From positions 160,001 through 224,000 of the forward strand of contig JBFWNU010000003.1 in assembly GCA_050250895.1 (NCBI GenBank): a stretch of DNA of 64,000 bases, given 5' to 3'. Position 1 is the stretch's first letter. Every line of letters starts with the position of its first letter. Shown here piece after piece: positions 1-64,000 of this stretch. The translations under genes and the position numbers were made by a program. This stretch comes from Vulcanimicrobiota bacterium. GTDB lineage: Bacteria > Vulcanimicrobiota > Xenobia > Xenobiales > JADMJV01. The notes below the pieces were generated by a model that worked only from the letters and a program-made list of their open reading frames with translations, made no database searches and was not told where the DNA came from.

Positions 1-410
1 TGGCGAGCCTTGTGCGAGCCGGCTACATTGCCGGTTTCGTCCTTGACCCACACTTCGCAGTCGATTTCCTGGCTCAAGCGTTGTTCGTGCACACAAGGTG
101 TGAAGAGAAAGCCGCGGCCGTCGACCCGGGCCACCCTCTCGTCGAGGCGGCGCACCAACTCGACATAGTCGGCGTCGGACATGGCGGTTCGGGCCAATTG
201 GTAGCTGGTGAACAGATGGCGGAAAGCCACGAACGGGTTGGGGTCGTGGTCGTGGGGAAAGTGACCACTGTCGAGCTGGCGCTTGAGCACATGCTCGACA
301 TCGTCGCGGCCGGCCCGCGGACAACGGAAGGGGAGGGGAGCCTCGGGGCTGATTGGGAGCTCGTAGCCACAGCCCACACACACGAACCGGCTCGAGATGG
401 TCGAGATCAT
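1..410 (-). CDS. PLP-dependent fold-type II enzyme (threonine synthase-like), runs off the left edge
   Basis: Not in ORF track. Manual translation from ATG at 410 (ATGA overlap with the upstream stop): [19 protein letters not shown]...[17 protein letters not shown], with N-terminal CxxC and a PLP-lysine motif of the KxExxNxxGSxKxR type. Confidence 0.8.
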
Positions 411-1891
411 GCCAGCGCTCCCGTCTCGGCGTTAAAGGCCTGGATCTGCTCGTCCCAGGCCTCTACCAGCTCGTGCAACCCGCGCCAGAACGCCTGTTTT
501 CGGCGGGCCTCGAAGTCGGCCAGGGCAACACCCTGCTGCTCGACCCAGGTATAGTATCCCAGGTTGAAGATGCGCTTGCGTTGGGGGTGGGTCAGCTCGA
601 GCAGGTGGTCGACCCCCAGCCCGGCCAGGTGCTGGCCATAGACCTCGCCAGCGGCCACCGGGTCAAAGCCGTCGGGGAAGTAGCCAGCCAGGGCTTTGTC
701 ATACTCGGTGGCATACATTTCGTGGGCGTCGGTGGCCACCGTGATGATGGCCTGGGTCTCGTCGAAGTCGAAATAGCGAGCCACTTTGATAGCGCTTGCG
801 ATGTTGCACAACGAGGAGAGCCCGAGCTGACCGAGCCGGTCGACCAGGGTGGGATCGACGCCCCGACGTGTCTTGAGATAGTTGCGCCCCGTCGGGCTGT
901 TGAACAGCAGGTCGAGACAGTCGGTGGTGTGCTCGGAGATGGCCACCACCAGGTCGGTGTTCATGACGTTATGGATGAAGGGAACGTGCTTGTCTCCGAT
1001 GCCCTGGATGTTGTGCTCGCCGAACCCGTTCTCGAGCAGAGTCGGGCATTCGAGCGCTTCGGCAGCCACGATGCGCGTGCCGAAGCGGTCCTTGAGATAG
1101 TCGCCGGCGCCGATGGTGCCGGCCGAACCGGTGGCCGAAACGAAGGCCTCCAGGCTCAACTGCCCGGGCAGGTGGGTGAAGATGGTCTCGAGCGCCCGTC
1201 CGGTGCAGTGGTGATGAACCAGGTAGTTGGCGAACTCGCAGAACTGGTTGAAGATGATGTTGTGGGGGTCGGCCTCGAGTTCGGCACACTTGTCGTAGAT
1301 TTCTTTGACGTTGCTTTCGGTGCCGGGCGTGCGCACGATGTCGTCATCGGCTTTGACCCAGCGGGCCAGCCAGTCGAAGCGCTCGGCGCTCATCCCGGCC
1401 GGTAAAATGGCCACTCCGTGACAATCGAGAATTTTCGAGATGGCCACCCCGCCCCGGCAATAGTTGCCGGTCGAGGGCCACAGGGCTCGATGCTCGCTCG
1501 GGTCGAACTGTCCGGTCACCAGCCGGGGAGCCAGACAGGCATAGGCGGCCAGCACCTTGTGGGCGCGGATCATCGGAAACAGCCACCCCAGTGCCACCAC
1601 GATGGGAGCGCGCACTCCGGTCAGCGACGACGGCAACACCAGGTGGGCCGGCACTTCCACCCGGCCTCGCCGGTCGGGACTGTTGAACCAGTGCACCCGA
1701 AACAGGTTGAGGGGATGGGCCGCGTCGGGGTCGACCTCGTTGAGCTGATGGCTGATGGTCGCCGGAATGGTCTCGGGCCGAGCCAGCTGAGAAAAGGTGG
1801 GCAGAGCCACCCGCGAGCGGCGAAAGTGCTCGATAGCCCGGGCCCGCACCCCGGCATCCACGATATGACTTTCTAGACCAAGACGTGCCAA
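407..1891 (-). CDS. PLP-dependent enzyme, cysteine synthase/Trp synthase beta superfamily
   Basis: AHKV lysine motif, PSTGNY, ATGSAGT phosphate loop, IQGIG; 494 aa. Confidence 0.85.
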
Positions 1892-1903
1892 AGTGTTCTC
1901 CTT

Positions 1904-3094
1904 CTAGACCCGCAGGGCCAGCATGGCGTCAAACAGCCGGTCGGCCTGCTGTCTGGCCTCGCACAGAATGGTGGCGTAATCGGCCGCCAGCAGCTGGCCG
2001 TTCTCGACCACCCGCTGGCCGTTCACGCACAGGTGGCGGGCCCGGCCATCCTCCAGGCAGGCGACATCGGCCACCGTGCCCGCTTCAAGGGGGACGAAGG
2101 GAGCCTTGAACAGTTGCTCGAGCAGACGCCAGCCACCGGCCGCCCGGGCCTGGATCTGGGCCGGCTTTTCGCCCAGGTCCTCGAGCAGGGACTCTTCGGC
2201 CGAAAGGTCGGATGGATAGCCATCGGTCCCCAGCGCCACCTGCTGGCTGTAGCCCAGGTGAGAGGCGTAGCCGACCCGATTGCCCTGATTCGAGCGAGGG
2301 TTCTGAATCAGCCAGCAGCCCAGCTCTTCGACCCGGGCCACCTGTTGGGCGGTGAGGTGCACTCCGTGGGCCAGGATCGAACCCGGCGGCAAAGCTCCTA
2401 GCTGCTCGAGGCGCTCGAGGGGGCCGGCATAACCGCGCCGGCGGGCGTCTTCGACGTCGGCGCCGTCTTCGGCCAGGTGCACATGCATGACCGTGTCGTA
2501 GCGGCGGCACAGCTCAGCTGCTTCGACAATGGTCTCGTCCGAGACGGTGAAAGAGGCGTGCAGGCCGACCAACCCCTTGACCAGCGGACGCCGGTTGGTG
2601 GATAGAAAGCGGGCGCACTCGGCCAGCCCTCGGCGGGCTTCCTGGCGTCCGCCGTTGCGTTCGGTGGCCCCAAAGCAGAGTACGGCGCGCATGCCCAACT
2701 CCTGGCAGGCGTCGGCCAACACGTCGAGCGACCCCTCGATGAAGTTGGGCGACTCGTGGTGGTCGATCAAACAGGTGGTGCCTTGCATGAGCGACTCGGC
2801 CACGTAGTAACGGGCCGAAGCTCGCAGGCTGGCCTCATCCAGAGCCCGATCCAGACGCCACCAGAGTCGCTCGAGAATCTGCAAAAAGTTCTGGGCCGGC
2901 GGGTCGGGCTGGGGAATGCCAAAGGGAGCCAGACCGCTATAAATGTGGGTGTGGGCGTTGACCCGGCCCGGCTCGATGGTCAGACCTCGGCAGTCGAGGC
3001 GATGGACCCCGGCGGGCAGACTCAAATCGGGGGCCAGGTTCTTCACCGTGGCCTGGTCGGTGAGCAGGGTGTTAGTGCCAATAAAGGCGAGCAT
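1904..3094 (-). CDS. Metal-dependent amidohydrolase (SsnA/chlorohydrolase-like)
   Basis: NAHTH, DHH, GLHASFT, HVHLAE, AHGVH and LGTDG motifs; directly downstream of xdh. Confidence 0.85.
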
Positions 3095-5720
3095 CCGTCG
3101 CTCCTTTCGTTCTGATGCGGCCCACCGACATGGCTCGGGAGGCCGGCGAATCTTTCATCGGCAACTGATAGCGGCGCCTGCCATCAAAGGCATAAAGGGC
3201 GTTGGCCACGGAGGCGGCGGTGGGCACCAACCCGATTTCGCCCACTCCTTTGGCGCCAAAGGGGCCTTCGGGCTCGGGCTCTTCCACCAGGATGACCTCG
3301 ACCTCGGGCATGTCCTGGGCCCGCAACACCCCCAGCTCGCGCAGCTTGAAGCTGACCGGCATACCGTTGTGGCAGGGCAGCTCTTCGGTCAGGGCATAGC
3401 CCAGTCCCATGTGGATGGCCCCCTGAATCTGGCCTTCGCACAGGGCCGGGTTGACGGCTCGACCGACGTCGTGAGCGGCCACCATGCGCTCGACCCGACC
3501 CGCTTCATCGAGCACGCACAACTGGCTGGCATAGCCGAACGAGGTGTGGGTCTTGATGTTTGTCCCGCGCGCCCCGAGTGGAGTGGTGTCGTCATAGCAG
3601 ACATCGGCGGCAAACACCTGGCCGGTCAGCTCTTCGAGAGAATGCTCGGCCAGAGCCGCTTTGAGCTTGGCGGCCGCGCTCTCGACCGCTTTGCCCGCAA
3701 AGAGCGTGGCCCGCGAGCCGGTGGTCTGACCGCAGTCAAGAGCATAGCGCGAGTCGACCTTGGGCCGAAAGAGACGGGCCGGCAGGCCGGTCAGGCTGAC
3801 GGCGAACTGGATCAACACGGTCAGCAGCCCCTGGCCCATCTCGGTATAGCCGTTATAGAGCGAGATGGTGCCGTCTTCTTCCACCACCAGGCGGCACTTG
3901 CCCCACTCGGCCACGCCATTGCCGATGCCGGTGTTCTTGAGTCCGCAGGCCAGACCCACCGCCCGGCCTCGTTGGCGATGCCGATAGAAATGGGGCTTGA
4001 TGGCCTCGAGAGTCTTCTTGATGCCCACCGACTTGTCGAGCACCTGGCCGGTCGAGTAGACGTCACCCACCTCGAGGGCGTTGCGCCAGCGCATCTCCCA
4101 GCCATCCAGGCCGACCTTTTCGGCCAGCATGTCGAGACAACTCTCGAGGGCGAAGTGGGCCTGATTGGCCCCAAAGCCTCGCATAGCCCCACAGGGCGGA
4201 TTGTTGGTATGCACGGCCAGAGCCTCGATGTCGACATGGTCGACCCGGTAAGGACCGCAGGCGTGGCCGGCCGCCCGCTCGAGCACCTTGGCTCCCACCG
4301 AGGCATAGGCGCCGGTGTCGCCCAGCATGCGGGCCCGCACGGCCGTCAGACGACCCTGCTCGTCACATCCGACCTCGTAGTCCATCTGGATCGGATGGCG
4401 CTTGGGGTGCATTCGGACCGACTCTTCCCGGCTCAGGGTCACGCGGGCCGGCCGGCCGGTGAGCCGGGCCAGCAAGGCCGCGTGGGCCTGGATGGTCATA
4501 TCTTCTTTGCCACCGAAGGCGCCTCCGTTAGGCACTAGCTCGACCTCTACCTGGTCCACCTCAAGGCCGAGGAAGGCGGCCACCTGGCGGCGGTCGTCAA
4601 AGACTCCCTGCCCCTGGGTATAGAGATGGATCCCGCTTTCGGTGGGCACGGCCAGGGCCGACTCGGGCTCGAGAAAAAGATGCTCGATGCGCTGCGTGGT
4701 GAAGGTCTCGCGCACCACGTAGGCGCTCTGGCTCAGGGCGCTTTCGGCCTGGCCCCGCCGGATGGTCGAGTGGGACAGCAGGTTGGGGCTGTCGCGATTG
4801 ACCCGAGGGGCGTCCGGCGCCAGGGACTGGCGAGGGTCGAGCACCGGCTCGAGGGGCTCATACTCGACCTCGACCAGTTCGGCCGCCCGGCGAGCGGTGG
4901 CCTCGTCTTCTGCTCCTACCACGGCCACCACGTCGCCCACGCAGTTGACTACTTCGCCCGCCGCCACCAGGCCCGGCCAGTCTGGATGAAGCAGCCCGTA
5001 AAAGCGGTCTCCGGGCACGTCGGCGGCCGTCAGAACGCACACTACGCCGGGCTGGGCCAGGGCCTGCTCGGTGTGGACGGAACGAACCCGGGCTCGGGGG
5101 TGGGGGGAGAGGAGAACCACCCCCGAGACCAGGTTGTCAAACTTGAGGTCGCTGACGTAGGCTCGCTGGCCCAGCACCGTCTCGGCGCCTTGATAGCGCG
5201 CCAGCGATTGGCCGACTCCACCCTGTTTCAGGGGGCGGGGCACGGTTTCGCCCCGGCGGGCCCGGGCTACCATCTCGATAGCGTCGATGATCTTGACATA
5301 GCCGGTGCAGCGGCAGAGGTGGGCGTCGATGGCTTTGGCGATCTCGGCTCGGGTCGGGTCGGGATTGTTTTTGAGCAAGAAGCTGGCCCGCAGGGCCAGC
5401 CCGGGAATGCAAAACCCGCACTGCAGGCCGGCGGCGGATACGAAAGCCTGGGCGATCTCTTCTCGTTCCTCGTCGGCCAGACCCTCGAGGGTGACGATCT
5501 CCTTGCCCTCGACCCGGTCGGCAGGCATGGCGCAGGTCACCTTGGCCTGGCCGTCGATGAGGGCCAGGCAACAGCCGCACTGGCCCTGCGGCTTGCACCC
5601 GTCCTTGGTGGAGCGGATGCCGCACCGATTGCGCAACAGGTCGAGCAGGCTCTCGCCAGGCTCGACCTGGTGGCACTGGGGCTGACCGTTGAGGCGAAAG
5701 CGAACTTCCATCGATGCCAT
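3072..5720 (-). CDS. xdh: Xanthine dehydrogenase-family molybdenum hydroxylase, [2Fe-2S] domain fused to Mo-binding domain (selenium-dependent Xdh type)
   Basis: KDGCxxQGQCGCC, [36 protein letters not shown] motifs; probable true start ATG at 5711. Confidence 0.9.
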
Positions 5721-5747
5721 TCTGCCAGTTGGAAGGGGAGTGGAAAA

Positions 5748-5759
5748 TGACCTGGGTCA
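5748..5759. promoter_or_regulatory. TGACC-N2-GGTCA palindrome, CRP/FNR-like class II activator site of the xdh promoter
   Basis: TGACCTGGGTCA lies 23 nt upstream of a TG-N-CAGAAT -10 (5719-5724, minus strand); same geometry as 8255-8266. Confidence 0.6.
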
Positions 5760-8219
5760 GTCCACCAGCAAGGGCTCGAGATGCCAGATGTCCCGGCTAT
5801 ATTCGCCGATGGTGCGGTCCGACGAAAAGAATCCGCAACTGGCCACATTGAGAATCGACTTACGGGTCCAATCCTCGACCTGGCAAAAGTGACGGTCGAC
5901 CTGATCCTGGACTTCGACATAGCTGCGATAGTCGGCCAGCACCAGATACTCGTCGTGATGCAGCAACGAATCGACCAGTTCGCCAAAGTGGTGGCCGAAG
6001 TCGCCGCGGGCGATGGAGTCGATGGCTCGGGCCAGTTCTCCGTCGCTGCTATAGTAGTGGCCCGGGTTATAGCCGGAGGCTTTGAGGGCAAAGACTTCTT
6101 CGGTGGTCAGACCAAACAGGAAGAAGTTCTCTTCCCCCACCAGGTCACGGATTTCGACGTTGGCCCCATCCAGGGTCCCCACCGTCAGGGCCCCATTGAG
6201 GGCCAGTTTCATGTTGCCGGTGCCGGAGGCTTCCTTGCCGGCCAGCGAGATCTGCTCGGAGAGGTCGGCGGCGGGATAGATGACCTCGCCCAGGCTGACG
6301 TTGAAGTTGGGCAGAAAGGCCACCCGCAAAGAGGGGGTCTCATTGACCACCTCGGCCACCGAGTTGATGAGCTTGATAATCAGCTTGGCCATCCGATAGC
6401 CGGGGGCGGCTTTGGCTCCGAAGATGAAGGTGCGGGGCACGGTTTCGGCCTCGGGGTCGTCGAGCCAGCGCTGATAGAGGGTGATGATGTGCAGCACCTT
6501 GAGCACCTGGCGCTTGTATTCGTGGAGCCGCTTGACCATGACGTCGAACATCGACTCGGGGTCGACCTCAAGACCCAGCTGTAGCCCGATGTGGTCGGTG
6601 AGACGTCTCTTGTTGGCCATCTTGACGGCTCGCCAGGCCTTGCGAAAAGTGGCTTTGCCGGCCAGCTTCTTCAAGCCTTCGAGGCGATCGAGGTGGTTGA
6701 GCCAATCCTCACCCAGGTGGCTGGTCAACAGCTCGGACAGTGCAGGGTTGGACAGGCGCATAAAGCGCCTAGGCGAGACTCCGTTGGTCTTGTTGTTGAA
6801 CTTCTCGGGCCACATTTCGGCAAAGTCGTTGAGCACCCGTTCGGCCAGCAAGCGCGACTGGAGTTCGGCCACTCCGTTGACCGAGAAACTGCCCACGCAG
6901 GCCAGATAGGCCATGCGCACCAGCTTGTCAGGACCTTCCTCGATGAGCGACATTCTGGCCTGGCGGGCGTGGTCGCCAGGATAGCGCCGCGCCACCTCCT
7001 GCAGAAAGCGATGGTTGATCTCGTAGATGATCTCGAGATGCCTGGGCAAGACGTTCTCGAGTAGCCGCACCGGCCAGCGTTCGAGAGCCTCGGGCAGCAG
7101 GGTGTGTTGGGTCGAGGCGAAGGTGCGGGTGGTGATACTCCAGGCCTGGTCCCACTCGAGGCCGTGCTCGTCGACTAAAAGCCGCATCAGCTCGGGAATG
7201 GCCATGACGGGATGGGTGTCGTTGAGCTGAACCACGGCCTTCTCGGGCAGCTGCTCGAGACCGTCGTTACAGGTCAAGAAGATGCGCAGCATGTCGGCCA
7301 GCGAACAGGCCACGAAGAAATACTGCTGGCGCAGGCGCAGTTCGCGTCCCTGGGGAGTGTTGTCGTTGGGATAGAGCACTTTGCTGATGGTCTCGGACTC
7401 GACCTTTTGGGCCACGGCCCGGTGGAAGTCGCCCTCGTCGAAGACCTGAAAGTTGAACTCGTGCGAAGCCCGGGCCCGCCATAAACGCAGCAGGTTGACC
7501 ACCGGGCTCTGATAGCCGGGCACCAGCATGTGATACGGCTCGCCCAGCACCGTCTGCTCGGGTACCCAGCGCCGTCGCTGTTTTCCCTGCTCGTCGAGGT
7601 AGCTCTCGGTGTAGCCGCCGAAGTTGACGGTCACGATGTCGTCGGGCTGGGGAAATTCCCAGGGGTTGCCCAGAAACAGCCAGTCGTCGGGGCGCTCGAA
7701 CTGCCAGCCGTCGCGAAAGAGTTGCTCGAAGATGCCGAATTCGTAGCGGATGCCGTAGGCCACACAGGGCAATCCCAGGGTGGCCAGCGAGTCGAGAAAG
7801 CAGGCAGCCAGGCGTCCCAGGCCGCCGTTGCCCAGGCCTGGCTCGCGGTCTTTGGCCAGTAGAGCCTCGGGATCGTGGCCAAACTCGCGCATCGCCTGGG
7901 CGGCGGTCTCGGTCAACCCGGTGTAGAGCAGGTTCTGGCGCAACTGCTCGCCCAACAGGTATTCGGCCGAAAGGTAGTAGACCGTGCGGGGGTTCTTCTC
8001 GAAGTAGGCTTTCTCGGTCTTTTGCCAGCGGCGCACCAGCTGGTCGCGCACCGTGTAGCAAAGAGTCATGAAGCGGTCGATGTCGGTGGCCGTGTAGACC
8101 GGCTGGCCTCGCGTGTAATACAGGTTGTCGGCCAGCGCCTGCTGGAAGTCGGCTACCGATTCGATATCCCGCCGGCGCACGGTCGGGCTGCCGGTGGCTT
8201 CATGCAAATGAGGTTTCAT
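5757..8219 (-). CDS. glgP: Glycogen/starch phosphorylase
   Basis: [39 protein letters not shown] (PLP lysine); 820 aa. Confidence 0.97.
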
Positions 8220-8254
8220 CGCTCAACCATAGCCCAGATGGCGCGCCCTGGAAA

Positions 8255-8266
8255 TGACCTCGGTCA
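8255..8266. promoter_or_regulatory. TGACC-N2-GGTCA palindrome, CRP/FNR-like class II activator site of the glgP promoter
   Basis: TGACCTCGGTCA lies 23 nt upstream of -10 TATGGT (8226-8231, minus strand). Confidence 0.6.
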
Positions 8267-8305
8267 GGGCCCAGGGATCTGTCCTTCGGTGCAAAATCAG
8301 GCCAG

Positions 8306-8728
8306 ATGGACCTGACCCAATGGCGTGACCAGCTCACGCCCTGCCTCACCGGCGTGCTGGCCGAACTGCCCGTATCACCTGACGAGATCGCGATGCTGGT
8401 GCTCGACCTTCATCCCTGGGAGGGGCATCTCGAACTCTGCTTGCTGACCCGTGACGAGGCCCGCCAGGACCCGGCTCTGCGCTCGGTGGAGGAGTCGGCC
8501 GCCTGGCAGCACTTCGCCTTTAGCGAAGAACTCGTCAGTTGGGCGCCGACGGCGGCTCTGGCGGCGCGGATGCGGGCCGACTATGAACAAGCCGGACAAA
8601 AGGCGGTCGTGGGCCGGGCCTATTTCGAGGCTTGCGCCGAGGCGATGGCCCAGGCCTACGCTGGACTCAAGTTTCCGATCCTCCTCAGCCACCCCGACGA
8701 CGGCGAGGTCTTCTTCCGCTCGCCCTGA
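8306..8728 (+). CDS. Hypothetical protein
   Basis: 140-aa ORF filling the gap between glgP and the DUF711 gene; normal codon usage. Confidence 0.7.
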   Translation: MDLTQWRDQLTPCLTGVLAELPVSPDEIAMLVLDLHPWEGHLELCLLTRDEARQDPALRSVEESAAWQHFAFSEELVSWAPTAALAARMRADYEQAGQKAVVGRAYFEACAEAMAQAYAGLKFPILLSHPDDGEVFFRSP

Positions 8729-8730
8729 AA

Positions 8731-10092
8731 CTAGTTCGTCAGGCTCTGGATGGGGGCGGGGATGCGTCCGCCGCGGCGCACGAAGTTGGCAGCCGAGAAT
8801 TTATGCACAGCCATGATCGGGGCAGCCCCCAACAGGCCTCCGAAATCGACCCACTCGCCGGCTTTCTTGCCCGGCACGGGAATCAGGCGGACGGCGGTGG
8901 TTTTGCCGTTGATCATGCCGATGGCCATCTCGTCGGCCATGATGGCCGTGAGCGTCTCGGGAGGCGTGTCGCCGGGCACGGCCACCATATCGAGCCCCAC
9001 CGAGCAAACGGCGGTCATGGCCTCGAGTTTGTCCAGCCCCAGCGCTCCCATCTCGACTGAACGGGCCATCTCGCTGTCTTCGCTGACGGGAATGAAGGCG
9101 CCCGACAAGCCACCCACCCGCGACGAGGCCATGGCCCCGCCCCGCTTGACCGCGTCGTTGAGCAGGGCCAAAGCGGCCGTGGTTCCGTGGGTGCCGCATT
9201 TCTCGAGGCCCATCGATTCGAGCACCTCGGCCACCGAGTCGCCCCGGGTCGGCGTGGGAGCCAGCGACAGGTCGACAATGCCGAACGGCACGCCCAGCCG
9301 GCGCGACACCTCGCGACCGGCCAGTTCTCCCATGCGGGTAATCTTGAAGGCCGTCTGCTTGATAGCCTCGGCCAGGTCTTGCAAGGGGGCGTCGGGCATC
9401 CTGTCGACCACGGCTTTCACCACACCCGGGCCGCTCACACCCACGTGAATCTCGACATCGGGCTCGCCGGTGCCGTGCATGGCCCCGGCAATGAACGGGT
9501 TGTCTTCAGGCTGGTTGCAGAAGACCACCAGCCGGCCACAGTTGATGCCGCCCTTTTGAGGGCTGCGGTGGGCGGTGTCATAGACTACCCGCCCCATCAA
9601 CAATAGGGCCTCGAGATTGATGCCGGCCTTGGTCGAGGCCACCGAGATGGAGGAGCAGACCCGCTCGGTGCGGTCGAGGGCCTCGGGCAGGCTGCGCAGC
9701 AGCACCCGGTCGGCGGGGGTGATGCCTTTGTGGACCGGGGCCGAAAAGCCACCCAGGTAGTCGATGCCTAACTCGGCCGCGGTGCGGTCCAGAGCCATGG
9801 CCAACGGCACGTAGCTGTCGGCTCCCGAAGCGGCCGCCACCATGCTGATGGGAGTCACCGACAGCCGCTTGTTGACGATGGGGATGCCGAAGTCTTGCGA
9901 GACGGCCTGAGCGGTCTCGACCAGCTTCTCGCCCGAGCGCAAGAGCTTGCGCACCACTTTCGCACAGGTCTTCTGAATGTCGTCAGAAGCGCAGTCGAGG
10001 AGGTTGACCCCCATGGTAACGGTGCGAATGTCGAGATGAAGCTCTTCGATCATCTCGAGGGTTTCCATGACCTCGCGGGCGGACAGATACAT
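8731..10092 (-). CDS. DUF711/UPF0210 (PFL-like) family protein
   Basis: [68 protein letters not shown]. Confidence 0.93.
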
Positions 10093-10218
10093 GGCCGGCC
10101 GGTTCGAGTTGGGGGCGAAAGGGTCCTGCGGCCGGTTGGCCCTCGGTCCGACGAGCTGGAGGCTGCTCGGGGTCGGGGCAGCGAAGGCCGCTGGCGCGGC
10201 CTTCGGGGGGGGTGAGCC

Positions 10219-10632
10219 TTAGCGAGCCTTCTTGAGGGCAGCTTCGGTTCGTTGCACCAGTTGCTCGACGGTCATGGAGCCGACCTGCTCGTCGATCGGC
10301 TTACCCTGGCTGTCGAGCCAGACCGTGAAGGGGATGTACTCCGAGGTCGCGGCTTTGGCGTATTTCTTCTGCTCGGGAGTGTCCTTGTCGTCGATGTTGA
10401 TCGACACGAGATTGACTTTCTTCTTGTATTTTGACTCAAACTGAGCCATGGCAGGTTCCATCTGCACGCACGCCCCTCACCAGGGCGCGCCGAAATGGAC
10501 TACCGTAACTTTGGCACCTTTGGCCGTGGAACTGTGGGTCTTCATTTTCTCTTTGCTGGCGCCGGGCGCGGCCATCAGGCCGAGCCCCAGGCATACCAGA
10601 GCGAGCAGAAGACTGAGCTTTTGCTTGTGCAT
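10219..10632 (-). CDS. Exported thioredoxin-fold selenoprotein (WUGAC), 137 aa
   Basis: RBS AGAAAGGAG, then ATG at 10632; signal peptide; VVHFGAPW-TGA(10477-10479)-GAC continues in frame into the tracked ORF 10219-10467. Confidence 0.85.
10442..10476 (-). promoter_or_regulatory. Candidate bacterial SECIS element
   Basis: Directly 3' of the UGA: GCAG-AUGGAAC-CUGC apical hairpin with extended lower pairing (CGUG/CAUG, GGGC/GCUC). Confidence 0.55.
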
Positions 10633-10751
10633 AGCTGCTCCTTTCTGGGCGTTTCATCGCCGCGAGGCACAACTACGTGGTCGGCCCGGAAGTTCCCCGT
10701 GGGAACCCCAGCCGCGGCGAAACTCGCCCAACCGGCAGTCCACGCGCCGGC

Positions 10752-10780
10752 TTGACATTGTACTGCTGTACTGGTACAAT
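10752..10780 (+). promoter_or_regulatory. Sigma70-type promoter with overlapping GntR operator
   Basis: TTGACA-17 nt-TACAAT; inverted repeat ATTGTAC-N10-GTACAAT (10757-10780); ATG 8 nt after the -10. Confidence 0.85.
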
Positions 10781-10788
10781 TTGCCTAT

Positions 10789-11175
10789 ATGAAACTCGGA
10801 TTTCATGTCGACAGGTCCCTGGCAACACCTCTCCACGTTCAGCTGTCCGAGCAGATTCATCTCCAGATTCACAGTGGACAGTTGCCCCCAGGGCAACGCC
10901 TCCCGACCGTGCGCAGTCTGGCCATCGAACTGGGGCTGAACGCCAACACCGTAGCCAGGGTCTATCGCGAACTACAAGACCGAGGCTTTCTCGAGCTCGA
11001 GCGAGGCGTCGGCACCTTCGTGGCCCGCGAGCCACCCGAGTCCCCCCTGGGACGGACCGACGTAAAGCGTATCCGTTCCAAAGCCAGTCAACTGATCACC
11101 CTCAGCCGTGGTGCGGGTTTGAGCTTTGCCGAACTCACCCAGCTGATCGAGAATCTCTGGAAGGAGATGGAATGA
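10789..11175 (+). CDS. GntR family regulator (YtrA subfamily)
   Basis: LPPGQRLPTVRSLAIELGLNANTVARVYREL...GVGTFV; short C-terminal domain. Confidence 0.93.
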   Translation: MKLGFHVDRSLATPLHVQLSEQIHLQIHSGQLPPGQRLPTVRSLAIELGLNANTVARVYRELQDRGFLELERGVGTFVAREPPESPLGRTDVKRIRSKASQLITLSRGAGLSFAELTQLIENLWKEME

Positions 11176-11176
11176 T

Positions 11177-12031
11177 ATGAACACTAACATTTTTACCTGG
11201 TTGATTTTGTTGGCCAGCTTTCCGGCTGCGTTTTTCGCCGGTCAGTTTAGCGTGTTGGCCGGCTGGTTGGTGATGGGGCTGGGCCTCTGGCTGAGCGCCT
11301 CGCCCCGCCAGATCGCCGAGTGGGAGCGCGGGGTCTTGCTGCGATTCGGCAAGTTCAGCAGGGTCCTCACTCCCGGCATCTCGTGGGTCATCCCGGGCAT
11401 CGACTCCATCACCAAGGTGGTCGACATGCGCATCCGCTCCACTTCGTTCTCGGCTGAGAAGACCCTGACCAGCGACACCGTGCCGGTCAATGTCGATGCG
11501 GTCCTGTTCTGGGTGGTCACCGATGCCAAGCAGGCCGTGATTGAAGTCGAGGATTTCCTCACGACGATTAGCTGGGCCGCCCAGACCACGCTGCGCGACG
11601 TCATCGGTCAGACCGAGCTGGTTCGGATGATTTCCGACCGCAAGTCGATCGATGCCGAGCTGCAGAAAATCATCGACAGCAAGACCAGCGACTGGGGTAT
11701 CACCGTACAGTCGGTCGAGATTCGCGATATGAAGATCCCGGCTGCTCTCGAGGATGCCATGAGCCGTAAGGCCCAGGCCGACCGCGAGAAAGAAGCTCGC
11801 ATCATCCTGGCCGAGTCCGAGCTGCGGGTGGCCGACGAGATGGAAAAGGCGGCCCGAGTCTACAACCGTGACCCGATTGCTCTGCAAATCCGGGCCATGA
11901 ACATGACCTACGAGTCGATCAAGGAAAGGGGTGCCCTGATGGTGGTTCCCAGTGAAATGATGAGCTCGATGAACGGCAGTCTGCTAGGAATGGGGACGGC
12001 CTGCTTCGAGCCCGAGACGGTGGTGAACTGA
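11177..12031 (+). CDS. SPFH/stomatin (slipin) family membrane protein
   Basis: N-terminal TM, ERGVLLRFGK, VNVDAV, AQTTLRDVIG, WGITVQSVEIRD. Confidence 0.92.
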   Translation: MNTNIFTWLILLASFPAAFFAGQFSVLAGWLVMGLGLWLSASPRQIAEWERGVLLRFGKFSRVLTPGISWVIPGIDSITKVVDMRIRSTSFSAEKTLTSDTVPVNVDAVLFWVVTDAKQAVIEVEDFLTTISWAAQTTLRDVIGQTELVRMISDRKSIDAELQKIIDSKTSDWGITVQSVEIRDMKIPAALEDAMSRKAQADREKEARIILAESELRVADEMEKAARVYNRDPIALQIRAMNMTYESIKERGALMVVPSEMMSSMNGSLLGMGTACFEPETVVN

Positions 12032-12588
12032 TGTTTCCGCTCGCGGCGGCGGCCCTCTTTCGCAGGTCCCTCGAGCTCGAAGGGGTTCGCCTGGACCAGG
12101 CCACCTTGTTTCCTCTCTTCGATGAGACCGGCAAAGTCTTTAAGCTGCTGCTGGTGGTCGAAGAGCCGGTCCTGGTGGCGCTCATCGACTGGCGACCCGG
12201 CCTGGTGAGTAAGCCGTTCTTCGGTCCGGTCCGGCTGGGCGTGCGACTCAATTCGCTCGACGACCTGACCGCTCGCGAGGCCAACGAGGCTACCGGTTGG
12301 TGGCACTTCGACCCCTGGTGGTTGCTCACCGAGCCGCACCTGTGCAAGCATCCTTCGGCGGCTCAGCTGCGCACGACCAACTGCGTGAACGAATTGGAAA
12401 AGGTGACCTCCGTGAACTTCGCTCGCGACCTGTCGATGGTAACCTCGCTCGGTCACACTCGCGACGGCGAGTTGCGAGTGGTGCCGTTGGAGCCGGGCTG
12501 GCTGCCCCGGCGGACCGTAGAAGCGACTCCCTCGAGTCGGCGCACGGTGTGGCGCCTACGACCGTTCTGGCAGCGACCAGCCAGCTAG
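12031..12588 (+). CDS. Hypothetical protein, third gene of the GntR-SPFH operon
   Basis: TGATG coupling to the SPFH gene; followed by a terminator. Confidence 0.7.
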   Translation: MFPLAAAALFRRSLELEGVRLDQATLFPLFDETGKVFKLLLVVEEPVLVALIDWRPGLVSKPFFGPVRLGVRLNSLDDLTAREANEATGWWHFDPWWLLTEPHLCKHPSAAQLRTTNCVNELEKVTSVNFARDLSMVTSLGHTRDGELRVVPLEPGWLPRRTVEATPSSRRTVWRLRPFWQRPAS

Positions 12589-12596
12589 AAACACAA

Positions 12597-12631
12597 GAGC
12601 CGCGCGGGCAACCGCGCGGCTCAATTTCTTT
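12597..12631. terminator. Intrinsic terminator between convergent genes
   Basis: GAGCCGCGCGG-GCAA-CCGCGCGGCTC followed by AATTTCTTT. Confidence 0.8.
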
Positions 12632-12640
12632 GGGTGTTGT

Positions 12641-12931
12641 CTAAACGAATCGGGACCAGGTTCTGGTGGTCTCGCCGTTGGTGGCGGCCAGGGCGGCCCC
12701 GTGATGGTTAGGGCCGAATCCGGCTACGCCGCCGACGGCTCCACGCGGCCCGGCGGCCCCGGCCACGGCGACTCCGGCGTCGATGGTGCCGTCGCTACCT
12801 TGGTCGAAGGCCAGTCCGGCTACTCCCGCGCCGCGGGTTCCGGCTTCGTTGGCCACTCCCGCGCCACCCCAGTACCAGGTGTTGCCGGCGCGTCCAGTGT
12901 AGCTGTTGACTCCCGAGTTGTAGACCTGCAT
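12641..12931 (-). CDS. Small Gly/Ala-rich hypothetical protein
   Basis: RBS GGAGG upstream; 96 aa with repeated AGVA motifs. Confidence 0.7.
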   Translation of the reverse strand: MQVYNSGVNSYTGRAGNTWYWGGAGVANEAGTRGAGVAGLAFDQGSDGTIDAGVAVAGAAGPRGAVGGVAGFGPNHHGAALAATNGETTRTWSRFV

Positions 12932-13050
12932 CGTTCGTTTCCTCCGTGGTTTCTTTCGTTGTGGCTATGTCCAGAGAATAGCCCTCCTCGTTGTCAGGCC
13001 GCCAACAGGCCGCTTACAGGTCGCTTACAGAGGTTAAACGTTTGTGCGCT

Positions 13051-13239
13051 CTAGCGATAGGCTCCCCGATAGGCCCCAACGGCGTTGCGCTGTGCGTTGT
13101 GATGGCCTGCCACTCCGGCTTTGCGGCCGCTGGATCGGGCCGGTTTGGTGGTGGGGTTCGGGACGGGGCCAACGGCCAGATCATACAGACTAGGAGTTCT
13201 CGGAGCATTGCGGGCGGTTCCTGCGGTGGGGTTAATCAT
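13051..13239 (-). CDS. Small hypothetical protein (62 aa, MINPTAGTARN...)
   Basis: RBS AGGAGG 8 nt before ATG 13239; same strand as 12641-12931. Confidence 0.55.
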   Translation of the reverse strand: MINPTAGTARNAPRTPSLYDLAVGPVPNPTTKPARSSGRKAGVAGHHNAQRNAVGAYRGAYR

Positions 13240-13460
13240 TGGGGTTGCCTCCTGTTTGGTTGATGCCATCACCTTATCAGGCGAAGGCTCGAACAGCGTC
13301 TGAATCTCGGGTTGCTTGTTGCCGATTTGTAAAATTTCGGTTCTGGATGCCCCCGGGGGGTACTACCCTGTTCGAATGCCCGGGGTCAATACGGCCGGAG
13401 GGCGAGTTGCCTTCGCTCGCTAGCTACCATGGGCTTATACCACTCAGGAGGAAATTCCAA

Positions 13461-14255
13461 ATGATGAAACATTTTATCGCTAGTGTAGCTGCCGCTTCTT
13501 GCCTGTTGGCGGCTGGACCGGCTATGGCCCACGAAGACAATACCACCATGATCCGCGACGATTCCAAGTCGATCGTCAATCTCGACGACCGTGGCCTGAT
13601 CATGTTCCACGAACCGGTGGCCATCGAAGGCACCGTGCGCGGCGTCCATATGGGGCAGATTCAGATCGAGGCCGAGAACAACCAGATGATCGAAGTGCCT
13701 CACATGGCCCTGGTCTGGAATGGCGACACCAAGATCTTCGCCCAGGACTGCGAGATTGGCGACCACGTCATCATGCATCTGCGTCAGGGCGAGCCTTATG
13801 ACGTGATGAAGATGGCCAACGGTGACCTGGCTCTGTTGAGCTACGACGGGGTATTTCGTGTGCCCGAGAGCTTCATCGCCGCCATCGACATCGATGGCCT
13901 GGATGGTGACATCTATGCCAATACCGATGACCGCAACTATACCTTGAACGACCGCTACATCGACGCCGACAACGACGGCATTCGTGATGACCACGACGCC
14001 TGGGTCGACGTCGATAACGACGGCATCAACGACTCCGGCGACACCTTCGTGGACGCCGATAAAGACGGCATCCGCGACGACCACGACTCCTTCGTAGACG
14101 CCGATAACGATGGCATGCGTGACAAAGTGACCTATACCGACGTCAACAAGAATGGCATTCGCGACGATGTCGAAGACTATCGCAGCTATGACTACGACCT
14201 GCGTGACCAGGCCGTGAGCGTCGACCAGGATGACGACGAACTCGTCACCCGCTAA
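13461..14255 (+). CDS. Secreted protein with Asp-rich DxDxDG (thrombospondin type-3-like) Ca-binding repeats
   Basis: RBS AGGAGG; signal peptide ending AMA; repeats DADNDGIRDD, DVDNDGIND, DADKDGIRDD, DADNDGMRD, DVNKNGIRDD. Confidence 0.85.
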   Translation: MMKHFIASVAAASCLLAAGPAMAHEDNTTMIRDDSKSIVNLDDRGLIMFHEPVAIEGTVRGVHMGQIQIEAENNQMIEVPHMALVWNGDTKIFAQDCEIGDHVIMHLRQGEPYDVMKMANGDLALLSYDGVFRVPESFIAAIDIDGLDGDIYANTDDRNYTLNDRYIDADNDGIRDDHDAWVDVDNDGINDSGDTFVDADKDGIRDDHDSFVDADNDGMRDKVTYTDVNKNGIRDDVEDYRSYDYDLRDQAVSVDQDDDELVTR

Positions 14256-14272
14256 TCGATAGCTTAATCCTT

Positions 14273-14310
14273 GACCGCGAAGGTGGGGCCACCTTCGCGG
14301 TCTTTCTTTT
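14273..14310 (+). terminator. Rho-independent terminator
   Basis: Inverted repeat GACCGCGAAGGTGG/CCACCTTCGCGGTC followed by TTTCTTTT. Confidence 0.88.
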
Positions 14311-14350
14311 GTCCAGAAGGCTCCGCGCCCCTGAAAGCGAAGGCGCGGCC

Positions 14351-14806
14351 ATGCCTTCTTACTGGCTTTTCAAGAGTGAACCTGATGTCTTTTCGATCGA
14401 CGATCTGGCGGCCGTCGAGAGCGAGCATTGGGACGGCGTTCGCAACTATCAAGCCCGCAACAACCTGCAGGCCATGAAAGTCGGCGATCTCGGGTTTTTC
14501 TATCACAGCCGCCTGAATCCATCCGGTATCGTCGGTATTTGTGAAGTGGTGAAAGAGGCCTACCCCGACCACACGGCCTTCGACCCCAAGAACAAGTATT
14601 ACGATCCAAAGTCCACTCCCGAGAAGCCACGCTGGTTCATGGTCGACATCAAGTTCGTAGACAAGTTCTCGCGCATGATCGACCTGCACGAGGTCAAGTC
14701 TGACCCCAAGTTGGCCGAGATGGCTCTGGTCAAGAGCAGCCGTCTCTCGGTGCAGCCCGTGTCTGCCAAAGAGTGGAAGCACATCTGTAAACTCGCTGGC
14801 GGTTAA
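14351..14806 (+). CDS. EVE domain protein
   Basis: [32 protein letters not shown]. Confidence 0.95.
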
Positions 14807-14808
14807 TC

Positions 14809-16197
14809 ATGGACGTGCTCATGCTGGCCAGGTTGCAGTTCGCCCTGACCATCATGTTCCATTATCTCTTTCCGCCCCTCACCATCGGGCTGGGGATGCT
14901 GATGGTGGTGGTGGAGGGTCTCTATCTCAAGACCGGCGACCCTCGTTACCGGACCATCGCCCGCTTCTGGACGCGCCTCTTTGCCGTCAACTTCGCCATG
15001 GGCGTGGCCACCGGCATCGTGATGGAGTTCGAGTTCGGCACCAACTGGGCCACCTATTCGCGCTATGTCGGGGACGTGTTCGGCTCGGCCCTGGCCGCCG
15101 AGGGGATCTTTGCCTTCTTTCTCGAGTCTGGCTTTTTGGGAGTGGTCGTCTTTGGCTGGGAGCGGGTTTCTAAGCGGTTTCATTTCTTTGCCACCTGCAT
15201 GGTTTGTCTGGGTGGCTTTTTCTCGTCCATCTGGATCGTCATCGCGAACTCTTTCATGCAGACTCCGGCTGGGTTTCACCTGGTCGAGCACCCCCACGGC
15301 ATGCGAGCCGAGATCACCGATTTTTGGGCCATGGTGTTCAATCCCTCGAGTCTCGACAGGCTCGTTCATGTGTGGCTGGGTTCGTTCATCCTGGGAGCCT
15401 TTTTCGCCCTCTCCATCGCCTCGTTCTATGTCTTGAGGGGCCGCCACCCCGAGGTGGCCCCGCTGATGGTCAAGATCAGTCTGGCCTTTGCCACCCTCTG
15501 GTCGACTTTGATGCTGGTGTCGGGCGACTCTAACGCCCGCATGGTGGCGCGCGAGCAACCGGCCAAGATGGCCGCCTTCGAGGCGCTCTTCAAGACCACC
15601 GAAGGGGCCACCGGATTCTGGCTGGTCGGCTGGCCCGACGCCGACCAGGAGAAGGTCACCGGGATCGAGGTTCCCGGTTTGCTCAGCTTGCTCGTCCATC
15701 GCGATCTCGAGACGCCGGTGGCCGGACTGGATCAGGTCCCCGCCGACGAGCGTCCGCCGATCTGGCTGCCTTTTCAGGCTTATCATCTGATGATCGCCCT
15801 GGGCACCGCTTTCATCGGACTCAGCTGGCTGGGGTGTTTCTTCTGGTGGCGGGGCACATTGTTCGAGCAGCGCTGGCTGCTCTGGCTCTTTGTCTTCAGT
15901 GTGCTAGGAGCCTACGCCGCCAACGAGGCGGGCTGGGTTGCCGCCGAGGTGGGGCGCCAACCCTGGGTGGTCTATGGTTTGCTGCGCACCGACCAGGGCT
16001 TGTCCCAGGCGGTGGTCGCCAGCCAGGTGCTGGCCTCGATCCTGATGTTCGGCGTCGTCTACTTCCTGCTGTTTCTGGTTTGGGTCTTCGTGATGAACAA
16101 CAAGATCCGCCACGGTCCCGAGGACATCGAGGCCGAACCTCGGCACAGCGAGAATCCGCTGGCGGTGGCGGCCACCCGCTATGAGGAAGAACCGTGA
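14809..16197 (+). CDS. cydA: Cytochrome bd ubiquinol oxidase subunit I
   Basis: [43 protein letters not shown]. Confidence 0.97.
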
Positions 16198-17210
16198 TGG
16201 ACCTCAACATCTTCTGGTTCGTGCTGGTGGGGGTGTTGTTGGCCGGTTATGCCGTGCTCGACGGCTTTGACCTGGGGGTCGGCATCGTTCACTTCACGGC
16301 CCGGGACGACCGCCAGCGTCGGCTCTACATGAACTCGATCGGGCCCCTCTGGGACGGCAACGAGGTGTGGCTGGTGACCTTCGGCGGAGCCCTCTTTGCG
16401 GCCTTTCCCGAGGTCTACGCCACCGCTTTCTCGGCCTTCTACACGCCTTTCATGCTCCTGCTCTGCGGCTTGATTTTTCGAGCGGTGTCGATGGAGTTTC
16501 GCAGTAAGGCCGAGTGGCCCTGGTGGCGCAGCTTCTGGGATTTTTGCTTCTCGGCGTCGTGCACGGCCGTGGCTTTTCTTTATGGGGTGGCGGTGGGCAA
16601 CTCGCTGTTGGGACTGGCCATCGGCCCCAGGGGCGTCTTTGAGGGCCGAACCCTCGACCTGCTGGGCTTTTACCCGATGTTGGTGGGCGCGCTGGTGGTG
16701 GCCCTGTTCGCCATGCACGGGGCCATCTTTCTTTACCTCAAGAACGAGGGCGAGTTGCAACAGCAACTGAAACCCTTGATGTGGAAGTGCTACGGAATCT
16801 TCTTGGTGCTCTATCTGTTCGCCACCATCTACACCCTGGTGGAAGTGCCAGCGGCCATCCCCAACCAGAAGGGGCCCATCTTTTGGCTGGCCATCTTTCT
16901 CAACGTGGCCGCCATCGGCAACATTCCTCGAGCCATCTATTACGGCCGCGAGTTCGACGCCTTCCTCTCGTCGGCGCTCGTGATCCTGGCCCTGACCTTT
17001 TTGTTCGGCGCGGCGCTCTTTCCCAATTTGATGGTCTCGAACCTCGACCCGGCCTACAGCCTGACCGTCTACAGCGCGGCCTCGTCCCAGTCGACGCTCA
17101 AGTTGATGCGGGTCATCGCTTTTTTAGGTATGCCGTTCGTGATGACCTATACCGGCGTCATCTACTGGGTGTTTCGAGGCAAGACCCAGCTCGACGAGCA
17201 CTCCTATTAA
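16194..17210 (+). CDS. cydB: Cytochrome bd ubiquinol oxidase subunit II
   Basis: [29 protein letters not shown]; GTGA overlap with cydA. Confidence 0.97.
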
Positions 17211-17245
17211 GTCTTCTTTGAGGGGGCTCGACTAGGCTGGGAAGA

Positions 17246-20200
17246 ATGAAGATCGGGTCGTTCCAACCCAATACCCCGCCCGTGCGCACCGCTGCCGTCT
17301 CGCCCGCCCTGGTCGACGCCTATCGCCCCTGGCAGGCTGAGGGAGATTGGCAAACCGGCACCAACTGGCGCGGTCAGGCCATCTGGAAGAGCAACTCGGG
17401 CCGCTACGAGGACAGCCAGAACACCAGTCTGACCAGCCAGCCCCTGTCGCTGCGGGGGTTGACCCAGCCGCGCTTGAAGTTCCGTTGTGGCTACGGCCTC
17501 GAGGACAGCTACGACCATGTCCATCTCGAACTCAAGACCGAACACGGCAGCTGGCGCGAACTCAAGGACTTCACCGGCAAGACCTGGCTGGGCAAAGATG
17601 TCGACCTCGACCTGTCTGGTTATCAGGGAGAAGTCGTCCAGTTGCGGTTTCGGTTGCGCACCGACGGCAGCAATTCGGGCAGCGGTTTCAAGTTTTCCAA
17701 GCTTCGCCTGGAAGGGTTCGACTTCGAGGGCAAGCCTGTAAACCACTCGTTGCAATCGACCCAGGGACCCGATTTGAGTGGCCTCTCCGATCAGCAGTCG
17801 GCGCAGCTCGAGCAGCTGACCCGTCAGTTGGGAAGCCCCGAGGATGCCTATCTTTTGTGGCAGAGCCATCCCAATCCTCAGCCGGGCCTGGTCGAGCTGA
17901 CCCGTCAGGCCGGAGCGGCCGAGGCGGTGGCCAGCTGGCCCCTGGTCGAGGCCGACGACAAGGCTCAAGAGCGCATGGAATGGCTACGCCAAAAGGTGGA
18001 CGGAAAGCTGGCTCGCCAGGTCTGGCCCACGGTCCAGGCCGGCGACGAGAGCTCTTTAGAAGCGCTGGCTGCTGCCTCGGGCAGTTTTGCCAAAGCCGCT
18101 CAGCTCTGGCCGTTGGTGGCCGAGCGACGCGATCAGGCTGATTTCTCGGACCTGCTGGATGGTTTGGGCAAACTGGCTAGCGAGGCTGAACCCGAGGAAA
18201 TCAAAAATCGCTGGTCTTTGCTCGGGCATGGTCCCCAGACTCTGACCGACCGGCTAAGCCTGTACCGGGCCGCCCGCCGCCTGTCTGAAAAGGACGGGGT
18301 GGAACTCTATTGCAAGCTGGTCACGGCCGGCGCCGACGGAAGCACCGGCCAGACCCTGCACGACCTGCTCAGCCACAACCGGGACTGGAGTGGCGACTGG
18401 GGTCAGGAGAAGAGCCTGTTAAAAGGCCAGGTTTGGAGCGATAGCCCGGGCGGAAAGTATGCCAGCAGCGCTCGCACCAGCCTGACCAGCCCGCCCATTC
18501 CGCTGGCCGAATGCGAGCAGCCGAAGGTCCACTTTTCGGCCTTCTATAGTCTCGAAGATGGCTACGACAAGGTGCATCTCGAGGCGGCCGGGCGCGACGG
18601 ACACTGGCGGTCGCTAGACACGTTCACCGGCAGCAGCTGGATGTGGAAGCACAAGTCCTATGCCCTGGACGCCTTCGGACGCCAGCCCGTGCGCTTTCGC
18701 TTTCGCCTCGAGAGCGATGGCTCCAACGAGAAAGACGGCTTTTCGCTGGCCGACCTGCGGGTCGAGGATTCGGCCGGCCGCTGCCTGCGGCCCGAGGGCA
18801 AACCCGATGCGTTCGCCCAACCCCTGGTCGATTTCGCCATTGCTCATCCTGACCGCCTCGAGCAGCTGGGCTCGGTGGCCGACCAGCTGGGCTCGGTGCG
18901 ATCGGGCTTGGACTTTCTGCAGGCCTTCGATACGCCCGCCAACCACCCCCAACAGGCTCAGCACCGCCAGGCCCTGGTCGAACTCTTCGATCTGGCCGGC
19001 TCGAAGGCGGCGGCTGCCTGCTGGCCCCTCATCAAAAGCTCCAGGGAAAAGGACTTCGCGGGTCAGGCGGCCTTGCTCAAGTGGGGCCTCGACCAGACGG
19101 GGCCCGACCAGCTCAAAGCTCTGTGGCCAAGCCTGGCCTCCGGCGACCAGTCTCGGCTGGCTGCCTTCACCCGGCAGTTGGGCAGCTTCGAGAGCGCTGC
19201 TTCGCTCTGGCCGCTGGTCTCGCAGCGACGCCACCAACCGGGCTTTGACGGCGAGCTGACCCAACTCGCGTCGTTGGTGGAAACGGTCGGCCTTGACGAG
19301 GCCCGTCGCCGACTTTCTGGGCAGACCGATTTGGAGAGTCACCTGGCCCTCGAAGAAGTGGCTTCGCGACTGGCACCCGGCCAGTCGGAACCTCTCTCGC
19401 AGCGGCTTCACCAGGCCGGTCTCGACCCGGCCGGAGTCAAGGCGCTACTGTCTTTGACCGAGCAGATGACCTTCTGGAAGGCCGAGGGCAGCTGGGGTAG
19501 GGAAGGCAGCCTGTTCAAGGGTTCATGCTGGAGCGATAGTCCCAAAGCCAACTATCCTGACAGCGCCGACTATTCCCTCACCAGCCAGCCGTTGGACCTC
19601 TTCGGTCTCAAAGAGGCCACCCTCCATCTTTCTTCGCGCTTTTCGTTGGAAGACGGCTATGATTTCGCTCGTCTCGAGTTGGGCACGGCCGACGGCCGCT
19701 GGCACGAGTTGCACAAATTCACCGGCAACCGCCCGGTTTGGTGGAGTAACGACTTTGATCTGGGCGACTACGCCGGCCAGAAGGTTCGCTTGCGGTTTCG
19801 CCTCACCAGCGACGGCTCGCGCGCCAAGAGCGGCTTTTCCTTTGCTGGCCTGCGACTTGACGGCCGGGCCCCCGATGGCTCGAGAATCAGTCGTCACCTC
19901 GACCAGCCCGACCGTAGCCAGTCCATCCAGCAGCTGGTGGACCTGGCCTGCGATCCCAACCTGCCGGCGGCCGAGCGCAGCCAGAAGCTGCAGACTCTCG
20001 ACAGCGTCTCGCAGCGATTGAATAGTCCCGAAGCAGGCTTGGCCTTCATGCCTTTCGACCAGAGCCCCGAACGCGAGCTGGTCCTGCAGGCTTTCGCCAG
20101 CTGCGGAGAGGGGGCGGCCGGTCGGGCGGCCAGCCTGGGCGTCTCCTTGCGGGACCGCGATCCCACCCTGAAGTGGCTCAGCCAGCACGGCCAGACCGGC

Positions 20201-21493
20201 AGCGACGAGTTCTGGCGCCGCTGCCTGAGCAACAACGGCCTGGTTCCTTCGACACTCGATCGCATCAGCCGGCTGGCCGAACAGTTGGCTCGGCAACCCG
20301 AGCAGCGCCAGGCCTTCGTCGAGGCGATCGTGGCCGGCGGCGCCTGGGACATCCAGCAGCTACACATGCTCGAGGGCATGGCCCACAACCTGACCGGCTG
20401 GAAGTCCGAGAGCGGCTGGGGTGCCGAGCGTACCTGGTTGCACGGCAAGGTCTGGTCCGATAGCCCGGGAGGCAAGACGCCCTCGAATGCCGACCACCGG
20501 CTGGTCAGCTCGCCCCTTTCTCTGAAGGGCCTCAGCGATACCCGCCTGGCTCTCACCGGCAGCTTCAGTCTGGAAGACGGCTACGACCACCTTCACGTGG
20601 AAGTGCAGGCGGGCGGCAGCTGGCGGACCGCCGAGAGCTATACCGGACGCGGCTTCTGGCGCACCCGCGAGGTGGATCTGAGCAGCTACGACGGTCAGGA
20701 CATTCAGCTTCGCCTGCGCCTGAATACCGACGGGAGCAAGAACGGCGACGGTTTCAAACTGGGCAAGGCCACCATCAAGGCGAACCGCAACGGCAAGCCG
20801 GTCAACCTGGTGATCGGGCAGTCGCCCGACGAAAACCTGGCCAGTTCGCTGGTGCGCTACCTGGACAAGCCCGAGACGCTGGGGGTCTGGATGCGGTTGG
20901 TTGGCCTGGGCATGGCTCCCGACGCCCAGCACGCCTTGCTCGACCTGGCTCACAACGGCGTCGATTCGTCCCAGCTGCTGAAGCTGCTCGAGTTTTCTGG
21001 CCTCGATCGGGCCGAAGAGCTGTGGCAGAAGGTGGCCCAGGATCCGGCCCGATTGTTGCCGGTGATGGCCTCGGCCCACTATCTGGCCGACGCCACGGAC
21101 AAGCCCGAGCTGCCTTTGTATGAACGCCTCTCCCAGTCAAGGGTCGAGGGGACCTCGCTCGAGCGCCTGGCCCGCCAGGCCGACGCTGCCGACGCGGACT
21201 ATCTGGTGCGCCTGGCCGGCTCGAGCCACCGCGACCGGGACAAGGCTTTGCGCTTGCTGGCCTCGGGTCGCGAGCCGGCCGCCGTGGTCAAGTTTCTGGC
21301 CGGCAAGAGCCGGGGCGCGGTTTCGGTCAGCGGTACCATCGACTTTCTCGACCGCCTCAGCCGGGCCACCCTGCTCGAGGACACCCCGTTGCAAGAGCTG
21401 ATGGAGTCGCTCTATCGCGAGTCGACCGAGCTGCTGCTCGACGACGAGTCGCTCACCGTCGGCGACTACACCGTCGAGGTTCGCTCGGAGTAG
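17246..21493 (+). CDS. 1415-aa protein with four MAM/immune-inhibitor-A-like beta-sandwich repeats separated by helical repeats
   Basis: Four copies of WSDSP..SLTSxPLxL..LEDGYD..W..FTG..DL..RFRLxxDGS..GF; no signal peptide. Confidence 0.8.
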   Translation: MKIGSFQPNTPPVRTAAVSPALVDAYRPWQAEGDWQTGTNWRGQAIWKSNSGRYEDSQNTSLTSQPLSLRGLTQPRLKFRCGYGLEDSYDHVHLELKTEHGSWRELKDFTGKTWLGKDVDLDLSGYQGEVVQLRFRLRTDGSNSGSGFKFSKLRLEGFDFEGKPVNHSLQSTQGPDLSGLSDQQSAQLEQLTRQLGSPEDAYLLWQSHPNPQPGLVELTRQAGAAEAVASWPLVEADDKAQERMEWLRQKVDGKLARQVWPTVQAGDESSLEALAAASGSFAKAAQLWPLVAERRDQADFSDLLDGLGKLASEAEPEEIKNRWSLLGHGPQTLTDRLSLYRAARRLSEKDGVELYCKLVTAGADGSTGQTLHDLLSHNRDWSGDWGQEKSLLKGQVWSDSPGGKYASSARTSLTSPPIPLAECEQPKVHFSAFYSLEDGYDKVHLEAAGRDGHWRSLDTFTGSSWMWKHKSYALDAFGRQPVRFRFRLESDGSNEKDGFSLADLRVEDSAGRCLRPEGKPDAFAQPLVDFAIAHPDRLEQLGSVADQLGSVRSGLDFLQAFDTPANHPQQAQHRQALVELFDLAGSKAAAACWPLIKSSREKDFAGQAALLKWGLDQTGPDQLKALWPSLASGDQSRLAAFTRQLGSFESAASLWPLVSQRRHQPGFDGELTQLASLVETVGLDEARRRLSGQTDLESHLALEEVASRLAPGQSEPLSQRLHQAGLDPAGVKALLSLTEQMTFWKAEGSWGREGSLFKGSCWSDSPKANYPDSADYSLTSQPLDLFGLKEATLHLSSRFSLEDGYDFARLELGTADGRWHELHKFTGNRPVWWSNDFDLGDYAGQKVRLRFRLTSDGSRAKSGFSFAGLRLDGRAPDGSRISRHLDQPDRSQSIQQLVDLACDPNLPAAERSQKLQTLDSVSQRLNSPEAGLAFMPFDQSPERELVLQAFASCGEGAAGRAASLGVSLRDRDPTLKWLSQHGQTGSDEFWRRCLSNNGLVPSTLDRISRLAEQLARQPEQRQAFVEAIVAGGAWDIQQLHMLEGMAHNLTGWKSESGWGAERTWLHGKVWSDSPGGKTPSNADHRLVSSPLSLKGLSDTRLALTGSFSLEDGYDHLHVEVQAGGSWRTAESYTGRGFWRTREVDLSSYDGQDIQLRLRLNTDGSKNGDGFKLGKATIKANRNGKPVNLVIGQSPDENLASSLVRYLDKPETLGVWMRLVGLGMAPDAQHALLDLAHNGVDSSQLLKLLEFSGLDRAEELWQKVAQDPARLLPVMASAHYLADATDKPELPLYERLSQSRVEGTSLERLARQADAADADYLVRLAGSSHRDRDKALRLLASGREPAAVVKFLAGKSRGAVSVSGTIDFLDRLSRATLLEDTPLQELMESLYRESTELLLDDESLTVGDYTVEVRSE

Positions 21494-21536
21494 CACTGGC
21501 TCGCCGTTGCGTGGGCCGGGACCAGGATGGGCCCGG

Positions 21537-21619
21537 TTGTGCGCCGCACAATGAGTCGACCGGCGTGTACGGCGCACACGTGCGCCGCACAATAGCTCGA
21601 CCGAGGTGTGCGGCGCACA
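21537..21619. repeat. Cluster of four short palindromes (T)GTGCG-N-CGCAC(A)
   Basis: At 21537-21551, 21565-21579 (1 mismatch), 21580-21590, 21607-21619. Confidence 0.85.
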
Positions 21620-21703
21620 TTTGGCAGGCGGCGAGGGCTCGCACCTGTGGTTGGCGGCGTCGGTCTAGCGGTACAGTCGCGGGGGCGCATTTCGGATTTC
21701 GAG

Positions 21704-21908
21704 GTTGCGGCGACGGTGAAGTGACCCCCGCTAGTCGTGCTTTCTCGCTGACGGGGTCGCTGAGCCGTCGCCCCGAGCGCGCTCCTAGCGCGGGCAGTTC
21801 CATCAGGTTCGACGTGGTCTGATAACTGCGCCCGCGCGCCTTTCAACGACGCTCACGCCCTTCTCCGTTGCAGTCCTTGCTCACGTCCCGGGGCGCTGGC
21901 GAGCGCCC
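21704..21908 (+). repeat. Structured ~200-nt non-coding repeat, copy 1
   Basis: Co-linear with 24704-24893; shared blocks GTTGCGGCGACGGWGAAGTGACC, GCTGAGCCGTC, TCACGCCCTTCTCCGTTGCASTCCTTGCTCACGTCC, GGCGCTGGCGAGCGCCC. Confidence 0.9.
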
Positions 21909-21937
21909 TTTCGTGAAAGGGCGCGCCAGCGCCCCGG
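21888..21937. terminator. Long GC hairpin 15 bp downstream of the immunity gene
   Basis: CCGGGGCGCTGGCG-A-GCGCCCTTTC-GT-GAAAGGGCGC-GCCAGCGCCCCGG; no U-tract, so terminator role uncertain. Confidence 0.45.
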
Positions 21938-21952
21938 TGGCTTGGGGGTCCC

Positions 21953-22240
21953 TCAGGGAACTCCCAAGCCCTTCATTACCAAAGCCTCCATTCGGTCGAC
22001 ATGGTTGCGATATTCCTCGACAGAGATATTGGGTGCTTCCTGCCAACTCATAAACAGGGGAATGAACCAGGTTAGAGCGACCAAGCGTTGTGGCATATGC
22101 TCAACATTAGGGTTCAGACACTCAAGTAGAGACTCCACTCTTCGAAAACCTTCTTGGTCAAAACCCTTCATCCTGAGTATTGCAAAGAATCCTGATTCCC
22201 ACTCATGCTCGAGTTTTTCGATGATTTCTTGATTGTTCAC
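21953..22240 (-). CDS. Putative immunity protein of the upstream Rhs toxin
   Basis: 95 aa, GTG start with RBS GGAGG, 9 bp after the toxin stop; visibly lower GC. Confidence 0.75.
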   Translation of the reverse strand: MNNQEIIEKLEHEWESGFFAILRMKGFDQEGFRRVESLLECLNPNVEHMPQRLVALTWFIPLFMSWQEAPNISVEEYRNHVDRMEALVMKGLGVP

Positions 22241-22249
22241 GCTACCTCC

Positions 22250-23230
22250 TCAAGGTCTGATTTGCCATTGAATAGCTTCCGGTGGAACGAAGTCTCGGAT
22301 GAGGACTTCCTTGCCCATTCTCGCCCAAGCATTTAGCATTCTTGCCGCCGGTCCAAACGGCCCTGACGAAATATCTACGATTTCCGTGGTCACCAAAGAA
22401 AGGTCAATCTTGACCTGACCGAAAAAGCCATTCTTCGTGAATTGCATTGCGGCCTCGCTGGTCTTTGCAGTCGAGATCCATGGACTTAGTCTCTTACCTG
22501 CGACGTGTGACATTGGTGTCACTTCTGTAGCGCCCGGCGCGCGCGCCTGCAATCCTGCTGATGGATTTTCGCCTGGAGCCAGATTGCGAAAGACATACCC
22601 CTTCGGACATTCCTCCGCTGCGTTGGCGGCGGCGGAGAAGCCGAGTGCTGCCTCACCTGACACCGTGGCCGCACGGGCGACCCTGGCCGCGGCCAGATTC
22701 GAGCTTAGCCCCGTGGCGGATCCTACCAGAACCAAGGCGTAGTATGCGCTTTGAGCCTTTGTAGCCTTGCCGGAACCCCAGCCCTGACCAGCTTCCTGGG
22801 CAACCGTCGCTCCGCTCACGTCGAGCATCACGCCCCATGCTCGAAGCCCTGTTGCCTCCACCCAGCCACCAAGTCCGCCCCGGTCAATCGCGAGATTTGC
22901 TTGTTGGTCGAGATATACCTTGTTGGCGTGGGGGTCATCGAAAGTCCCTAGGCCTTCCAATCCGCTGGGGTCAGAGTGATTAACGGGATTCCCGCCGACA
23001 TACCCATACAGGTTCAAGCCACCAGCGAACCCAATCGGGTCCCTGCTCAGGAACCTGGCTAAGGTCGGGTCGTAATGCCGCTGCCGCATGTAGAGCAGCC
23101 CGGTGTCGGCCGTGTCGTCGTGCACGCCCAGGCCACCCACGTAAGTCTTCGGGCTATCCGAGTCGGAACTCGGGTCCTTCGCCCCCCCATTCGTTGTGGA
23201 GGAAGTTGGAGGTCGCCCCGTTCGAGGCAT
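22250..23230 (-). CDS. Orphan Rhs core fragment with C-terminal ADP-ribosyltransferase-like toxin
   Basis: GLLYMRQRHYDPTLARFLSRDPIGFAGGLNLYGYVGGNPVNHSDPSGL; C-terminus has FR, SPWIST and KEVLI..VPPEAI motifs; YD repeats absent, so start uncertain. Confidence 0.85.
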   Translation of the reverse strand: MPRTGRPPTSSTTNGGAKDPSSDSDSPKTYVGGLGVHDDTADTGLLYMRQRHYDPTLARFLSRDPIGFAGGLNLYGYVGGNPVNHSDPSGLEGLGTFDDPHANKVYLDQQANLAIDRGGLGGWVEATGLRAWGVMLDVSGATVAQEAGQGWGSGKATKAQSAYYALVLVGSATGLSSNLAAARVARAATVSGEAALGFSAAANAAEECPKGYVFRNLAPGENPSAGLQARAPGATEVTPMSHVAGKRLSPWISTAKTSEAAMQFTKNGFFGQVKIDLSLVTTEIVDISSGPFGPAARMLNAWARMGKEVLIRDFVPPEAIQWQIRP

Positions 23231-23392
23231 TGACCATCACCCGAGCCGAGGAAAGCCCAGACCTCGGAGACCGTCGGCGTCGCGCACTTTCTTCTTGCGC
23301 AGGTTGCCGGAGTTGACGGTGTCCCGGCTCGACGGCCGTCAGCCCGTTGGAGTCGTTCGCGTCGGCTCAGGCCGAGGACCCTACCCCCCCCC

Positions 23393-23404
23393 GCACACGT
23401 GTGC
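23393..23404. repeat. Palindrome GCACACGTGTGC upstream of HNH-1
   Basis: Perfect 12-bp palindrome between a C-run and CAAAAAAAA; same core recurs at 24322-24335. Confidence 0.8.
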
Positions 23405-23608
23405 CAAAAAAAATAAGATGCGGCCGCCCAACCGCCTCGGAGGTGCCTCCCCCCTAAACTGCTCGTGACAGCCTCTCCAGGACCCCCTCAGGCACTTGGC
23501 CAGCCGAGTTTGAAGAAATCTTCATTTTGGCCTCTCAAAGCTCGAATAATCATCGCTTAGAAAGTGCGCAATTGCCTATGAAATAAGGGTTTGAGCTGCA
23601 TCGAATCT

Positions 23609-23638
23609 TTGACGAACAAGGGGAGCAGAGACTATCAT
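23609..23638 (+). promoter_or_regulatory. Sigma70-type promoter of HNH-1 (leaderless)
   Basis: TTGACG-18 nt-TATCAT, ATG 6 nt downstream at 23645. Confidence 0.65.
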
Positions 23639-23644
23639 GGACCT

Positions 23645-24703
23645 ATGATTACCGATGATAAGCAACGCGAATTCTGGACCCTCGAGAACTTGAGCAAGCT
23701 CCCTCACGAGCGGCTGGAAAGGGTGATCCGTCGCCTGGCCAACACCCTGGCCCTGACTCGCATCCTGCTGGGGCGATGTCTGTTGGCTATCGAGCGCACC
23801 GACTTCTGCGCCGAGACCGGCTGCCACTCGGCTATCCATTTCGCCCGGCTGATCAAAGTCGAGAAGCGCGAGGCGCTAGATTCGATGCGGATCGCCGGCC
23901 ATCTCGAAGAGCTGCCGCTGTTTTCCAAAGCCTGCGAAGAGAACCGAATCTGCTGGTCCAATCTGCGTGTGGTCACCCGCATCGTGACGCCCGAGACCGA
24001 AGAGGCCTGGCTTGACCTGGCGGTGCGCCTTAAGCCTCATCGCCTGGCCCGTCTGGTGGCCGGGGCCAGCCGCGGTGACACTCCGGCCGAGGCGGCCCTG
24101 AACCTGGTAGAAGAGGTGGAACTCCGTTTCCGGGTCGCTCCCGAGGTGTCCGAGTTGTGGTCGCGGGCCGTGGGCGTGATCTCGAGGGAACACGGCGGCA
24201 CGGTCAATCCGGCCGAGGCGTTCGAATGGATCCTGGCCGACTTTCTGGGCGGCCAGGTAGAGCAGCTCAGGGTCGAGGCCGCCCAGGAGCTGGTCGCTCC
24301 GGTCGAGGCGCTGGCAATGCAGACACACGTGTGTCCGGGCGAGTCGAAGTTGCAATTGGCCGGACGGTTGAGGTTCAATCCGAGCAAGCGGCAGGCGACT
24401 GCCGCCCAGCGCCGGGCAGTGCTGCGGCGGGATGGCTATCGCTGCTCTTGCCCGGGCTGCCCCAATCGACTTTGGCTCGATGTGCATCACGTGGTGTTCT
24501 ACTGTCGCGGCGGACCGACGGTGCCCGAAAACCTGGTGGTGGTGTGCTCGCGCTGCCACAAGAACATCCATCAGGGCATCCTGCGCGTGAGCGGGGTGGC
24601 TCCCCAGGGGCTGGTCTGGCGCGATCGCCGGGGGCGCGAGCTGGAACGCGAGCCCGAGAGCGGGCTATTGGAATGGCTGCTGGAATGGGCTCGAGCTGGC
24701 TAA
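23645..24703 (+). CDS. DUF222-like HNH endonuclease (HNH-1)
   Basis: RRDGYRCSCPGC..LDVHHVVFYCRGGPTVPENLVVVCSRCHKNIH; N-terminal helical domain homologous to 55123 ORF (WSNLRVVTRIVTPETEEAWL). Confidence 0.9.
   Translation: MITDDKQREFWTLENLSKLPHERLERVIRRLANTLALTRILLGRCLLAIERTDFCAETGCHSAIHFARLIKVEKREALDSMRIAGHLEELPLFSKACEENRICWSNLRVVTRIVTPETEEAWLDLAVRLKPHRLARLVAGASRGDTPAEAALNLVEEVELRFRVAPEVSELWSRAVGVISREHGGTVNPAEAFEWILADFLGGQVEQLRVEAAQELVAPVEALAMQTHVCPGESKLQLAGRLRFNPSKRQATAAQRRAVLRRDGYRCSCPGCPNRLWLDVHHVVFYCRGGPTVPENLVVVCSRCHKNIHQGILRVSGVAPQGLVWRDRRGRELEREPESGLLEWLLEWARAG
24322..24335. repeat. Palindrome GACACACGTGTGTC inside HNH-1
   Basis: Perfect 14-bp palindrome encoding THVC in the interdomain linker. 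Confidence 0.8.
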
Positions 24704-24893
24704 GTTGCGGCGACGGAGAAGTGACCTTTTCTGGCTTTGGGGTGCTGAGCCGTCACCCGCGGGCGCGCTCGTTTCGTGCGCAGTTCAATCAGGTTTATCG
24801 TGGTCCGAGAACCGCGCCCGGGCGCCTTTCAGCCATGATCACGCCCTTCTCCGTTGCACTCCTTGCTCACGTCCGCGGCGCTGGCGAGCGCCC
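24704..24893 (+). repeat. Structured ~190-nt non-coding repeat, copy 2 (candidate ncRNA or element end)
   Basis: Starts at the first base after the HNH-1 TAA; GCGACGGAGAAG (24710-24721) pairs with CTTCTCCGTTGC (24846-24857). Confidence 0.9.
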
Positions 24894-24983
24894 CTTTGGG
24901 CCCAGAAAGCGTCATCGCGCCTAGCCCCGATTTCGCGGTAGACGATCTCGGCGAGGCGTCCGTGGCCGAATCCCTCAAAAACT

Positions 24984-25063
24984 CGAGCCGTAGCGAAGCG
25001 AAGGCTCGCTCCCTTCCCTGGGCGTAGCCCAGCTCCCATCTCGAGGCCAAAGGCCTCGCTCCC
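24984..25063. repeat. Three tandem REP-like hairpins, each followed by CTCCC
   Basis: CGAGCC..GGCTCG, CTGGGC-GTA-GCCCAG, CGAGGCC-AAA-GGCCTCG. Confidence 0.65.
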
Positions 25064-25078
25064 CCCGGCGTGGAGCGG

Positions 25079-26962
25079 TCAGTCGTGGACGTCGAGGCTG
25101 AAGTCGCCGATGGTGACCTGGTCGTCCGAGACGATGATGCGTTGGTCCTTGTCGGTCGAATCGATGAGCGCTTCGCCGACCTTGAGGGGGCGGCCGAGGT
25201 CGATGACCAGGGTGCCGCCATTGGCTCCCATGGCCAGCACTTTGCCCTCTTTGGTGGCCACCAGTTCGGCCACCGCGCTGTCCAACTTGTACGCGGATAC
25301 GGGCTGGCCCGGCTGCATGACATAGACGTGGCCGCTGGCCGAACCGGCCACGGCCAGATAGTCATCGCCGGCCCTCAGCGGCAACACTTCGGTGAACGGC
25401 TGGCCGTCGTCGGTCCAAAAGGTGGTGCGCTTGAACTCGTTGGGCCGGCCGGCCGGCAGCTCGATGGTCAGAAAGTGGTCGAAGTCCTCGGGCACACGGC
25501 CCCAGCGCACTCGGGCGTCGCTGAGGTCAGGGAAGACGGCGACCTGAGCTGTCTTGGAGCTGGCTAGAAGCTTGCTCGAGAGGGTGCTGGCACTCACGCC
25601 GGCCTGGGTCAAAGCCTGGTCTTGAGTGGAGGGTTCGGCGAACTGGGCGCAGCCGTCGGCTAGCACTCCGCCGAGGCTCCACAGGGTCGGCTTGAGGCTG
25701 ACCTTGTCGTTGTGGTGCTGAAACTCGCGGAGATAGCCTTCGAGAGTGGGGTGACGGTGGTAGTGGCCCAGGTTGGGGTCGGCCAGCAGGGGCGCGTCGA
25801 GGCTCACCGGGCTCGGGTTGCCGTCGCGGTCAAGCGCGATGGGACCGTTGCTCGACACGATGGCCAGCCGGCCGTCGGCCAGAGGGGCAAAGTGGAACAT
25901 CGGGCGATCGTCAGGCTCTGAGTAGATTTCGACCGGATGGTCCGCCAGGCCCACCGAGTGGGTGATGAGCCCCCAGCCAGTCTGGGCCTGATCGAGGTCT
26001 ATCCGAAGCAAGAGGCGAGCCTTGGGCTCCTGGTGCCAGCGACGGCCGGCCACGTAGGCTTCGTTGCCGTCGCGCGAGAGGCGCACCTCTTCGACCGAAC
26101 CGCGGAAGGTGAATTTCTTGAGCTTCTCGCCGTCGGGTGAATAGAGGCGAAAAGTAGACTTGGTGTAGTCGTGATGCTCGCGCACCAGCACCGAGCCGTC
26201 GGGGCGGGGTAAGATGTCCTGGATGTCGTCCGAGACGGCGAACGAGCGGCTGGCGCCGGTAGCCAGATCGAGGCTGGTCAGTTGCTTGTCCTGTCTGAAG
26301 GTCAGGCGGTCGGCGCCATAGTGGGTATAGGTGGGGCTCGCGTCTTGCTGGTAGATGGTCTGGCCGTCGCTGCCGAGGACTTCCAGGCTGCGCCCGGTGA
26401 CCACCAGCTTGCCGTCAGGCAAGAGCAGGGCGCGACTCATGTTGTCGTAGCTCTTGGGAGTCACTTCGCGGGTCGAGTCGAGGCGTGAGTCGGTCACCAG
26501 CAGCCGGTCAGGGCCGCCCACCACCAGGCCGTTTTCGTTGACATCCAGCCGGGTTGCCTCAAAGGGAAGGTTTAGCTCGGCGGTGGGTTGGCCGGTTTGG
26601 CCGTCGAGGCTCTGCAGGCGGCCTTTCTCGAGCACGAAGACGCGACCCGAGTGCTGCTCGCACTCGAGGCTGACGAAGTCGGGAGTGCGCTCGAATTCAT
26701 ACAGCTTCTCGCCCTGGCGACTCCAGCCGGTGATGGTCTTCTCGCCCAGCTTGACGAAGTTCTGACCGGTGAAGAGCAGGCGGTCAAAGCGACCGAGGGG
26801 TTGCTGATGAACCTGCTCGAATCCGCCGGCAGTGGCCCGATAGAGCGAGGCCTCGAGTGGCCTGGCCGACCCCTCGTAACCGTCGGTGGGGCCGGTGGCA
26901 GCGGCTCGGGGCGACGGACGCAAATTTGCCGGAGTGGCTCCGTTTACACCTGAAATGACCAT
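25079..26962 (-). CDS. Beta-propeller-like (PQQ/WD-type) hypothetical protein, 627 aa
   Basis: Recurrent xDGx turns and short beta strands (LPDGKLVV, RPDGSVLV, SPDGE, LADGRLAI); no signal peptide. Confidence 0.75.
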   Translation of the reverse strand: MVISGVNGATPANLRPSPRAAATGPTDGYEGSARPLEASLYRATAGGFEQVHQQPLGRFDRLLFTGQNFVKLGEKTITGWSRQGEKLYEFERTPDFVSLECEQHSGRVFVLEKGRLQSLDGQTGQPTAELNLPFEATRLDVNENGLVVGGPDRLLVTDSRLDSTREVTPKSYDNMSRALLLPDGKLVVTGRSLEVLGSDGQTIYQQDASPTYTHYGADRLTFRQDKQLTSLDLATGASRSFAVSDDIQDILPRPDGSVLVREHHDYTKSTFRLYSPDGEKLKKFTFRGSVEEVRLSRDGNEAYVAGRRWHQEPKARLLLRIDLDQAQTGWGLITHSVGLADHPVEIYSEPDDRPMFHFAPLADGRLAIVSSNGPIALDRDGNPSPVSLDAPLLADPNLGHYHRHPTLEGYLREFQHHNDKVSLKPTLWSLGGVLADGCAQFAEPSTQDQALTQAGVSASTLSSKLLASSKTAQVAVFPDLSDARVRWGRVPEDFDHFLTIELPAGRPNEFKRTTFWTDDGQPFTEVLPLRAGDDYLAVAGSASGHVYVMQPGQPVSAYKLDSAVAELVATKEGKVLAMGANGGTLVIDLGRPLKVGEALIDSTDKDQRIIVSDDQVTIGDFSLDVHD

Positions 26963-27044
26963 GCTATCAGCTTAGGCTAGAGACCGTAAAAAAGTCTGAT
27001 TCAACCCCTGAAGGTGGGCGCCCGGCGGGCAAGAACCTCTCGGC

Positions 27045-27659
27045 ATGCGTGTCATCCTCACTCTTCTTTTGGGCTTTCTGCTCGTTTCAGGGGTAGCGGC
27101 CGAGCAGCTCAAGCCGGTCGACAACACCGCCGAGGCTCCGGATTTCGAGGCTTTTCGCAGCCAGCTCAAACAAGCGGTGCGCGACCACGATGCGGCTTTC
27201 TTTCGCGAGCGCGCCCAGGGCGCCAAGGTCAGCTTCGGAGGAGACACCTCCCTCGACCAGATGTACAAACTCGACGATCCCGACGACCGATTCTGGAAGA
27301 TCGTGGCCCGCATGGTCGAGCTGGGCGGCTACTATGAGGCCGACCACGCTATGGTTTATTATCCTTACGTGTATGCCCGATTTCCCGAGAATCTCGACAG
27401 TTTCGAGTGGGTGGCCGTGACCGGCGAGAACGTGAACCTGCGCGACCAGCCCAGCCTTTCGGGGCAGGTGGTCGGGCACGCCAGCTATGACCTGTTGAAG
27501 GTGGTGGAGTGGTCCGACGAGTGGCTGAAGGTTCAGCGCGATGGTGGCGCCTTCGCCTATATTCACCGCGATCTGGTCTACTCGCCCGTGGGTTATCGGA
27601 TGGGCTTGAAGAAGAGGGATGGCCGCTGGATGATCACCTTCCTGGTGGCGGGCGACTAG
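27045..27659 (+). CDS. Secreted SH3b-domain protein
   Basis: Signal peptide; [20 protein letters not shown]...WLKVQ...AYIH. Confidence 0.85.
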   Translation: MRVILTLLLGFLLVSGVAAEQLKPVDNTAEAPDFEAFRSQLKQAVRDHDAAFFRERAQGAKVSFGGDTSLDQMYKLDDPDDRFWKIVARMVELGGYYEADHAMVYYPYVYARFPENLDSFEWVAVTGENVNLRDQPSLSGQVVGHASYDLLKVVEWSDEWLKVQRDGGAFAYIHRDLVYSPVGYRMGLKKRDGRWMITFLVAGD

Positions 27660-27713
27660 CAGAAATGTCGAATTGTTCAGATTCTGGCAACAACTTTTTG
27701 GTAAGGTGTTGAG

Positions 27714-29123
27714 GTGGCAACGACTATAGGCAATACTCCCTCTTCGGTCACCACGACCGCGCCCTCTCGCCCCGCCACGGTCGCCAGCCAACCCAAAGTC
27801 GAGTCGGGCCCGAAAGAGACTTTCACCCCCGGCGAGCCGGCCGGTCCCCCTAAGCAGAGCGAGGTGCTGGCTCTATTCGCTAAGAATGGCGAGGCCCGCT
27901 CGGCCGCCAGCGACCTGATCCGCAGTGAGGGCGTGGGCGCTCCCGATGCCGAGCAGCGCCAGCGCCTGATGGGCGAGCTGTCCGGGGTCGATAAGGACGT
28001 GTTGCAACTGGCGGCCGACAGCGGCCTGAAATTCGCCGTGGCCGATCCTGGTGACAACCTGGTCGAACTGGGGGCGGTCAAGCCGCTCGACCCTGAAGCC
28101 ATCAAGGCCGATCTCCCTGACATGAAGGCGGCCGGCGACAACTATCTCGAAGCTTCGGGCCCGCTGGCCTCGAAGATGGCCGACCTCTACAACCAGCGAA
28201 ACGCTTATATCCAAGAGAAAGGCTACACCCAAGAGCAGCTGGCGACGGTCGACGATCCCAAGCTGCGCGGCATCGAGTCCCAATTTCTCGAGACCCGTGG
28301 CCAGCTGATGGGCGAGGCCAGCAAGATGCTCGAATCTGGAGTGCGCCAGTTTATCCCGCCCCAGGGGGAAGGGATGCCGCGCACCACCGCTCTCGAGTCG
28401 GTGGCCATCAGCCAGGGAGCCCAGACTCCCGAAGAGATCAAAGAGTTCACCGACATGGTCAAGACGCTCAACGCCGACCGGCTGGCCGGCATGGGCGAGC
28501 GCGGCCTCGCGGCCCTGCAAGCTCAGGCCCAGTCTGGCGACGCCCAACAGGCCGAGCAGGCCAAGGCCTATCTTGAGGCGGCCGAGCGCAAGGGTCTGAC
28601 CATGATCAACTGGCAAGAAGAGCCGCTGATCATTCCCGACATGCAGTATCATCGCGACCCCGACGCTCCCGCTGGCAGCCCCGGTCTGCGGCTGGACACC
28701 CACGACATGAACGTGCTCAACGAGTGGGGCGGGGGCACTACCACCGTCACTCCTTTCAATCCTGACGATCCCAACGGAGCCACCGGCGGCGTGCGACTGC
28801 CCAAGTCCAACCTGGTCTTGTTGCGTAGCGGCGTCGAGGGTGAGGGAGTGCACGAGTTAGGCCACGCCATCGAGGGCATCGTCGAGCAAAAAGATCCTCA
28901 GTTCCATCAGCAGTGGTCGAGCCAGGTGCAGCAAGCCTTCCTCAACGGTCAGGCCAGCGGTCAGGGCGTGACTCGCTACTCGCTGACCAACCCCGACGAA
29001 TACATCGCCGAGGGGTTCTCTCATTTCTACGAAGATCCCCAACTGCTCAAAGCCAAAGACCCGGCGCTGTTCGGCCTGAGTGAACAACTGGTCGCCAGGG
29101 CCCGTGAACTCGGCGCCCAGTGA
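27714..29123 (+). CDS. Zinc metallopeptidase, anthrax lethal factor/Pro-Pro endopeptidase-like C-terminal domain
   Basis: VHELGHAIE plus YSLTNPDEYIAEGF..YEDP..LKAKDP. Confidence 0.8.
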   Translation: MATTIGNTPSSVTTTAPSRPATVASQPKVESGPKETFTPGEPAGPPKQSEVLALFAKNGEARSAASDLIRSEGVGAPDAEQRQRLMGELSGVDKDVLQLAADSGLKFAVADPGDNLVELGAVKPLDPEAIKADLPDMKAAGDNYLEASGPLASKMADLYNQRNAYIQEKGYTQEQLATVDDPKLRGIESQFLETRGQLMGEASKMLESGVRQFIPPQGEGMPRTTALESVAISQGAQTPEEIKEFTDMVKTLNADRLAGMGERGLAALQAQAQSGDAQQAEQAKAYLEAAERKGLTMINWQEEPLIIPDMQYHRDPDAPAGSPGLRLDTHDMNVLNEWGGGTTTVTPFNPDDPNGATGGVRLPKSNLVLLRSGVEGEGVHELGHAIEGIVEQKDPQFHQQWSSQVQQAFLNGQASGQGVTRYSLTNPDEYIAEGFSHFYEDPQLLKAKDPALFGLSEQLVARARELGAQ

Positions 29124-29407
29124 AAATCGTCTTCCACCGCTACCTCGAGACGGCCGACTCGCTCGAGGTCGGCGAAGAGGTCGGCGAGCTGTGCATCCAC
29201 GACGAAGAGTTCGACCTTTTCTTTGACGACCCCGATTTGCAGCGGCGAGTGTTGGAGCTGATCGAAGAAGACGGGTTACTCAAGCGAGTCGCCCAGGGCC
29301 CGGCCACCCGTTTCGTGGCTCCCGAGCCTCTCTCGAAAGAGTGGGCCCAGTTGTTGGTCGAGCGGCTCGAACGCAAGGACTTTCGCCTGTGCGGGAAGTT
29401 CACTTAA
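29120..29407 (+). CDS. Small acidic hypothetical protein
   Basis: GTGA overlap with the peptidase; 95 aa. Confidence 0.65.
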   Translation: MKIVFHRYLETADSLEVGEEVGELCIHDEEFDLFFDDPDLQRRVLELIEEDGLLKRVAQGPATRFVAPEPLSKEWAQLLVERLERKDFRLCGKFT

Positions 29408-30297
29408 AGCGACTCGAAGAGCTTTACGGCTGTCTTGAAGAACGGCCGGGAAATCCTTGCGGCCAGTGCCGCGAATGCTGCACCGACGGGGGAGCCAACC
29501 TGCACCGGGTGACCGAGTTAGAACTCGACCTCATCGAAGAGCGGGTGGGCCCGGTCGAGGACTTTCGGCGCTACCTGGCTCGCACTGGCGAGTTCCACCT
29601 GTGCCCTTTTTATGACGAGCAGGCCCGCGGCTGCGGGATCTATGCGGTAAGACCCTTCTCGTGCCGTATCTTCGGCCACTATCGTTCAGACGCGACCCGG
29701 CTGCCCGAAGTGTGTGTCTTTCGGGGTCAGGAAAGAATCTTCGGGTCCTACTTCGAGGAAGTGCCCCAGGCTCGCCAGTTGCGTGAACTCGTGCGGGATT
29801 ACTGGCCGCATCGCCAGCAGCGTGTCTCGCTAGGTCAACCTACCGCTCCGGGACCCGATGCCGACCCGTTGGAGCAGGCCCTATGGCTGCAACACCAGGG
29901 CCACTTTGATGAAGCCCTGGCTCAACTCGAGTCGGCCGACCTCTCGCGGACCCCGTATTTCCTCTATTGCCTGGCTTTGATCCTCGAGGGTCTCGGTCAA
30001 TTCGCGCCGGCTCAGGCCGCCCTCGAAGAAGCCCTCGAGGCCGCTCCCGAGGTGGGAACGCTCTGGTTTCGCCTGGGCTGCGTCCGCTTCTCGCGCGGAC
30101 TCGATGCGGTGGCGGCTTTTGACCAGGCCTGCCGCTTTGACCCTGACAATGGTCGAGCCTGGGGGTTTCTGGGCTGTGCCTGGCTGCAGAAAGGGTGCCC
30201 GAGCGAAGCGGTCGAGCCGCTTCGCCGGGCGGTCGAGATGATTCCTGAGGAGGACGCGTTCGCGCGTTATCTGGCTCTGGCTACTGGCTCACCATGA
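29389..30297 (+). CDS. YkgJ-like cysteine-cluster protein with C-terminal TPR repeats
   Basis: CGQCRECC, CPFYD...CGIYAVRPFSCR; TPR-like WFRLG and AWGFLG; start uncertain (29341 or 29389). Confidence 0.85.
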   Translation: MREVHLKRLEELYGCLEERPGNPCGQCRECCTDGGANLHRVTELELDLIEERVGPVEDFRRYLARTGEFHLCPFYDEQARGCGIYAVRPFSCRIFGHYRSDATRLPEVCVFRGQERIFGSYFEEVPQARQLRELVRDYWPHRQQRVSLGQPTAPGPDADPLEQALWLQHQGHFDEALAQLESADLSRTPYFLYCLALILEGLGQFAPAQAALEEALEAAPEVGTLWFRLGCVRFSRGLDAVAAFDQACRFDPDNGRAWGFLGCAWLQKGCPSEAVEPLRRAVEMIPEEDAFARYLALATGSP

Positions 30298-30428
30298 ACA
30301 AGAGAATCAGGCTCGCCACTACCACCACGCTCAGGTCGAGTAGATGGGGCAAACCGGATGCCCCCCCCTTAACCATCGGGACCTGTTGGTGGCCGCGTCC
30401 AGGTGGTCTACTGAAGGTGGAGGAACAC

Positions 30429-31121
30429 ATGAAAAATTCCAATCGACTCAATCGTCTCGATGGCGAGATACAATCCCCTGCGGGGCTGTCACCCGAGAGC
30501 GCCTGGAAGCCCGTCGGCGACCAGATGCAGCGAGCTTCCGATGTGTGGCTGGCGGGGGACCCCTTCGAGATGCTGAGCGGAGGTCACCTGGAGTGGAAAC
30601 GCAAGATCCAGGAGCGCCTGCAGGTGCCCAAAGACTCGAGCCTGGGACTGAGGATGCGCTTCGTGCCCGCCAACCGCGAGACCCGCCTTGACCTGCCGAC
30701 CATGGTTCACGAAGTGCTCGAGGCCGTCGAGTCACCGGAGGACGGACGTCTGTTCGTTCACGCCGAGGTGACCGACGACACCGAGGCCGGACTGTACCTG
30801 GCTCACGACAATCGTCCCCCAGCGCTGACCACCCAGGTCTGGCTACATTCGGGCCACAAAGAGGGCCGGCTCAAGAGGCTCTCGGGACCGATCCACCTCA
30901 ACCTGCTGTTCCACGATCCGGGAGTGCGCTTCGCGGGCTTGTGGCGTGACGGCACCATGGACTGGCTGCTGGGCATCGTGCACACCATGCTCAACACCCA
31001 GCACAACGTGATTCAAGAACTCTCGCTGGCCCGTTCCAACGCTCGCCAGGGCGGCATCTCGATCGGAGCCGAACTGGTGCACCAACTGGAAGGAGCCGGC
31101 CTCAAAGACCGTTTTGCTTGA
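30429..31121 (+). CDS. Hypothetical protein
   Basis: RBS GGAGG before ATG 30429, in frame with the tracked ORF 30294-31121. Confidence 0.65.
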   Translation: MKNSNRLNRLDGEIQSPAGLSPESAWKPVGDQMQRASDVWLAGDPFEMLSGGHLEWKRKIQERLQVPKDSSLGLRMRFVPANRETRLDLPTMVHEVLEAVESPEDGRLFVHAEVTDDTEAGLYLAHDNRPPALTTQVWLHSGHKEGRLKRLSGPIHLNLLFHDPGVRFAGLWRDGTMDWLLGIVHTMLNTQHNVIQELSLARSNARQGGISIGAELVHQLEGAGLKDRFA

Positions 31122-32895
31122 TGAGGACGCTTTCGATGGGAGTTCCATCGATGTTCAGAGGACTGAGTTCCAGCCCTTCTTCCGTCTGGCTCAAGCGAAA
31201 CCAGTCTGCGTAGGCGTGGCCCAACTCGGCCACCTCGGGACGAAATTCGTCCCACCGGGTGGGGAGGGGCTGGCCTTGCGATTGCAGTCGCTTGAGTTCG
31301 AGCAGGATGATCAGGGCTGCCAGTCCTCGCCGTTGACTTTCGGTCACCGAGAAGAACAGGCGAGGATGCTCGGCCAGGGGGGCCATGCCGTGATCGTCCT
31401 CACCGGTGAGAGCGACCAGCTCTGACCGGGTCAGGGGCCTGGCCGAAGCCTCGGGCGGGAGCTTGGACAACGCCCGCCAAAAAGCATTGTACTGATAGAC
31501 CAGCAAACGACGCTGGAAGAAATGGTCCTCCGACACGGCCTCGGGGACCGTTCCTTTCACCCACTCGAGCAGTTCGGGCTGGGCTGAGGGAAGGCCCTGG
31601 GCCAGGTCGGTGCGCCGCAACGCCTTGTTGGTCCAGCGCTCCCAGGTGGCCGGAGGATAGTTGCCATCCCGGAACTGCGTCCACAGATCAAAGGGAGGAA
31701 AGGTCCCGGGCACGATGGTCTGGCGGACCAGTTCGACCTCGATGGCGCTCGGGGTGGCCACCGGGCTCCACCTGTCTTCGGGGGGCGCAAAATGGAACGA
31801 CTCGAGCCCGAGCGCCCGGATGCTCAGCTTGTTCCAGGGGCGTTCCCCGTTCCATTCTGAATCGACGGCTTCCAACCAAAGCTGGCTCCATTGCCGGGCC
31901 TCTTCCAGATCTTTGACCCCGCCAGCCTCGTTGATGCGCACGATCACTGGGTGCTGTTCATAGGCCGCAGGCAGGTCTTCCAGGGATGGGCTGGGCACCG
32001 CCTTCACGTCCAGCAATCCGGGGTCGTATTCCGTTTTGAGGCTGGCCAGCCAGACGGTGCTAACCAGGCCCCAGGCCACGGGCACGATCAATGCGAGGCC
32101 CAAGACCCGTCGCCACCAGGTCTCGCCCTGATAGAGTGCCCAGGACCGTTGGTGGGCGACCATCATCGCCAGGCTACAGCCAAGCAGCCCTGCGGCCCAG
32201 CTTAAAGCCAGCAGACGCCCGTCGACTCTCAGAAAGACCTCGTCCAGGCTGTCGGCCCAGTTCCACAGGGTGAACTTTAACCCGAAACGCCAGTAGAGCT
32301 GCCCGGCCGTCAAGGTCGCCAGGGACCAGAAGGTGGCCACTGCGGCCAGCATCACCGCTCGCAGTCTGACTCGGGTGCTCCGCAGGTCCCGCCGCCAACC
32401 GCTCAACCACGGTCCGACCGCCAGCGCGAAGACCGTGGCGTTGACCAGGGCGAAGATGGCCGTGAAGGCCAACTGATTCGAACTGGCCACCTCGTCGCGG
32501 AAGTATGGCCAGGCCAGCGGCAGGCTGGCACCGAAGCCGGCAAACCAGCCGTTGAGCGCCATCTGCATCAACCGCCGCCGAAACGGCTGGCGTTCCACCT
32601 GGGGCTCGGTCTTGAGCCCCTTCTTGAGTTTGGCCAGCCACTTGTCCGACGGCTCATCCTCGGGCCTGGACTTCTGGCCGCCCAGGATCTGATCGAACCA
32701 GGCCCAGAACTGGGTCGACGGCCCCACCTCGTCGAGGTGCTCGAACATCGTCTGGTAGACCCGGCGAGCTTCATCGAGGTCGCCTCCGGTATGCCGGTGG
32801 GCCTGGTCGGCGGTGGCTTCCAGCAGTTGGTCGACCGAACCCGGCTCTTTGGCGGCCACCCAGCCCAGCAGCTGATCGGCTTCGCGGTCTTGCAT
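31102..32895 (-). CDS. Multi-pass membrane hypothetical protein
   Basis: 597 aa with about five hydrophobic segments in the N-terminal half. Confidence 0.75.
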   Translation of the reverse strand: MQDREADQLLGWVAAKEPGSVDQLLEATADQAHRHTGGDLDEARRVYQTMFEHLDEVGPSTQFWAWFDQILGGQKSRPEDEPSDKWLAKLKKGLKTEPQVERQPFRRRLMQMALNGWFAGFGASLPLAWPYFRDEVASSNQLAFTAIFALVNATVFALAVGPWLSGWRRDLRSTRVRLRAVMLAAVATFWSLATLTAGQLYWRFGLKFTLWNWADSLDEVFLRVDGRLLALSWAAGLLGCSLAMMVAHQRSWALYQGETWWRRVLGLALIVPVAWGLVSTVWLASLKTEYDPGLLDVKAVPSPSLEDLPAAYEQHPVIVRINEAGGVKDLEEARQWSQLWLEAVDSEWNGERPWNKLSIRALGLESFHFAPPEDRWSPVATPSAIEVELVRQTIVPGTFPPFDLWTQFRDGNYPPATWERWTNKALRRTDLAQGLPSAQPELLEWVKGTVPEAVSEDHFFQRRLLVYQYNAFWRALSKLPPEASARPLTRSELVALTGEDDHGMAPLAEHPRLFFSVTESQRRGLAALIILLELKRLQSQGQPLPTRWDEFRPEVAELGHAYADWFRLSQTEEGLELSPLNIDGTPIESVLIKQNGL

Positions 32896-32970
32896 CCGGG
32901 CCTTTTCGCCAAAGACCTCTCGAAGTCATTGATCGCCAGGAGCAGCCTGGCCGAGCGGGAATGAGGGGGG

Positions 32971-35247
32971 ATGCGGTCGCGACTGGCCATCCCCGCGCTG
33001 GTATTGTGCGCGGGCTTTGCCGCCCTATCCTGGGAGGTCCTCTGGCAACTCGAGGCCTCACTGGCCCTGGGCGTGTCGGCCCTGGGCACGGCCATCACCC
33101 TGGCTACCACCATGGGCGGAATGTCGCTGGGCTCCCTGGCCATGGGTGCTTTTCTGCGTCACCGTCCCCCGACCCGACCGTTGCGGGTCTATGCGCTCCT
33201 CGAGGGCTGCATCGGAGTCTGCGGCCTGTTGCTCAAGCCGGGTTTTGCCCTGCTCGAACGCCTCGATTCGAGCTTTTACCTTTCTAGCCCGACCCTCACT
33301 CCCGCCCTGCATATGACCGGGATGGTCGTGGTGCTGGGGGTCCCGGCTATGGCCATGGGAGCCAGCGTGCCGGTCTTCGGTCTGGTGGCCGCCCGCTGCC
33401 AGACTTCGATCTCGCGGCTTTACGCGCTCAACACGGCCGGGGCGGCGGTGGGCTGCCTCGCGATCGCTCTGTTTCTCATTCGCAAGTTGGGGGTGAGCCA
33501 CTGCGCCTGGCTGGCTGCCTCGCTCAATCTGGGGGTGGCTGTGGTGGCTTTCTTCCTGCCCGAAGACGAGGCGGTCGAGAGCGAGACCTCTCTGGTTCGC
33601 CCCGCACCGCCCCCGGCGGCCGGTCTGATCGTGTTCCTGACCGGCTACGCCACCTTCGCCCTCGAAGTGGCCTGGTTCCGCTCGCTCCGCGCGGCCTTTC
33701 ACAGCACCACCGAGAGCTTCGCGATCATGCTGGCGGCTGTGCTCATCGCCCTGGCTCTGGCGGCCGTGCTGGTGCCCATCCTGCATCGGCGCATCCAACT
33801 GCCCCTGGTGTTGGCCCTGGCCGGGTTGGCCGTGCTGGTGGTCACTCCGCTGGTGGAACGCTTCGACCTGCTGCCCTCGGGGGGAGCTTACTGGTCGATG
33901 CTGGTCAGCTGGATGGGGCACTCCCTGCTGGTGTTGGGCACCCCGGTCTGCCTGCTGGGAATGGTCCTGCCCTGGGTGCTCGACGCCCAGACCACTCCGG
34001 CCGATTGGGCTCGCTGCTACGCCCTCAATACCTTCGGCGCTATTCTGGGAGCCATCTCGGCGGCCTGGCTGTGGCTGCCTCTGCTGGGATTCGCTCGCAC
34101 TGCCTGGCTGGTGGGTGGGCTGGTGAGTCTGGCGGGTTGCTGGTTGCTGGCCGGCAAACTGCGCATCCCGCTGGCCCTGATGACTCTGGGCGCCCTGGCC
34201 TGCGCCGCTCGTTTCGAATCCGGAGTCGGCCGCCAGCGCATCCAGGGCCATCTCTCGTTCAAGAATTACAAGGTGCTGGCCGCCCACGAGACGCCCGATT
34301 CGACCGTCTCCGCCGTCGAACTCAGCGATGGCGAGCGGGCCCTGGTCATCGACGGCTTCGAGGCGGCCGACGAGCGGCGCGAGATGTCCCACTACATGGA
34401 GTGGATGGGCCGCCTACCGATGATTCTCCATCCTCACCCCGAACGCTCGCTCATCATCTGCTTTGGCACCGGTCAAACCACCAATGGCGTGCGCCGCGAG
34501 GGGGACGGGAAGGTCGACGTGGTCGAACTTAATCGGGTGGTGCTCGAGATGGCTCCGCTTTTTACCGCCAACGAGGGGGTTTTGACCGACCCCCGCGTCA
34601 CCGCCCGGGCCATGGATGGGCGGGCCTGGCTGCGGCGCACCGACCAGACTTACGACGTGATTACCCTCGAGCCGATGCCGCCCAACTTTGCCGGCGTCAA
34701 CGCCCTCTATTCCCGCGAGTTTTACGCCCTGGCCCGCCAACGATTGGCGCCGGGAGGAGTGGTGGCCCAGTGGGTTCCTTTCCATCTGCTGGCGCCCTAT
34801 CACGCCACCTCCATCGCCCGTACCTTCCAGGATATCTTTCCCAACTCGGGCATGTGGATCGACCCGGTAGGCTTCACCGGCATTTTGGTCGGTTCGGTCG
34901 ACGGTCCGCCCATCGGTCAGCAGTGGCCGGGGCTGGGTCGTGACATCGCGCGCAGCCTCACCGACGCCGAGGTCGAGCAGGCCATGGTGCTCGGGCCCGA
35001 GGCCCTGCGTCGTTATGGCGCGCTGGGCGACGTGATCACCGACGACAATCAGCTGCTGGCCTACGGTGCCAGCACCCTGCTCAAGCAGAAGGTCGAGCAC
35101 CTGCACGAATCCAACCTGGCCCTGCTCCACTGGGCCTCGAGCGACCCTCCGCCGGCCAACTTCTCGTCGCGCCCCATCCTGGAGTTGCGCACGACCCTCA
35201 GGGCCCGCCAGATCGATCCCGCTCCCGCCCCCAGCCCGAAATTCTGA
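32971..35247 (+). CDS. Fused membrane domain/spermidine synthase-like protein
   Basis: About 13 TM segments (LYALNTAGA), then IICFGTGQT, VVELN, DGRAWL, YDVITLEP, LYSREFY. Confidence 0.9.
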   Translation: MRSRLAIPALVLCAGFAALSWEVLWQLEASLALGVSALGTAITLATTMGGMSLGSLAMGAFLRHRPPTRPLRVYALLEGCIGVCGLLLKPGFALLERLDSSFYLSSPTLTPALHMTGMVVVLGVPAMAMGASVPVFGLVAARCQTSISRLYALNTAGAAVGCLAIALFLIRKLGVSHCAWLAASLNLGVAVVAFFLPEDEAVESETSLVRPAPPPAAGLIVFLTGYATFALEVAWFRSLRAAFHSTTESFAIMLAAVLIALALAAVLVPILHRRIQLPLVLALAGLAVLVVTPLVERFDLLPSGGAYWSMLVSWMGHSLLVLGTPVCLLGMVLPWVLDAQTTPADWARCYALNTFGAILGAISAAWLWLPLLGFARTAWLVGGLVSLAGCWLLAGKLRIPLALMTLGALACAARFESGVGRQRIQGHLSFKNYKVLAAHETPDSTVSAVELSDGERALVIDGFEAADERREMSHYMEWMGRLPMILHPHPERSLIICFGTGQTTNGVRREGDGKVDVVELNRVVLEMAPLFTANEGVLTDPRVTARAMDGRAWLRRTDQTYDVITLEPMPPNFAGVNALYSREFYALARQRLAPGGVVAQWVPFHLLAPYHATSIARTFQDIFPNSGMWIDPVGFTGILVGSVDGPPIGQQWPGLGRDIARSLTDAEVEQAMVLGPEALRRYGALGDVITDDNQLLAYGASTLLKQKVEHLHESNLALLHWASSDPPPANFSSRPILELRTTLRARQIDPAPAPSPKF

Positions 35248-35300
35248 CACTTCTTACGCGAGCGCCAGGAGTCGGCGGGCCAAGTCGGTATTAGCCAGGC

Positions 35301-36083
35301 ATGAAAAAGCTTCTACCTCTTCTGCTTGCCCTGAGTCTGGGCGCCTCTGCCGACCACACCATCACCATGCGCACTACCTTCGCCGACCCGGCCGCGGGGG
35401 GCATGAAGATGACCTCGACCACCCGCACCAAGAACAAGCGCCAGCGCGTCGAGGATGTGACCGAGATGAGCGGCTTCAAGATGTCCAACATCCGGCTGGT
35501 CATGTGCGACCTCGAGCAAGAGGCGCAACTCGACCCCGACAACAAGATCTATACCGTCCGCAGCATGAATCCCCTCACCTACATGAATCCCGATCCCAAC
35601 AAGCAAACGCAGGTGAACAAAGGCACCGGCAAGATGTCGACCAACGTCAAGGTGCAGGACAAAGGGGTCGAGAAGGTGGCCCAGGTCAACGCTCACCACT
35701 GGATCGTCGACTCGCAGATGAAAGGCACCGGTTGCATCGGTAACTTCGATTACAAGAGCACCCGCGAGTTCTGGACCTCGGACCTGCCGTCGTTCTCCTG
35801 CCCCATCTACAACGGCTCCTGGACCAGCCAGACCATCAACGAGTGCAAGGTCACTAACGAGATGACCGGCGATGTGGCCAAGTTCATGGAGGCGATGTCC
35901 CACGAGGTGGTCAAAGAAATCATCTATGTCGACGGCAAGCCGAGCATGACCCGCGAGCTGGTCGACTTTTCCAAAGCCGCTCTCGAGGATTCGCTGTTTA
36001 GCCTCGACGGCTATCGCAAGGTGTCTGACGCCGAATTTCAGGCGGCTCAGCAGAAGAAGATGATGGAGATGTACCAGCGTTGA
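35301..36083 (+). CDS. Secreted hypothetical protein (DUF4412-like)
   Basis: Signal peptide MKKLLPLLLALSLGASA; beta-rich; LFSLDGYRKV near the end. Confidence 0.75.
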   Translation: MKKLLPLLLALSLGASADHTITMRTTFADPAAGGMKMTSTTRTKNKRQRVEDVTEMSGFKMSNIRLVMCDLEQEAQLDPDNKIYTVRSMNPLTYMNPDPNKQTQVNKGTGKMSTNVKVQDKGVEKVAQVNAHHWIVDSQMKGTGCIGNFDYKSTREFWTSDLPSFSCPIYNGSWTSQTINECKVTNEMTGDVAKFMEAMSHEVVKEIIYVDGKPSMTRELVDFSKAALEDSLFSLDGYRKVSDAEFQAAQQKKMMEMYQR

Positions 36084-36568
36084 GGTGGCTCATCTGTATT
36101 CTCTTGGCGCTGGCCGCGCCGGGTTGGGCCCAACTGCGCGACCTGGACGGAGCGACCCATTCGGTGGCCGGGCTGGCCGCCGGGCAGAAAGCCACGGTGT
36201 TGGTGGTGTGGTGCAGTCGCTGTCACAGCTGCCGGGGCGTCGAGAACGATCTGGCCGCCTTCTCGCGCGACGGAGTCAGGCTGTTTGCGGTCGACCCGCA
36301 TCCAGCCGACGACGCCCAGCGAGTGCGCTCGTTTCTGGCCGAGCAGGGCCTGAGTCTCGAGGTCTTGCTCGACTCTGACCAGAGCTTTCTGCGCCAGTAT
36401 CAGATCGACCGCACCACCACCGCCCTGGTCTTCGACCAGACTGGAAAGCTTCGCTACTTCGGCCCCTTCCAAGACTATGCGGCGGAAGCCGTCGACGAGG
36501 TCCTGGGCGGGCAAGAGGTTACGGTGTCGACTCGTCCATTGCAGGGGTGCCCGATTCCTCGCCCTTAG
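36080..36568 (+). CDS. Exported redoxin (AhpC/TSA/TlpA-like), copy 1
   Basis: Signal peptide, WCSRCHSC, ALVFDQTGKLRYFG, GCPI. Confidence 0.85.
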   Translation: MRWLICILLALAAPGWAQLRDLDGATHSVAGLAAGQKATVLVVWCSRCHSCRGVENDLAAFSRDGVRLFAVDPHPADDAQRVRSFLAEQGLSLEVLLDSDQSFLRQYQIDRTTTALVFDQTGKLRYFGPFQDYAAEAVDEVLGGQEVTVSTRPLQGCPIPRP

Positions 36569-36644
36569 GATAAGTGGACCCATTCGGGCCATTTCTAGGG
36601 CCATGCGCAGGAACCCCTCCGGACTGCGGGAAGAACGGTATTCG

Positions 36645-37805
36645 ATGAACTTCGTTTATCTGTCCCCCCATTTTCCCCCGAATTACCAGGCCTTTTGTAT
36701 CGAGCTGCGTTTGCAGGGGGCGAATGTGCTGGGTCTGGCCGAGGCTCCGTATGATTCTCTCTCGCCCCGTTTGCGCAACGTCTTGACCGAGTATTATCGG
36801 GTCGACGACATGCACGACTATGATCAGCTGGTGCGGGCGTTGGGCTATTTCACGCACCAGTACGGCAAAATCGACCGGCTCGAATCGCACGCCGAGTACT
36901 GGCTCGAGACCGAGGCCAGGCTGCGCACCGACTTCAACATCACCGGTCTGCGCGCCCACGACCTGCCCACCATGAAGCGCAAGTCGCTGATGAAGCAGAA
37001 GTTCATCGAGGCCGGCGTCGAGGTGGTTCGCGGCGAGGTCGCCCGCGATCGCAATCACGCCCTCAAGATCGCTAAGAAGCTGGGCTTTCCGCTGGTGGCC
37101 AAGCCCGACATCGGGGTGGGAGCGGCCGGAACTTTTCGTTTCGACGATGCCGACGCTTTGAGCGCGTTCTACGAGCAGAGCCATCCTCACGACTACATCC
37201 TCGAGCAATACATCGACGGCGTGTTGACCAGCTTCGATGGCCTGGTCGACCGCGATGGCAAGCCGGTGTTGCTGGCCTCGCACGTGTTCTCGGACGGAAT
37301 CATGGACGTGGTCAGCCAGGACCTCGACATGTTTTACTACTCCGAGCGCGAGCTGCCCCAGGACCTCGAGCAGGCCGGCCGGGCGGTGCTGGCCGCCTAT
37401 GGCCTGACCGAACGATTCTTCCATTTCGAGTTCATCCGTCGCCACAGCGACCAGAAGCTGGTCGGCCTCGAGGTCAACATGCGCCCGCCGGGAGGGTTGA
37501 CCACCGACATGTTCAACTTCGCCAACGACATCGATATCTATCGCCAGTGGGCCCGAGTGGTAGTGGGCAAGTCGTTCGAACCCGATCCGGCCCGGCCGTT
37601 TCATTGCTGCTACATCGGTCGCAAGGACAACCGCACCTACCGCCACGACCACGATCAGGTGTTGGCCCGGGCGGGCGACTTGCTGTGCCACGAGGAGCGG
37701 GTCCAATCGGTCTTTCGGGGGGCCATCGGGGATCACGGCTATCTGCTACGTTCACCCCAATTGAACGACTTGCTAGAGGTAGCCAACTACGCTTTGGAGA
37801 GCTAG
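36645..37805 (+). CDS. ATP-grasp domain protein, copy 1
   Basis: MNFVYLSPHFP, AKPDIGVGA, LEQYIDG, FFHFEF, LEVNMRPPG. Confidence 0.9.
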   Translation: MNFVYLSPHFPPNYQAFCIELRLQGANVLGLAEAPYDSLSPRLRNVLTEYYRVDDMHDYDQLVRALGYFTHQYGKIDRLESHAEYWLETEARLRTDFNITGLRAHDLPTMKRKSLMKQKFIEAGVEVVRGEVARDRNHALKIAKKLGFPLVAKPDIGVGAAGTFRFDDADALSAFYEQSHPHDYILEQYIDGVLTSFDGLVDRDGKPVLLASHVFSDGIMDVVSQDLDMFYYSERELPQDLEQAGRAVLAAYGLTERFFHFEFIRRHSDQKLVGLEVNMRPPGGLTTDMFNFANDIDIYRQWARVVVGKSFEPDPARPFHCCYIGRKDNRTYRHDHDQVLARAGDLLCHEERVQSVFRGAIGDHGYLLRSPQLNDLLEVANYALES

Positions 37806-38537
37806 ATGTACGAAACCCATCGCTGGTGGAGCCCCCACCTGGGGCAAGACATGGAATTTCGGGTCTACGGCCATGCTGGCAAGCCCGCCATCGTCTTCCC
37901 TTCGCAAGAGGGGCGTTTCTTCGAGTATCACGACTTCGGCATGGTCGAGGCGGTCAAGCCGTGGCTCGACCAGGGCCGGTTGCGCCTGGTCACGGTCGAT
38001 GGCATCGACGGCCAGAGCTGGCTTAACAACGACATTCATCCTCACCATCGCGCTTTGCGGGCTCACGCTTACGACGCCTACATCATGAACGAGATCGTGC
38101 CGTTCGTCGAAGCCATGGCTCCCGATCAGGGCATCATGCTCACGGGTTGCTCGATGGGTGGTTACCACTCGGCCAACGTCTTTTTCCGCCACCCCGGCCG
38201 CTTCGACACTTTGATCGCCATCAGCGGAGTCTATCGGCTGATGCTGTTCATTGGCGACTACATGGACGAGGAGGTCTACTTCCACGTGCCCCTGGCCTAC
38301 CTGCCCAACCTGCACGACCCGGCGGCGCTCGAGGCTATGCGCCGAGCCCGCATCGTGGTGGTGGTGGGTCAGGGAGCCTGGGAGCACGACATGGTCCACG
38401 ACACCCGCGCCCTCGAGCAGATCCTCCAGTCCAAGAACGTCCCGGCCCGCTTTGACTATTGGGGCCACGATGTCGACCACGACTGGCCCTGGTGGCGCAA
38501 GATGATGCCCCACTTCCTGACCGAACTGGGCATCTAA
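37806..38537 (+). CDS. Alpha/beta-hydrolase esterase, copy 1
   Basis: GCSMGGYH nucleophile elbow, HDWPWW. Confidence 0.9.
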   Translation: MYETHRWWSPHLGQDMEFRVYGHAGKPAIVFPSQEGRFFEYHDFGMVEAVKPWLDQGRLRLVTVDGIDGQSWLNNDIHPHHRALRAHAYDAYIMNEIVPFVEAMAPDQGIMLTGCSMGGYHSANVFFRHPGRFDTLIAISGVYRLMLFIGDYMDEEVYFHVPLAYLPNLHDPAALEAMRRARIVVVVGQGAWEHDMVHDTRALEQILQSKNVPARFDYWGHDVDHDWPWWRKMMPHFLTELGI

Positions 38538-38708
38538 CCCTGAGCGGCCTCTCTGGCCGCTTTCAACCTCGGCATGAGGCTGGGGTGTAAAGTACCGAGC
38601 TTCGGGTTCTGCCCGTGGCGCGGACGAGGTGGGACCGCAAACCATTGTCAATTTGCCTCTTTGGATATCAAGAAGATGTCATGTGAGGAGCGGTTTGTCC
38701 ACTTCGGA

Positions 38709-39263
38709 TTATTTGAAGGGCAATTGGATGCTGGTCGTGGTTTGCGACGTCTGGTCGCGGCTCTGGCCCGAAGCTCCGCGGATGGTGGTGCTGCCTTCGA
38801 TGGTGGCGGTCACCACCGTGTCGGACAGGCGGTCGACCTCGAAGCTGCTGATTTGCCGTCCCAGGATTCGCTGGGGCGCGGCGCCATAGACACTTTCCAG
38901 CACCAGCGTCTCGGGGCCGGCCACCTGACGGATGCGAAAGAGTTCATAAACGGGGCTGCGCGGATCGAAGGGAGTGGCCGGGTCCATCAGCTCGGCCGGG
39001 GCACAGAAGATGACCTCAGAAGCGGTAGCGCCTACTCCAGGAGCATAGATCGCGGTCTGGATTTCGCTGGGGGCGACCGCCGAGCGCAAGATCAGGCTGC
39101 TGCGTTTGGTGGCTTCGCGCAATTGGATCTCCATCTCGACTCGCTGCGTGCCCTGATGGCTGGAAGCGATGAAGCCTCTGAGGGCAAAGGCGAACATGGC
39201 TCCGATGATGCTCAAGAGAGCGACCGACACCAGCAGTTCAGCGATGGTAAAGCCTCGCCTCAT
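38709..39263 (-). CDS. Prepilin-type (PilW/GspJ-like) protein, copy 1
   Basis: MRRG|FTIAELLVSVALL class III signal. Confidence 0.88.
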   Translation of the reverse strand: MRRGFTIAELLVSVALLSIIGAMFAFALRGFIASSHQGTQRVEMEIQLREATKRSSLILRSAVAPSEIQTAIYAPGVGATASEVIFCAPAELMDPATPFDPRSPVYELFRIRQVAGPETLVLESVYGAAPQRILGRQISSFEVDRLSDTVVTATIEGSTTIRGASGQSRDQTSQTTTSIQLPFK

Positions 39264-39682
39264 GGAGCCCGATGCAATCCTTTGAGAGTCACCCCGTGCT
39301 CGACGCCTTTACTTTCCCAATAGAGATTGACCGTGACTTCGAAGAGAAGATAGCCGTAGTTGGCGGGATTGGTGTCCTGTCGAACCATCTGGAGGTTGCG
39401 GGTGTAGCCGGTGCCGGCCGGAAAATTGGCCGTGAAGGGAGCGGCCTCGAGGGCCACGCGAGCGTTGATGGGGTCATTGATAGGAGCCACCTCGGGAAGG
39501 TTGCCGACCCGAACCAGATCGAGCACCTGTCGCGCCACACCCAGGGCTTCATCGGTCTTGGCCGCCTGCTGGGCGCCGCGAAAAGCCGAGATGATCACTC
39601 CCAGCAAAGCCAGCAGCACCAGGCCAAGCACGGCCACGGCCACGATGGTTTCGAGCAGACTCAGGCCACGCGGCGATTTCAC
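39260..39682 (-). CDS. Prepilin-type (PilV-like) protein, copy 1
   Basis: PRG|LSLLETIVAVAVLG; GTG start overlaps the upstream stop. Confidence 0.85.
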   Translation of the reverse strand: MKSPRGLSLLETIVAVAVLGLVLLALLGVIISAFRGAQQAAKTDEALGVARQVLDLVRVGNLPEVAPINDPINARVALEAAPFTANFPAGTGYTRNLQMVRQDTNPANYGYLLFEVTVNLYWESKGVEHGVTLKGLHRAP

Positions 39683-41217
39683 AGCGGCGCCTCGTGCCAA
39701 TAGCGGATACTGAGGTCGCTGCCGGCCGTGGTGGGAAAGCGCGGCGGCGGTTCGTTAGCTAGCGTCGCATCATAGATGATGTTGGGCGTGCCGTAGCCGT
39801 TCAGGCCACCCATGCCGGCCAGGGTGGTCCCGTCCGCCGGATTGAACAGGTTGTAGTCGGGAGTGTGTCCGCTCGAGATGCCGCCATAGATGGCCATGCG
39901 TCCCGGGGCGCTGGTGGTGGCATTCTGCACCGAAAGCCGGTCGCGGGCCATGATGGTGGCATAGAGCGAGAGAGGATCGGTCGAGTTGCGAGGGATGAGA
40001 GCGGTGTTGCCGGTGATCTCGACCCGATTGGCCACGATGCCGAGTCGATCGCTGGTCGAGGTGGGCTTGCTGCCATCCGGGGTGTCGGCGCGCAAGATGT
40101 CGCCGGTGATGACGATGTTCTTCAGAGCGGCGTGGTCGACCGCCACCGTGTGGGCGTTCTTGTTGGTGCCCGAGAAGCTGGCGATGTTGCCGTTAGAGAA
40201 GATGACTCCGGTGCCCATCCCGGGCACGGTGACAGGCGCACCAGAAGGCGGAGTGACGATGCGCGTGCTCGAGACGGAGTCCTCTTCGACGGTGGTCGTC
40301 TGACCGGCCTGAACGATGGTGAGGACGAAGTTGCCCGAGCCGTTCACGTTCATGGTCATGGCATCGACATCGCCATCGATAAAGACTCCGCCGGCGGGGT
40401 TGACGGTCACACCGGCGGGAGGGGCCGGAGGCGGGTTGCCGCCCCAGGCGGCCGAGGCCTGGGCGATGGCGCTGGTGGGCATGGGAATGGGAGCAACGCC
40501 TGCTTGCACCTCGCTGAGGCCGCCGGTCACCAGGCGGTCGTACCCGTCCCCGTACGAATACGGCGCGTTGGAACTCGAGTAGTAGTGGATGCCATCGGGG
40601 CTGCTGGCATCTACGCCTGAGCTGGTGATCCGCCCATCGATGGCCGGTGTCGCCGGAGCAGGCCCGGTGAAATAGCTCTGACTGATGTACATCCGCAACA
40701 CGCCGTTGTGATGAACCGGGCCCTCGCTCTTCCAGCCCTGGCCGATGACGACATCCCAAAGCCCGCCCGAGGACAGGTCGGTGAATTCTCCGAACTCGGC
40801 GAAGCTCTGGCCGGCCTGGACCCAGGCCACGATCTGCCAGCGATCGCCGCCATCGCGCGAGGCCCGCGAGGTCAGGCGATAGAGACGAATGGTGTCGATG
40901 CCGTTGGGTGGCGTTTGGGGGTCGGCCTCGATCTGGCAAGACCAGTCCCAGTTGCCCAGGCTGCCGGTGCGCACCGGCGAGGGCGTGACCGTGTTGCACG
41001 GTTCGCCAGCGTTGGCCAGGGTGTGAGCGATCCAGGCCATCGAATCGCGCACGCCCGCATCGGCGGCCAGCGACGCCTCGGTGTCGATGCGATTCTTGGT
41101 GGCCGCCGCCAGGTCGGTGGGCACCACCAGCATGAAGCCCGCGGCCAGGCCCGTCAACAGGAGAACTCCCAGCAGCGCCACCATCATCGCGGCGCCTCGT
41201 CGTGAAATTGATACCAC
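39679..41217 (-). CDS. PilX-like minor pilin with large beta-rich domain, copy 1
   Basis: RRG|AAMMVALLGVLLL (no Glu5), ASLAADAGV, EGPVHHNG, EPPPRFP. Confidence 0.8.
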   Translation of the reverse strand: MVSISRRGAAMMVALLGVLLLTGLAAGFMLVVPTDLAAATKNRIDTEASLAADAGVRDSMAWIAHTLANAGEPCNTVTPSPVRTGSLGNWDWSCQIEADPQTPPNGIDTIRLYRLTSRASRDGGDRWQIVAWVQAGQSFAEFGEFTDLSSGGLWDVVIGQGWKSEGPVHHNGVLRMYISQSYFTGPAPATPAIDGRITSSGVDASSPDGIHYYSSSNAPYSYGDGYDRLVTGGLSEVQAGVAPIPMPTSAIAQASAAWGGNPPPAPPAGVTVNPAGGVFIDGDVDAMTMNVNGSGNFVLTIVQAGQTTTVEEDSVSSTRIVTPPSGAPVTVPGMGTGVIFSNGNIASFSGTNKNAHTVAVDHAALKNIVITGDILRADTPDGSKPTSTSDRLGIVANRVEITGNTALIPRNSTDPLSLYATIMARDRLSVQNATTSAPGRMAIYGGISSGHTPDYNLFNPADGTTLAGMGGLNGYGTPNIIYDATLANEPPPRFPTTAGSDLSIRYWHEAPL

Positions 41218-41237
41218 CTGGGAACTATAGCACATTC

Positions 41238-41817
41238 GTGCGACCTCGAGCAAGAGGCGCAACTCGACCCCGACAACAAGATCTATACCGTCCGCAGCAT
41301 GAATCCCCTCACCTACATGAATCCCGATCCCAACAAGCAAACGCAGGTGAACAAAGGCACCGGCAAGATGTCGACCAACGTCAAGGTGCAGGACAAAGGG
41401 GTCGAGAAGGTGGCCCAGGTCAACGCTCACCACTGGATCGTCGACTCGCAGATGAAAGGCACCGGTTGCATCGGTAACTTCGATTACAAGAGCACCCGCG
41501 AGTTCTGGACCTCGGACCTGCCGTCGTTCTCCTGCCCCATCTACAACGGCTCCTGGACCAGCCAGACCATCAACGAGTGCAAGGTCACTAACGAGATGAC
41601 CGGCGATGTGGCCAAGTTCATGGAGGCGATGTCCCACGAGGTGGTCAAAGAAATCATCTATGTCGACGGCAAGCCGAGCATGACCCGCGAGCTGGTCGAC
41701 TTTTCCAAAGCCGCTCTCGAGGATTCGCTGTTTAGCCTCGACGGCTATCGCAAGGTGTCTGACGCCGAATTTCAGGCGGCTCAGCAGAAGAAGATGATGG
41801 AGATGTACCAGCGTTGA
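41238..41817 (+). pseudogene. 5'-truncated copy of the 35301-36083 gene created by the duplication junction
   Basis: Lacks the first 203 bp, including start codon and signal peptide. Confidence 0.85.
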
Positions 41818-42302
41818 GGTGGCTCATCTGTATTCTCTTGGCGCTGGCCGCGCCGGGTTGGGCCCAACTGCGCGACCTGGACGGAGCGACCCATTCGGTG
41901 GCCGGGCTGGCCGCCGGGCAGAAAGCCACGGTGTTGGTGGTGTGGTGCAGTCGCTGTCACAGCTGCCGGGGCGTCGAGAACGATCTGGCCGCCTTCTCGC
42001 GCGACGGAGTCAGGCTGTTTGCGGTCGACCCGCATCCAGCCGACGACGCCCAGCGAGTGCGCTCGTTTCTGGCCGAGCAGGGCCTGAGTCTCGAGGTCTT
42101 GCTCGACTCTGACCAGAGCTTTCTGCGCCAGTATCAGATCGACCGCACCACCACCGCCCTGGTCTTCGACCAGACTGGAAAGCTTCGCTACTTCGGCCCC
42201 TTCCAAGACTATGCGGCGGAAGCCGTCGACGAGGTCCTGGGCGGGCAAGAGGTTACGGTGTCGACTCGTCCATTGCAGGGGTGCCCGATTCCTCGCCCTT
42301 AG
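41814..42302 (+). CDS. Exported redoxin, copy 2
   Basis: Identical translation to 36080-36568. Confidence 0.85.
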   Translation: MRWLICILLALAAPGWAQLRDLDGATHSVAGLAAGQKATVLVVWCSRCHSCRGVENDLAAFSRDGVRLFAVDPHPADDAQRVRSFLAEQGLSLEVLLDSDQSFLRQYQIDRTTTALVFDQTGKLRYFGPFQDYAAEAVDEVLGGQEVTVSTRPLQGCPIPRP

Positions 42303-42378
42303 GATAAGTGGACCCATTCGGGCCATTTCTAGGGCCATGCGCAGGAACCCCTCCGGACTGCGGGAAGAACGGTATTCG

Positions 42379-43539
42379 ATGAACTTCGTTTATCTGTCCC
42401 CCCATTTTCCCCCGAATTACCAGGCCTTTTGTATCGAGCTGCGTTTGCAGGGGGCGAATGTGCTGGGTCTGGCCGAGGCTCCGTATGATTCTCTCTCGCC
42501 CCGTTTGCGCAACGTCTTGACCGAGTATTATCGGGTCGACGACATGCACGACTATGATCAGCTGGTGCGGGCGTTGGGCTATTTCACGCACCAGTACGGC
42601 AAAATCGACCGGCTCGAATCGCACGCCGAGTACTGGCTCGAGACCGAGGCCAGGCTGCGCACCGACTTCAACATCACCGGTCTGCGCGCCCACGACCTGC
42701 CCACCATGAAGCGCAAGTCGCTGATGAAGCAGAAGTTCATCGAGGCCGGCGTCGAGGTGGTTCGCGGCGAGGTCGCCCGCGATCGCAATCACGCCCTCAA
42801 GATCGCTAAGAAGCTGGGCTTTCCGCTGGTGGCCAAGCCCGACATCGGGGTGGGAGCGGCCGGAACTTTTCGTTTCGACGATGCCGACGCTTTGAGCGCG
42901 TTCTACGAGCAGAGCCATCCTCACGACTACATCCTCGAGCAATACATCGACGGCGTGTTGACCAGCTTCGATGGCCTGGTCGACCGCGATGGCAAGCCGG
43001 TGTTGCTGGCCTCGCACGTGTTCTCGGACGGAATCATGGACGTGGTCAGCCAGGACCTCGACATGTTTTACTACTCCGAGCGCGAGCTGCCCCAGGACCT
43101 CGAGCAGGCCGGCCGGGCGGTGCTGGCCGCCTATGGCCTGACCGAACGATTCTTCCATTTCGAGTTCATCCGTCGCCACAGCGACCAGAAGCTGGTCGGC
43201 CTCGAGGTCAACATGCGCCCGCCGGGAGGGTTGACCACCGACATGTTCAACTTCGCCAACGACATCGATATCTATCGCCAGTGGGCCCGAGTGGTAGTGG
43301 GCAAGTCGTTCGAACCCGATCCGGCCCGGCCGTTTCATTGCTGCTACATCGGTCGCAAGGACAACCGCACCTACCGCCACGACCACGATCAGGTGTTGGC
43401 CCGGGCGGGCGACTTGCTGTGCCACGAGGAGCGGGTCCAATCGGTCTTTCGGGGGGCCATCGGGGATCACGGCTATCTGCTACGTTCACCCCAATTGAAC
43501 GACTTGCTAGAGGTAGCCAACTACGCTTTGGAGAGCTAG
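42379..43539 (+). CDS. ATP-grasp domain protein, copy 2
   Basis: Identical translation to copy 1. Confidence 0.9.
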   Translation: MNFVYLSPHFPPNYQAFCIELRLQGANVLGLAEAPYDSLSPRLRNVLTEYYRVDDMHDYDQLVRALGYFTHQYGKIDRLESHAEYWLETEARLRTDFNITGLRAHDLPTMKRKSLMKQKFIEAGVEVVRGEVARDRNHALKIAKKLGFPLVAKPDIGVGAAGTFRFDDADALSAFYEQSHPHDYILEQYIDGVLTSFDGLVDRDGKPVLLASHVFSDGIMDVVSQDLDMFYYSERELPQDLEQAGRAVLAAYGLTERFFHFEFIRRHSDQKLVGLEVNMRPPGGLTTDMFNFANDIDIYRQWARVVVGKSFEPDPARPFHCCYIGRKDNRTYRHDHDQVLARAGDLLCHEERVQSVFRGAIGDHGYLLRSPQLNDLLEVANYALES

Positions 43540-44271
43540 ATGTACGAAACCCATCGCTGGTGGAGCCCCCACCTGGGGCAAGACATGGAATTTCGGGTCT
43601 ACGGCCATGCTGGCAAGCCCGCCATCGTCTTCCCTTCGCAAGAGGGGCGTTTCTTCGAGTATCACGACTTCGGCATGGTCGAGGCGGTCAAGCCGTGGCT
43701 CGACCAGGGCCGGTTGCGCCTGGTCACGGTCGATGGCATCGACGGCCAGAGCTGGCTTAACAACGACATTCATCCTCACCATCGCGCTTTGCGGGCTCAC
43801 GCTTACGACGCCTACATCATGAACGAGATCGTGCCGTTCGTCGAAGCCATGGCTCCCGATCAGGGCATCATGCTCACGGGTTGCTCGATGGGTGGTTACC
43901 ACTCGGCCAACGTCTTTTTCCGCCACCCCGGCCGCTTCGACACTTTGATCGCCATCAGCGGAGTCTATCGGCTGATGCTGTTCATTGGCGACTACATGGA
44001 CGAGGAGGTCTACTTCCACGTGCCCCTGGCCTACCTGCCCAACCTGCACGACCCGGCGGCGCTCGAGGCTATGCGCCGAGCCCGCATCGTGGTGGTGGTG
44101 GGTCAGGGAGCCTGGGAGCACGACATGGTCCACGACACCCGCGCCCTCGAGCAGATCCTCCAGTCCAAGAACGTCCCGGCCCGCTTTGACTATTGGGGCC
44201 ACGATGTCGACCACGACTGGCCCTGGTGGCGCAAGATGATGCCCCACTTCCTGACCGAACTGGGCATCTAA
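43540..44271 (+). CDS. Alpha/beta-hydrolase esterase, copy 2
   Basis: Identical translation to copy 1. Confidence 0.9.
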   Translation: MYETHRWWSPHLGQDMEFRVYGHAGKPAIVFPSQEGRFFEYHDFGMVEAVKPWLDQGRLRLVTVDGIDGQSWLNNDIHPHHRALRAHAYDAYIMNEIVPFVEAMAPDQGIMLTGCSMGGYHSANVFFRHPGRFDTLIAISGVYRLMLFIGDYMDEEVYFHVPLAYLPNLHDPAALEAMRRARIVVVVGQGAWEHDMVHDTRALEQILQSKNVPARFDYWGHDVDHDWPWWRKMMPHFLTELGI

Positions 44272-44442
44272 CCCTGAGCGGCCTCTCTGGCCGCTTTCAA
44301 CCTCGGCATGAGGCTGGGGTGTAAAGTACCGAGCTTCGGGTTCTGCCCGTGGCGCGGACGAGGTGGGACCGCAAACCATTGTCAATTTGCCTCTTTGGAT
44401 ATCAAGAAGATGTCATGTGAGGAGCGGTTTGTCCACTTCGGA

Positions 44443-44997
44443 TTATTTGAAGGGCAATTGGATGCTGGTCGTGGTTTGCGACGTCTGGTCGCGGCTCTGG
44501 CCCGAAGCTCCGCGGATGGTGGTGCTGCCTTCGATGGTGGCGGTCACCACCGTGTCGGACAGGCGGTCGACCTCGAAGCTGCTGATTTGCCGTCCCAGGA
44601 TTCGCTGGGGCGCGGCGCCATAGACACTTTCCAGCACCAGCGTCTCGGGGCCGGCCACCTGACGGATGCGAAAGAGTTCATAAACGGGGCTGCGCGGATC
44701 GAAGGGAGTGGCCGGGTCCATCAGCTCGGCCGGGGCACAGAAGATGACCTCAGAAGCGGTAGCGCCTACTCCAGGAGCATAGATCGCGGTCTGGATTTCG
44801 CTGGGGGCGACCGCCGAGCGCAAGATCAGGCTGCTGCGTTTGGTGGCTTCGCGCAATTGGATCTCCATCTCGACTCGCTGCGTGCCCTGATGGCTGGAAG
44901 CGATGAAGCCTCTGAGGGCAAAGGCGAACATGGCTCCGATGATGCTCAAGAGAGCGACCGACACCAGCAGTTCAGCGATGGTAAAGCCTCGCCTCAT
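44443..44997 (-). CDS. Prepilin-type (PilW/GspJ-like) protein, copy 2
   Basis: Identical translation to copy 1. Confidence 0.88.
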   Translation of the reverse strand: MRRGFTIAELLVSVALLSIIGAMFAFALRGFIASSHQGTQRVEMEIQLREATKRSSLILRSAVAPSEIQTAIYAPGVGATASEVIFCAPAELMDPATPFDPRSPVYELFRIRQVAGPETLVLESVYGAAPQRILGRQISSFEVDRLSDTVVTATIEGSTTIRGASGQSRDQTSQTTTSIQLPFK

Positions 44998-45416
44998 GGA
45001 GCCCGATGCAATCCTTTGAGAGTCACCCCGTGCTCGACGCCTTTACTTTCCCAATAGAGATTGACCGTGACTTCGAAGAGAAGATAGCCGTAGTTGGCGG
45101 GATTGGTGTCCTGTCGAACCATCTGGAGGTTGCGGGTGTAGCCGGTGCCGGCCGGAAAATTGGCCGTGAAGGGAGCGGCCTCGAGGGCCACGCGAGCGTT
45201 GATGGGGTCATTGATAGGAGCCACCTCGGGAAGGTTGCCGACCCGAACCAGATCGAGCACCTGTCGCGCCACACCCAGGGCTTCATCGGTCTTGGCCGCC
45301 TGCTGGGCGCCGCGAAAAGCCGAGATGATCACTCCCAGCAAAGCCAGCAGCACCAGGCCAAGCACGGCCACGGCCACGATGGTTTCGAGCAGACTCAGGC
45401 CACGCGGCGATTTCAC
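44994..45416 (-). CDS. Prepilin-type (PilV-like) protein, copy 2
   Basis: Identical translation to copy 1. Confidence 0.85.
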   Translation of the reverse strand: MKSPRGLSLLETIVAVAVLGLVLLALLGVIISAFRGAQQAAKTDEALGVARQVLDLVRVGNLPEVAPINDPINARVALEAAPFTANFPAGTGYTRNLQMVRQDTNPANYGYLLFEVTVNLYWESKGVEHGVTLKGLHRAP

Positions 45417-46951
45417 AGCGGCGCCTCGTGCCAATAGCGGATACTGAGGTCGCTGCCGGCCGTGGTGGGAAAGCGCGGCGGCGGTTCGTTAGCTAGCGTC
45501 GCATCATAGATGATGTTGGGCGTGCCGTAGCCGTTCAGGCCACCCATGCCGGCCAGGGTGGTCCCGTCCGCCGGATTGAACAGGTTGTAGTCGGGAGTGT
45601 GTCCGCTCGAGATGCCGCCATAGATGGCCATGCGTCCCGGGGCGCTGGTGGTGGCATTCTGCACCGAAAGCCGGTCGCGGGCCATGATGGTGGCATAGAG
45701 CGAGAGAGGATCGGTCGAGTTGCGAGGGATGAGAGCGGTGTTGCCGGTGATCTCGACCCGATTGGCCACGATGCCGAGTCGATCGCTGGTCGAGGTGGGC
45801 TTGCTGCCATCCGGGGTGTCGGCGCGCAAGATGTCGCCGGTGATGACGATGTTCTTCAGAGCGGCGTGGTCGACCGCCACCGTGTGGGCGTTCTTGTTGG
45901 TGCCCGAGAAGCTGGCGATGTTGCCGTTAGAGAAGATGACTCCGGTGCCCATCCCGGGCACGGTGACAGGCGCACCAGAAGGCGGAGTGACGATGCGCGT
46001 GCTCGAGACGGAGTCCTCTTCGACGGTGGTCGTCTGACCGGCCTGAACGATGGTGAGGACGAAGTTGCCCGAGCCGTTCACGTTCATGGTCATGGCATCG
46101 ACATCGCCATCGATAAAGACTCCGCCGGCGGGGTTGACGGTCACACCGGCGGGAGGGGCCGGAGGCGGGTTGCCGCCCCAGGCGGCCGAGGCCTGGGCGA
46201 TGGCGCTGGTGGGCATGGGAATGGGAGCAACGCCTGCTTGCACCTCGCTGAGGCCGCCGGTCACCAGGCGGTCGTACCCGTCCCCGTACGAATACGGCGC
46301 GTTGGAACTCGAGTAGTAGTGGATGCCATCGGGGCTGCTGGCATCTACGCCTGAGCTGGTGATCCGCCCATCGATGGCCGGTGTCGCCGGAGCAGGCCCG
46401 GTGAAATAGCTCTGACTGATGTACATCCGCAACACGCCGTTGTGATGAACCGGGCCCTCGCTCTTCCAGCCCTGGCCGATGACGACATCCCAAAGCCCGC
46501 CCGAGGACAGGTCGGTGAATTCTCCGAACTCGGCGAAGCTCTGGCCGGCCTGGACCCAGGCCACGATCTGCCAGCGATCGCCGCCATCGCGCGAGGCCCG
46601 CGAGGTCAGGCGATAGAGACGAATGGTGTCGATGCCGTTGGGTGGCGTTTGGGGGTCGGCCTCGATCTGGCAAGACCAGTCCCAGTTGCCCAGGCTGCCG
46701 GTGCGCACCGGCGAGGGCGTGACCGTGTTGCACGGTTCGCCAGCGTTGGCCAGGGTGTGAGCGATCCAGGCCATCGAATCGCGCACGCCCGCATCGGCGG
46801 CCAGCGACGCCTCGGTGTCGATGCGATTCTTGGTGGCCGCCGCCAGGTCGGTGGGCACCACCAGCATGAAGCCCGCGGCCAGGCCCGTCAACAGGAGAAC
46901 TCCCAGCAGCGCCACCATCATCGCGGCGCCTCGTCGTGAAATTGATACCAC
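45413..46951 (-). CDS. PilX-like minor pilin, copy 2 (native upstream region)
   Basis: Identical to copy 1; extended -10 TGCTATAGT just upstream of the GTG. Confidence 0.8.
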   Translation of the reverse strand: MVSISRRGAAMMVALLGVLLLTGLAAGFMLVVPTDLAAATKNRIDTEASLAADAGVRDSMAWIAHTLANAGEPCNTVTPSPVRTGSLGNWDWSCQIEADPQTPPNGIDTIRLYRLTSRASRDGGDRWQIVAWVQAGQSFAEFGEFTDLSSGGLWDVVIGQGWKSEGPVHHNGVLRMYISQSYFTGPAPATPAIDGRITSSGVDASSPDGIHYYSSSNAPYSYGDGYDRLVTGGLSEVQAGVAPIPMPTSAIAQASAAWGGNPPPAPPAGVTVNPAGGVFIDGDVDAMTMNVNGSGNFVLTIVQAGQTTTVEEDSVSSTRIVTPPSGAPVTVPGMGTGVIFSNGNIASFSGTNKNAHTVAVDHAALKNIVITGDILRADTPDGSKPTSTSDRLGIVANRVEITGNTALIPRNSTDPLSLYATIMARDRLSVQNATTSAPGRMAIYGGISSGHTPDYNLFNPADGTTLAGMGGLNGYGTPNIIYDATLANEPPPRFPTTAGSDLSIRYWHEAPL

Positions 46952-47007
46952 CTGGGAACTATAGCACATTCTCACGGTAGATGTCGGGGTCGTGAGCGAG
47001 AAGTGTC

Positions 47008-48966
47008 TCAGCGCAGACTTCGCTCCAGGTCGCGGCGGGGGATGAAGTCGACCACCTCGAGCTGTCCCTGCTCGAGCATGGGGCGCACCAACAAGCGGTG
47101 GTTGCGTCCGATTCTGAGCGAGCGCAAATCCGGCCGCAGCTTGAGACTCTTCATCTGGCTCAAGACCGACACCGAACCGGCACATAGCTCGCCCAGTCTC
47201 ATCAGGGCTTTGCGGCGCAGCTCCTCGTCGCAGCTTTGAAAGGCCTTCATTCCCCGAGGACTAAACAGCGGCAGTAGAGGTGGCCAGCTGATCGCTGGCG
47301 CGTCCTCTTCCAGCGAGTCCTCGACGGCACGAGCTACGGCGGGATCGGGTGAGGGCTGAGAGCTTGCCACCACTCTCGCTTGTTCACGCAATCTCTTCCT
47401 CTCGGCGTTGCCCTCATGAAGCAAGCCTTTCAACTCCCTGACCCGCTCGCGCAGACGAATTGCTTCGGGGTCGTCTATCACCCGGGTAACTACTTCTGGC
47501 TGGCGGGCTAATTCTCGCTCGAGTTGCTTTTGTTTTGCGGCCAGCTCCGCTCGAAGTTTCTGGGCTGCTTGTTTAGCTTGGGCTAACTCCGCTTGCAGCT
47601 GTTCGGTCGCGCGCGCCTGCTCTTCCGAGTGGGAATCATCTTCTTGGACTGTCTCTAGCCCTCGGTCCAGCTGGGCGTCAAGGATGTCTTCGGCCAGGTC
47701 CCCAGGCGGTAAATTCAAACGGTCACGAGCCATCTCGATCTGATCTACCAGTCCGATAGAGTCGAGATCTCTCCCCATAATCAGGCCCCGGGCCAAGAGG
47801 ATGCCGAGGGCTGGATATTTCTTGAGGATGACGTAGGTCAGATCGACCAGATCAGGCGTGTAGTCGCGAGCCAGAAGCTCGCCCAGCAGCTGCTCCAACT
47901 TGTCGAGGATGGGGGAATCGGTCTCGACCATCTCGAGTTCGAAGAGCTGGTCGGGCAAGACCTCGTCGCACTTTTCCATCTGGATTCGGGCCCGCTCGTA
48001 TTCCCCGGCCCGCAACAGCTGATCGACGAAGTCGAGACGGTGCCCAGGGTCACTCATGGGGCGTTCCAGGAACTCTTCGAGCGCCTGCTCAGCCGCCTCC
48101 CAGAGTCGATGGTCTTGCAGTCTGTGCCATACGAGCAGTAGCTGATGGTCGTCTTCAATCCTGGTAAAGTCGAGCTTGCAAAGCTCTCGAATCGGCAGGT
48201 CCGCCAGGTCGTGCGAGTCCAATAGGGCGGGGTCATTGCTCGGGATCATGCTGGTTGCGGAGGCCTCGTCCTCGTCGAGACAGCATTTCTTGTATTTCTT
48301 GCCACTTCCACAGTGGCACGGGTCGTTACGGCCGACCTTCTTGGTGCTGCGCCGCACGGTGAAGCCGCTGGCGATTCTCATCAGCCGTTGCGGAAGCCGG
48401 TCCAGCACCGACTGGTGGAGAGGCTCGAGCAGCCGTCGGCCAAACCGCTCCGCCTGGGCCGAGCCGACCAGCCCGACCCAGCGCGAGGCAACTTCGTTTA
48501 GATGTTCGTCGTCGAGCCGCCGGGCGGCGATGCCGATGACCATGCCTGCCTCCATCGCCAGCGGCTTGCGACTGAGTTGTCGCAGCAGTTGTACGAGACG
48601 CCTGGGAGGAGACGGCCCCTCTAGAAGCTCCGTGCAAATCAAGAGGCAAAGGGCCTCTCTCTCGTGGCTCAGAGTGCCTCCCTCGACGGCGTCGAGCAAA
48701 GCCTCCAGTTTGTTGCCGTCGGTGCAACCCAGAATGTTGAAGATGCTCTGTGGCTCTTCGAGGAAGGTGAGCCCGGGCACTACCAGCGAGACATCGAGCC
48801 GATGACCGGCCTGGGCGGCGGCCATCACTAGCGCTTCGACCGATTCCCCCCGGTCGATCAGCGCCTTGACCAGGGGCTCGAGCGGGCCCTCGAGGGCCTG
48901 GGCCAGGTTTTCAATTTCTGGCCTGGTGAGTGCGGTGGACCTGATTTTCTCTAATAGAGGCTCCAT
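47008..48966 (-). CDS. SEC-C motif protein with coiled coil and C-terminal RelE/ParE-like domain
   Basis: KVGRNDPCHCGSGKKYKKCC; coiled coil; C-terminal LRSLRIGRNHRLL..LEVVDFIPR. Confidence 0.8.
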   Translation of the reverse strand: MEPLLEKIRSTALTRPEIENLAQALEGPLEPLVKALIDRGESVEALVMAAAQAGHRLDVSLVVPGLTFLEEPQSIFNILGCTDGNKLEALLDAVEGGTLSHEREALCLLICTELLEGPSPPRRLVQLLRQLSRKPLAMEAGMVIGIAARRLDDEHLNEVASRWVGLVGSAQAERFGRRLLEPLHQSVLDRLPQRLMRIASGFTVRRSTKKVGRNDPCHCGSGKKYKKCCLDEDEASATSMIPSNDPALLDSHDLADLPIRELCKLDFTRIEDDHQLLLVWHRLQDHRLWEAAEQALEEFLERPMSDPGHRLDFVDQLLRAGEYERARIQMEKCDEVLPDQLFELEMVETDSPILDKLEQLLGELLARDYTPDLVDLTYVILKKYPALGILLARGLIMGRDLDSIGLVDQIEMARDRLNLPPGDLAEDILDAQLDRGLETVQEDDSHSEEQARATEQLQAELAQAKQAAQKLRAELAAKQKQLERELARQPEVVTRVIDDPEAIRLRERVRELKGLLHEGNAERKRLREQARVVASSQPSPDPAVARAVEDSLEEDAPAISWPPLLPLFSPRGMKAFQSCDEELRRKALMRLGELCAGSVSVLSQMKSLKLRPDLRSLRIGRNHRLLVRPMLEQGQLEVVDFIPRRDLERSLR

Positions 48967-48972
48967 CTGACG

Positions 48973-49674
48973 TTATTCCTTCAGGTTCGTCTTTTCTTGG
49001 GCGGGCGGACCCGGCACTCGCGGCCGAGGCAACCCGCGCAGCGTGGTCGCCCCCCGATTGGGCGGCGCCACCCACTTTCCCTTGCGAAAGACGTTCCACA
49101 GGCCCCCGGGAGTGTTCTGGCCTTCGGTTGCGGGTTCCGTCGGGTTCGAAAAGAGGCGGCCGTCGACATCGGGGAATTGGCCGGGAAAGTAGACGAAGTC
49201 GGGGCTGGCGATGACGGTGACCTGGAACCGCTGGCTAAAGGCGCGCCCGATGCCTTCAGCCATCGATGGATCGACCAGCCCGCTATGGTCATACCAGCCG
49301 GTCTGGCAGCCATAGAAAAAGACCATCGCCTCGGGGTGGAGCGCGCGCTCGAAGTTGGGCAACCAGTCTGGGTCAGGCTGTTGGCCCGACTTGTCGGTCA
49401 GGCGCCACTGGTCGTTGCGATACCAGAGCACGTTCTCGAGGTGCCCATCGGCAAACTCGTCAATGCTCTGGTAGAGTCGGCTGCCGTCGCCCGAGAACTC
49501 GAGCAACCGAATCGAGGCCGGCTCGGCGGTCTTGAGAAAGGCGACGAACTCGGTGGTGGTCTCGAACACCAGACTGCCGTTGACGCGCAGTCCGCTATCG
49601 GCGGCCAGAGCCGGGGCGAGCAGGCCCAGCAGAAGCACTACCAGCCAATTCAGGGAACGCGCACTCAGAATCAT
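48973..49674 (-). CDS. Secreted hypothetical protein
   Basis: Signal peptide ending ALA; FFYGCQTG. Confidence 0.7.
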   Translation of the reverse strand: MILSARSLNWLVVLLLGLLAPALAADSGLRVNGSLVFETTTEFVAFLKTAEPASIRLLEFSGDGSRLYQSIDEFADGHLENVLWYRNDQWRLTDKSGQQPDPDWLPNFERALHPEAMVFFYGCQTGWYDHSGLVDPSMAEGIGRAFSQRFQVTVIASPDFVYFPGQFPDVDGRLFSNPTEPATEGQNTPGGLWNVFRKGKWVAPPNRGATTLRGLPRPRVPGPPAQEKTNLKE

Positions 49675-49737
49675 CGCCCTTTGGTGTAGCGCGGCCGAGC
49701 GTGGAAGCTCACTGCGTAGCCTCCGATCAACAGGTAG

Positions 49738-49983
49738 TCAACCTTTTCTTGGGCGAATACCGATAGGAGAGCCTTGAAGTCTTGGTGCAGGTTCATCTCC
49801 TCTCTTGAGGCTCCAAGCCTCCATGGCCATCTCCCAGACGGCATCAAATCGAGCCGAGGGTGAGGCTGATCGCCAGAACTTCAGGTCCTCGTCGAGTAGC
49901 GCGGAGTGAGTCTGGACCCTGGCTCCCCGCCACGCCTGCCGGCGATGGGCTGCCCGCTCTTCGAAACCCGATTGCATACTCAT
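49738..49983 (-). CDS. Small hypothetical protein
   Basis: 81 aa; DLKFWRSASPSARFDAVWEM...PRLQ. Confidence 0.6.
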   Translation of the reverse strand: MSMQSGFEERAAHRRQAWRGARVQTHSALLDEDLKFWRSASPSARFDAVWEMAMEAWSLKRGDEPAPRLQGSPIGIRPRKG

Positions 49984-50023
49984 CTGGTTCGACGAGAGCC
50001 ACCGGAAACCTGGGGCCCTCTCA

Positions 50024-50626
50024 TCACAGCAGACCCATGGCCAGGGCCCGGGTCACCACCTGGGTGCGATTGTCGGCTTCCAGCTTGGTCATCAGCGAAG
50101 ACACGTGGAACTTGATGGTGCGTTCGACCACCGAGAGGCGGGCTGCGATCTCTTTGTTAGAGAGCCCTTCGGCCAGAAGGTCGAGCACCTCACGCTCGCG
50201 CAGCGACAGGCTCGGTCCTCGGGCCAGGCGGGTGGCCACCCGACCGGCCAGGCGCGAGTCGAGAAAGCTGTCTCCCTGGGCCACCGCCCGCACGGCGGCC
50301 ACAATTTCGGCGCTGGCCACACCTTTGAGCAGATAGCCGCGAGCGCCGGCGCGCAAAGCTTCGAGAATCTCGTGGTCGCGGTCGTAGGCGGTCAGAATGA
50401 CCACCCCGGCTCGCTCGGCAAATTCGGGCACGACCGACAAACCCGAGCCGTCGGGCAACTCCAGGTCGAGCAACACCACCGCGGGACGAGCCTGGTCAAA
50501 GCGCAGGCGAGCCTCGGCCAGCGAGGCCACTCCGGCCACCACCTCGAGGTCGGCTTGATCACCCAGCACGGTGGCCAATCCATCGCGCACGATGGGATGG
50601 TCGTCGACCAGCATCACCCGAATCAC
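50024..50626 (-). CDS. NarL/LuxR family response regulator
   Basis: VDDHPIVRDGL, LLDLELPD, GYLLK, LSLREREVL..GLSNKEIA..TIKFHVS. Confidence 0.96.
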   Translation of the reverse strand: MIRVMLVDDHPIVRDGLATVLGDQADLEVVAGVASLAEARLRFDQARPAVVLLDLELPDGSGLSVVPEFAERAGVVILTAYDRDHEILEALRAGARGYLLKGVASAEIVAAVRAVAQGDSFLDSRLAGRVATRLARGPSLSLREREVLDLLAEGLSNKEIAARLSVVERTIKFHVSSLMTKLEADNRTQVVTRALAMGLL

Positions 50627-51663
50627 AGCCTCACCACCACCCGGGTTCCGTTTTGACGGCGGATTTCGAGGCTGCCGCCGAGCAATCGGGCCCGTTCACT
50701 CATCCCGATCAAGCCATAGCGACCCGGCTCGACCTGATCCAGGTCAAAGCCCCGGCCGTTGTCGGTGATCTCGAGGCCGTTGGGAGCCAGGCGAAGTTGC
50801 ACCCGGGTGGCCCCGGCGTGGCGCTCGACATTGACCAGAGCCTCGCCAGCGATGGCCAGCAACTCTTGCTCTTGCTGGGGGCTCCAACCGGCCGCCTGGC
50901 ACTCGAGATCCACCGGAATGCCGGTGCGGTGGGTGAAGGCGCGGGCCAGAGTGGCCAGGGCCTCGGGCAGGGGAAGCTCGCCGCGCAGGTTGGTCATCGA
51001 CTGGCGGGCGCGCTCGAGACCGCGGCGAGTCTGCTGTAGGGCTCGCTCGGTGCGCTCGCGAGCAAGTTCGGGGCGGGCCAGAGCCGACTCGAGTCCCAGG
51101 GCGATGGCGGTCAGGTCTTGCACCAGGCCGTCGTGCATCTCGCGAGCCAGGCGGGTGCGCTCGGTCTCGCGGGCGAGTCGCCGCTCGTCTTCGGCCAGGC
51201 GGGCCCGCTCGACCGCCACCCCCATCTGATGGGCGGCCACGGCCAGCAGGCTCAACTGGTGCTCATCCAGGTGGCGCCAGTCGCAGCTGGCGATGTTGAG
51301 CACACCGAGCTTGCGCCCGGCGAAGGCGAGCGTGAGCGAGGCATGGTGGCCGGCCGGCTCACCGGCCGCGGCCAGGCGGCTGCAGGGAATGACCTGGCCC
51401 CGGCTTGACAACTCGCCTTGCCGGTAGGCGTCGAGACAGCGGCAGCTCTTGCCGACCATGCGCACCGGCTCGCGCAACACTTCGGGCAGGCGGTGGGAGG
51501 CAGCCAGAAAGAAGCCGTCGCCTTCGGTCAGCCACACCCAGCCGGCCTCGAGCCCCAGCAGGTCGGCGGTTAGCGCCAGTGCGTCGGTCAGGGCTCGAGA
51601 GAGGTCGGGAGTGCGATTGAGCACTTCGGCGATCTGTTCGAGCAACTCGAGCTCTCGGGCCAT
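50623..51663 (-). CDS. GAF-domain sensor histidine kinase (HisKA_3)
   Basis: ERTRLAREMHD, EALVNVERHA, DNGRGF, GLIGMSERA; Cys-rich GAF (SCRC, PCSRL). Confidence 0.94.
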   Translation of the reverse strand: MARELELLEQIAEVLNRTPDLSRALTDALALTADLLGLEAGWVWLTEGDGFFLAASHRLPEVLREPVRMVGKSCRCLDAYRQGELSSRGQVIPCSRLAAAGEPAGHHASLTLAFAGRKLGVLNIASCDWRHLDEHQLSLLAVAAHQMGVAVERARLAEDERRLARETERTRLAREMHDGLVQDLTAIALGLESALARPELARERTERALQQTRRGLERARQSMTNLRGELPLPEALATLARAFTHRTGIPVDLECQAAGWSPQQEQELLAIAGEALVNVERHAGATRVQLRLAPNGLEITDNGRGFDLDQVEPGRYGLIGMSERARLLGGSLEIRRQNGTRVVVRL

Positions 51664-51665
51664 GG

Positions 51666-52505
51666 CTAGTGCTTGTAGGCCTTGACCCGGTCGATTCCGG
51701 CTTGCAGGTCGTCGTCAAGGTCAGAATAGGCGAGCAGCTTGGCGGGATAGAAGACGCCCGCGAATTCGGCCAGGGCGCGGGCGGCCAGATCGACCCCCTT
51801 TTCATGGGCGACTTGCAGCTTGTGCTTGAACTGCTCAGCCAGGCGACGTCTTTCGGCTCGCTCGGCCGCTGACTCCGTGGACCAGGCGATAGCCCGGTCG
51901 AGAAACTGGGGCAGGTCATCGAAGCTGCCCAGCGATAACCAGCGACTGGCCAGCAGCTCGCCTTGCAGATTGTAGAAGTTGAGTTGAGGAGCCCGGATTA
52001 CGAAGGGCTCCCACAGTTCGGGCCCGACCCGACGGCAGCGAAAGGCCGCGCTGGCCTTACGCCGAAAGTCGGGTCGTTCAAGTTCGCGCTCGGCTTCGGC
52101 CGGAAGTTTCTCGTCAGCAAAAAGCGCCATCACGGGCAGACCTTCTCCGGCATCCTCATTGTAGAGGGGCGGCTGACCGAGCAAGGGCTCGATGGCTTCC
52201 GTCGGTGGGGGATCAGGAATGGCCCGCAGGCGGGTCCGCTCGCTGGCTTTCAGACCGGCGAGGGGATCTACGGACTGCTCCATCAGCTGGCGGTATTCTT
52301 TCACCCAGCCAGGTGGCTCGACCTCGAACTCTTGCTCGGCGTAGGCACGGGACCATTCGGCCGGTTCGTCGTCGGCCTCCTCGAAGCACAGATGGAGCGA
52401 CAGTTGCCCCTCGGTGGTGAACTCGAGGGCGACCCCGGTGGGCCGGCCCTCGGTCTGGGCCACGATCCGTTCAACAAACTGCATCGTTTCGGCTAGCGAG
52501 GTCAC
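51666..52505 (-). CDS. Hypothetical protein
   Basis: 279-aa acidic ORF abutting the kinase start. Confidence 0.7.
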   Translation of the reverse strand: MTSLAETMQFVERIVAQTEGRPTGVALEFTTEGQLSLHLCFEEADDEPAEWSRAYAEQEFEVEPPGWVKEYRQLMEQSVDPLAGLKASERTRLRAIPDPPPTEAIEPLLGQPPLYNEDAGEGLPVMALFADEKLPAEAERELERPDFRRKASAAFRCRRVGPELWEPFVIRAPQLNFYNLQGELLASRWLSLGSFDDLPQFLDRAIAWSTESAAERAERRRLAEQFKHKLQVAHEKGVDLAARALAEFAGVFYPAKLLAYSDLDDDLQAGIDRVKAYKH

Positions 52506-52543
52506 AGAGGGATCTTCGCAGGCGGCGAGCTTGCGCCTCTTTG

Positions 52544-53740
52544 CTAGGACCGGCGGCGCAGAGTCAGGTGGCCGAAGGCGGCCGAGAACAGGCAGGCGAG
52601 GCCTCCGAGCACGATGGGCAGGCGTCCTCCGGTCAGGTCGCCGATCCAGCCAATCAGCGGTCCACCGATGACCTTGCTAGCGCCGATGATGACGGTTTGA
52701 ATCGAGAGCACCCGGCCGTGCATCGCAGGTTCGCTCTCGACCTGCACCAGGGCGGTCGTCGAAGTGATGTAGACGATATGAGCCAGGCCTACCACGAAGG
52801 CCGCGGCGGCCGCGCTGGCCACGCTTGGGGTGGCGGCCAGGATGAGCATGCTCACTCCGAAGGCGGTGGCTCCCCACAGGATCTGATTCATGCCCACCAG
52901 GTTGCGATAGGCGACCACCAGCGCGCCCACCACCGCACCCAGGCTGAAGACGGTGTAGAGCAGGGTGAAGACGGTGTCGGCGGTGTGCAAGCTGTCGGTC
53001 ACGAAGAGCGGCAGACTAACGCTGAAGTTATAGGCCATGACCCCGATGGCCAGCAACATCGCAAAGTTGACCCACAAGCGGGGATGGGCACCCAGGTAGC
53101 GCAGCCCTTCGAGCACGCTGCCTTCGGTCTTGTCGCTGGTCGGTCCCCGGTGGAGTTCCTCAGGGCGCATCATCCCCAGGCAGACCAGCACGGCCACATA
53201 GCTGGTGGCGTCGATGACGAAGCTCCAGCCAAATCCCACCGTGGTCACCAGCAACCCGGCCAGGGCCGGACCGAAAGCGCGCGACAGGTTGACGATCAGG
53301 CTGTAGAGCACGACCGCGTTGGGGATGTCCTCTTTGGGGACCATCTCGGTCACAAACGAGCGCCGCAGCGGATTGTCGAAGGCCAGTAGAGCGCCTCCCA
53401 CCAGGGTGAGGGCGTAAAGGGCGGCCAGCGGTGGTCGCGGCATGAAGGCCAGGGCGGCCAGGCCGAACGACTGCAGCATCTCGAGGGCCTGGGTCAGGAT
53501 GAGCAGATAGCGCTTGTCGACCCGGTCGGCAATGGCTCCGGCCCAGGCCGAGAGCACCAGCACTGGCCCGAACTCGCAGGCGGTCACCAGCCCCAAATGC
53601 AGGCCGCTGCCGGTGAGCTTGAGCACGAGCAGAACGAGAGCGACCCGGGTCAGCCAGTTGCCGGTGTTGGAGATAGACTGGCCGATGAAGAAGAGCCGAT
53701 AGTTCCGGCTGCGCAGGGATAGAAAGGTCTGCCTCAGCAT
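52544..53740 (-). CDS. MFS transporter (MFS_3/DHA3-like)
   Basis: RNYRLFFIGQSISNTGNW, GAIADRVDKR; about 12 TM. Confidence 0.93.
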   Translation of the reverse strand: MLRQTFLSLRSRNYRLFFIGQSISNTGNWLTRVALVLLVLKLTGSGLHLGLVTACEFGPVLVLSAWAGAIADRVDKRYLLILTQALEMLQSFGLAALAFMPRPPLAALYALTLVGGALLAFDNPLRRSFVTEMVPKEDIPNAVVLYSLIVNLSRAFGPALAGLLVTTVGFGWSFVIDATSYVAVLVCLGMMRPEELHRGPTSDKTEGSVLEGLRYLGAHPRLWVNFAMLLAIGVMAYNFSVSLPLFVTDSLHTADTVFTLLYTVFSLGAVVGALVVAYRNLVGMNQILWGATAFGVSMLILAATPSVASAAAAAFVVGLAHIVYITSTTALVQVESEPAMHGRVLSIQTVIIGASKVIGGPLIGWIGDLTGGRLPIVLGGLACLFSAAFGHLTLRRRS

Positions 53741-53815
53741 CGATGTTGGTTCAACCCACCGGGTTCGTGTGGTGTTCCCATAGTGGTAATATTTCTTGGT
53801 GTGTGCTAAGTTGGT

Positions 53816-54430
53816 GTGGTGGAATATGAAAGCTTACGCGCGTGTGCCCTGGCAGGTGCCCTTACCGAGGACGATTGGCGATCCATTCGCAGGCAGGCTC
53901 GCCAGGGTGACGTTGGGGCCGAGTTTCTCCTGGGCTTTGCCGACGTTTCGCCGAGAACGCGCCGCAAGTGGCTGACTCGGGCCGCCGACCACGGCCACGC
54001 CGAGGCCTTCTTTCTCTTGCATGGTGGCTATCCTATTCACAACGCGGGCGGCTGGCTCGAGCGCTCGGCCGAGCGAGGTTGCGCCGAGGCCCAATCCGCG
54101 CTCGGGTGCTATTACGCCTGGGAGCCGAATCGCGATGAGGTGAAAATGCGTTATTGGTATGGCCAGGCCGCTCTCCAGGGTGGTGGAGTGGCGATGTATG
54201 AATTTGGCTTTAGCCTGTTGCTGGGCGAAGGTGGGCCGGCCGACCCCGAGGGCGCGGTGGCCTGGCTCGAAAAGGCCGCCGCCACCGATGCTCACACGGC
54301 AGAAGAGGCGCGGGGCTTGTTGGGTGATGTGCTCAGCGACGGCCTTTACGGTGTCGCTCGCGACCCTGAGCGGGCGGAGTATTGGAGAGCCCCTCACTTC
54401 CGGCCGGAAGTGGTGAGCAAGTGGGGATAG
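53816..54430 (+). CDS. Sel1/TPR repeat protein
   Basis: WLTRAADHGHAEA, WLERSAERGCAEAQ, WYGQAALQG, WLEKAA. Confidence 0.88.
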   Translation: MVEYESLRACALAGALTEDDWRSIRRQARQGDVGAEFLLGFADVSPRTRRKWLTRAADHGHAEAFFLLHGGYPIHNAGGWLERSAERGCAEAQSALGCYYAWEPNRDEVKMRYWYGQAALQGGGVAMYEFGFSLLLGEGGPADPEGAVAWLEKAAATDAHTAEEARGLLGDVLSDGLYGVARDPERAEYWRAPHFRPEVVSKWG

Positions 54431-56209
54431 ACTCTGGCGAAAAGGCGGGCGGCTAGAACTTGCTCGAGGCTGAGATGGGGATGGGCGCGCTGAAACGATG
54501 GCCAGTCGCCCCGGACTTCCCTGTCCCACTGCACCACCTGGGCAACATCCGTGCCCCCTCAGTTCACCAGTCGGGGGCGGGGCGGGTTGTCGGAGAGCAC
54601 GATTCCCAGGCACGTTCCGGCCGGAAGTGCGACTCGCGGCGGGAGCGCCCCCCGGTCGTGCGGGGCCCTGGAGACAAGGCTCTAGTTATCGTACCAGGGA
54701 ACGTAGGGCTGGATGAGGGTCAGTTCTGCGATCACTCCTTTCTCTTCGCTCACGTGGAGTTCGAAAGGCCACACTTTGTAATACCCGTCATCGGCGGGGC
54801 CGAGGTGAGCTGAGATTCGCACGACCGGGTCGCCGAGCGCCGCGATGAGTTGACCATCCAGATACAGTCGCTGGCCGGTGATGCGCGGGTTGAAAGGGTG
54901 CCGATGCCACTCGGCCCCGGCGGCGTCAATTTCTTGCTCGGAGTTGGCTGGAGTGACTCCGTTGATGGTTAGCTCTCGACGGGGATATTCGACCATCGGC
55001 AGCCCGCGGGAAGTTCCGGCCGGAAGTCCAAAAAGTGAGATTTTACGCCATTTTCGCTTGTTGTTTGGGGTTGAAAAATGCTAAAATATTGGTATTCCCC
55101 CGAACCACTCCCTGGAGGTCCTATGTCTCTTTCCACGCTTGTTTCCAGCCTGCGTCAACTCGGCCCCGAGCTGCTGCATCAGTGCAACCAGGCCGTCCGC
55201 CACGAACTAGCTCGCAGCGAGTGGACCATGGCCGCCCACCTGCTGGCCACCGAACGGACCGGACTGCATCGCAAGAAGGGTTATGGCGACGTGCTCGGCT
55301 ATGCCGAGAAGTTGCTCGACCTGCCACGCTACAAGGCCTGCGAGTTGCTGCGGGTGGCGCGAGCGTTCGAGCTCATGCCTGACCTCTCCGAGGCCTTTCG
55401 CACGGGCGAAATCGGCTGGACCAAGGTGCGCGAGATCACGCGAGTGGCCACTCCCAAGACCGAAGCGACCTGGCTTGAACGGGCTCGCCAGCACGACGCC
55501 GACACAGTGGCCCGCATGGTCTCGGTGTCGCCCACCGAGTATAAGCGGGGCAAGGCGCTCGAAGCCGCACGAGAAGCTGGGCAGAGTGTGCCCGAGCAGG
55601 CAAACGCGCCCGAGGTGATCCCGCAGCTGATCAACCTGACGCTGCGGTTTACGCCCGAGCAGTATGCGGTCTTCGAACAGGCTATCAGCCTGGCCCGAGC
55701 CCGGGCGGGCAAGCGGCTCAGCCGAGAGGTCGCTCTGGTGGCTCTGTCAGAAGCGACCCTGGCGCAGGCCGACAGTCGCAGCCAGGTTAGACATCAGGTG
55801 CTGATCCAGCTCGATCCGTTGAGCGGCAAGGGTTTCTACGACACCGAACGCGGGCCACTGCCGGCCCCGCAGCGAGTGGTCGACGAGGCGCTGGCCTCGG
55901 GACCGGCCGTGGTCGAGGGTGAGCAACTTGAACCCCCGCTGCCGGTGAAAACCGGGCCTCGCCAGGCGATCCCGGTGAAGGAATACCGGGTGGTGTTCGC
56001 CCGGGCCCGGGGGCGGTGCGAGAATTGTGGGTGCAAAGGCGGACCGCTGCATGTCCACCATGTTCGCCCGCGCTCTCGGGGCGGTGGCAACCGGGCATGC
56101 GAATTGAGGTTGCTGTGTCCTGGTTGTCATCGGGCCAGTCACGACCACGACTTCGCCACCGACGCCGGCTGGCGGGCGGCCAGAGAGGCGGCCACTTCCG
56201 GCCGGAAGT
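54395..56209. repeat. Four dispersed copies of the palindrome TTCCGGCCGGAA around HNH-2
   Basis: CACTTCCGGCCGGAAGTG 54395-54412; 54615-54626; 55014-55025; ACTTCCGGCCGGAAGT 56194-56209. Confidence 0.92.
54682..54996 (-). CDS. Small hypothetical protein, possibly a 5'-truncated fragment
   Basis: 104 aa between palindromes 2 and 3; no RBS; palindrome 17 bp upstream of the ATG. Confidence 0.55.
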   Translation of the reverse strand: MVEYPRRELTINGVTPANSEQEIDAAGAEWHRHPFNPRITGQRLYLDGQLIAALGDPVVRISAHLGPADDGYYKVWPFELHVSEEKGVIAELTLIQPYVPWYDN

Positions 56210-56445
56210 CAGGGCCGGCCGCGCAGCAAGTGGAGGTCACCGAATTCGTGCCAGAGATAGCCATGCTCGATGGCGGAGGCGTAGTCGCGAGCCAGTCGCT
56301 CGCGGCCGGCTATGGCCTCGAGCATGGCCAGGTGGCTGGCTTTGGGCTCGTGAAAGCCGGTGAGCAGGTCGTCGACCACGGCCAGGGGGCGGTCGGGAGT
56401 GATGACCAGCTCGGTCCAGCCGCTCGGGGGGCCGGCGTGGGCTGA
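55123..56445 (+). CDS. DUF222-like HNH endonuclease (HNH-2)
   Basis: RBS GGAGG; GEIGWTKVREITRVATPKTEATWL; RARGRCENCGC..LHVHHVRPRSRGG..LLCPGCHRASH; last ~78 codons are antisense read-through of queA. Confidence 0.88.
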   Translation: MSLSTLVSSLRQLGPELLHQCNQAVRHELARSEWTMAAHLLATERTGLHRKKGYGDVLGYAEKLLDLPRYKACELLRVARAFELMPDLSEAFRTGEIGWTKVREITRVATPKTEATWLERARQHDADTVARMVSVSPTEYKRGKALEAAREAGQSVPEQANAPEVIPQLINLTLRFTPEQYAVFEQAISLARARAGKRLSREVALVALSEATLAQADSRSQVRHQVLIQLDPLSGKGFYDTERGPLPAPQRVVDEALASGPAVVEGEQLEPPLPVKTGPRQAIPVKEYRVVFARARGRCENCGCKGGPLHVHHVRPRSRGGGNRACELRLLCPGCHRASHDHDFATDAGWRAAREAATSGRKSGPAAQQVEVTEFVPEIAMLDGGGVVASQSLAAGYGLEHGQVAGFGLVKAGEQVVDHGQGAVGSDDQLGPAARGAGVG

Positions 56446-57117
56446 CTCGAGGGCTCGCACCACGGTGGTTCCGACCGCGATGACGCGGCGGGCTCGGCGG
56501 GCAGCCTGCAGGGTGCGTTCGGGGACGGAGTAGTATTCGGGATAGGGCGGCTCGGGGTTCTCGAGCGAAGACACGCCGGTGTGAAGGGTGATGGGGCTCA
56601 GGGCTACGCCCTTTAGCACCAGCCGGGCCAGCAAAGCGGGAGTGAAGGCGCGGCCGGCCGAGGGCATTTCGGCCGAGCCGGGATGGCGGGCGAAGACCGT
56701 CTGGTAGTAATCGAGGGGCCAGTCGCCTTCGAGGTAGGCGTAGCGAATGGGACGTCCCCAGCGGTGCAGGTAGTCCAGGTCGACGCCTACGCGGGCTAGC
56801 TGCAGGCGCTGCGAGCCGCGGTAGGGACCGAGCAGTTCGAGGGTGGTGTGGGGCAGGGAGTGGTCGGGGCCGCGGGGCTCGACCACCCACAGGTCGGGGG
56901 CCAGCTGGGCCGAGAAGTGGATCTGGCCGACCGCGGCCGGGAGGGTGGCCGAGTCGTTGTAGACGATCAGGTCGCCGGGTTCGAGCACCTCGGGTAGGTC
57001 GCGAAAGAGCAGATGGCGTCCGTCAGCTAGCAAGCGCACCTGGTCGCGAGCCAGGCCGCGGGCTTCGGGGGGCTGGCGGGCCTCGAGGCGGGTGGGCAGT
57101 TGGAAGTCGAGCGTCAT
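56209..57117 (-). CDS. queA: S-adenosylmethionine:tRNA ribosyltransferase-isomerase family protein (short QueA-like type)
   Basis: GDLIVYNDS, YQTVFARHPGSAEMPSAG, AVGTTVVRALES, LTGFHEP, HEFGD. Confidence 0.88.
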   Translation of the reverse strand: MTLDFQLPTRLEARQPPEARGLARDQVRLLADGRHLLFRDLPEVLEPGDLIVYNDSATLPAAVGQIHFSAQLAPDLWVVEPRGPDHSLPHTTLELLGPYRGSQRLQLARVGVDLDYLHRWGRPIRYAYLEGDWPLDYYQTVFARHPGSAEMPSAGRAFTPALLARLVLKGVALSPITLHTGVSSLENPEPPYPEYYSVPERTLQAARRARRVIAVGTTVVRALESAHAGPPSGWTELVITPDRPLAVVDDLLTGFHEPKASHLAMLEAIAGRERLARDYASAIEHGYLWHEFGDLHLLRGRP

Positions 57118-57794
57118 CGCAGCACCGCCTGAGCCTCGAGACGAAGTTGGTCGGGACGCTCGGTGATCAGCTGCAAGAAGAAGGGAGCCACGCTCTCGGG
57201 CGAGGGCAGGTGGGACAGGTCGACTCCGGGCTCGGCCTCTTGATGCATCTGGGTGTTCATGTCGCCCGGGTCGACCAGGTAGAAGCGCAGGCGTGGGTGC
57301 TCGGCTGCCAGGGTGCGGGTCAGATGCTCGAGGGCGGCTTTGCTTGCTCCGTAGCCGCCCCAGCCGGGGTAGGCGTTGACGGCCGCGTCCGAGGTCAGGT
57401 TGATGACCAGGGCCCCGTCGGGGAGAGCCTCGAGGAGGAGCTGGGTCAGGTGGAGAGGAGCTAGAAGGTTGACGCGCAGGACCTCTTCTAAACGCTGCCA
57501 GGGATAGTCGGCCAGGGCTGGCATGGGACTCGGGCCCACGGTGGATGCATTGTGGATGAGCACGTCCACGCGGCCGAGGCGGTCCTTGACCACGGCCGCG
57601 ATTTCTTCGGCCGATTGGCTGACGTCGGCGGCGACGGTGGTGACGGTGGGGCCCATGGCGCGGGCGGCCTCAGAGAGGGCGTCGCCGTGGCGGGCCACCA
57701 GCACCAGATTGGCTCCGCGTTCGGCCAGCAGACGGGCGACGGCCAGACCCAGGCCGCGGGATGCTCCGGTTATTACGACATTCAGATTGTTCAT
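57114..57794 (-). CDS. SDR family oxidoreductase
   Basis: ITGASRGLG, YGASK, DPGDMNT; ATGA overlap with queA. Confidence 0.94.
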   Translation of the reverse strand: MNNLNVVITGASRGLGLAVARLLAERGANLVLVARHGDALSEAARAMGPTVTTVAADVSQSAEEIAAVVKDRLGRVDVLIHNASTVGPSPMPALADYPWQRLEEVLRVNLLAPLHLTQLLLEALPDGALVINLTSDAAVNAYPGWGGYGASKAALEHLTRTLAAEHPRLRFYLVDPGDMNTQMHQEAEPGVDLSHLPSPESVAPFFLQLITERPDQLRLEAQAVLR

Positions 57795-57920
57795 GATTCA
57801 CCTCTTTCATCCCCATCGTGCCAGCTGTGGCCGAGCTGGACTTCGGCCCGAGGGGAAGGGAAGAACCTGTCCTTTGGATCAGGTGAGAGGTCGGGGCGGT
57901 CCGGGGAGGAAGCTCTTCAG

Positions 57921-58619
57921 ATGAGAGAACCGCTCTTGGACATCGTGGGGCTCTTGTTGGCCCCGATGCTGGTTCCGCAGGCTCTCTGTGTGCGCTCTAC
58001 CATCGAGGTCTTGCCCGAGCCGCCCGGACCGCGTTTTGGCAGAGTAGGGGAGGGTCCCGAGCTGCGCCTCTTGGTGCTCGGCGACTCGGCCGCCGCCGGG
58101 GTGGGGGCGGCTCACCAGGACGAGGCCTTGCTGGGCCAGTTGCTGAGTCGTTTGCAGGGCCGCTATACGGTGGATTATCGCCTGCTGGCCGTGAGCGGAG
58201 CGACCACTATCGACCTGAGCGAATGGCTGCTGCGCGAGCGCCCCTGGCCGGCCGACCTGGTGGTGACCTCGCTGGGAGTCAACGAGGTGACTCGGGGCCG
58301 TCGGCTCAAGACCTGGTCCAGCCGGCAGCGGACTCTGGTCGAATTGTTACGGCGGCAGTTCTCGGCCCGCCACATCGTGCTGTCGTCGGTGCCCCCGATG
58401 GGCGACTTCGTGGGCATCCCCCAGCCCCTTCGTTGGTATCTCGGCCAGCGGGCCCGGCTGCTGGACCAGGCGCTCAAGGAGCTGCCGCACTGCCAGGTGG
58501 TGGGGGTCGACGGATGCCTTTCGCCCATGCTGGCCAAAGACGGTTTTCACCCTGGCCCGGACATCTATCGTGCCTGGGCCGAGCGCATCCTCACCCAGAC
58601 AGGAGAACTCCTATGTTAG
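57921..58619 (+). CDS. SGNH/GDSL hydrolase
   Basis: LGDSAAAG, SLGVN, DGFHP. Confidence 0.92.
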   Translation: MREPLLDIVGLLLAPMLVPQALCVRSTIEVLPEPPGPRFGRVGEGPELRLLVLGDSAAAGVGAAHQDEALLGQLLSRLQGRYTVDYRLLAVSGATTIDLSEWLLRERPWPADLVVTSLGVNEVTRGRRLKTWSSRQRTLVELLRRQFSARHIVLSSVPPMGDFVGIPQPLRWYLGQRARLLDQALKELPHCQVVGVDGCLSPMLAKDGFHPGPDIYRAWAERILTQTGELLC

Positions 58620-59404
58620 ACGCCTACTTCCGGCGCATCAACTACGCCGGTCCCCGGCAGACGACGGTCGAAACTCTCGAGGCCGTTCACCTGGCACACG
58701 CCTCGACCATCCCCTTCGAGAATCTCGAAGTGCTGATGGATCGCACCCCGAACCTCGAACTCGATGGCATCGTGGCCAAGTTGGTCGAGGCTCGCCGGGG
58801 CGGCTACTGCTTCGAGCATAATACTCTGCTGGCCGCGGTCTTGCGTCAGCTCGGTTTCAAGGTGACCGAGTTGGGAGCGCGGGTGAGGTTGAGTGGCCGG
58901 CTACTGCCCCGCACGCACATGTGTCTTCTGGTTGAAGCCGAAGGACGCAGCTTTCTGGCCGATGTCGGTTTCGGAGCCGAACTGCTGTCGCCGGTGGCCT
59001 TGCGGGTGGGTTGCGAATCGACTCAGTTCGGACGCCGCTATCGGCTGATTCGCGAGGGCCAGCTGTGGGTTTTGCAGCGGCTCGAGCCCGAACCGGGTGA
59101 CCTTTATGCTTTCACCCTCGAGCCGCAGCACCCGGTCGACTTCGTCATGGCCAACCACTTTACGGCCACCCATCCCAGCTCCATTTTTCGCCACGTGTTG
59201 ACGGTCCAACGGCCTCATCCCGAGGTGCGTTACAACCTGCATAATGACGTCTTCCGCGTGCATCAAGACGGTCAAACCGAGACCCGCCCGGTGCGCGACG
59301 CAGCCGAGTTCGGTCGCCTGCTCGAGGACTTCTTTGGGATTCGTCCCGAAGCTGCCATGATCTCTGTCTACGAGCGATTTAGAACGACGAGTCAGGACCC
59401 TTGA
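58613..59404 (+). CDS. Arylamine N-acetyltransferase
   Basis: IPFENL, RRGGYCFEHN, RTHMCL, ADVGFG; RBS AGGAG. Confidence 0.95.
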   Translation: MLDAYFRRINYAGPRQTTVETLEAVHLAHASTIPFENLEVLMDRTPNLELDGIVAKLVEARRGGYCFEHNTLLAAVLRQLGFKVTELGARVRLSGRLLPRTHMCLLVEAEGRSFLADVGFGAELLSPVALRVGCESTQFGRRYRLIREGQLWVLQRLEPEPGDLYAFTLEPQHPVDFVMANHFTATHPSSIFRHVLTVQRPHPEVRYNLHNDVFRVHQDGQTETRPVRDAAEFGRLLEDFFGIRPEAAMISVYERFRTTSQDP

Positions 59405-59948
59405 GAAACTCTTGCTCTTCGTCGCTTGAGGTGCGCCCGAGGATGTCGTTGCGGTGGGGATAGCGACCGAAACGCTTGATGATGGCGTAGTGTTTCCAGG
59501 CGAATTCCAGGTAGTTTCGCAAAGGTCCGCGCTGGTCTGGCGGGGCGGTAAGCACCAGGCCGGCATAGTGCGAGAGGCTCAGGTCCTGCATTTCGAGCGA
59601 CTCGCTGTGCTCGAGGGGTAGATAGAAGAAGGCTCGCTGGTGGGGACCCAACTCGTGATCTGCCTTTTGCTGCAGTCCCCCGAGCACCAGGGCCAGGGCC
59701 TTTTCGTCGTAGGCGAAGGCGCGAGCCTGGCCGCGATAGAGGTTGCGCGGAAACTGGTCAAGCGTCAGCACCAGGGCCAGACGACCCTGGGGAGTCACGG
59801 CCCAGCCGTCGTGAGCACCCTCGTGGACTTGCTCGAGCAGGGCGGCAAAGCGCGACCGGATCAGTTCGTCGACCTCGTCCCCTCCGCGAAACCATTGCGA
59901 TGGCTCGAGCTCTTCGAACCAGAATTTAATCACATCTTGCGGTTGCAT
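59379..59948 (-). CDS. DUF924 family protein
   Basis: FWFEE, LDQFPRNLYR, FFYLPLEHSE, RFGRYPHRN. Confidence 0.95.
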   Translation of the reverse strand: MQPQDVIKFWFEELEPSQWFRGGDEVDELIRSRFAALLEQVHEGAHDGWAVTPQGRLALVLTLDQFPRNLYRGQARAFAYDEKALALVLGGLQQKADHELGPHQRAFFYLPLEHSESLEMQDLSLSHYAGLVLTAPPDQRGPLRNYLEFAWKHYAIIKRFGRYPHRNDILGRTSSDEEQEFLKGPDSSF

Positions 59949-60065
59949 CCTGCCTCGTTCGACATCCTGGGCGGGCTACCTCGGCGGCCTGTTCATACCA
60001 GGGCAACATGCGAGCGAACCGGTGGTGCTTAGATAGCGGCGCGCGCGGAGTGGAAGGAACATCCT

Positions 60066-60938
60066 GTGATCCAACCCCTCATCGGGGCCATTCCTCTCAA
60101 GGCGGCCCGCCCCCGGCCCGAGGCCGCCGCGGCGGCTCTCGATAGTTTCAGCCCCAGCTCGACCCCGTGGGCCCCGCTCAAGCCTCGCTTCGCCTCGTTC
60201 TCGCAGCTGCCACCGTTTAATCAGCGCCGGAACGCGACCTGGAGTTCGGTGATGACCGACATCGCCCAGCACGAGGCTCCCGACGACAATAATCCTTACG
60301 ACGACCTGATCACCAAAGGGCACGAGACCACCCACGGTATCAACTCCTGGCTGCGCAACAACGTCGACCCGCCCGGACCGGTCAGCTGGCGACCCAAAGC
60401 TGGTTTCTACTTGCTCGAGAATCGCTCGGCCGTACTTTATGAGCCCGACTTCAAGAAGCACCAGGTCATCCCTTACGTGCCCACCAGCCTGCGCGAATCG
60501 CGCTACGACCACTATGTGGCCGGGCAGCCTGCCTGGGACGACCATCCTCTCTACATCTGGGACGAGTGGACCGCCTACATTAACGGCACTACCGTCGGCC
60601 TCGACCAGCTCGACGAGAACAAGTGGACCCAGGGCCGCCGCATCGCCTCGCTGGGCCCCCTCGAGTTCACCGTTTACTCGCTGGCGGTGGCCCAGGCCAC
60701 GGCTGAACTCGACCCCAGCAGCTGGGCCAACGACCCTCAACTCAAGTCCTTGCTGGCCTTCAATTGCGAGCGGTCCATGCAGGTCGCGCAGGCAGCCCAG
60801 GCTACACCTGAATTGAGCCATCCGCGCTTTGACGGTTACCTCGAGAAGTTCCGCACCTCGCCCGACGCTTCGGGCTTACGGCGCTTTGCGCGGGCCGAAC
60901 TCGGCGAGGAGTGGTGTCGCCAGGTATTCGGGTTCTAG
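60066..60938 (+). CDS. Hypothetical protein with HExxH (possible gluzincin)
   Basis: GHETTHG plus downstream YIWDEWTAY. Confidence 0.7.
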   Translation: MIQPLIGAIPLKAARPRPEAAAAALDSFSPSSTPWAPLKPRFASFSQLPPFNQRRNATWSSVMTDIAQHEAPDDNNPYDDLITKGHETTHGINSWLRNNVDPPGPVSWRPKAGFYLLENRSAVLYEPDFKKHQVIPYVPTSLRESRYDHYVAGQPAWDDHPLYIWDEWTAYINGTTVGLDQLDENKWTQGRRIASLGPLEFTVYSLAVAQATAELDPSSWANDPQLKSLLAFNCERSMQVAQAAQATPELSHPRFDGYLEKFRTSPDASGLRRFARAELGEEWCRQVFGF

Positions 60939-60996
60939 TTCATCCGCCCAAGCAGGTCATGCAGCACCAGTACTCGTTGGCGAAGACACATCTGGG

Positions 60997-62148
60997 TTAG
61001 ACCCAGCTGTAGGCGTATTCCTCCACCTCGAAGTCGACCGCGTTCTTGGCCACCTTCAGGGGGCGGAACGTGTCGACCATGACGGCCAGCTCTTCGGTGT
61101 CTTCCTTGCCGATGGAGGCCTCGGTGGCGCCCGGTTGGGGGCCGTGAGGCAAGCCGGAGGGGTGCAGGGTCCAGTCGTACTTGTCCACTCCGCGCCGGCT
61201 CATGAAGTCGCCGTCGACATAGTAGAGCACCTCGTCGGAGTTGACGTTGCTATGGGCGTAGGGGGCCGGAATGGCCAGAGGGTGGTAATCGAACTTGCGC
61301 GGGCAGAACGAGCAGACCACGAAGTTGTGCGCCTGGAAGGTCTGGTGCACCGGCGGGGGCTGGTGGACGCGTCCGGTAATGGGCTCGAATTCGTGGATGT
61401 TGAACGTCCAGGGGTAGAGATAGCCGTCCCAGCCGACCACGTCGAGGGGATGGTGGGCCATGATGTGGCGGTGCAGCTCGTCGCGGGCCTTGACTCGCAC
61501 CTCGAACTCGCCCTGCTCGTCGAAGGTCTCGAGTTCGGTGGGAGTCTTGAGGTCGCGCTCGCAGAAAGGAGCGTGCTCGAGCAGCTGGCCGTGCTGATTA
61601 CGATAGCGACGGGGCGGCTCGAATTGGCTGGGAGCTTCGATCACGAAGAAGCGGCCTTCGCCTCCGTCGAGCTTCATCTGCCAGGTGACCCCGAAGGGAA
61701 TGACCACATAGTCGCCGGGCCGGAAAGGCAGCTTGCCGAACTGGGTGCGTAGATGGCCGGTGCCCTCGTGGCAATACCAGACCTCATAGGCCTGGCCGTT
61801 GCGATAGAAATACTCCATGTCAGAGCTGGGCCGCGAGATGGCCAGGGTCACATCATCGTTGCCCAGCAAGACACGCTTGCTTTCGAGGGCGTCACCCCCT
61901 TTGGGAAACTCGCGGGTGCGGAATTGGCGAGCCCGCAGGGGCCCGTAGTCGAGAAACTCTTCGCGGGCGCTGCCCAGGCTTTCGACCTTGCGCACGGCGG
62001 TCGGGTGATGGTGGTGGTAGAGGATCGATTGGATCCCTGAGAACCCTTCCATCCCCATGACCTCTTCGCGGAAGAGTTCACCGTTGGGGCGACGGAACTG
62101 GATGTGGCGTTTTGACGGAATTTCTCCGAGTCGGGCATAGAACGGCAT
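60997..62148 (-). CDS. hmgA: Homogentisate 1,2-dioxygenase
   Basis: HPLDVVGWDG, GRVHQPPPVH, PYAHSNVNSDEV, LHPSGLPHGP, ELAVMVDTF. Confidence 0.95.
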   Translation of the reverse strand: MPFYARLGEIPSKRHIQFRRPNGELFREEVMGMEGFSGIQSILYHHHHPTAVRKVESLGSAREEFLDYGPLRARQFRTREFPKGGDALESKRVLLGNDDVTLAISRPSSDMEYFYRNGQAYEVWYCHEGTGHLRTQFGKLPFRPGDYVVIPFGVTWQMKLDGGEGRFFVIEAPSQFEPPRRYRNQHGQLLEHAPFCERDLKTPTELETFDEQGEFEVRVKARDELHRHIMAHHPLDVVGWDGYLYPWTFNIHEFEPITGRVHQPPPVHQTFQAHNFVVCSFCPRKFDYHPLAIPAPYAHSNVNSDEVLYYVDGDFMSRRGVDKYDWTLHPSGLPHGPQPGATEASIGKEDTEELAVMVDTFRPLKVAKNAVDFEVEEYAYSWV

Positions 62149-62291
62149 GGCACAGGGCATTTTCGCGGGCCATCCAGTTGCTCCTACCTGGACGGATGTT
62201 CACATTCGCGTAATTACGTTCCTCTAAATTTTGGCGCATAGTGGTGGAGAACATATTGCGACCTCGAGATCGCACCGGAGGGATTAAGAAA

Positions 62292-64000
62292 ATGTTGACT
62301 AGCGTCACCGCCAACAATTACCGATACACTCAACACCGCGCCGCTTCCAAACCGGCCGCCAACAAGCCTCAGCAAACGCCGGCTGAGCTTGCCGAGCAAC
62401 TGCGTCAGACCGGCGAAGCCGAGAAGGCCCGCGGCCAGCAGTTGAAAGAGGAGGGAGCTGCTCAGAAAGAGCAGGGCTTCCAACAGATTGGCGAGGGCGC
62501 TCAGAAAGTTGCCACCGGCCAACAGAACGTCGAAACCGGCAACCAGACCATCGCCTCCGGACAGGCCAAGCAGACCGAAGGCCGCGCGGCCGTCGAAGCT
62601 GGCACCGCCCAGGAAAACGCCGGCACCGCCCAGGAGAACGCCAGTCTGGCTGCCTACCAAGCCCAGCTCGAGGCCGCCCGCGCCGGTCAAGGCAAAGTCG
62701 GTGAAGGTCTCGGCACCATCGCCCAGGGTCTCGAAGCCGAGCAGGCTGGCACCCAGGTCGAGCGCGAAGGCACCGAAGCCTTCCAGGCTGGTCTCGAAGT
62801 TTCGGCCACCGCCCGCGAGGCCATCGGCCAGGGCCGCGACCAGCTGGCCGCCGGGATGGCCGCCGAGGCTGAATCCGCCGCCGCCACCAACGCTGGCATC
62901 GCCGAGTTCCGCGGTGGTATGGAAGACACCCAGGCCGGCCGCGACCGTCTGCGCCACGGCCAGGATCACATTCGCACCGCTGGCACTCTGACCGAGCAGG
63001 CTGGCGAAGCCCAGAGCCGCTCCGAGGGTTATGCCGAGCGTGCCGCCCACCACGAAGGCGAAGCCGCCGCCAAGGCTGCTGAAGCCATTGTCGACCGCGC
63101 CGCCGCCACCGAGAATCAGGAGTCCGGCAACGTCCGTCAGGCCGAAAGTGCCGTCGAGCGGGCGCAGTCCGAGACCGACGCCGCCATGGCCGCGCTGCTG
63201 GCCGCTAAAGCCGAGATCGACAACTCCACCGGCGCTGCTCTGCTCGACATCCCCAGTTTCCACGAAGAAGGTCGCCGCAACGTGGCCGAAGGCACCATCG
63301 CTCAGAACGACTCGGTAGCTAACCGCGAAAGTTCCACCGAGCACGCCACCATGAGTTCGAGCCTGGCCCAGGCTGCCCAGCGTCACTTTGACCTGGCCAC
63401 CACCGCCAACGATCGCGCCGCCCGTCTCGACAGCGAAGCCGCCAACCTCAACGAGATGGCTGCTGGTGATCGCGAGCGCTCCACCGAGTTTGCCGCTAAC
63501 GCCGCCGAACTGCGCGAGCAGGCCGCCCACCACACCGAGCACGGCAACCACGCCATCGAAGAAGGCACCCAGATGCGCGACACCGGTCTGGGCCGTCTGG
63601 CCGCTGGCGAAGCCGCCGTCTCTGCCGGTCTTCTCGGCGAAGAAGCAGCCGCGGGCACCCAGGCCGAAGGCCTGGCCACCATCGCCGCTGGCAACGAAAT
63701 TCAGGCCGGGTCCTTCCAGGCCCGTCAGGAAGCCCTGGCCCAGATGCAGAACGGCGCCAGCCAGATCGAAGCCGGCATCGAACTGCAGACCCAGGGTCTG
63801 GCCAAAGTCGGCGAAGGCGCTGGCGAAGTGGCCGCCACTGTCGGTCCTCGTCAAGAAGCCCTCGGCTCGATGAACGAAGGCGACGCCGCTGCCCGCGCCG
63901 GTTTCGACCAGCAGGCCGCCGGCCTCGAGAACATCAACACCGGCAACCTGGAAGAGATCTCCGGTCGGGTTCAGGTTCGCGAAGGCAACGCCTCGATTCA
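62292..64000 (+). CDS. Long Ala/Gly/Gln/Glu-rich heptad-repeat coiled-coil protein, runs off the right edge
   Basis: Not in ORF track. RBS GGAGG, ATG 62292: MLTSVTANNYRYTQHRAAASKPAANKPQQ...; same frame still reads as protein at the window end; Gly every 7 residues in long stretches. Confidence 0.85.
   Translation, partial: MLTSVTANNYRYTQHRAASKPAANKPQQTPAELAEQLRQTGEAEKARGQQLKEEGAAQKEQGFQQIGEGAQKVATGQQNVETGNQTIASGQAKQTEGRAAVEAGTAQENAGTAQENASLAAYQAQLEAARAGQGKVGEGLGTIAQGLEAEQAGTQVEREGTEAFQAGLEVSATAREAIGQGRDQLAAGMAAEAESAAATNAGIAEFRGGMEDTQAGRDRLRHGQDHIRTAGTLTEQAGEAQSRSEGYAERAAHHEGEAAAKAAEAIVDRAAATENQESGNVRQAESAVERAQSETDAAMAALLAAKAEIDNSTGAALLDIPSFHEEGRRNVAEGTIAQNDSVANRESSTEHATMSSSLAQAAQRHFDLATTANDRAARLDSEAANLNEMAAGDRERSTEFAANAAELREQAAHHTEHGNHAIEEGTQMRDTGLGRLAAGEAAVSAGLLGEEAAAGTQAEGLATIAAGNEIQAGSFQARQEALAQMQNGASQIEAGIELQTQGLAKVGEGAGEVAATVGPRQEALGSMNEGDAAARAGFDQQAAGLENINTGNLEEISGRVQVREGNASI

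Follow-up and report, generated by a model that had tools for sequence, protein, structure and literature searches.

The 64,000-nucleotide stretch of DNA analysed here (the window) carries two genes for HNH-type proteins, HNH-1 and HNH-2, each accompanied by copies of a short palindrome. This arrangement raises the question whether the palindromes are cognate sites of the proteins encoded next to them or owe their position to regulation, to an independent repeat or to chance. The observations described below suggest a family of selfish nucleases that recognises its own DNA site.

The two HNH loci of the window

The features of the HNH-1 locus are as follows (a dot marks features without strand).

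21511..21660, strand., hairpin satellite of 41-nt units with arms TGTGCGCCGCACA / TGTGCGGCGCACA, unrelated to the HNH palindrome
21704..21941, +, repeat A, copy two, 3' of the candidate immunity gene
21953..22240, -, candidate immunity ORF (95 aa) beside the rhs toxin cassette
22250..23230, -, orphan rhs C-terminal toxin cassette (326-aa ORF), divergent from HNH-1
23393..23404, strand., upstream palindrome of HNH-1 (P-left), GCACACGTGTGC, followed by an A-run; clade 1a element
23645..24703, +, HNH-1 gene, 352 aa counted from its ATG, with an open frame reaching back to a TTG at 23591
24322..24335, strand., internal palindrome of HNH-1 (P-int), GACACACGTGTGTC, in the coding linker, encoding ..THVCP..
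24703..24922, +, repeat A (dispersed, ~220-240 bp), directly after the HNH-1 stop codon

The window contains exactly two copies of the sequence CACACGTGTG, located at 23394-23403 and 24324-24333 (0 of 100 shuffles had at least two matches), i.e., upstream of HNH-1 and in its coding linker, where the earlier note had placed it with coordinates that were 1-2 nt off. Homology shared by the copies of this element reaches ~25-45 nt further left than P-left, whose 10-nt core is found upstream, at about -200, in 7 of the 9 near-full-length clade-1a copies. P-int, ~931 bp from P-left, is unchanged across the 9-10 aligned clade-1a copies and sits in a segment modelled with pLDDT <50. A third site, an 11/12 match at 21574 (GCACACGTGCGC), does exist, but its attribution to the HNH-1 palindrome was wrong: it is the junction of two 41-nt satellite units, and it was left out of the copies of the HNH-1 palindrome because the satellite hairpin repeat has ~38 further matches in the genome. 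Repeat A, with 33 blastn matches in the genome and located within 1 kb of 8 of the 12 clade-1a loci, is distinct from the HNH element. The rhs cassette consists of the end of an RHS-associated core (TIGR03696, E 1.5e-20) and a variable tip.

The HNH-2 locus contains the following features.

54398..54409, strand., copy 1 of the HNH-2 palindrome, 18-nt CACTTCCGGCCGGAAGTG, in the 3' end of ORF 53816-54430
54615..54626, strand., copy 2, TTCCGGCCGGAA, separated from copy 1 by 205 bp of unique DNA
55014..55025, strand., copy 3 (P-left), upstream of HNH-2
55123..56445, +, HNH-2 gene, clade 2a, probable ATG at 55123
56196..56207, strand., copy 4, ACTTCCGGCCGGAAGT, at the 3' end of the conserved coding region, encoding ..TSGRK..

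The four copies of TTCCGGCCGGAA reported earlier (at 54398, 54615, 55014 and 56196) are the only ones in the window (shuffle mean, 0.00), and an exact search of the window confirmed that the HNH-1 palindrome is absent from the HNH-2 locus and vice versa. Homology of the clade-2a element begins at ~55032, immediately 3' of copy 3; the unique 387 bp to the left of that copy include a 104-aa ORF (54682-54996, minus strand). At the other end, the likeness of HNH-2 to its relatives stops at approximately aa 373-378, which coincides with the last palindrome; past this point, the frame remains open into the antisense of a queA-like gene. The upstream palindromes, described earlier as closely followed by CCAAAAA, are followed by CCAAAAAAAA in HNH-1 and by GTCCAAAAAG in HNH-2. 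The accessory setting ascribed to both loci was likewise borne out, with the RHS-core end (22250-23230) near HNH-1 and a Sel1-repeat ORF (53816-54430) near HNH-2.

Protein family and domain architecture

The two proteins are homologous, as had been proposed (27% identity by tblastn), and both match PF01844 above the cut-off (E 1.1e-6 for HNH-1 and 8.9e-8 for HNH-2). The PF02720 (DUF222) profile scores below its cut-off on HNH-2 (E 1.9e-4; 21.3 bits versus 24.4) and has no match in HNH-1. More distant search hits bear PF02720, and an hhalign comparison of a 9-sequence family alignment with a DUF222-annotated protein gave a probability of 99.6% (E 9.8e-24, 320 columns). HNH-1 and HNH-2 probably belong to the same superfamily as the REP13E12-type proteins annotated as having an "HNH endonuclease signature motif". 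Family matches amount to 1201 clusters (50% identity) at E <=1e-30 and to 10011 at E <=1e-10.

HNH-1 consists of a helical DUF222-like N-domain, a disordered linker (residues 217-248, pLDDT <50) and an HNH domain with conserved Cys and His residues, of which C267, H281, H282, C301, C304, H305 and H309 are invariant in 9 of 9 representatives. Foldseek returned HNH nucleases only, all of them weak matches (best E 0.019; none at <=0.001). The N-domain (residues 1-200) was modelled as a symmetric dimer with a score of 0.78, against 0.00 for the best of 3 controls, with contact agreement between runs of at least 74% and a partner pLDDT of at least 80. The mark used was reached by 20 of the 30 proteins solved as one-chain pairs and by 1 of the 23 solved as single chains, counts that are only approximate because our own alignment was used; the model supports pairing of the N-domains and falls short of proof. 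Certain other members of the family are fused to a RuvB-like ATPase (P0134, P0139 and P0141) or contain a RuvA_C domain (P0128, P0212, P0213 and P0216), and the domain search detected no Ruv domains in the proteins of this window. A scan of neighbouring ORFs revealed no methyltransferase domain, such as would be expected of the cognate enzyme that shields the palindromic site of an HNH-type type II restriction endonuclease.

Copies of the element in the genome

The 9.5-Mb genome carries 53 loci of the HNH family, 41 of them near full length (at least 1000 nt), and most of the frames are open. The elements are multicopy and ~1.3-1.6 kb long; there are ~10 copies of clade 1a (91-97% amino-acid identity) and 17-19 genes of clade 2b, in which third codon positions are less conserved (0.75) than first and second ones (0.93). 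The left flanks of the clade-2b copies are unique, and the repeated homology begins at the palindrome. The gap between left palindrome and conserved element is not constant in clade 2a (~0, 9, 45 and 120 nt), which counts against the explanation favoured below. The right end in clades 1a, 1c and 2b is the stop codon, without a palindrome. No mosaicism was seen around the internal site.

Pairing of palindromes with protein clades

Each clade has its palindrome in two places, once near the left end of the element and again either in the coding region of the disordered linker (clades 1a, 1c and 2b) or at the 3' end of the gene (clades 1b and 2a). The pairs are CACACGTGTG at about -200 and +730 in clade 1a, TGACCCGCGCGGGTCA at -210 and +1089 in clade 1b, TCCCCCGGGGGA upstream and TCGTCCCCCGGGGGACGA in the linker in clade 1c, and ACTTCCAGCTGGAAGT at about -300 and +850 in clade 2b. 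Three clade-2a genes have centres GGCC, GCGC and GTGC, each equal to those of the palindromes upstream of the same gene. A recurrent 10-nt palindrome is present at 31 of the 41 near-full-length loci versus 13% of 2000 random 3.3-kb windows, and a stricter test, in which the upstream palindrome has to be 12 nt or longer and have its core repeated in the gene body, selects 19 of the 41 loci versus 22 of 5000 random positions (0.44%). Homologous loci are strongly enriched in palindromes, against one of the outcomes that the earlier note had named as refuting its proposal. The recurrent palindrome is missing at 10 of the 41 loci, and most clade-1c copies have the internal site only.

The seven palindrome sequence types of the genome map onto the protein tree, where 8 labels require 9 changes (minimum, 7; mean of shuffled labels, 23.1; 0 of 200 shuffles as low). 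Part of this clustering is descent, because copies with the same label are kin; counted as independent palindrome events, there are ~7 in this genome and 3-4 elsewhere. Together with the further types found in other genera, this upholds the proposal that each nuclease clade has a palindrome of its own.

The palindromes differ in how closely they keep to the HNH loci. Sites within 2 kb of such a locus comprise 18 of 19 for CACACGTGTG, 5 of 5 for ACCCGCGCGGGT, 9 of 9 for GTCCCCCGGGGGAC and 11 of 13 for TCCCCCGGGGGA. The other refuting outcome, palindromes frequent throughout the genome regardless of HNH genes, was thus not observed, those of clade 1 being nearly exclusive to HNH loci. For the clade-2 form CTTCC-N4-GGAAG, 111 of the 413 sites fall within the same distance, which covers 2.8% of the genome. 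Clade 2 does not need a perfect palindrome, since 113 of its sites have the non-palindromic centres GTGC/GCAC.

The internal site occupies the same alignment column within each of clades 1a, 1c and 2b (columns 343, 325 and 346, respectively). Among the 17 clade-2b copies, the linker site has a mean conservation of 0.98, compared with 0.5-0.8 in its flanks, a level reached by only 0.2% of the gene's 1102 windows. The clade-1a internal site is invariant, yet so are 13% of the windows of the same length.

Paired patterns with different palindromes are also seen in other genera. In one genome (G033), 5 of the 7 sites of GACACGCGCGTGTC lie within 400 nt of family genes; in others, 2 of 2 sites are inside family genes (G015), 5 of 30 are within 600 nt of them, 4 of these in coding sequence (G009), or 1 of 3 is near a family gene (G002). 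The second copy in G009 is in the region coding for the N-domain. Among 28 loci fetched from other genomes, 5 have pairs and 23 have no convincing pair. Some arms are shared while the centres differ: GACAC-ACGT here versus GACAC-GCGC in G033, and GACCC-GCGC versus GACCC-ACGT.

Tandem arrays of clade-2 palindromes

The clade-2 palindromes (ACTTCC-N4-GGAAGT) also form 42 tandem arrays, 13 of which are located within 2.5 kb of an HNH gene and 29 of which are not. Unique DNA between the palindromes is found at the HNH-2 locus only, the other 41 arrays being mostly plain tandem repeats, so the idea that palindromes delimit captured segments finds no support beyond that locus. Nor is the palindrome pair a simple bracket of a mobile unit, because the second copy is inside the gene in clades 1a, 1c and 2b. 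No RAYT/IS200 gene was found in this genome, which is 99.6% complete and has 0 matches to PF01797 (Y1 transposase), a model that does find matches in 6 control genomes.

Possible functions of the palindromes

From these observations we infer binding, cleavage and a role in mobility or array growth, in a scheme to which we give an even chance of being correct: a dimeric nuclease would bind and nick or cut its cognate palindrome, thereby driving the spread of the element and, in clade 2, the growth of arrays. A symmetric dimer formed through the helical N-domain would bind the palindrome of its clade (GAC-arm / 4-nt centre / arm-GTC), and the HNH domain, on its disordered tether, would nick or cut at the bound site. 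Breaks at such sites could make the element spread by recombination and undergo gene conversion; in clade 2, they could also cause DNA with palindromes to multiply locally in tandem, giving rise to REP-like arrays. One difficulty is that a nuclease with a target in its own gene needs protection or a nicking mode. The loci that lack a recurrent palindrome or a convincing pair, the arrays distant from HNH genes, the non-palindromic centres of clade 2 and the lack of observed mosaicism at the internal site also speak against the scheme.

An alternative that we regard as improbable is cis-regulation without any cutting or mobility, in which the protein or a host factor bound to the upstream and internal copies represses the gene itself (by looping or as a roadblock) or the internal copy forms a hairpin in the RNA that functions where the two domains meet. 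Identical sites at a constant spacing (~931 bp in clade 1a and ~1155 bp in clade 2b) flanking the promoter and the N-domain coding region fit such control, as do the modelled symmetric dimer (0.78 versus 0.00) and the conservation of the internal site at the DNA level; tight control is a plausible need of a nuclease gene. However, the upstream copy in clade 2b lies ~270 nt 5' of the promoter read by eye (TTGATC-17-TAAAAT), without overlap, and falls right at the boundary of the repeated element. In addition, the second copy shifts among the linker, the gene end and the N-domain coding region (G009), and regulation leaves unexplained both the invariant catalytic residues of the HNH domain and the 42 tandem arrays, of which 29 lie at a distance from HNH genes. 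The palindromes could also be an independent REP- or MITE-like hairpin or a preferred insertion target, for which the nuclease has no specificity. This, too, we consider unlikely, even though the clade-2 hairpins are dispersed in just that manner (413 sites and 42 arrays, 29 without a nearby HNH gene), the distance from palindrome to clade-2a element varies, and REP hairpins are known targets of certain insertion sequences. At one clade-2a element (C11:32427), we take the hairpin to be part of the array because the array unit runs ~12 nt beyond the palindrome before the element sequence begins. Such a hairpin would not yield clade-own sequences at homologous positions, whereas clade-1 palindromes are undispersed (18 of 19, 5 of 5 and 9 of 9 sites at HNH loci), the internal copy is kept under selection in 14 of 17 clade-2b genes, and no other candidate for a hairpin-mobilising enzyme, such as a Y1 transposase, was found. 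Least probable by far, and already disfavoured, is the absence of any function, with pairs that arose by chance once per lineage and were inherited by duplicated copies. Kinship within clades does lead one to expect common labels, and the invariance of the clade-1a site is unexceptional, being equalled by 13% of windows; against this stand at least seven different matched pairs in this genome alone, with others in further genera, the 0.44% rate of pairs at random positions and a site whose conservation, equalled by 0.2% of windows, stands out from a hypervariable linker.

Beyond the binding and cutting of a cognate palindrome, which we favour, lies a broader and more doubtful proposal: the DUF222-type HNH elements could represent a previously unrecognised class of selfish elements, an HNH-based counterpart of REP/RAYT that breaks or resolves its own palindrome. 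The protein clade would determine the arms, with local copying supplying the 4-nt centre. The palindrome could be broken or resolved as an extruded cruciform, possibly with the help of RuvB, as hinted by the RuvB and RuvA_C fusions, with its own spread, gene conversion and the seeding of REP-like tandem arrays as outcomes.

DUF222-type HNH genes are very common and are usually annotated merely as "HNH endonuclease". If the proposal is correct, it would offer a first way into the mechanism of the large DUF222/REP13E12 family: a cognate, covarying site would open it to binding, cutting and swap experiments and could account for such repeats being recombination hotspots. The pattern of arms and centres hints at a simple recognition code, possibly useful for protein engineering.

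Comparison with known systems

REP13E12, a repeat family of mycobacteria, provides the best-known DUF222-type HNH proteins. They share with those described here the domain order, a helical N-domain followed by an HNH domain with Cys/His zinc motifs, and occurrence as multicopy repeats in a single genome (here, 53 loci); a difference is that the Pfam DUF222 model scores HNH-2 below the cut-off and does not match HNH-1. REP13E12 regions have been reported to rank with the loci of another bacterium that undergo gene conversion most often, and to lack a defined function (PMC13061034); they have also been described as repeat or mobile-element-like clusters (PMC10589994). The portions of the literature covered by our search contain no description of paired clade-specific palindromes for this family.

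Another parallel is offered by homing endonucleases: they, too, are encoded by selfish, stand-alone HNH genes and combine a DNA-binding module of their own with a flexible tether, and their way of spreading, break repair by recombination, would be shared. Free-standing HNH homing endonuclease genes (phage I-HmuI or Mob type) normally lack or disrupt their own target. Here, in contrast, the presumed target is intact 1-4 times per carrying locus, with two copies retained by the element itself; its sites have the symmetry of a palindrome, dozens of chromosomal copies of the element occupy unrelated places, and no intron, intein or phage context was seen. Cruciform and Holliday-junction nucleases, such as RuvC, work with RuvAB, and T4 endonuclease VII is an example with a His-Me finger. 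Perfect palindromes can extrude four-way junctions, and some members of the family have RuvB-like or RuvA_C parts; the palindromes here are short (10-22 bp), however, and the window proteins have no detected Ruv domain.

Single-strand transposons of the IS200/IS605 type have subterminal hairpins at both ends, to which the palindromes near each end in clades 1b and 2a may correspond; in clades 1a, 1c and 2b, the right end is the stop codon and the second copy is internal. The analogy to REP/RAYT drawn in the earlier note has some substance for clade 2, given its 42 arrays and the lack of a detected Y1 transposase; the palindromes of clade 1 are confined to HNH loci rather than dispersed. In both systems, a nuclease-type gene has a family of short palindromic hairpins of its own on its flanks, and different gene clades correspond to different hairpins, which, here in clade 2 only (413 sites), are present in many copies elsewhere. 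The enzyme here is of the HNH (His-Me finger) type, whereas RAYT is a Y1 HUH transposase; the genes are multicopy (~20 per clade) rather than single-copy and vertically inherited per REP family; one palindrome is within the coding sequence; and the clade-2 hairpins form tandem arrays with array-specific units instead of REPIN doublets. If the HNH proteins do act on their palindromes, the REP/RAYT-type relationship between genome and hairpin would gain a second, unrelated class of enzymes.

HNH genes in the window and their neighborhoods

The two DUF222-type HNH genes recognized in the earlier note, HNH-1 and HNH-2, are both confirmed as HNH genes by the domain search, in which the DUF222 match of HNH-2 falls below the threshold. 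Their likely start codons are at 23645 and 55123, respectively, because the paralogs have in-frame stops upstream.

Features of the window discussed in the text
17246-21493, +: 1,415-aa ORF adjoining the HNH-1 neighborhood on its left; contains four stretches of InhA-like MAM domain (PF20773, E 1.3e-32)
21511-21660: hairpin satellite, 41-nt units with arms TGTGCGCCGCACA / TGTGCGGCGCACA; matched at ~38 other places in the genome
21704-21941 and 24703-24922: repeat A, dispersed repeat of ~220 to 240 bp; 33 blastn matches in the genome
22250-23230, -: orphan rhs toxin cassette, linked to HNH-1
23645-24703, +: HNH-1
36477-38651 and 42211-44385, also 39679-41637, 45413-47185, and 47008-48966: repeated ORF set
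55123-56445, +: HNH-2
56209-57117, -: queA-like gene (PF02547, E 1.6e-63), right of HNH-2

The HNH-1 palindrome, CACACGTGTG, is found twice in the window (23394 and 24324) and the HNH-2 palindrome, TTCCGGCCGGAA, four times (54398, 54615, 55014, and 56196). Both counts are far above those in shuffled sequences, and each palindrome is absent from the other locus in the window search, in agreement with the locus specificity originally claimed. The third HNH-1 copy reported at 21574 has to be withdrawn: it carries one mismatch and represents the junction of two 41-nt units of a different repeat, the hairpin satellite, several matches of which share contig stretches with TTCC-N4-GGAA arrays. The inter-palindrome segments of 205 and 387 bp at the HNH-2 locus are unique, and the longer one holds a 104-aa ORF. 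No known RNA families were detected in the window at the gathering score or, at E ≤ 1, in four related loci; the sequencing runs listed include one DNA run with a 0.05 share of the words and no RNA run.

An HNH family gene is found within 2 kb of 17 of the source genome's 27 RHS core-end motifs; conversely, 14 of 27 clade 1a and 1c loci are located within 2 kb of such a motif. The clade 1c genes directly precede the RHS core sequence in the same orientation, joined to it at a fixed junction after the HNH stop codon, and those of clade 1a are divergent from the RHS cassette. This linkage may stem from duplication of composite units. Repeat A is found after candidate immunity genes and after the stop codons of clade 1a genes; some of its copies contain a 22-nt palindrome, GCGCCCTTTGGCCAAAGGGCGC. 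The repeat may be a terminator, a MITE, or an RNA.

In five related genomes, a search at E ≤ 1e-30 gave no match to the queA-like protein, and its best hits in the collection of genomes come from Chloroflexota metagenome-assembled genomes (MAGs) (56 to 58% identity); this suggests that the right flank of HNH-2, too, was acquired. Elsewhere in the window, ORFs of the same length recur at an offset of ~5.7 kb (pairs of 442, 405, and 292 aa, plus 652-aa and 590-aa ORFs), which suggests a tandem duplication of several genes.

Clades and their palindromes

The source genome (9.50 Mb in 17 contigs, 63% G+C) encodes 53 HNH family loci detected by tblastn with the HNH-1 and HNH-2 proteins, including 41 of at least 1,000 nt. 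Among the named relatives, an HNH endonuclease from a "Candidatus Eremiobacteraeota" MAG is the closest (89% identity).

HNH family clades of the source genome, with palindromes and their positions
Clade 1a: HNH-1 type, ~10 copies, 91 to 97% identity; CACACGTGTG / GACACACGTGTGTC; ~-200 and +730
Clade 1b: 3 copies; TGACCCGCGCGGGTCA; -210 and +1089 (gene end)
Clade 1c: ~8 copies; TCCCCCGGGGGA / TCGTCCCCCGGGGGACGA; upstream in 2 loci, linker in 5 to 6
Clade 2a: HNH-2 and three others at ~70%; clade 2b arms with centers GGCC (HNH-2), GCGC (C5:117890), and GTGC (C11:32427); upstream and gene 3' end
Clade 2b: 17 to 19 copies, 41 to 47% to HNH-2; ACTTCCAGCTGGAAGT; ~-300 and ~+850

Nearly every clade has its own perfect palindrome, with one copy upstream of the gene and another inside it or at its end, which bears out the proposed co-variation of nuclease and palindrome. 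All palindrome types follow a common scheme, in which the outer bases are GAC-like, the arm is clade specific, and the center has 4 nt; in clade 2a the center of the 3' palindrome of each gene is the same as that of the palindromes upstream of it. CACACGTGTG has 19 sites genome-wide, 14 of them in seven pairs ~931 bp apart, because HNH-1 and its upstream region form a repeat of ~1.3 to 1.6 kb. On the protein tree, the palindrome labels require 9 changes (minimum, 7; shuffled mean, 23.1), with the gene C7:431345 counted as "none"; its contig ends 587 nt upstream, and an internal palindrome is in fact present at +707. Since kin share labels, the weight rests on the number of distinct matched pairs and not on the tree statistic.

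Anatomy of the repeated units

Clade 2b copies have unique left flanks and become homologous at the palindrome, after which come a conserved 24-nt AT-rich near-palindrome, ~230 variable nt, TTGATC-17-TAAAAT (promoter-like, as read from the alignment), GGAGG, and ATG. The right limit is the stop codon, without a palindrome, and no target-site duplications were seen by eye at the clade 2b ends. Clade 1a homology extends from 25 to 45 nt left of the palindrome to just past the stop, where the separate repeat A often comes next. Clade 2a homology begins 0 to 120 nt past the nearest upstream palindrome, and the 3' palindrome is the end in 3 of the 4 copies.

The internal site occupies one common alignment column in clades 1a, 1c, and 2b. 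Its conservation in clade 2b is 0.98 within the hypervariable linker, the disordered segment between the N-domain and the HNH domain, and is equaled in 0.2% of windows (17 genes); the same test is uninformative for clade 1a, where 13% of windows are equally conserved. Module shuffling at the internal palindrome was considered and rejected: pairwise identities on its two sides are correlated (r 0.83 in clade 2b), with no outlier pairs, and the clade 1a outliers all involve one 5'-truncated copy. A 5'-truncated clade 2b copy (C2:768505-769314, -) starts from residue ~126 and keeps the internal palindrome; CTTCCAGCTGGAAG is also found 49 nt before the truncation point, and the palindrome is thus located at a deletion endpoint.

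The family in other genomes

Of the 41 related genomes searched, 26 contain members of the HNH family, among them every genome of families f1 and f2; the number of matches in a single genome reaches 35. Convincing palindrome pairs were found at 5 of the 28 loci fetched from other genomes. In genome G033, 5 of the 7 GACACGCGCGTGTC sites are within 400 nt of family genes, one of which has upstream, internal, and downstream copies. Both sites in G015 are inside family genes; in G002, one site of three is near such a gene. Among the 30 sites (≤1 mismatch) in G009, 5 are within 600 nt of family genes, 4 of these inside the N-domain coding region, and the remaining sites are mostly clustered. The same arms occur with different centers in different genomes: GACAC-ACGT in the source genome versus GACAC-GCGC in G033, and GACCC-GCGC in the source genome versus GACCC-ACGT in G015. 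The search for canonical DUF222 genes on plasmids gave a single match, in the Rhodococcus erythropolis plasmid NZ_CP050126.1. There, a canonical DUF222-type HNH gene is preceded at a distance of 109 nt by a 16-nt palindrome, CGTCCCCGCGGGGACG (~1766 to 1781), which shares its arms with the clade 1c palindrome and is not repeated inside the gene (n = 1). DNA of the HNH-2 region has only two matches in a same-genus genome (65 and 81 nt, 75% identity) and none in four genomes of the same taxonomic family, and the related-locus search with a single clade 2b protein found no relatives.

Protein structure and wider family

In the AlphaFold model, whose mean pLDDT is 70.8, residues 10 to 150 form a helical N-domain modeled with confidence, and a disordered segment that contains the site (residues 217 to 248) is followed by the HNH domain. 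For the N-domain, modeling gives a symmetric homodimer with a score of 0.78 (0.00 for the best of 3 controls), at least 74% contact agreement between runs, and pLDDT of at least 80. Among proteins of solved structure, 20 of 30 pairs and 1 of 23 single chains attain this mark; the counts are rough because the analysis's own alignment served as input. Foldseek found no match of the N-domain fold in the PDB at E ≤ 0.001, the weak rows covering the HNH domain only or being low-probability sigma-factor rows. The family profile collects 1,201 clusters at E ≤ 1e-30, and hhalign relates the family to a DUF222-annotated protein with 99.6% probability. Among the members are fusions to a RuvB-like AAA+ ATPase (P0134, P0139, and P0141) and proteins that carry a RuvA C-terminal domain, RuvA_C (P0128, P0212, P0213, and P0216), a hint of work on branched DNA.

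Possible roles of the palindromes

A recurrent 10-mer palindrome is found at 31 of the 41 loci, compared to 13% of 2,000 random windows, so that the enrichment check suggested in the earlier note came out positive; a stricter pair test is passed at 19 of 41 loci versus 22 of 5,000 random positions. Against these figures, pairing of the palindromes by chance appears highly improbable. An explanation of the palindromes as independent hairpins, or as a target preference, has to be weighed against their distribution. For the clade 1 palindromes, 18 of 19, 5 of 5, 9 of 9, and 11 of 13 sites are at HNH loci, so they are not frequent regardless of HNH genes. The clade 2 motif CTTCC-N4-GGAAG has 413 sites, 111 of them within 2 kb of an HNH locus, in neighborhoods that make up 2.8% of the genome; nonpalindromic GTGC/GCAC centers are common (113 sites). 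The looser motif TTCC-N4-GGAA forms 42 arrays, which are true tandem repeats, many with an array-specific unit and the hairpin alone in common; 13 are within 2.5 kb of a clade 2 gene, nearly always 5' of it, and 29 have no such gene nearby. The HNH-2 locus, with unique DNA between its palindromes, is the exception. No Y1 transposase was found in the source genome. On balance, independent hairpins or a target preference seem unlikely. We are similarly doubtful of a regulatory role.

We read the palindrome as a putative cognate site of the protein, which it may well be, on the grounds of the paired copies, of their exclusivity to HNH loci, of selection acting on the internal copy, and of the modeled dimer. 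Binding would then be by a dimer, specific for the arms and tolerant of changes in the center. Cognate recognition could then lead to spread of the gene, a protected self-site, and the arrays.

The literature searches brought up no account of paired palindromes or of an HNH counterpart to RAYT. REP13E12/HNH/DUF222 is listed among repeat clusters (PMC10589994), and the REP13E12 regions are reported to be gene-conversion hotspots without known function (PMC13061034).

Follow-up and report, generated by a model that had tools for sequence, protein, structure and literature searches.

A short palindrome as the probable junction site of small DNA modules around a DUF222-like/HNH gene in Vulcanimicrobiota

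Three small DNA modules occupy the gap between two convergent genes of housekeeping type, a Sel1-repeat gene and queA, and four copies of a short palindrome mark their borders. The fourth copy lies inside the reading frame of a DUF222-like/HNH gene (HNH-2), where it encodes TSGRK, the last conserved residues of HNH-2 and a motif of its relatives, a feature that is new with respect to the original prediction for this DNA. We propose that the palindrome probably marks the end or junction of small mobile DNA modules and that the DUF222-like/HNH gene is the module to which the site belongs. Because the homology of HNH relatives breaks at the edge of TSGRK and the queA stop codon adjoins it, we take the palindrome to be the end of a mobile HNH unit. 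Insertion at the palindrome, driven by a nuclease or by a recombinase and regenerating the site on both sides, is our best reading of the array.

The modules, designated A, B, and C, measure 205, 387, and 1170 bp, in agreement with the segments of ~200, ~390, and ~1170 bp that the original prediction had described. The features of the array and its flanks, within the window (the whole 64-kb stretch of DNA that was analyzed), are as follows.

53816 to 54430, plus strand: Sel1-repeat gene, 204 aa, left flank (Pfam Sel1, 41 bits)
54395 to 54412, no strand: palindrome copy 1, perfect 18-bp CACTTCCGGCCGGAAGTG, core at 54398-54409 (word counts)
54410 to 54614, no strand: module A, 205 bp, 65% G+C, no convincing ORF (sequence scans)
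54615 to 54626, no strand: palindrome copy 2, ACGTTCCGGCCGGAAGTG, 15/18 compared with copy 1 (word counts)
54627 to 55013, no strand: module B, 387 bp, one minus-strand gene (ORF list)
54682 to 54996, minus strand: ORF104, small protein (gene-like codon usage, one homologue)
55014 to 55025, no strand: palindrome copy 3, AAGTTCCGGCCGGAAGTC, 15/18, with the starts of the divergently oriented ORF104 and HNH-2 on either side
55026 to 55122, plus strand: AT-rich leader of the HNH module, 97 bp, 43% G+C
55123 to 56208, plus strand: family-conserved part of HNH-2, 362 codons (Pfam, alignments A1 and A3, AlphaFold2)
56196 to 56207, no strand: palindrome copy 4, CACTTCCGGCCGGAAGTC, 17/18, within the HNH-2 frame
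56209 to 56445, plus strand: run-on tail of HNH-2, 78 codons plus stop, antisense to queA
56209 to 57117, minus strand: queA, 302 aa, complete, right flank (Pfam Queuosine_synth, 215 bits)

Module C consists of the AT-rich leader, in which TGCTAAAAT at 55079-55087 and GGAGG at 55114-55118 are visible by eye, and the DUF222-like/HNH gene. G+C content is host-like and even across the modules, the leader excepted. Module A, which had been described as non-coding, indeed lacks a convincing ORF; it matched no RNA family and resembled neither the other modules nor the HNH family. Comparisons of the modules with each other and with the rest of the window returned short matches at chance level only. 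A search of Rfam yielded nothing at the gathering thresholds and only two weaker hits, with E near 1; a tRNA search found none. The promoter that had been placed in front of HNH-2 was not recovered: the consensus scan found no sigma-70 promoter in the 97-bp AT-rich leader and no terminator-like site.

At the left flank, copy 1 falls within codons 195-198 of the 204 codons of Sel1, among the final codons of the gene as had been noted. The last 12 codons of Sel1 (PHFRPEVVSKWG), which include copy 1, are absent from its homologues, and conservation stops at ..EYWRA, two codons 5′ of copy 1 (7 homologues, 51-62% identity). At the right flank, queA covers positions 4-322 of the 322 positions of the Pfam Queuosine_synth model and matches the NCBIfam QueA models, all below their cut-offs. 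Its stop codon (56209-56211) lies 1 nt from the end of copy 4, close to the contact between the two that had been predicted.

The palindrome core TTCCGGCCGGAA occurs exactly at 54398-54409, 54615-54626, 55014-55025, and 56196-56207 and at no other place in the 64-kb window, which matches the four cores originally counted. Markov models of order 0-5 give an expectation of 0.005-0.010 sites per 64 kb, consistent with the earlier rough estimate of ~0.01 chance copies. Allowing one mismatch adds two sites only, TGCCGGCCGGAA at 39412 and 45146, and these represent a single site that a 5,734-bp tandem duplication has doubled; at this tolerance, six or more matches appeared in 0 of 100 dinucleotide shuffles of the window. 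With the second copy of the duplication taken out, 12-mers and 14-mers of the palindrome are the most repeated words of the window. The block common to all four copies is the 14-mer TTCCGGCCGGAAGT, whose orientation is identical in each of them; the right-hand GT is found in 4/4 copies and the left-hand AC in only 2/4. The flanks outside the common core differ between copies. When compared to the 18-bp palindrome CACTTCCGGCCGGAAGTG, copy 1 matches at 18, copy 4 at 17, and copies 2 and 3 at 15 of the 18 positions. Single-strand folding was no better than that of shuffled sequences at three of the four sites (z = −0.41, +0.78, +0.11, and −2.37 for the four sites), whereas copy 4 with its flanks folds at −11.9 kcal/mol (z = −2.4), a value equaled by 5 of 200 shuffles. 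The weak single-strand folding at three of the four sites fits recognition of the palindrome as duplex DNA.

The observation of a palindrome array comes from a single locus. In other genomes, the 16-mer ACTTCCGGCCGGAAGT was found at no fewer than 118 loci in unrelated taxa, of which 116 of 118 carry one copy and 2 carry two, and these at least 118 loci (872,616 bases) contain no relative of HNH-2, HNH-1, or ORF104. This pattern of singletons among the at least 118 loci listed is not that of a common dispersed repeat, the objection anticipated in the original prediction, and it bears on those other genomes and not on the source genome. Within the window, the other ~62 kb hold 0 further copies of the kind that REP/BIME-type dispersal would leave.

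HNH-2 has a helical DUF222-like domain at its N terminus and an HNH nuclease domain at its C terminus. It matches the Pfam HNH model PF01844 with 32.7 bits (cut-off, 21.4) and reaches 21.6 bits (E = 1.6e−4) against DUF222 PF02720, for which the cut-off is 24.4 and which is carried by distant relatives. All HNH Cys/His ligands are present in HNH-2, and C299, C302, H312, H313, C332, C335, H336, and H340 are invariant in alignment A1. A profile of HNH-2 matched only HNH domains among solved structures (IscB, McrA, and an intron maturase). A fold search with its AlphaFold2 model (pLDDT 80) returned 0 matches at E ≤ 0.001; the nearest structure to the HNH domain was McrA, and the N-terminal domain was faintly like ParB/Noc DNA-binding domains. 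Modeled as a homodimer, HNH-2 scored 0.80 (best control, 0.00), with the interface within residues 2-216, at least 75% of contacts in common between runs, and a partner pLDDT of at least 66. The homodimer mark was attained by 20 of the 30 proteins whose solved structures are same-chain pairs and by 1 of the 23 solved as single chains, counts that hold only roughly for HNH-2, whose alignment was custom-made. The model suggests that HNH-2 may dimerize.

Among plasmid records, only the HNH domain was matched, in 11 haloarchaeal plasmids and over ≤20% of the query in each, and phage records gave no match to HNH-2. Of 50 pattern matches to HNH-2 relatives in a genome contig collection, 0 were confirmed.

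The HNH protein is the sole enzyme inside the array. The statement that no integrase or transposase was in view stands: none of the 62 ORF translations scanned from the 64-kb window matches a recombinase, integrase, or transposase family. Modules A and B carry no sign of independent mobility. We also asked whether modules A and B could be HNH genes in decay and rejected this idea: an HNH-family profile applied to all 1,674 six-frame pieces of the window matched HNH-2 (672 bits) and HNH-1 (82 bits) and nothing else, with 7 bits for the next best piece and −3.9 bits for the frame spanning modules A and B (54457-54810).

ORF104, the one gene of module B, has a coding score of +0.22 in frame versus −0.48 and −0.91 out of frame. 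Its one real homologue among the 1.84 billion representatives searched is P0083 (173 aa, E = 2.6e−16), with 43% identity over 109 aa (BLASTP). ORF104 belongs to no family in Pfam, NCBIfam, or PADLOC, and its only match in PHROGs is to phrog_19599 and is nonsignificant (E = 0.07, 14.2 bits). The AlphaFold2 model is poor (pLDDT 45). Weak repeat matches to fn3/LamG proteins look like strand-motif noise and were set aside. The look-alikes of ORF104 in the Atlas are small, mainly viral hypothetical proteins, which we note as a lead only.

The HNH-2 frame continues to 56445 antisense to queA; because the queA stop codon directly follows the palindrome, the frame has no stop of its own at copy 4 and runs on for 79 codons. 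This run-on tail has a counterpart in no homologue. TSGRK is found in 3 of 71 relatives (P0001, P0002, and P0007), all from other contigs, and one-residue variants of it in 2 of the 71 (TSARK in P0004 and TSVRK in P0006), while the close relatives P0003 and P0005 end in ARERAKR and ARKKAKR without it. The tails past TSGRK all differ: SGPAAQQ.. in the window and GAG-stop, RAGAASPAR.., and RPDEVPGRAR.. in the relatives. P0002 and P0007 are 87% identical over 228 aa, including 47 of the last 48 aligned residues, and their alignment stops at ATSGRKR, after which unrelated tails of 41 and 33 residues follow; without gaps, identity is 39/40 before the break and 3/30 after it. Similarity among the HNH relatives is thus lost within one codon past TSGRK, as judged from protein sequence alone, in which tails diverge easily. 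P0001, P0002, and P0004 have a faint common (R)AG/(R)AK after the motif, and in some copies the break may lie a few bases past the palindrome. In the window, the queA stop is 1 nt past the palindrome, and HNH-derived sequence must therefore end there.

These observations support one part of the original prediction of an array formed by insertion or capture, in that the palindrome is a homology breakpoint for the HNH module, as seen in the TSGRK relatives and at the queA stop. The palindrome is not, however, the neutral delimiter that had been envisaged but belongs to the conserved 3′ end of the HNH gene. Because it is located inside that end, HNH homologues do run through the palindrome, which had been named as evidence against the prediction, but they do so only up to its right edge.

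How might such modules be inserted? We hypothesize that an HNH homodimer would bind the two-fold symmetric site via its N-terminal helical domain and nick or cut the palindrome. The break would then be repaired by copying or ligating in palindrome-bounded DNA, a form of ectopic, microhomology-guided homing. The insert would gain an intact palindrome on both sides, and its homology to other copies would end exactly at the palindrome. If this recurred at a single resident site in the Sel1-queA gap, it would give rise to the non-coding module A, module B with ORF104, and module C with the HNH gene and its leader. We infer that the HNH protein may recognize or cut the palindrome, that a repair route of this kind would follow the cut, and that modules A and B would have arrived separately. 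As a whole, this chain of repeated cutting and repair is possible rather than probable, and we put it forward tentatively. Intact sites on either side of the HNH gene leave the gene exposed to its own enzyme, which argues against the nuclease model, and the joining of DNA, of which HNH nucleases are incapable, would have to be left to host repair. The lack of a flanking palindrome at HNH-1, the other HNH gene in the window, and the lack of TSGRK in P0003 and P0005 also count against nuclease homing.

The array could instead be the work of a site-specific recombinase whose gene lies elsewhere in the genome, be it a serine recombinase or an Xer-like or integrase-like enzyme, with the 14-mer as an att-like core. 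Circular one-site modules would integrate at a resident site, leaving direct copies of the core between modules, and the HNH gene would be a passenger whose 3′ end the site overlaps, as attC often does. The identical cores with differing flanks, the same orientation of all four 14-mers, the presence of at most one gene per module, and the break in HNH homology at the edge of the site are all in line with such recombination, and a nearby recombinase is also absent for dif modules, which, in the literature excerpts available, are served by host XerCD. Available sections of the literature offer two precedents: PAISt combines integration at an 8-bp palindrome with modular excision (PMC4057263), and the DUF222/HNH repeat REP13E12 holds the attachment site of phiRv1, whose recombinase is of the serine type (PMC9317374, PMC13061034). 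However, no recombinase was found among the ORFs scanned in the 64 kb, and a passenger role does not account for a site within the nuclease coding sequence in several genomes. The common block, at 12-18 bp, is also below the lengths of Xer, attC, and serine-integrase sites. It is shorter, too, than the “<50 bp” partial-dyad sites of PMC1470463. Moreover, the predicted homodimer would already give the HNH protein the symmetry needed. We therefore regard a recombinase acting in trans as a doubtful, though real, possibility. It is quite unlikely, in our view, that the 1.8-kb stretch (54397-56208) was inserted once between Sel1 and queA as a single composite element with copies 1 and 4 as its ends, copies 2 and 3 as internal binding sites (as in transposons with several subterminal sites), and ORF104 and HNH-2 as its two genes. 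The outer copies do match the palindrome better (18/18 and 17/18) than the inner ones (15/18), the modules have even, host-like G+C content apart from the leader, and after in silico removal of 54394-56208, queA is undamaged and Sel1 ends in a tail of 17 residues. TCA flanks the outer 14-mers (54394-54396 and 56209-56211) and could be a 3-bp target duplication, but a 3-bp match occurs by chance in 1 of 64 cases, before the choice of boundary is considered. The relatives’ break at the gene-side palindrome implies that the HNH unit moves alone; ORF104 has P0083 as its sole homologue, with none among the visible neighbors of HNH relatives, and no transposase family was found in the scanned ORFs of the window.

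Alternatively, rather than being junctions of mobile DNA, the sites could serve a dimeric regulator as operators, or they could form hairpin terminators where Sel1, ORF104, HNH-2, and queA end. Three of the four copies are indeed at gene 3′ ends, and the folding of copy 4 and its flanks exceeds that of most shuffles (z = −2.4), yet copy 3 is flanked by two gene starts, copies 1-3 show no such excess, and the scan returned no terminator-like site. Furthermore, no additional copies are found in the ~62 kb outside the array, 14 identical bases at four places are unlike convergent terminators, and operators within coding 3′ ends are unusual, which together make this explanation very improbable. 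We give scarcely any weight to the palindromes as inverted repeats of invertible, inverton- or shufflon-like segments, in which an invertase acting in trans would give Sel1 and HNH-2 other C-terminal tails or turn a promoter round. By its nature a palindrome constitutes an inverted repeat, two sites fall within the last codons of genes, and known invertible promoters are similar in size to 205 and 387 bp. Against this, all 14-mers are directly oriented, tails made by inversion would be short and without recognizable domains, no invertase was found in the window, and the differing downstream contexts of HNH relatives on other contigs would be left unexplained.

DUF222-HNH genes abound, occur in multiple copies, and are prone to recombination. 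In the parts of the literature available, the M. tuberculosis REP13E12 repeats are described without a defined biological function (PMC13061034), and no way of moving is described for DUF222-HNH genes. An HNH subfamily that ends at a short palindrome, in a palindrome-bounded array, offers a testable handle: a defined site, a protein, and a predicted dimer. The finding that the conserved part of HNH relatives elsewhere also ends at TSGRK hints at how selfish nuclease genes move. If the nuclease itself drives insertion, the array would represent a gene-capture platform without an integrase; if a recombinase acts in trans, a little-known phylum would have a chromosomal equivalent of dif modules. 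In the boldest form of our preferred reading, DUF222-type HNH endonucleases would be the engine of unrecognized recombinase-free mobile cassettes, cutting as dimers the palindrome in their own last codons, while palindrome-guided repair would copy the gene and any palindrome-bounded DNA into every cut site, and integron-like arrays would grow without an integrase. This generalization is unlikely, but, if true, it would give a mechanism to the large REP13E12/DUF222-HNH family.

Several known systems resemble the array in part. As in the Acinetobacter plasmid dif modules (pdif, XerC/XerD), which we know from excerpts of the literature, modules are small and often have one gene, the sites are short and partly symmetric, and no recombinase is adjacent. 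The pdif sites are 28 bp long, with a 6-bp spacer separating two 11-bp arms, and alternate in orientation, whereas the sites of the array are 12-18 bp, lack a spacer, and share one orientation. The array is also chromosomal, belongs to an uncultured lineage, and has a module whose nuclease gene contains the site. Integron cassettes and CALINs likewise include single-gene cassettes that are promoterless or self-promoted, whose recombination site coincides with the 3′ end of the ORF or overlaps it and for which an integrase is dispensable. Their attC sites are imperfect palindromes of 55-140 bp with RYYYAAC...GTTRRRY ends and are recombined as folded single strands; the sites of the array are 12-18-bp perfect palindromes that fold weakly and have no RYYYAAC/GTTRRRY. 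No intI was found beside the array in the 62 scanned ORFs of the window, and such an integrase is absent in CALINs too. Like HNH-2, free-standing homing endonuclease genes are nuclease genes located exactly at a specific site in varied genomic contexts. Classical homing, however, splits and destroys its target and needs long flanking homology, whereas HNH-2 has an intact site on both sides. An insertion sequence or transposon would bring a transposase, a family absent from the scanned ORFs. Palindromes can act as terminal inverted repeats, the TCA around the whole array could be due to chance, and the HNH module alone has no flanking target duplication. In the available part of its description, PAISt of Streptomyces turgidiscabies inserts into a host gene at its 3′ end, where the 8-bp palindrome TTCATGAA is the target, and three copies of this palindrome delimit the modules in which it is excised (PMC4057263). 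PAISt is, however, a large island that is conjugative and brings a tyrosine recombinase of its own, whereas the modules of the array are 0.2-1.2 kb and no recombinase was found. REP13E12/DUF222-HNH genes of actinobacteria, including the 13E12 repeats of M. tuberculosis, have an N-terminal DUF222-type helical domain and a C-terminal HNH domain, an arrangement that HNH-2, with its DUF222-like domain, resembles. REP13E12 is described, in the portions available, as a repeated element, a recombination hotspot, and a prophage attachment site (PMC10589994, PMC9317374, PMC13061034), and a short palindrome bounding DUF222-HNH genes is not described in the accessible parts of the literature searched. 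HNH-2 differs in scoring below the DUF222 cut-off (21.6 versus 24.4 bits) and in belonging to a different phylum, its nearest relatives being Vulcanimicrobiota MAGs. The REP13E12 and HNH-2 genes are both multi-copy and selfish-looking, with undefined function, and many of the HNH-2 relatives found carry both PF02720 and PF01844.

The array occupies the gap between two convergent genes, the Sel1-repeat gene on the left and queA on the right. Its four palindrome sites (copies 1 to 4) separate three modules:

MFS transporter gene, upstream of Sel1
53816-54430, plus strand, Sel1-repeat gene (left flank)
54410-54614, module A, non-coding
54627-55013, module B, holding the small gene ORF104 on the minus strand
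55026-56195, module C, leader and HNH-2 gene
56209-57117, minus strand, queA, complete (right flank)
Short-chain dehydrogenase gene, next after queA

Exact sites for the 12-mer TTCCGGCCGGAA are found in the 64-kb window only at 54398, 54615, 55014 and 56196. Both these positions and the resulting segment lengths (205, 387, and 1,170 bp) agree with those noted originally, and the earlier estimate of chance occurrence agrees with Markov models of order 0 to 5, under which 0.005 to 0.010 exact sites are expected in 64 kb. Allowing one mismatch adds two sites, at 39412 and 45146, and six matches were reached in none of 100 shuffles. These near-copies (TGCCGGCCGGAA), the sole ones in the window, are one site counted in both halves of a perfect tandem duplication with a 5,734-bp unit. 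What the four copies share is the 14-mer TTCCGGCCGGAAGT. Extended to 18 bp, copy 1 is perfectly palindromic; against that sequence, copy 4 agrees at 17 of 18 positions and copies 2 and 3 each at 15. No further site within three mismatches of the 18-bp palindrome exists elsewhere in the window. The duplication itself (35504-41237 and 41238-46971, 100% identical) carries AhpC/redoxin-like, ATP-grasp and esterase ORFs, along with two ORFs with prepilin-type N-methylation motifs, and may have arisen recently or be an artefact of assembly.

The main new finding concerns copy 4. The HNH-2 product contains an HNH domain and a DUF222 match under threshold, and copy 4 lies within its reading frame (GCC ACT TCC GGC CGG AAG, encoding A-T-S-G-R-K). 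The nearest relatives of HNH-2 (69 to 71% identity, 356 to 398 residues; two of them labelled as proteins of Vulcanimicrobiota MAGs) align from residue 1 to about 360, where the alignment ends. A scan of 71 relatives found TSGRK in P0001, P0002, and P0007, TSARK in P0004, and TSVRK in P0006, with nothing in common among their sequences directly past the motif. The contrast is sharpest between P0002 and P0007, which are 87% identical over 228 residues and agree at 47 of the final 48 aligned positions; their alignment stops at ATSGRKR, after which come unrelated tails (41 and 33 residues). At copy 4, a single base separates the 13-mer from TCA, which on the opposite strand is the queA stop codon, so the HNH-derived DNA must end at that point. 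The HNH-2 frame lacks its own stop and continues for 78 codons antisense to queA. A gene ending at a neighbor-supplied stop in several neighborhoods is the pattern expected of a mobile unit with its boundary in the last codons. HNH-2 is not among the database proteins found as relatives, while the neighboring ORF104 and Sel1 are present there letter for letter; the run-on frame over queA may have led gene callers to omit it. At least one further member of the HNH-2 subfamily, the 71%-identical paralogue P0003, which lacks TSGRK, probably lies on the source contig as well.

Module A contains neither a convincing ORF nor an RNA family match. ORF104 has gene-like codon usage and, in a search of 1.84 billion representatives, a single genuine homologue (P0083; E = 2.6e-16, 43% identity over 109 residues), with no significant family match in Pfam, NCBIfam, PADLOC or PHROGs. 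Modules A and B resemble neither each other nor the rest of the window, and an HNH-family profile run against the six-frame pieces of the window ruled them out as decayed HNH genes. Sel1 conservation across seven homologues stops at EYWRA, two codons ahead of copy 1; given that the homologues' tails are short and variable anyway, this break is only consistent with a boundary. In module C, the 97-bp leader has 43% G+C, compared with 63 to 67% in its surroundings. The proposed cassette reading is partly supported: the evidence backs the HNH module and its boundary, whereas the stepwise acquisition of modules A and B is conjectural.

HNH-1 (23651-24703), a distant paralogue with 27% identity to HNH-2, is not associated with the palindrome, and its boundary differs in kind. 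It lies in a 3-kb stretch (21704-24880) with direct repeats of about 180 nt at both ends (21704-21888 and 24704-24880; 118-nt core, 83% identical), the second beginning immediately past the stop codon of HNH-1. Inside the stretch, 21950-23250 seems to be of lower G+C content and carries two ORFs on the minus strand with no Pfam family. Elsewhere in the window, 21539-21619 holds two tandem 40-nt units, 85% identical and each a long hairpin palindrome, just downstream of a gene for a 1,423-aa protein that has an InhA-like MAM domain. ORF 27705-29123 has weak C-terminal matches to two zinc-metallopeptidase families (ATLF, 28.9 bits, and Peptidase_M90, 26.4 bits, both near cut-offs) and probably carries a small metalloprotease domain. 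An EVE-domain protein gene (14309-14806, 210 bits) lies directly upstream of cytochrome bd oxidase genes.

The palindrome is likely a mobile-DNA junction, a claim common to three readings. Among mechanisms, we tentatively favor nuclease-driven insertion, in which an HNH protein dimer would recognize the symmetric palindrome and break it; repair would then copy in DNA that has this palindrome at its ends, regenerating a whole palindrome on each side and leaving a homology break at its edge. A homodimer model of HNH-2 residues 1-362 scored 0.80 (best control, 0.00), with at least 75% of contacts in common among runs and a partner pLDDT of at least 66. Of the proteins solved as one-chain pairs, 20 of 30 reached this level, as did 1 of 23 single-chain structures; these counts hold only roughly because our own alignment served as input. 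The predicted symmetric interface lies within the N-terminal helical domain, where the monomer model exceeds a pLDDT of 90 over residues 1-135; a fold search gave this domain a faint, nonsignificant likeness to ParB/Noc DNA-binding domains. The intact palindromes flanking the HNH-2 gene are an unsolved difficulty for nuclease-driven insertion.

A recombinase acting in trans has good precedents in dif modules, in the PAISt island, which carries an 8-bp palindrome and excises in modules (PMC4057263), and in the phiRv1 attachment site, located inside the DUF222/HNH repeat REP13E12 (PMC9317374, PMC13061034). For sites of this kind, however, the block shared here is very short, and we rank this reading just behind nuclease-driven insertion. 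No recombinase or transposase family matched any of the 62 ORF translations scanned from the window, and the earlier remark that none is in view holds to that extent. A single composite element would fit the better conservation of the outer copies and the 3-bp TCA at both sides, and seems improbable overall. Minor alternatives are inversion switches, operators or terminators, and chance. As single strands, three of the four palindrome sites are no more stably folded than shuffles, and a consensus scan found neither terminator-like nor promoter-like sites; there is accordingly little support for a purely structural role (terminator, REP hairpin, or folded attC). The 16-mer form occurs in other genomes at no fewer than 118 loci, as isolated single sites in unrelated taxa and, by rough estimate, at about the chance rate, with no HNH relative nearby among the 118 matches listed. 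A Patescibacteria MAG contig (L077) has two long hairpin palindromes around the same 12-mer core (6144 and 6781, 637 nt apart) in an unrelated context.

HNH-2 has the same architecture as DUF222-HNH (REP13E12-type) proteins, with a DUF222 score below the curated cut-off. The literature searched yielded no description of a palindrome bounding DUF222-HNH genes. The array would work like dif modules, PAISt modules and integron cassettes, but lacks those defining features of each that could be tested, namely the length and architecture of the site, its folding, and a recombinase next to the array. Judging from one locus and from protein-level evidence on other contigs, we regard the array as a variant on known systems.
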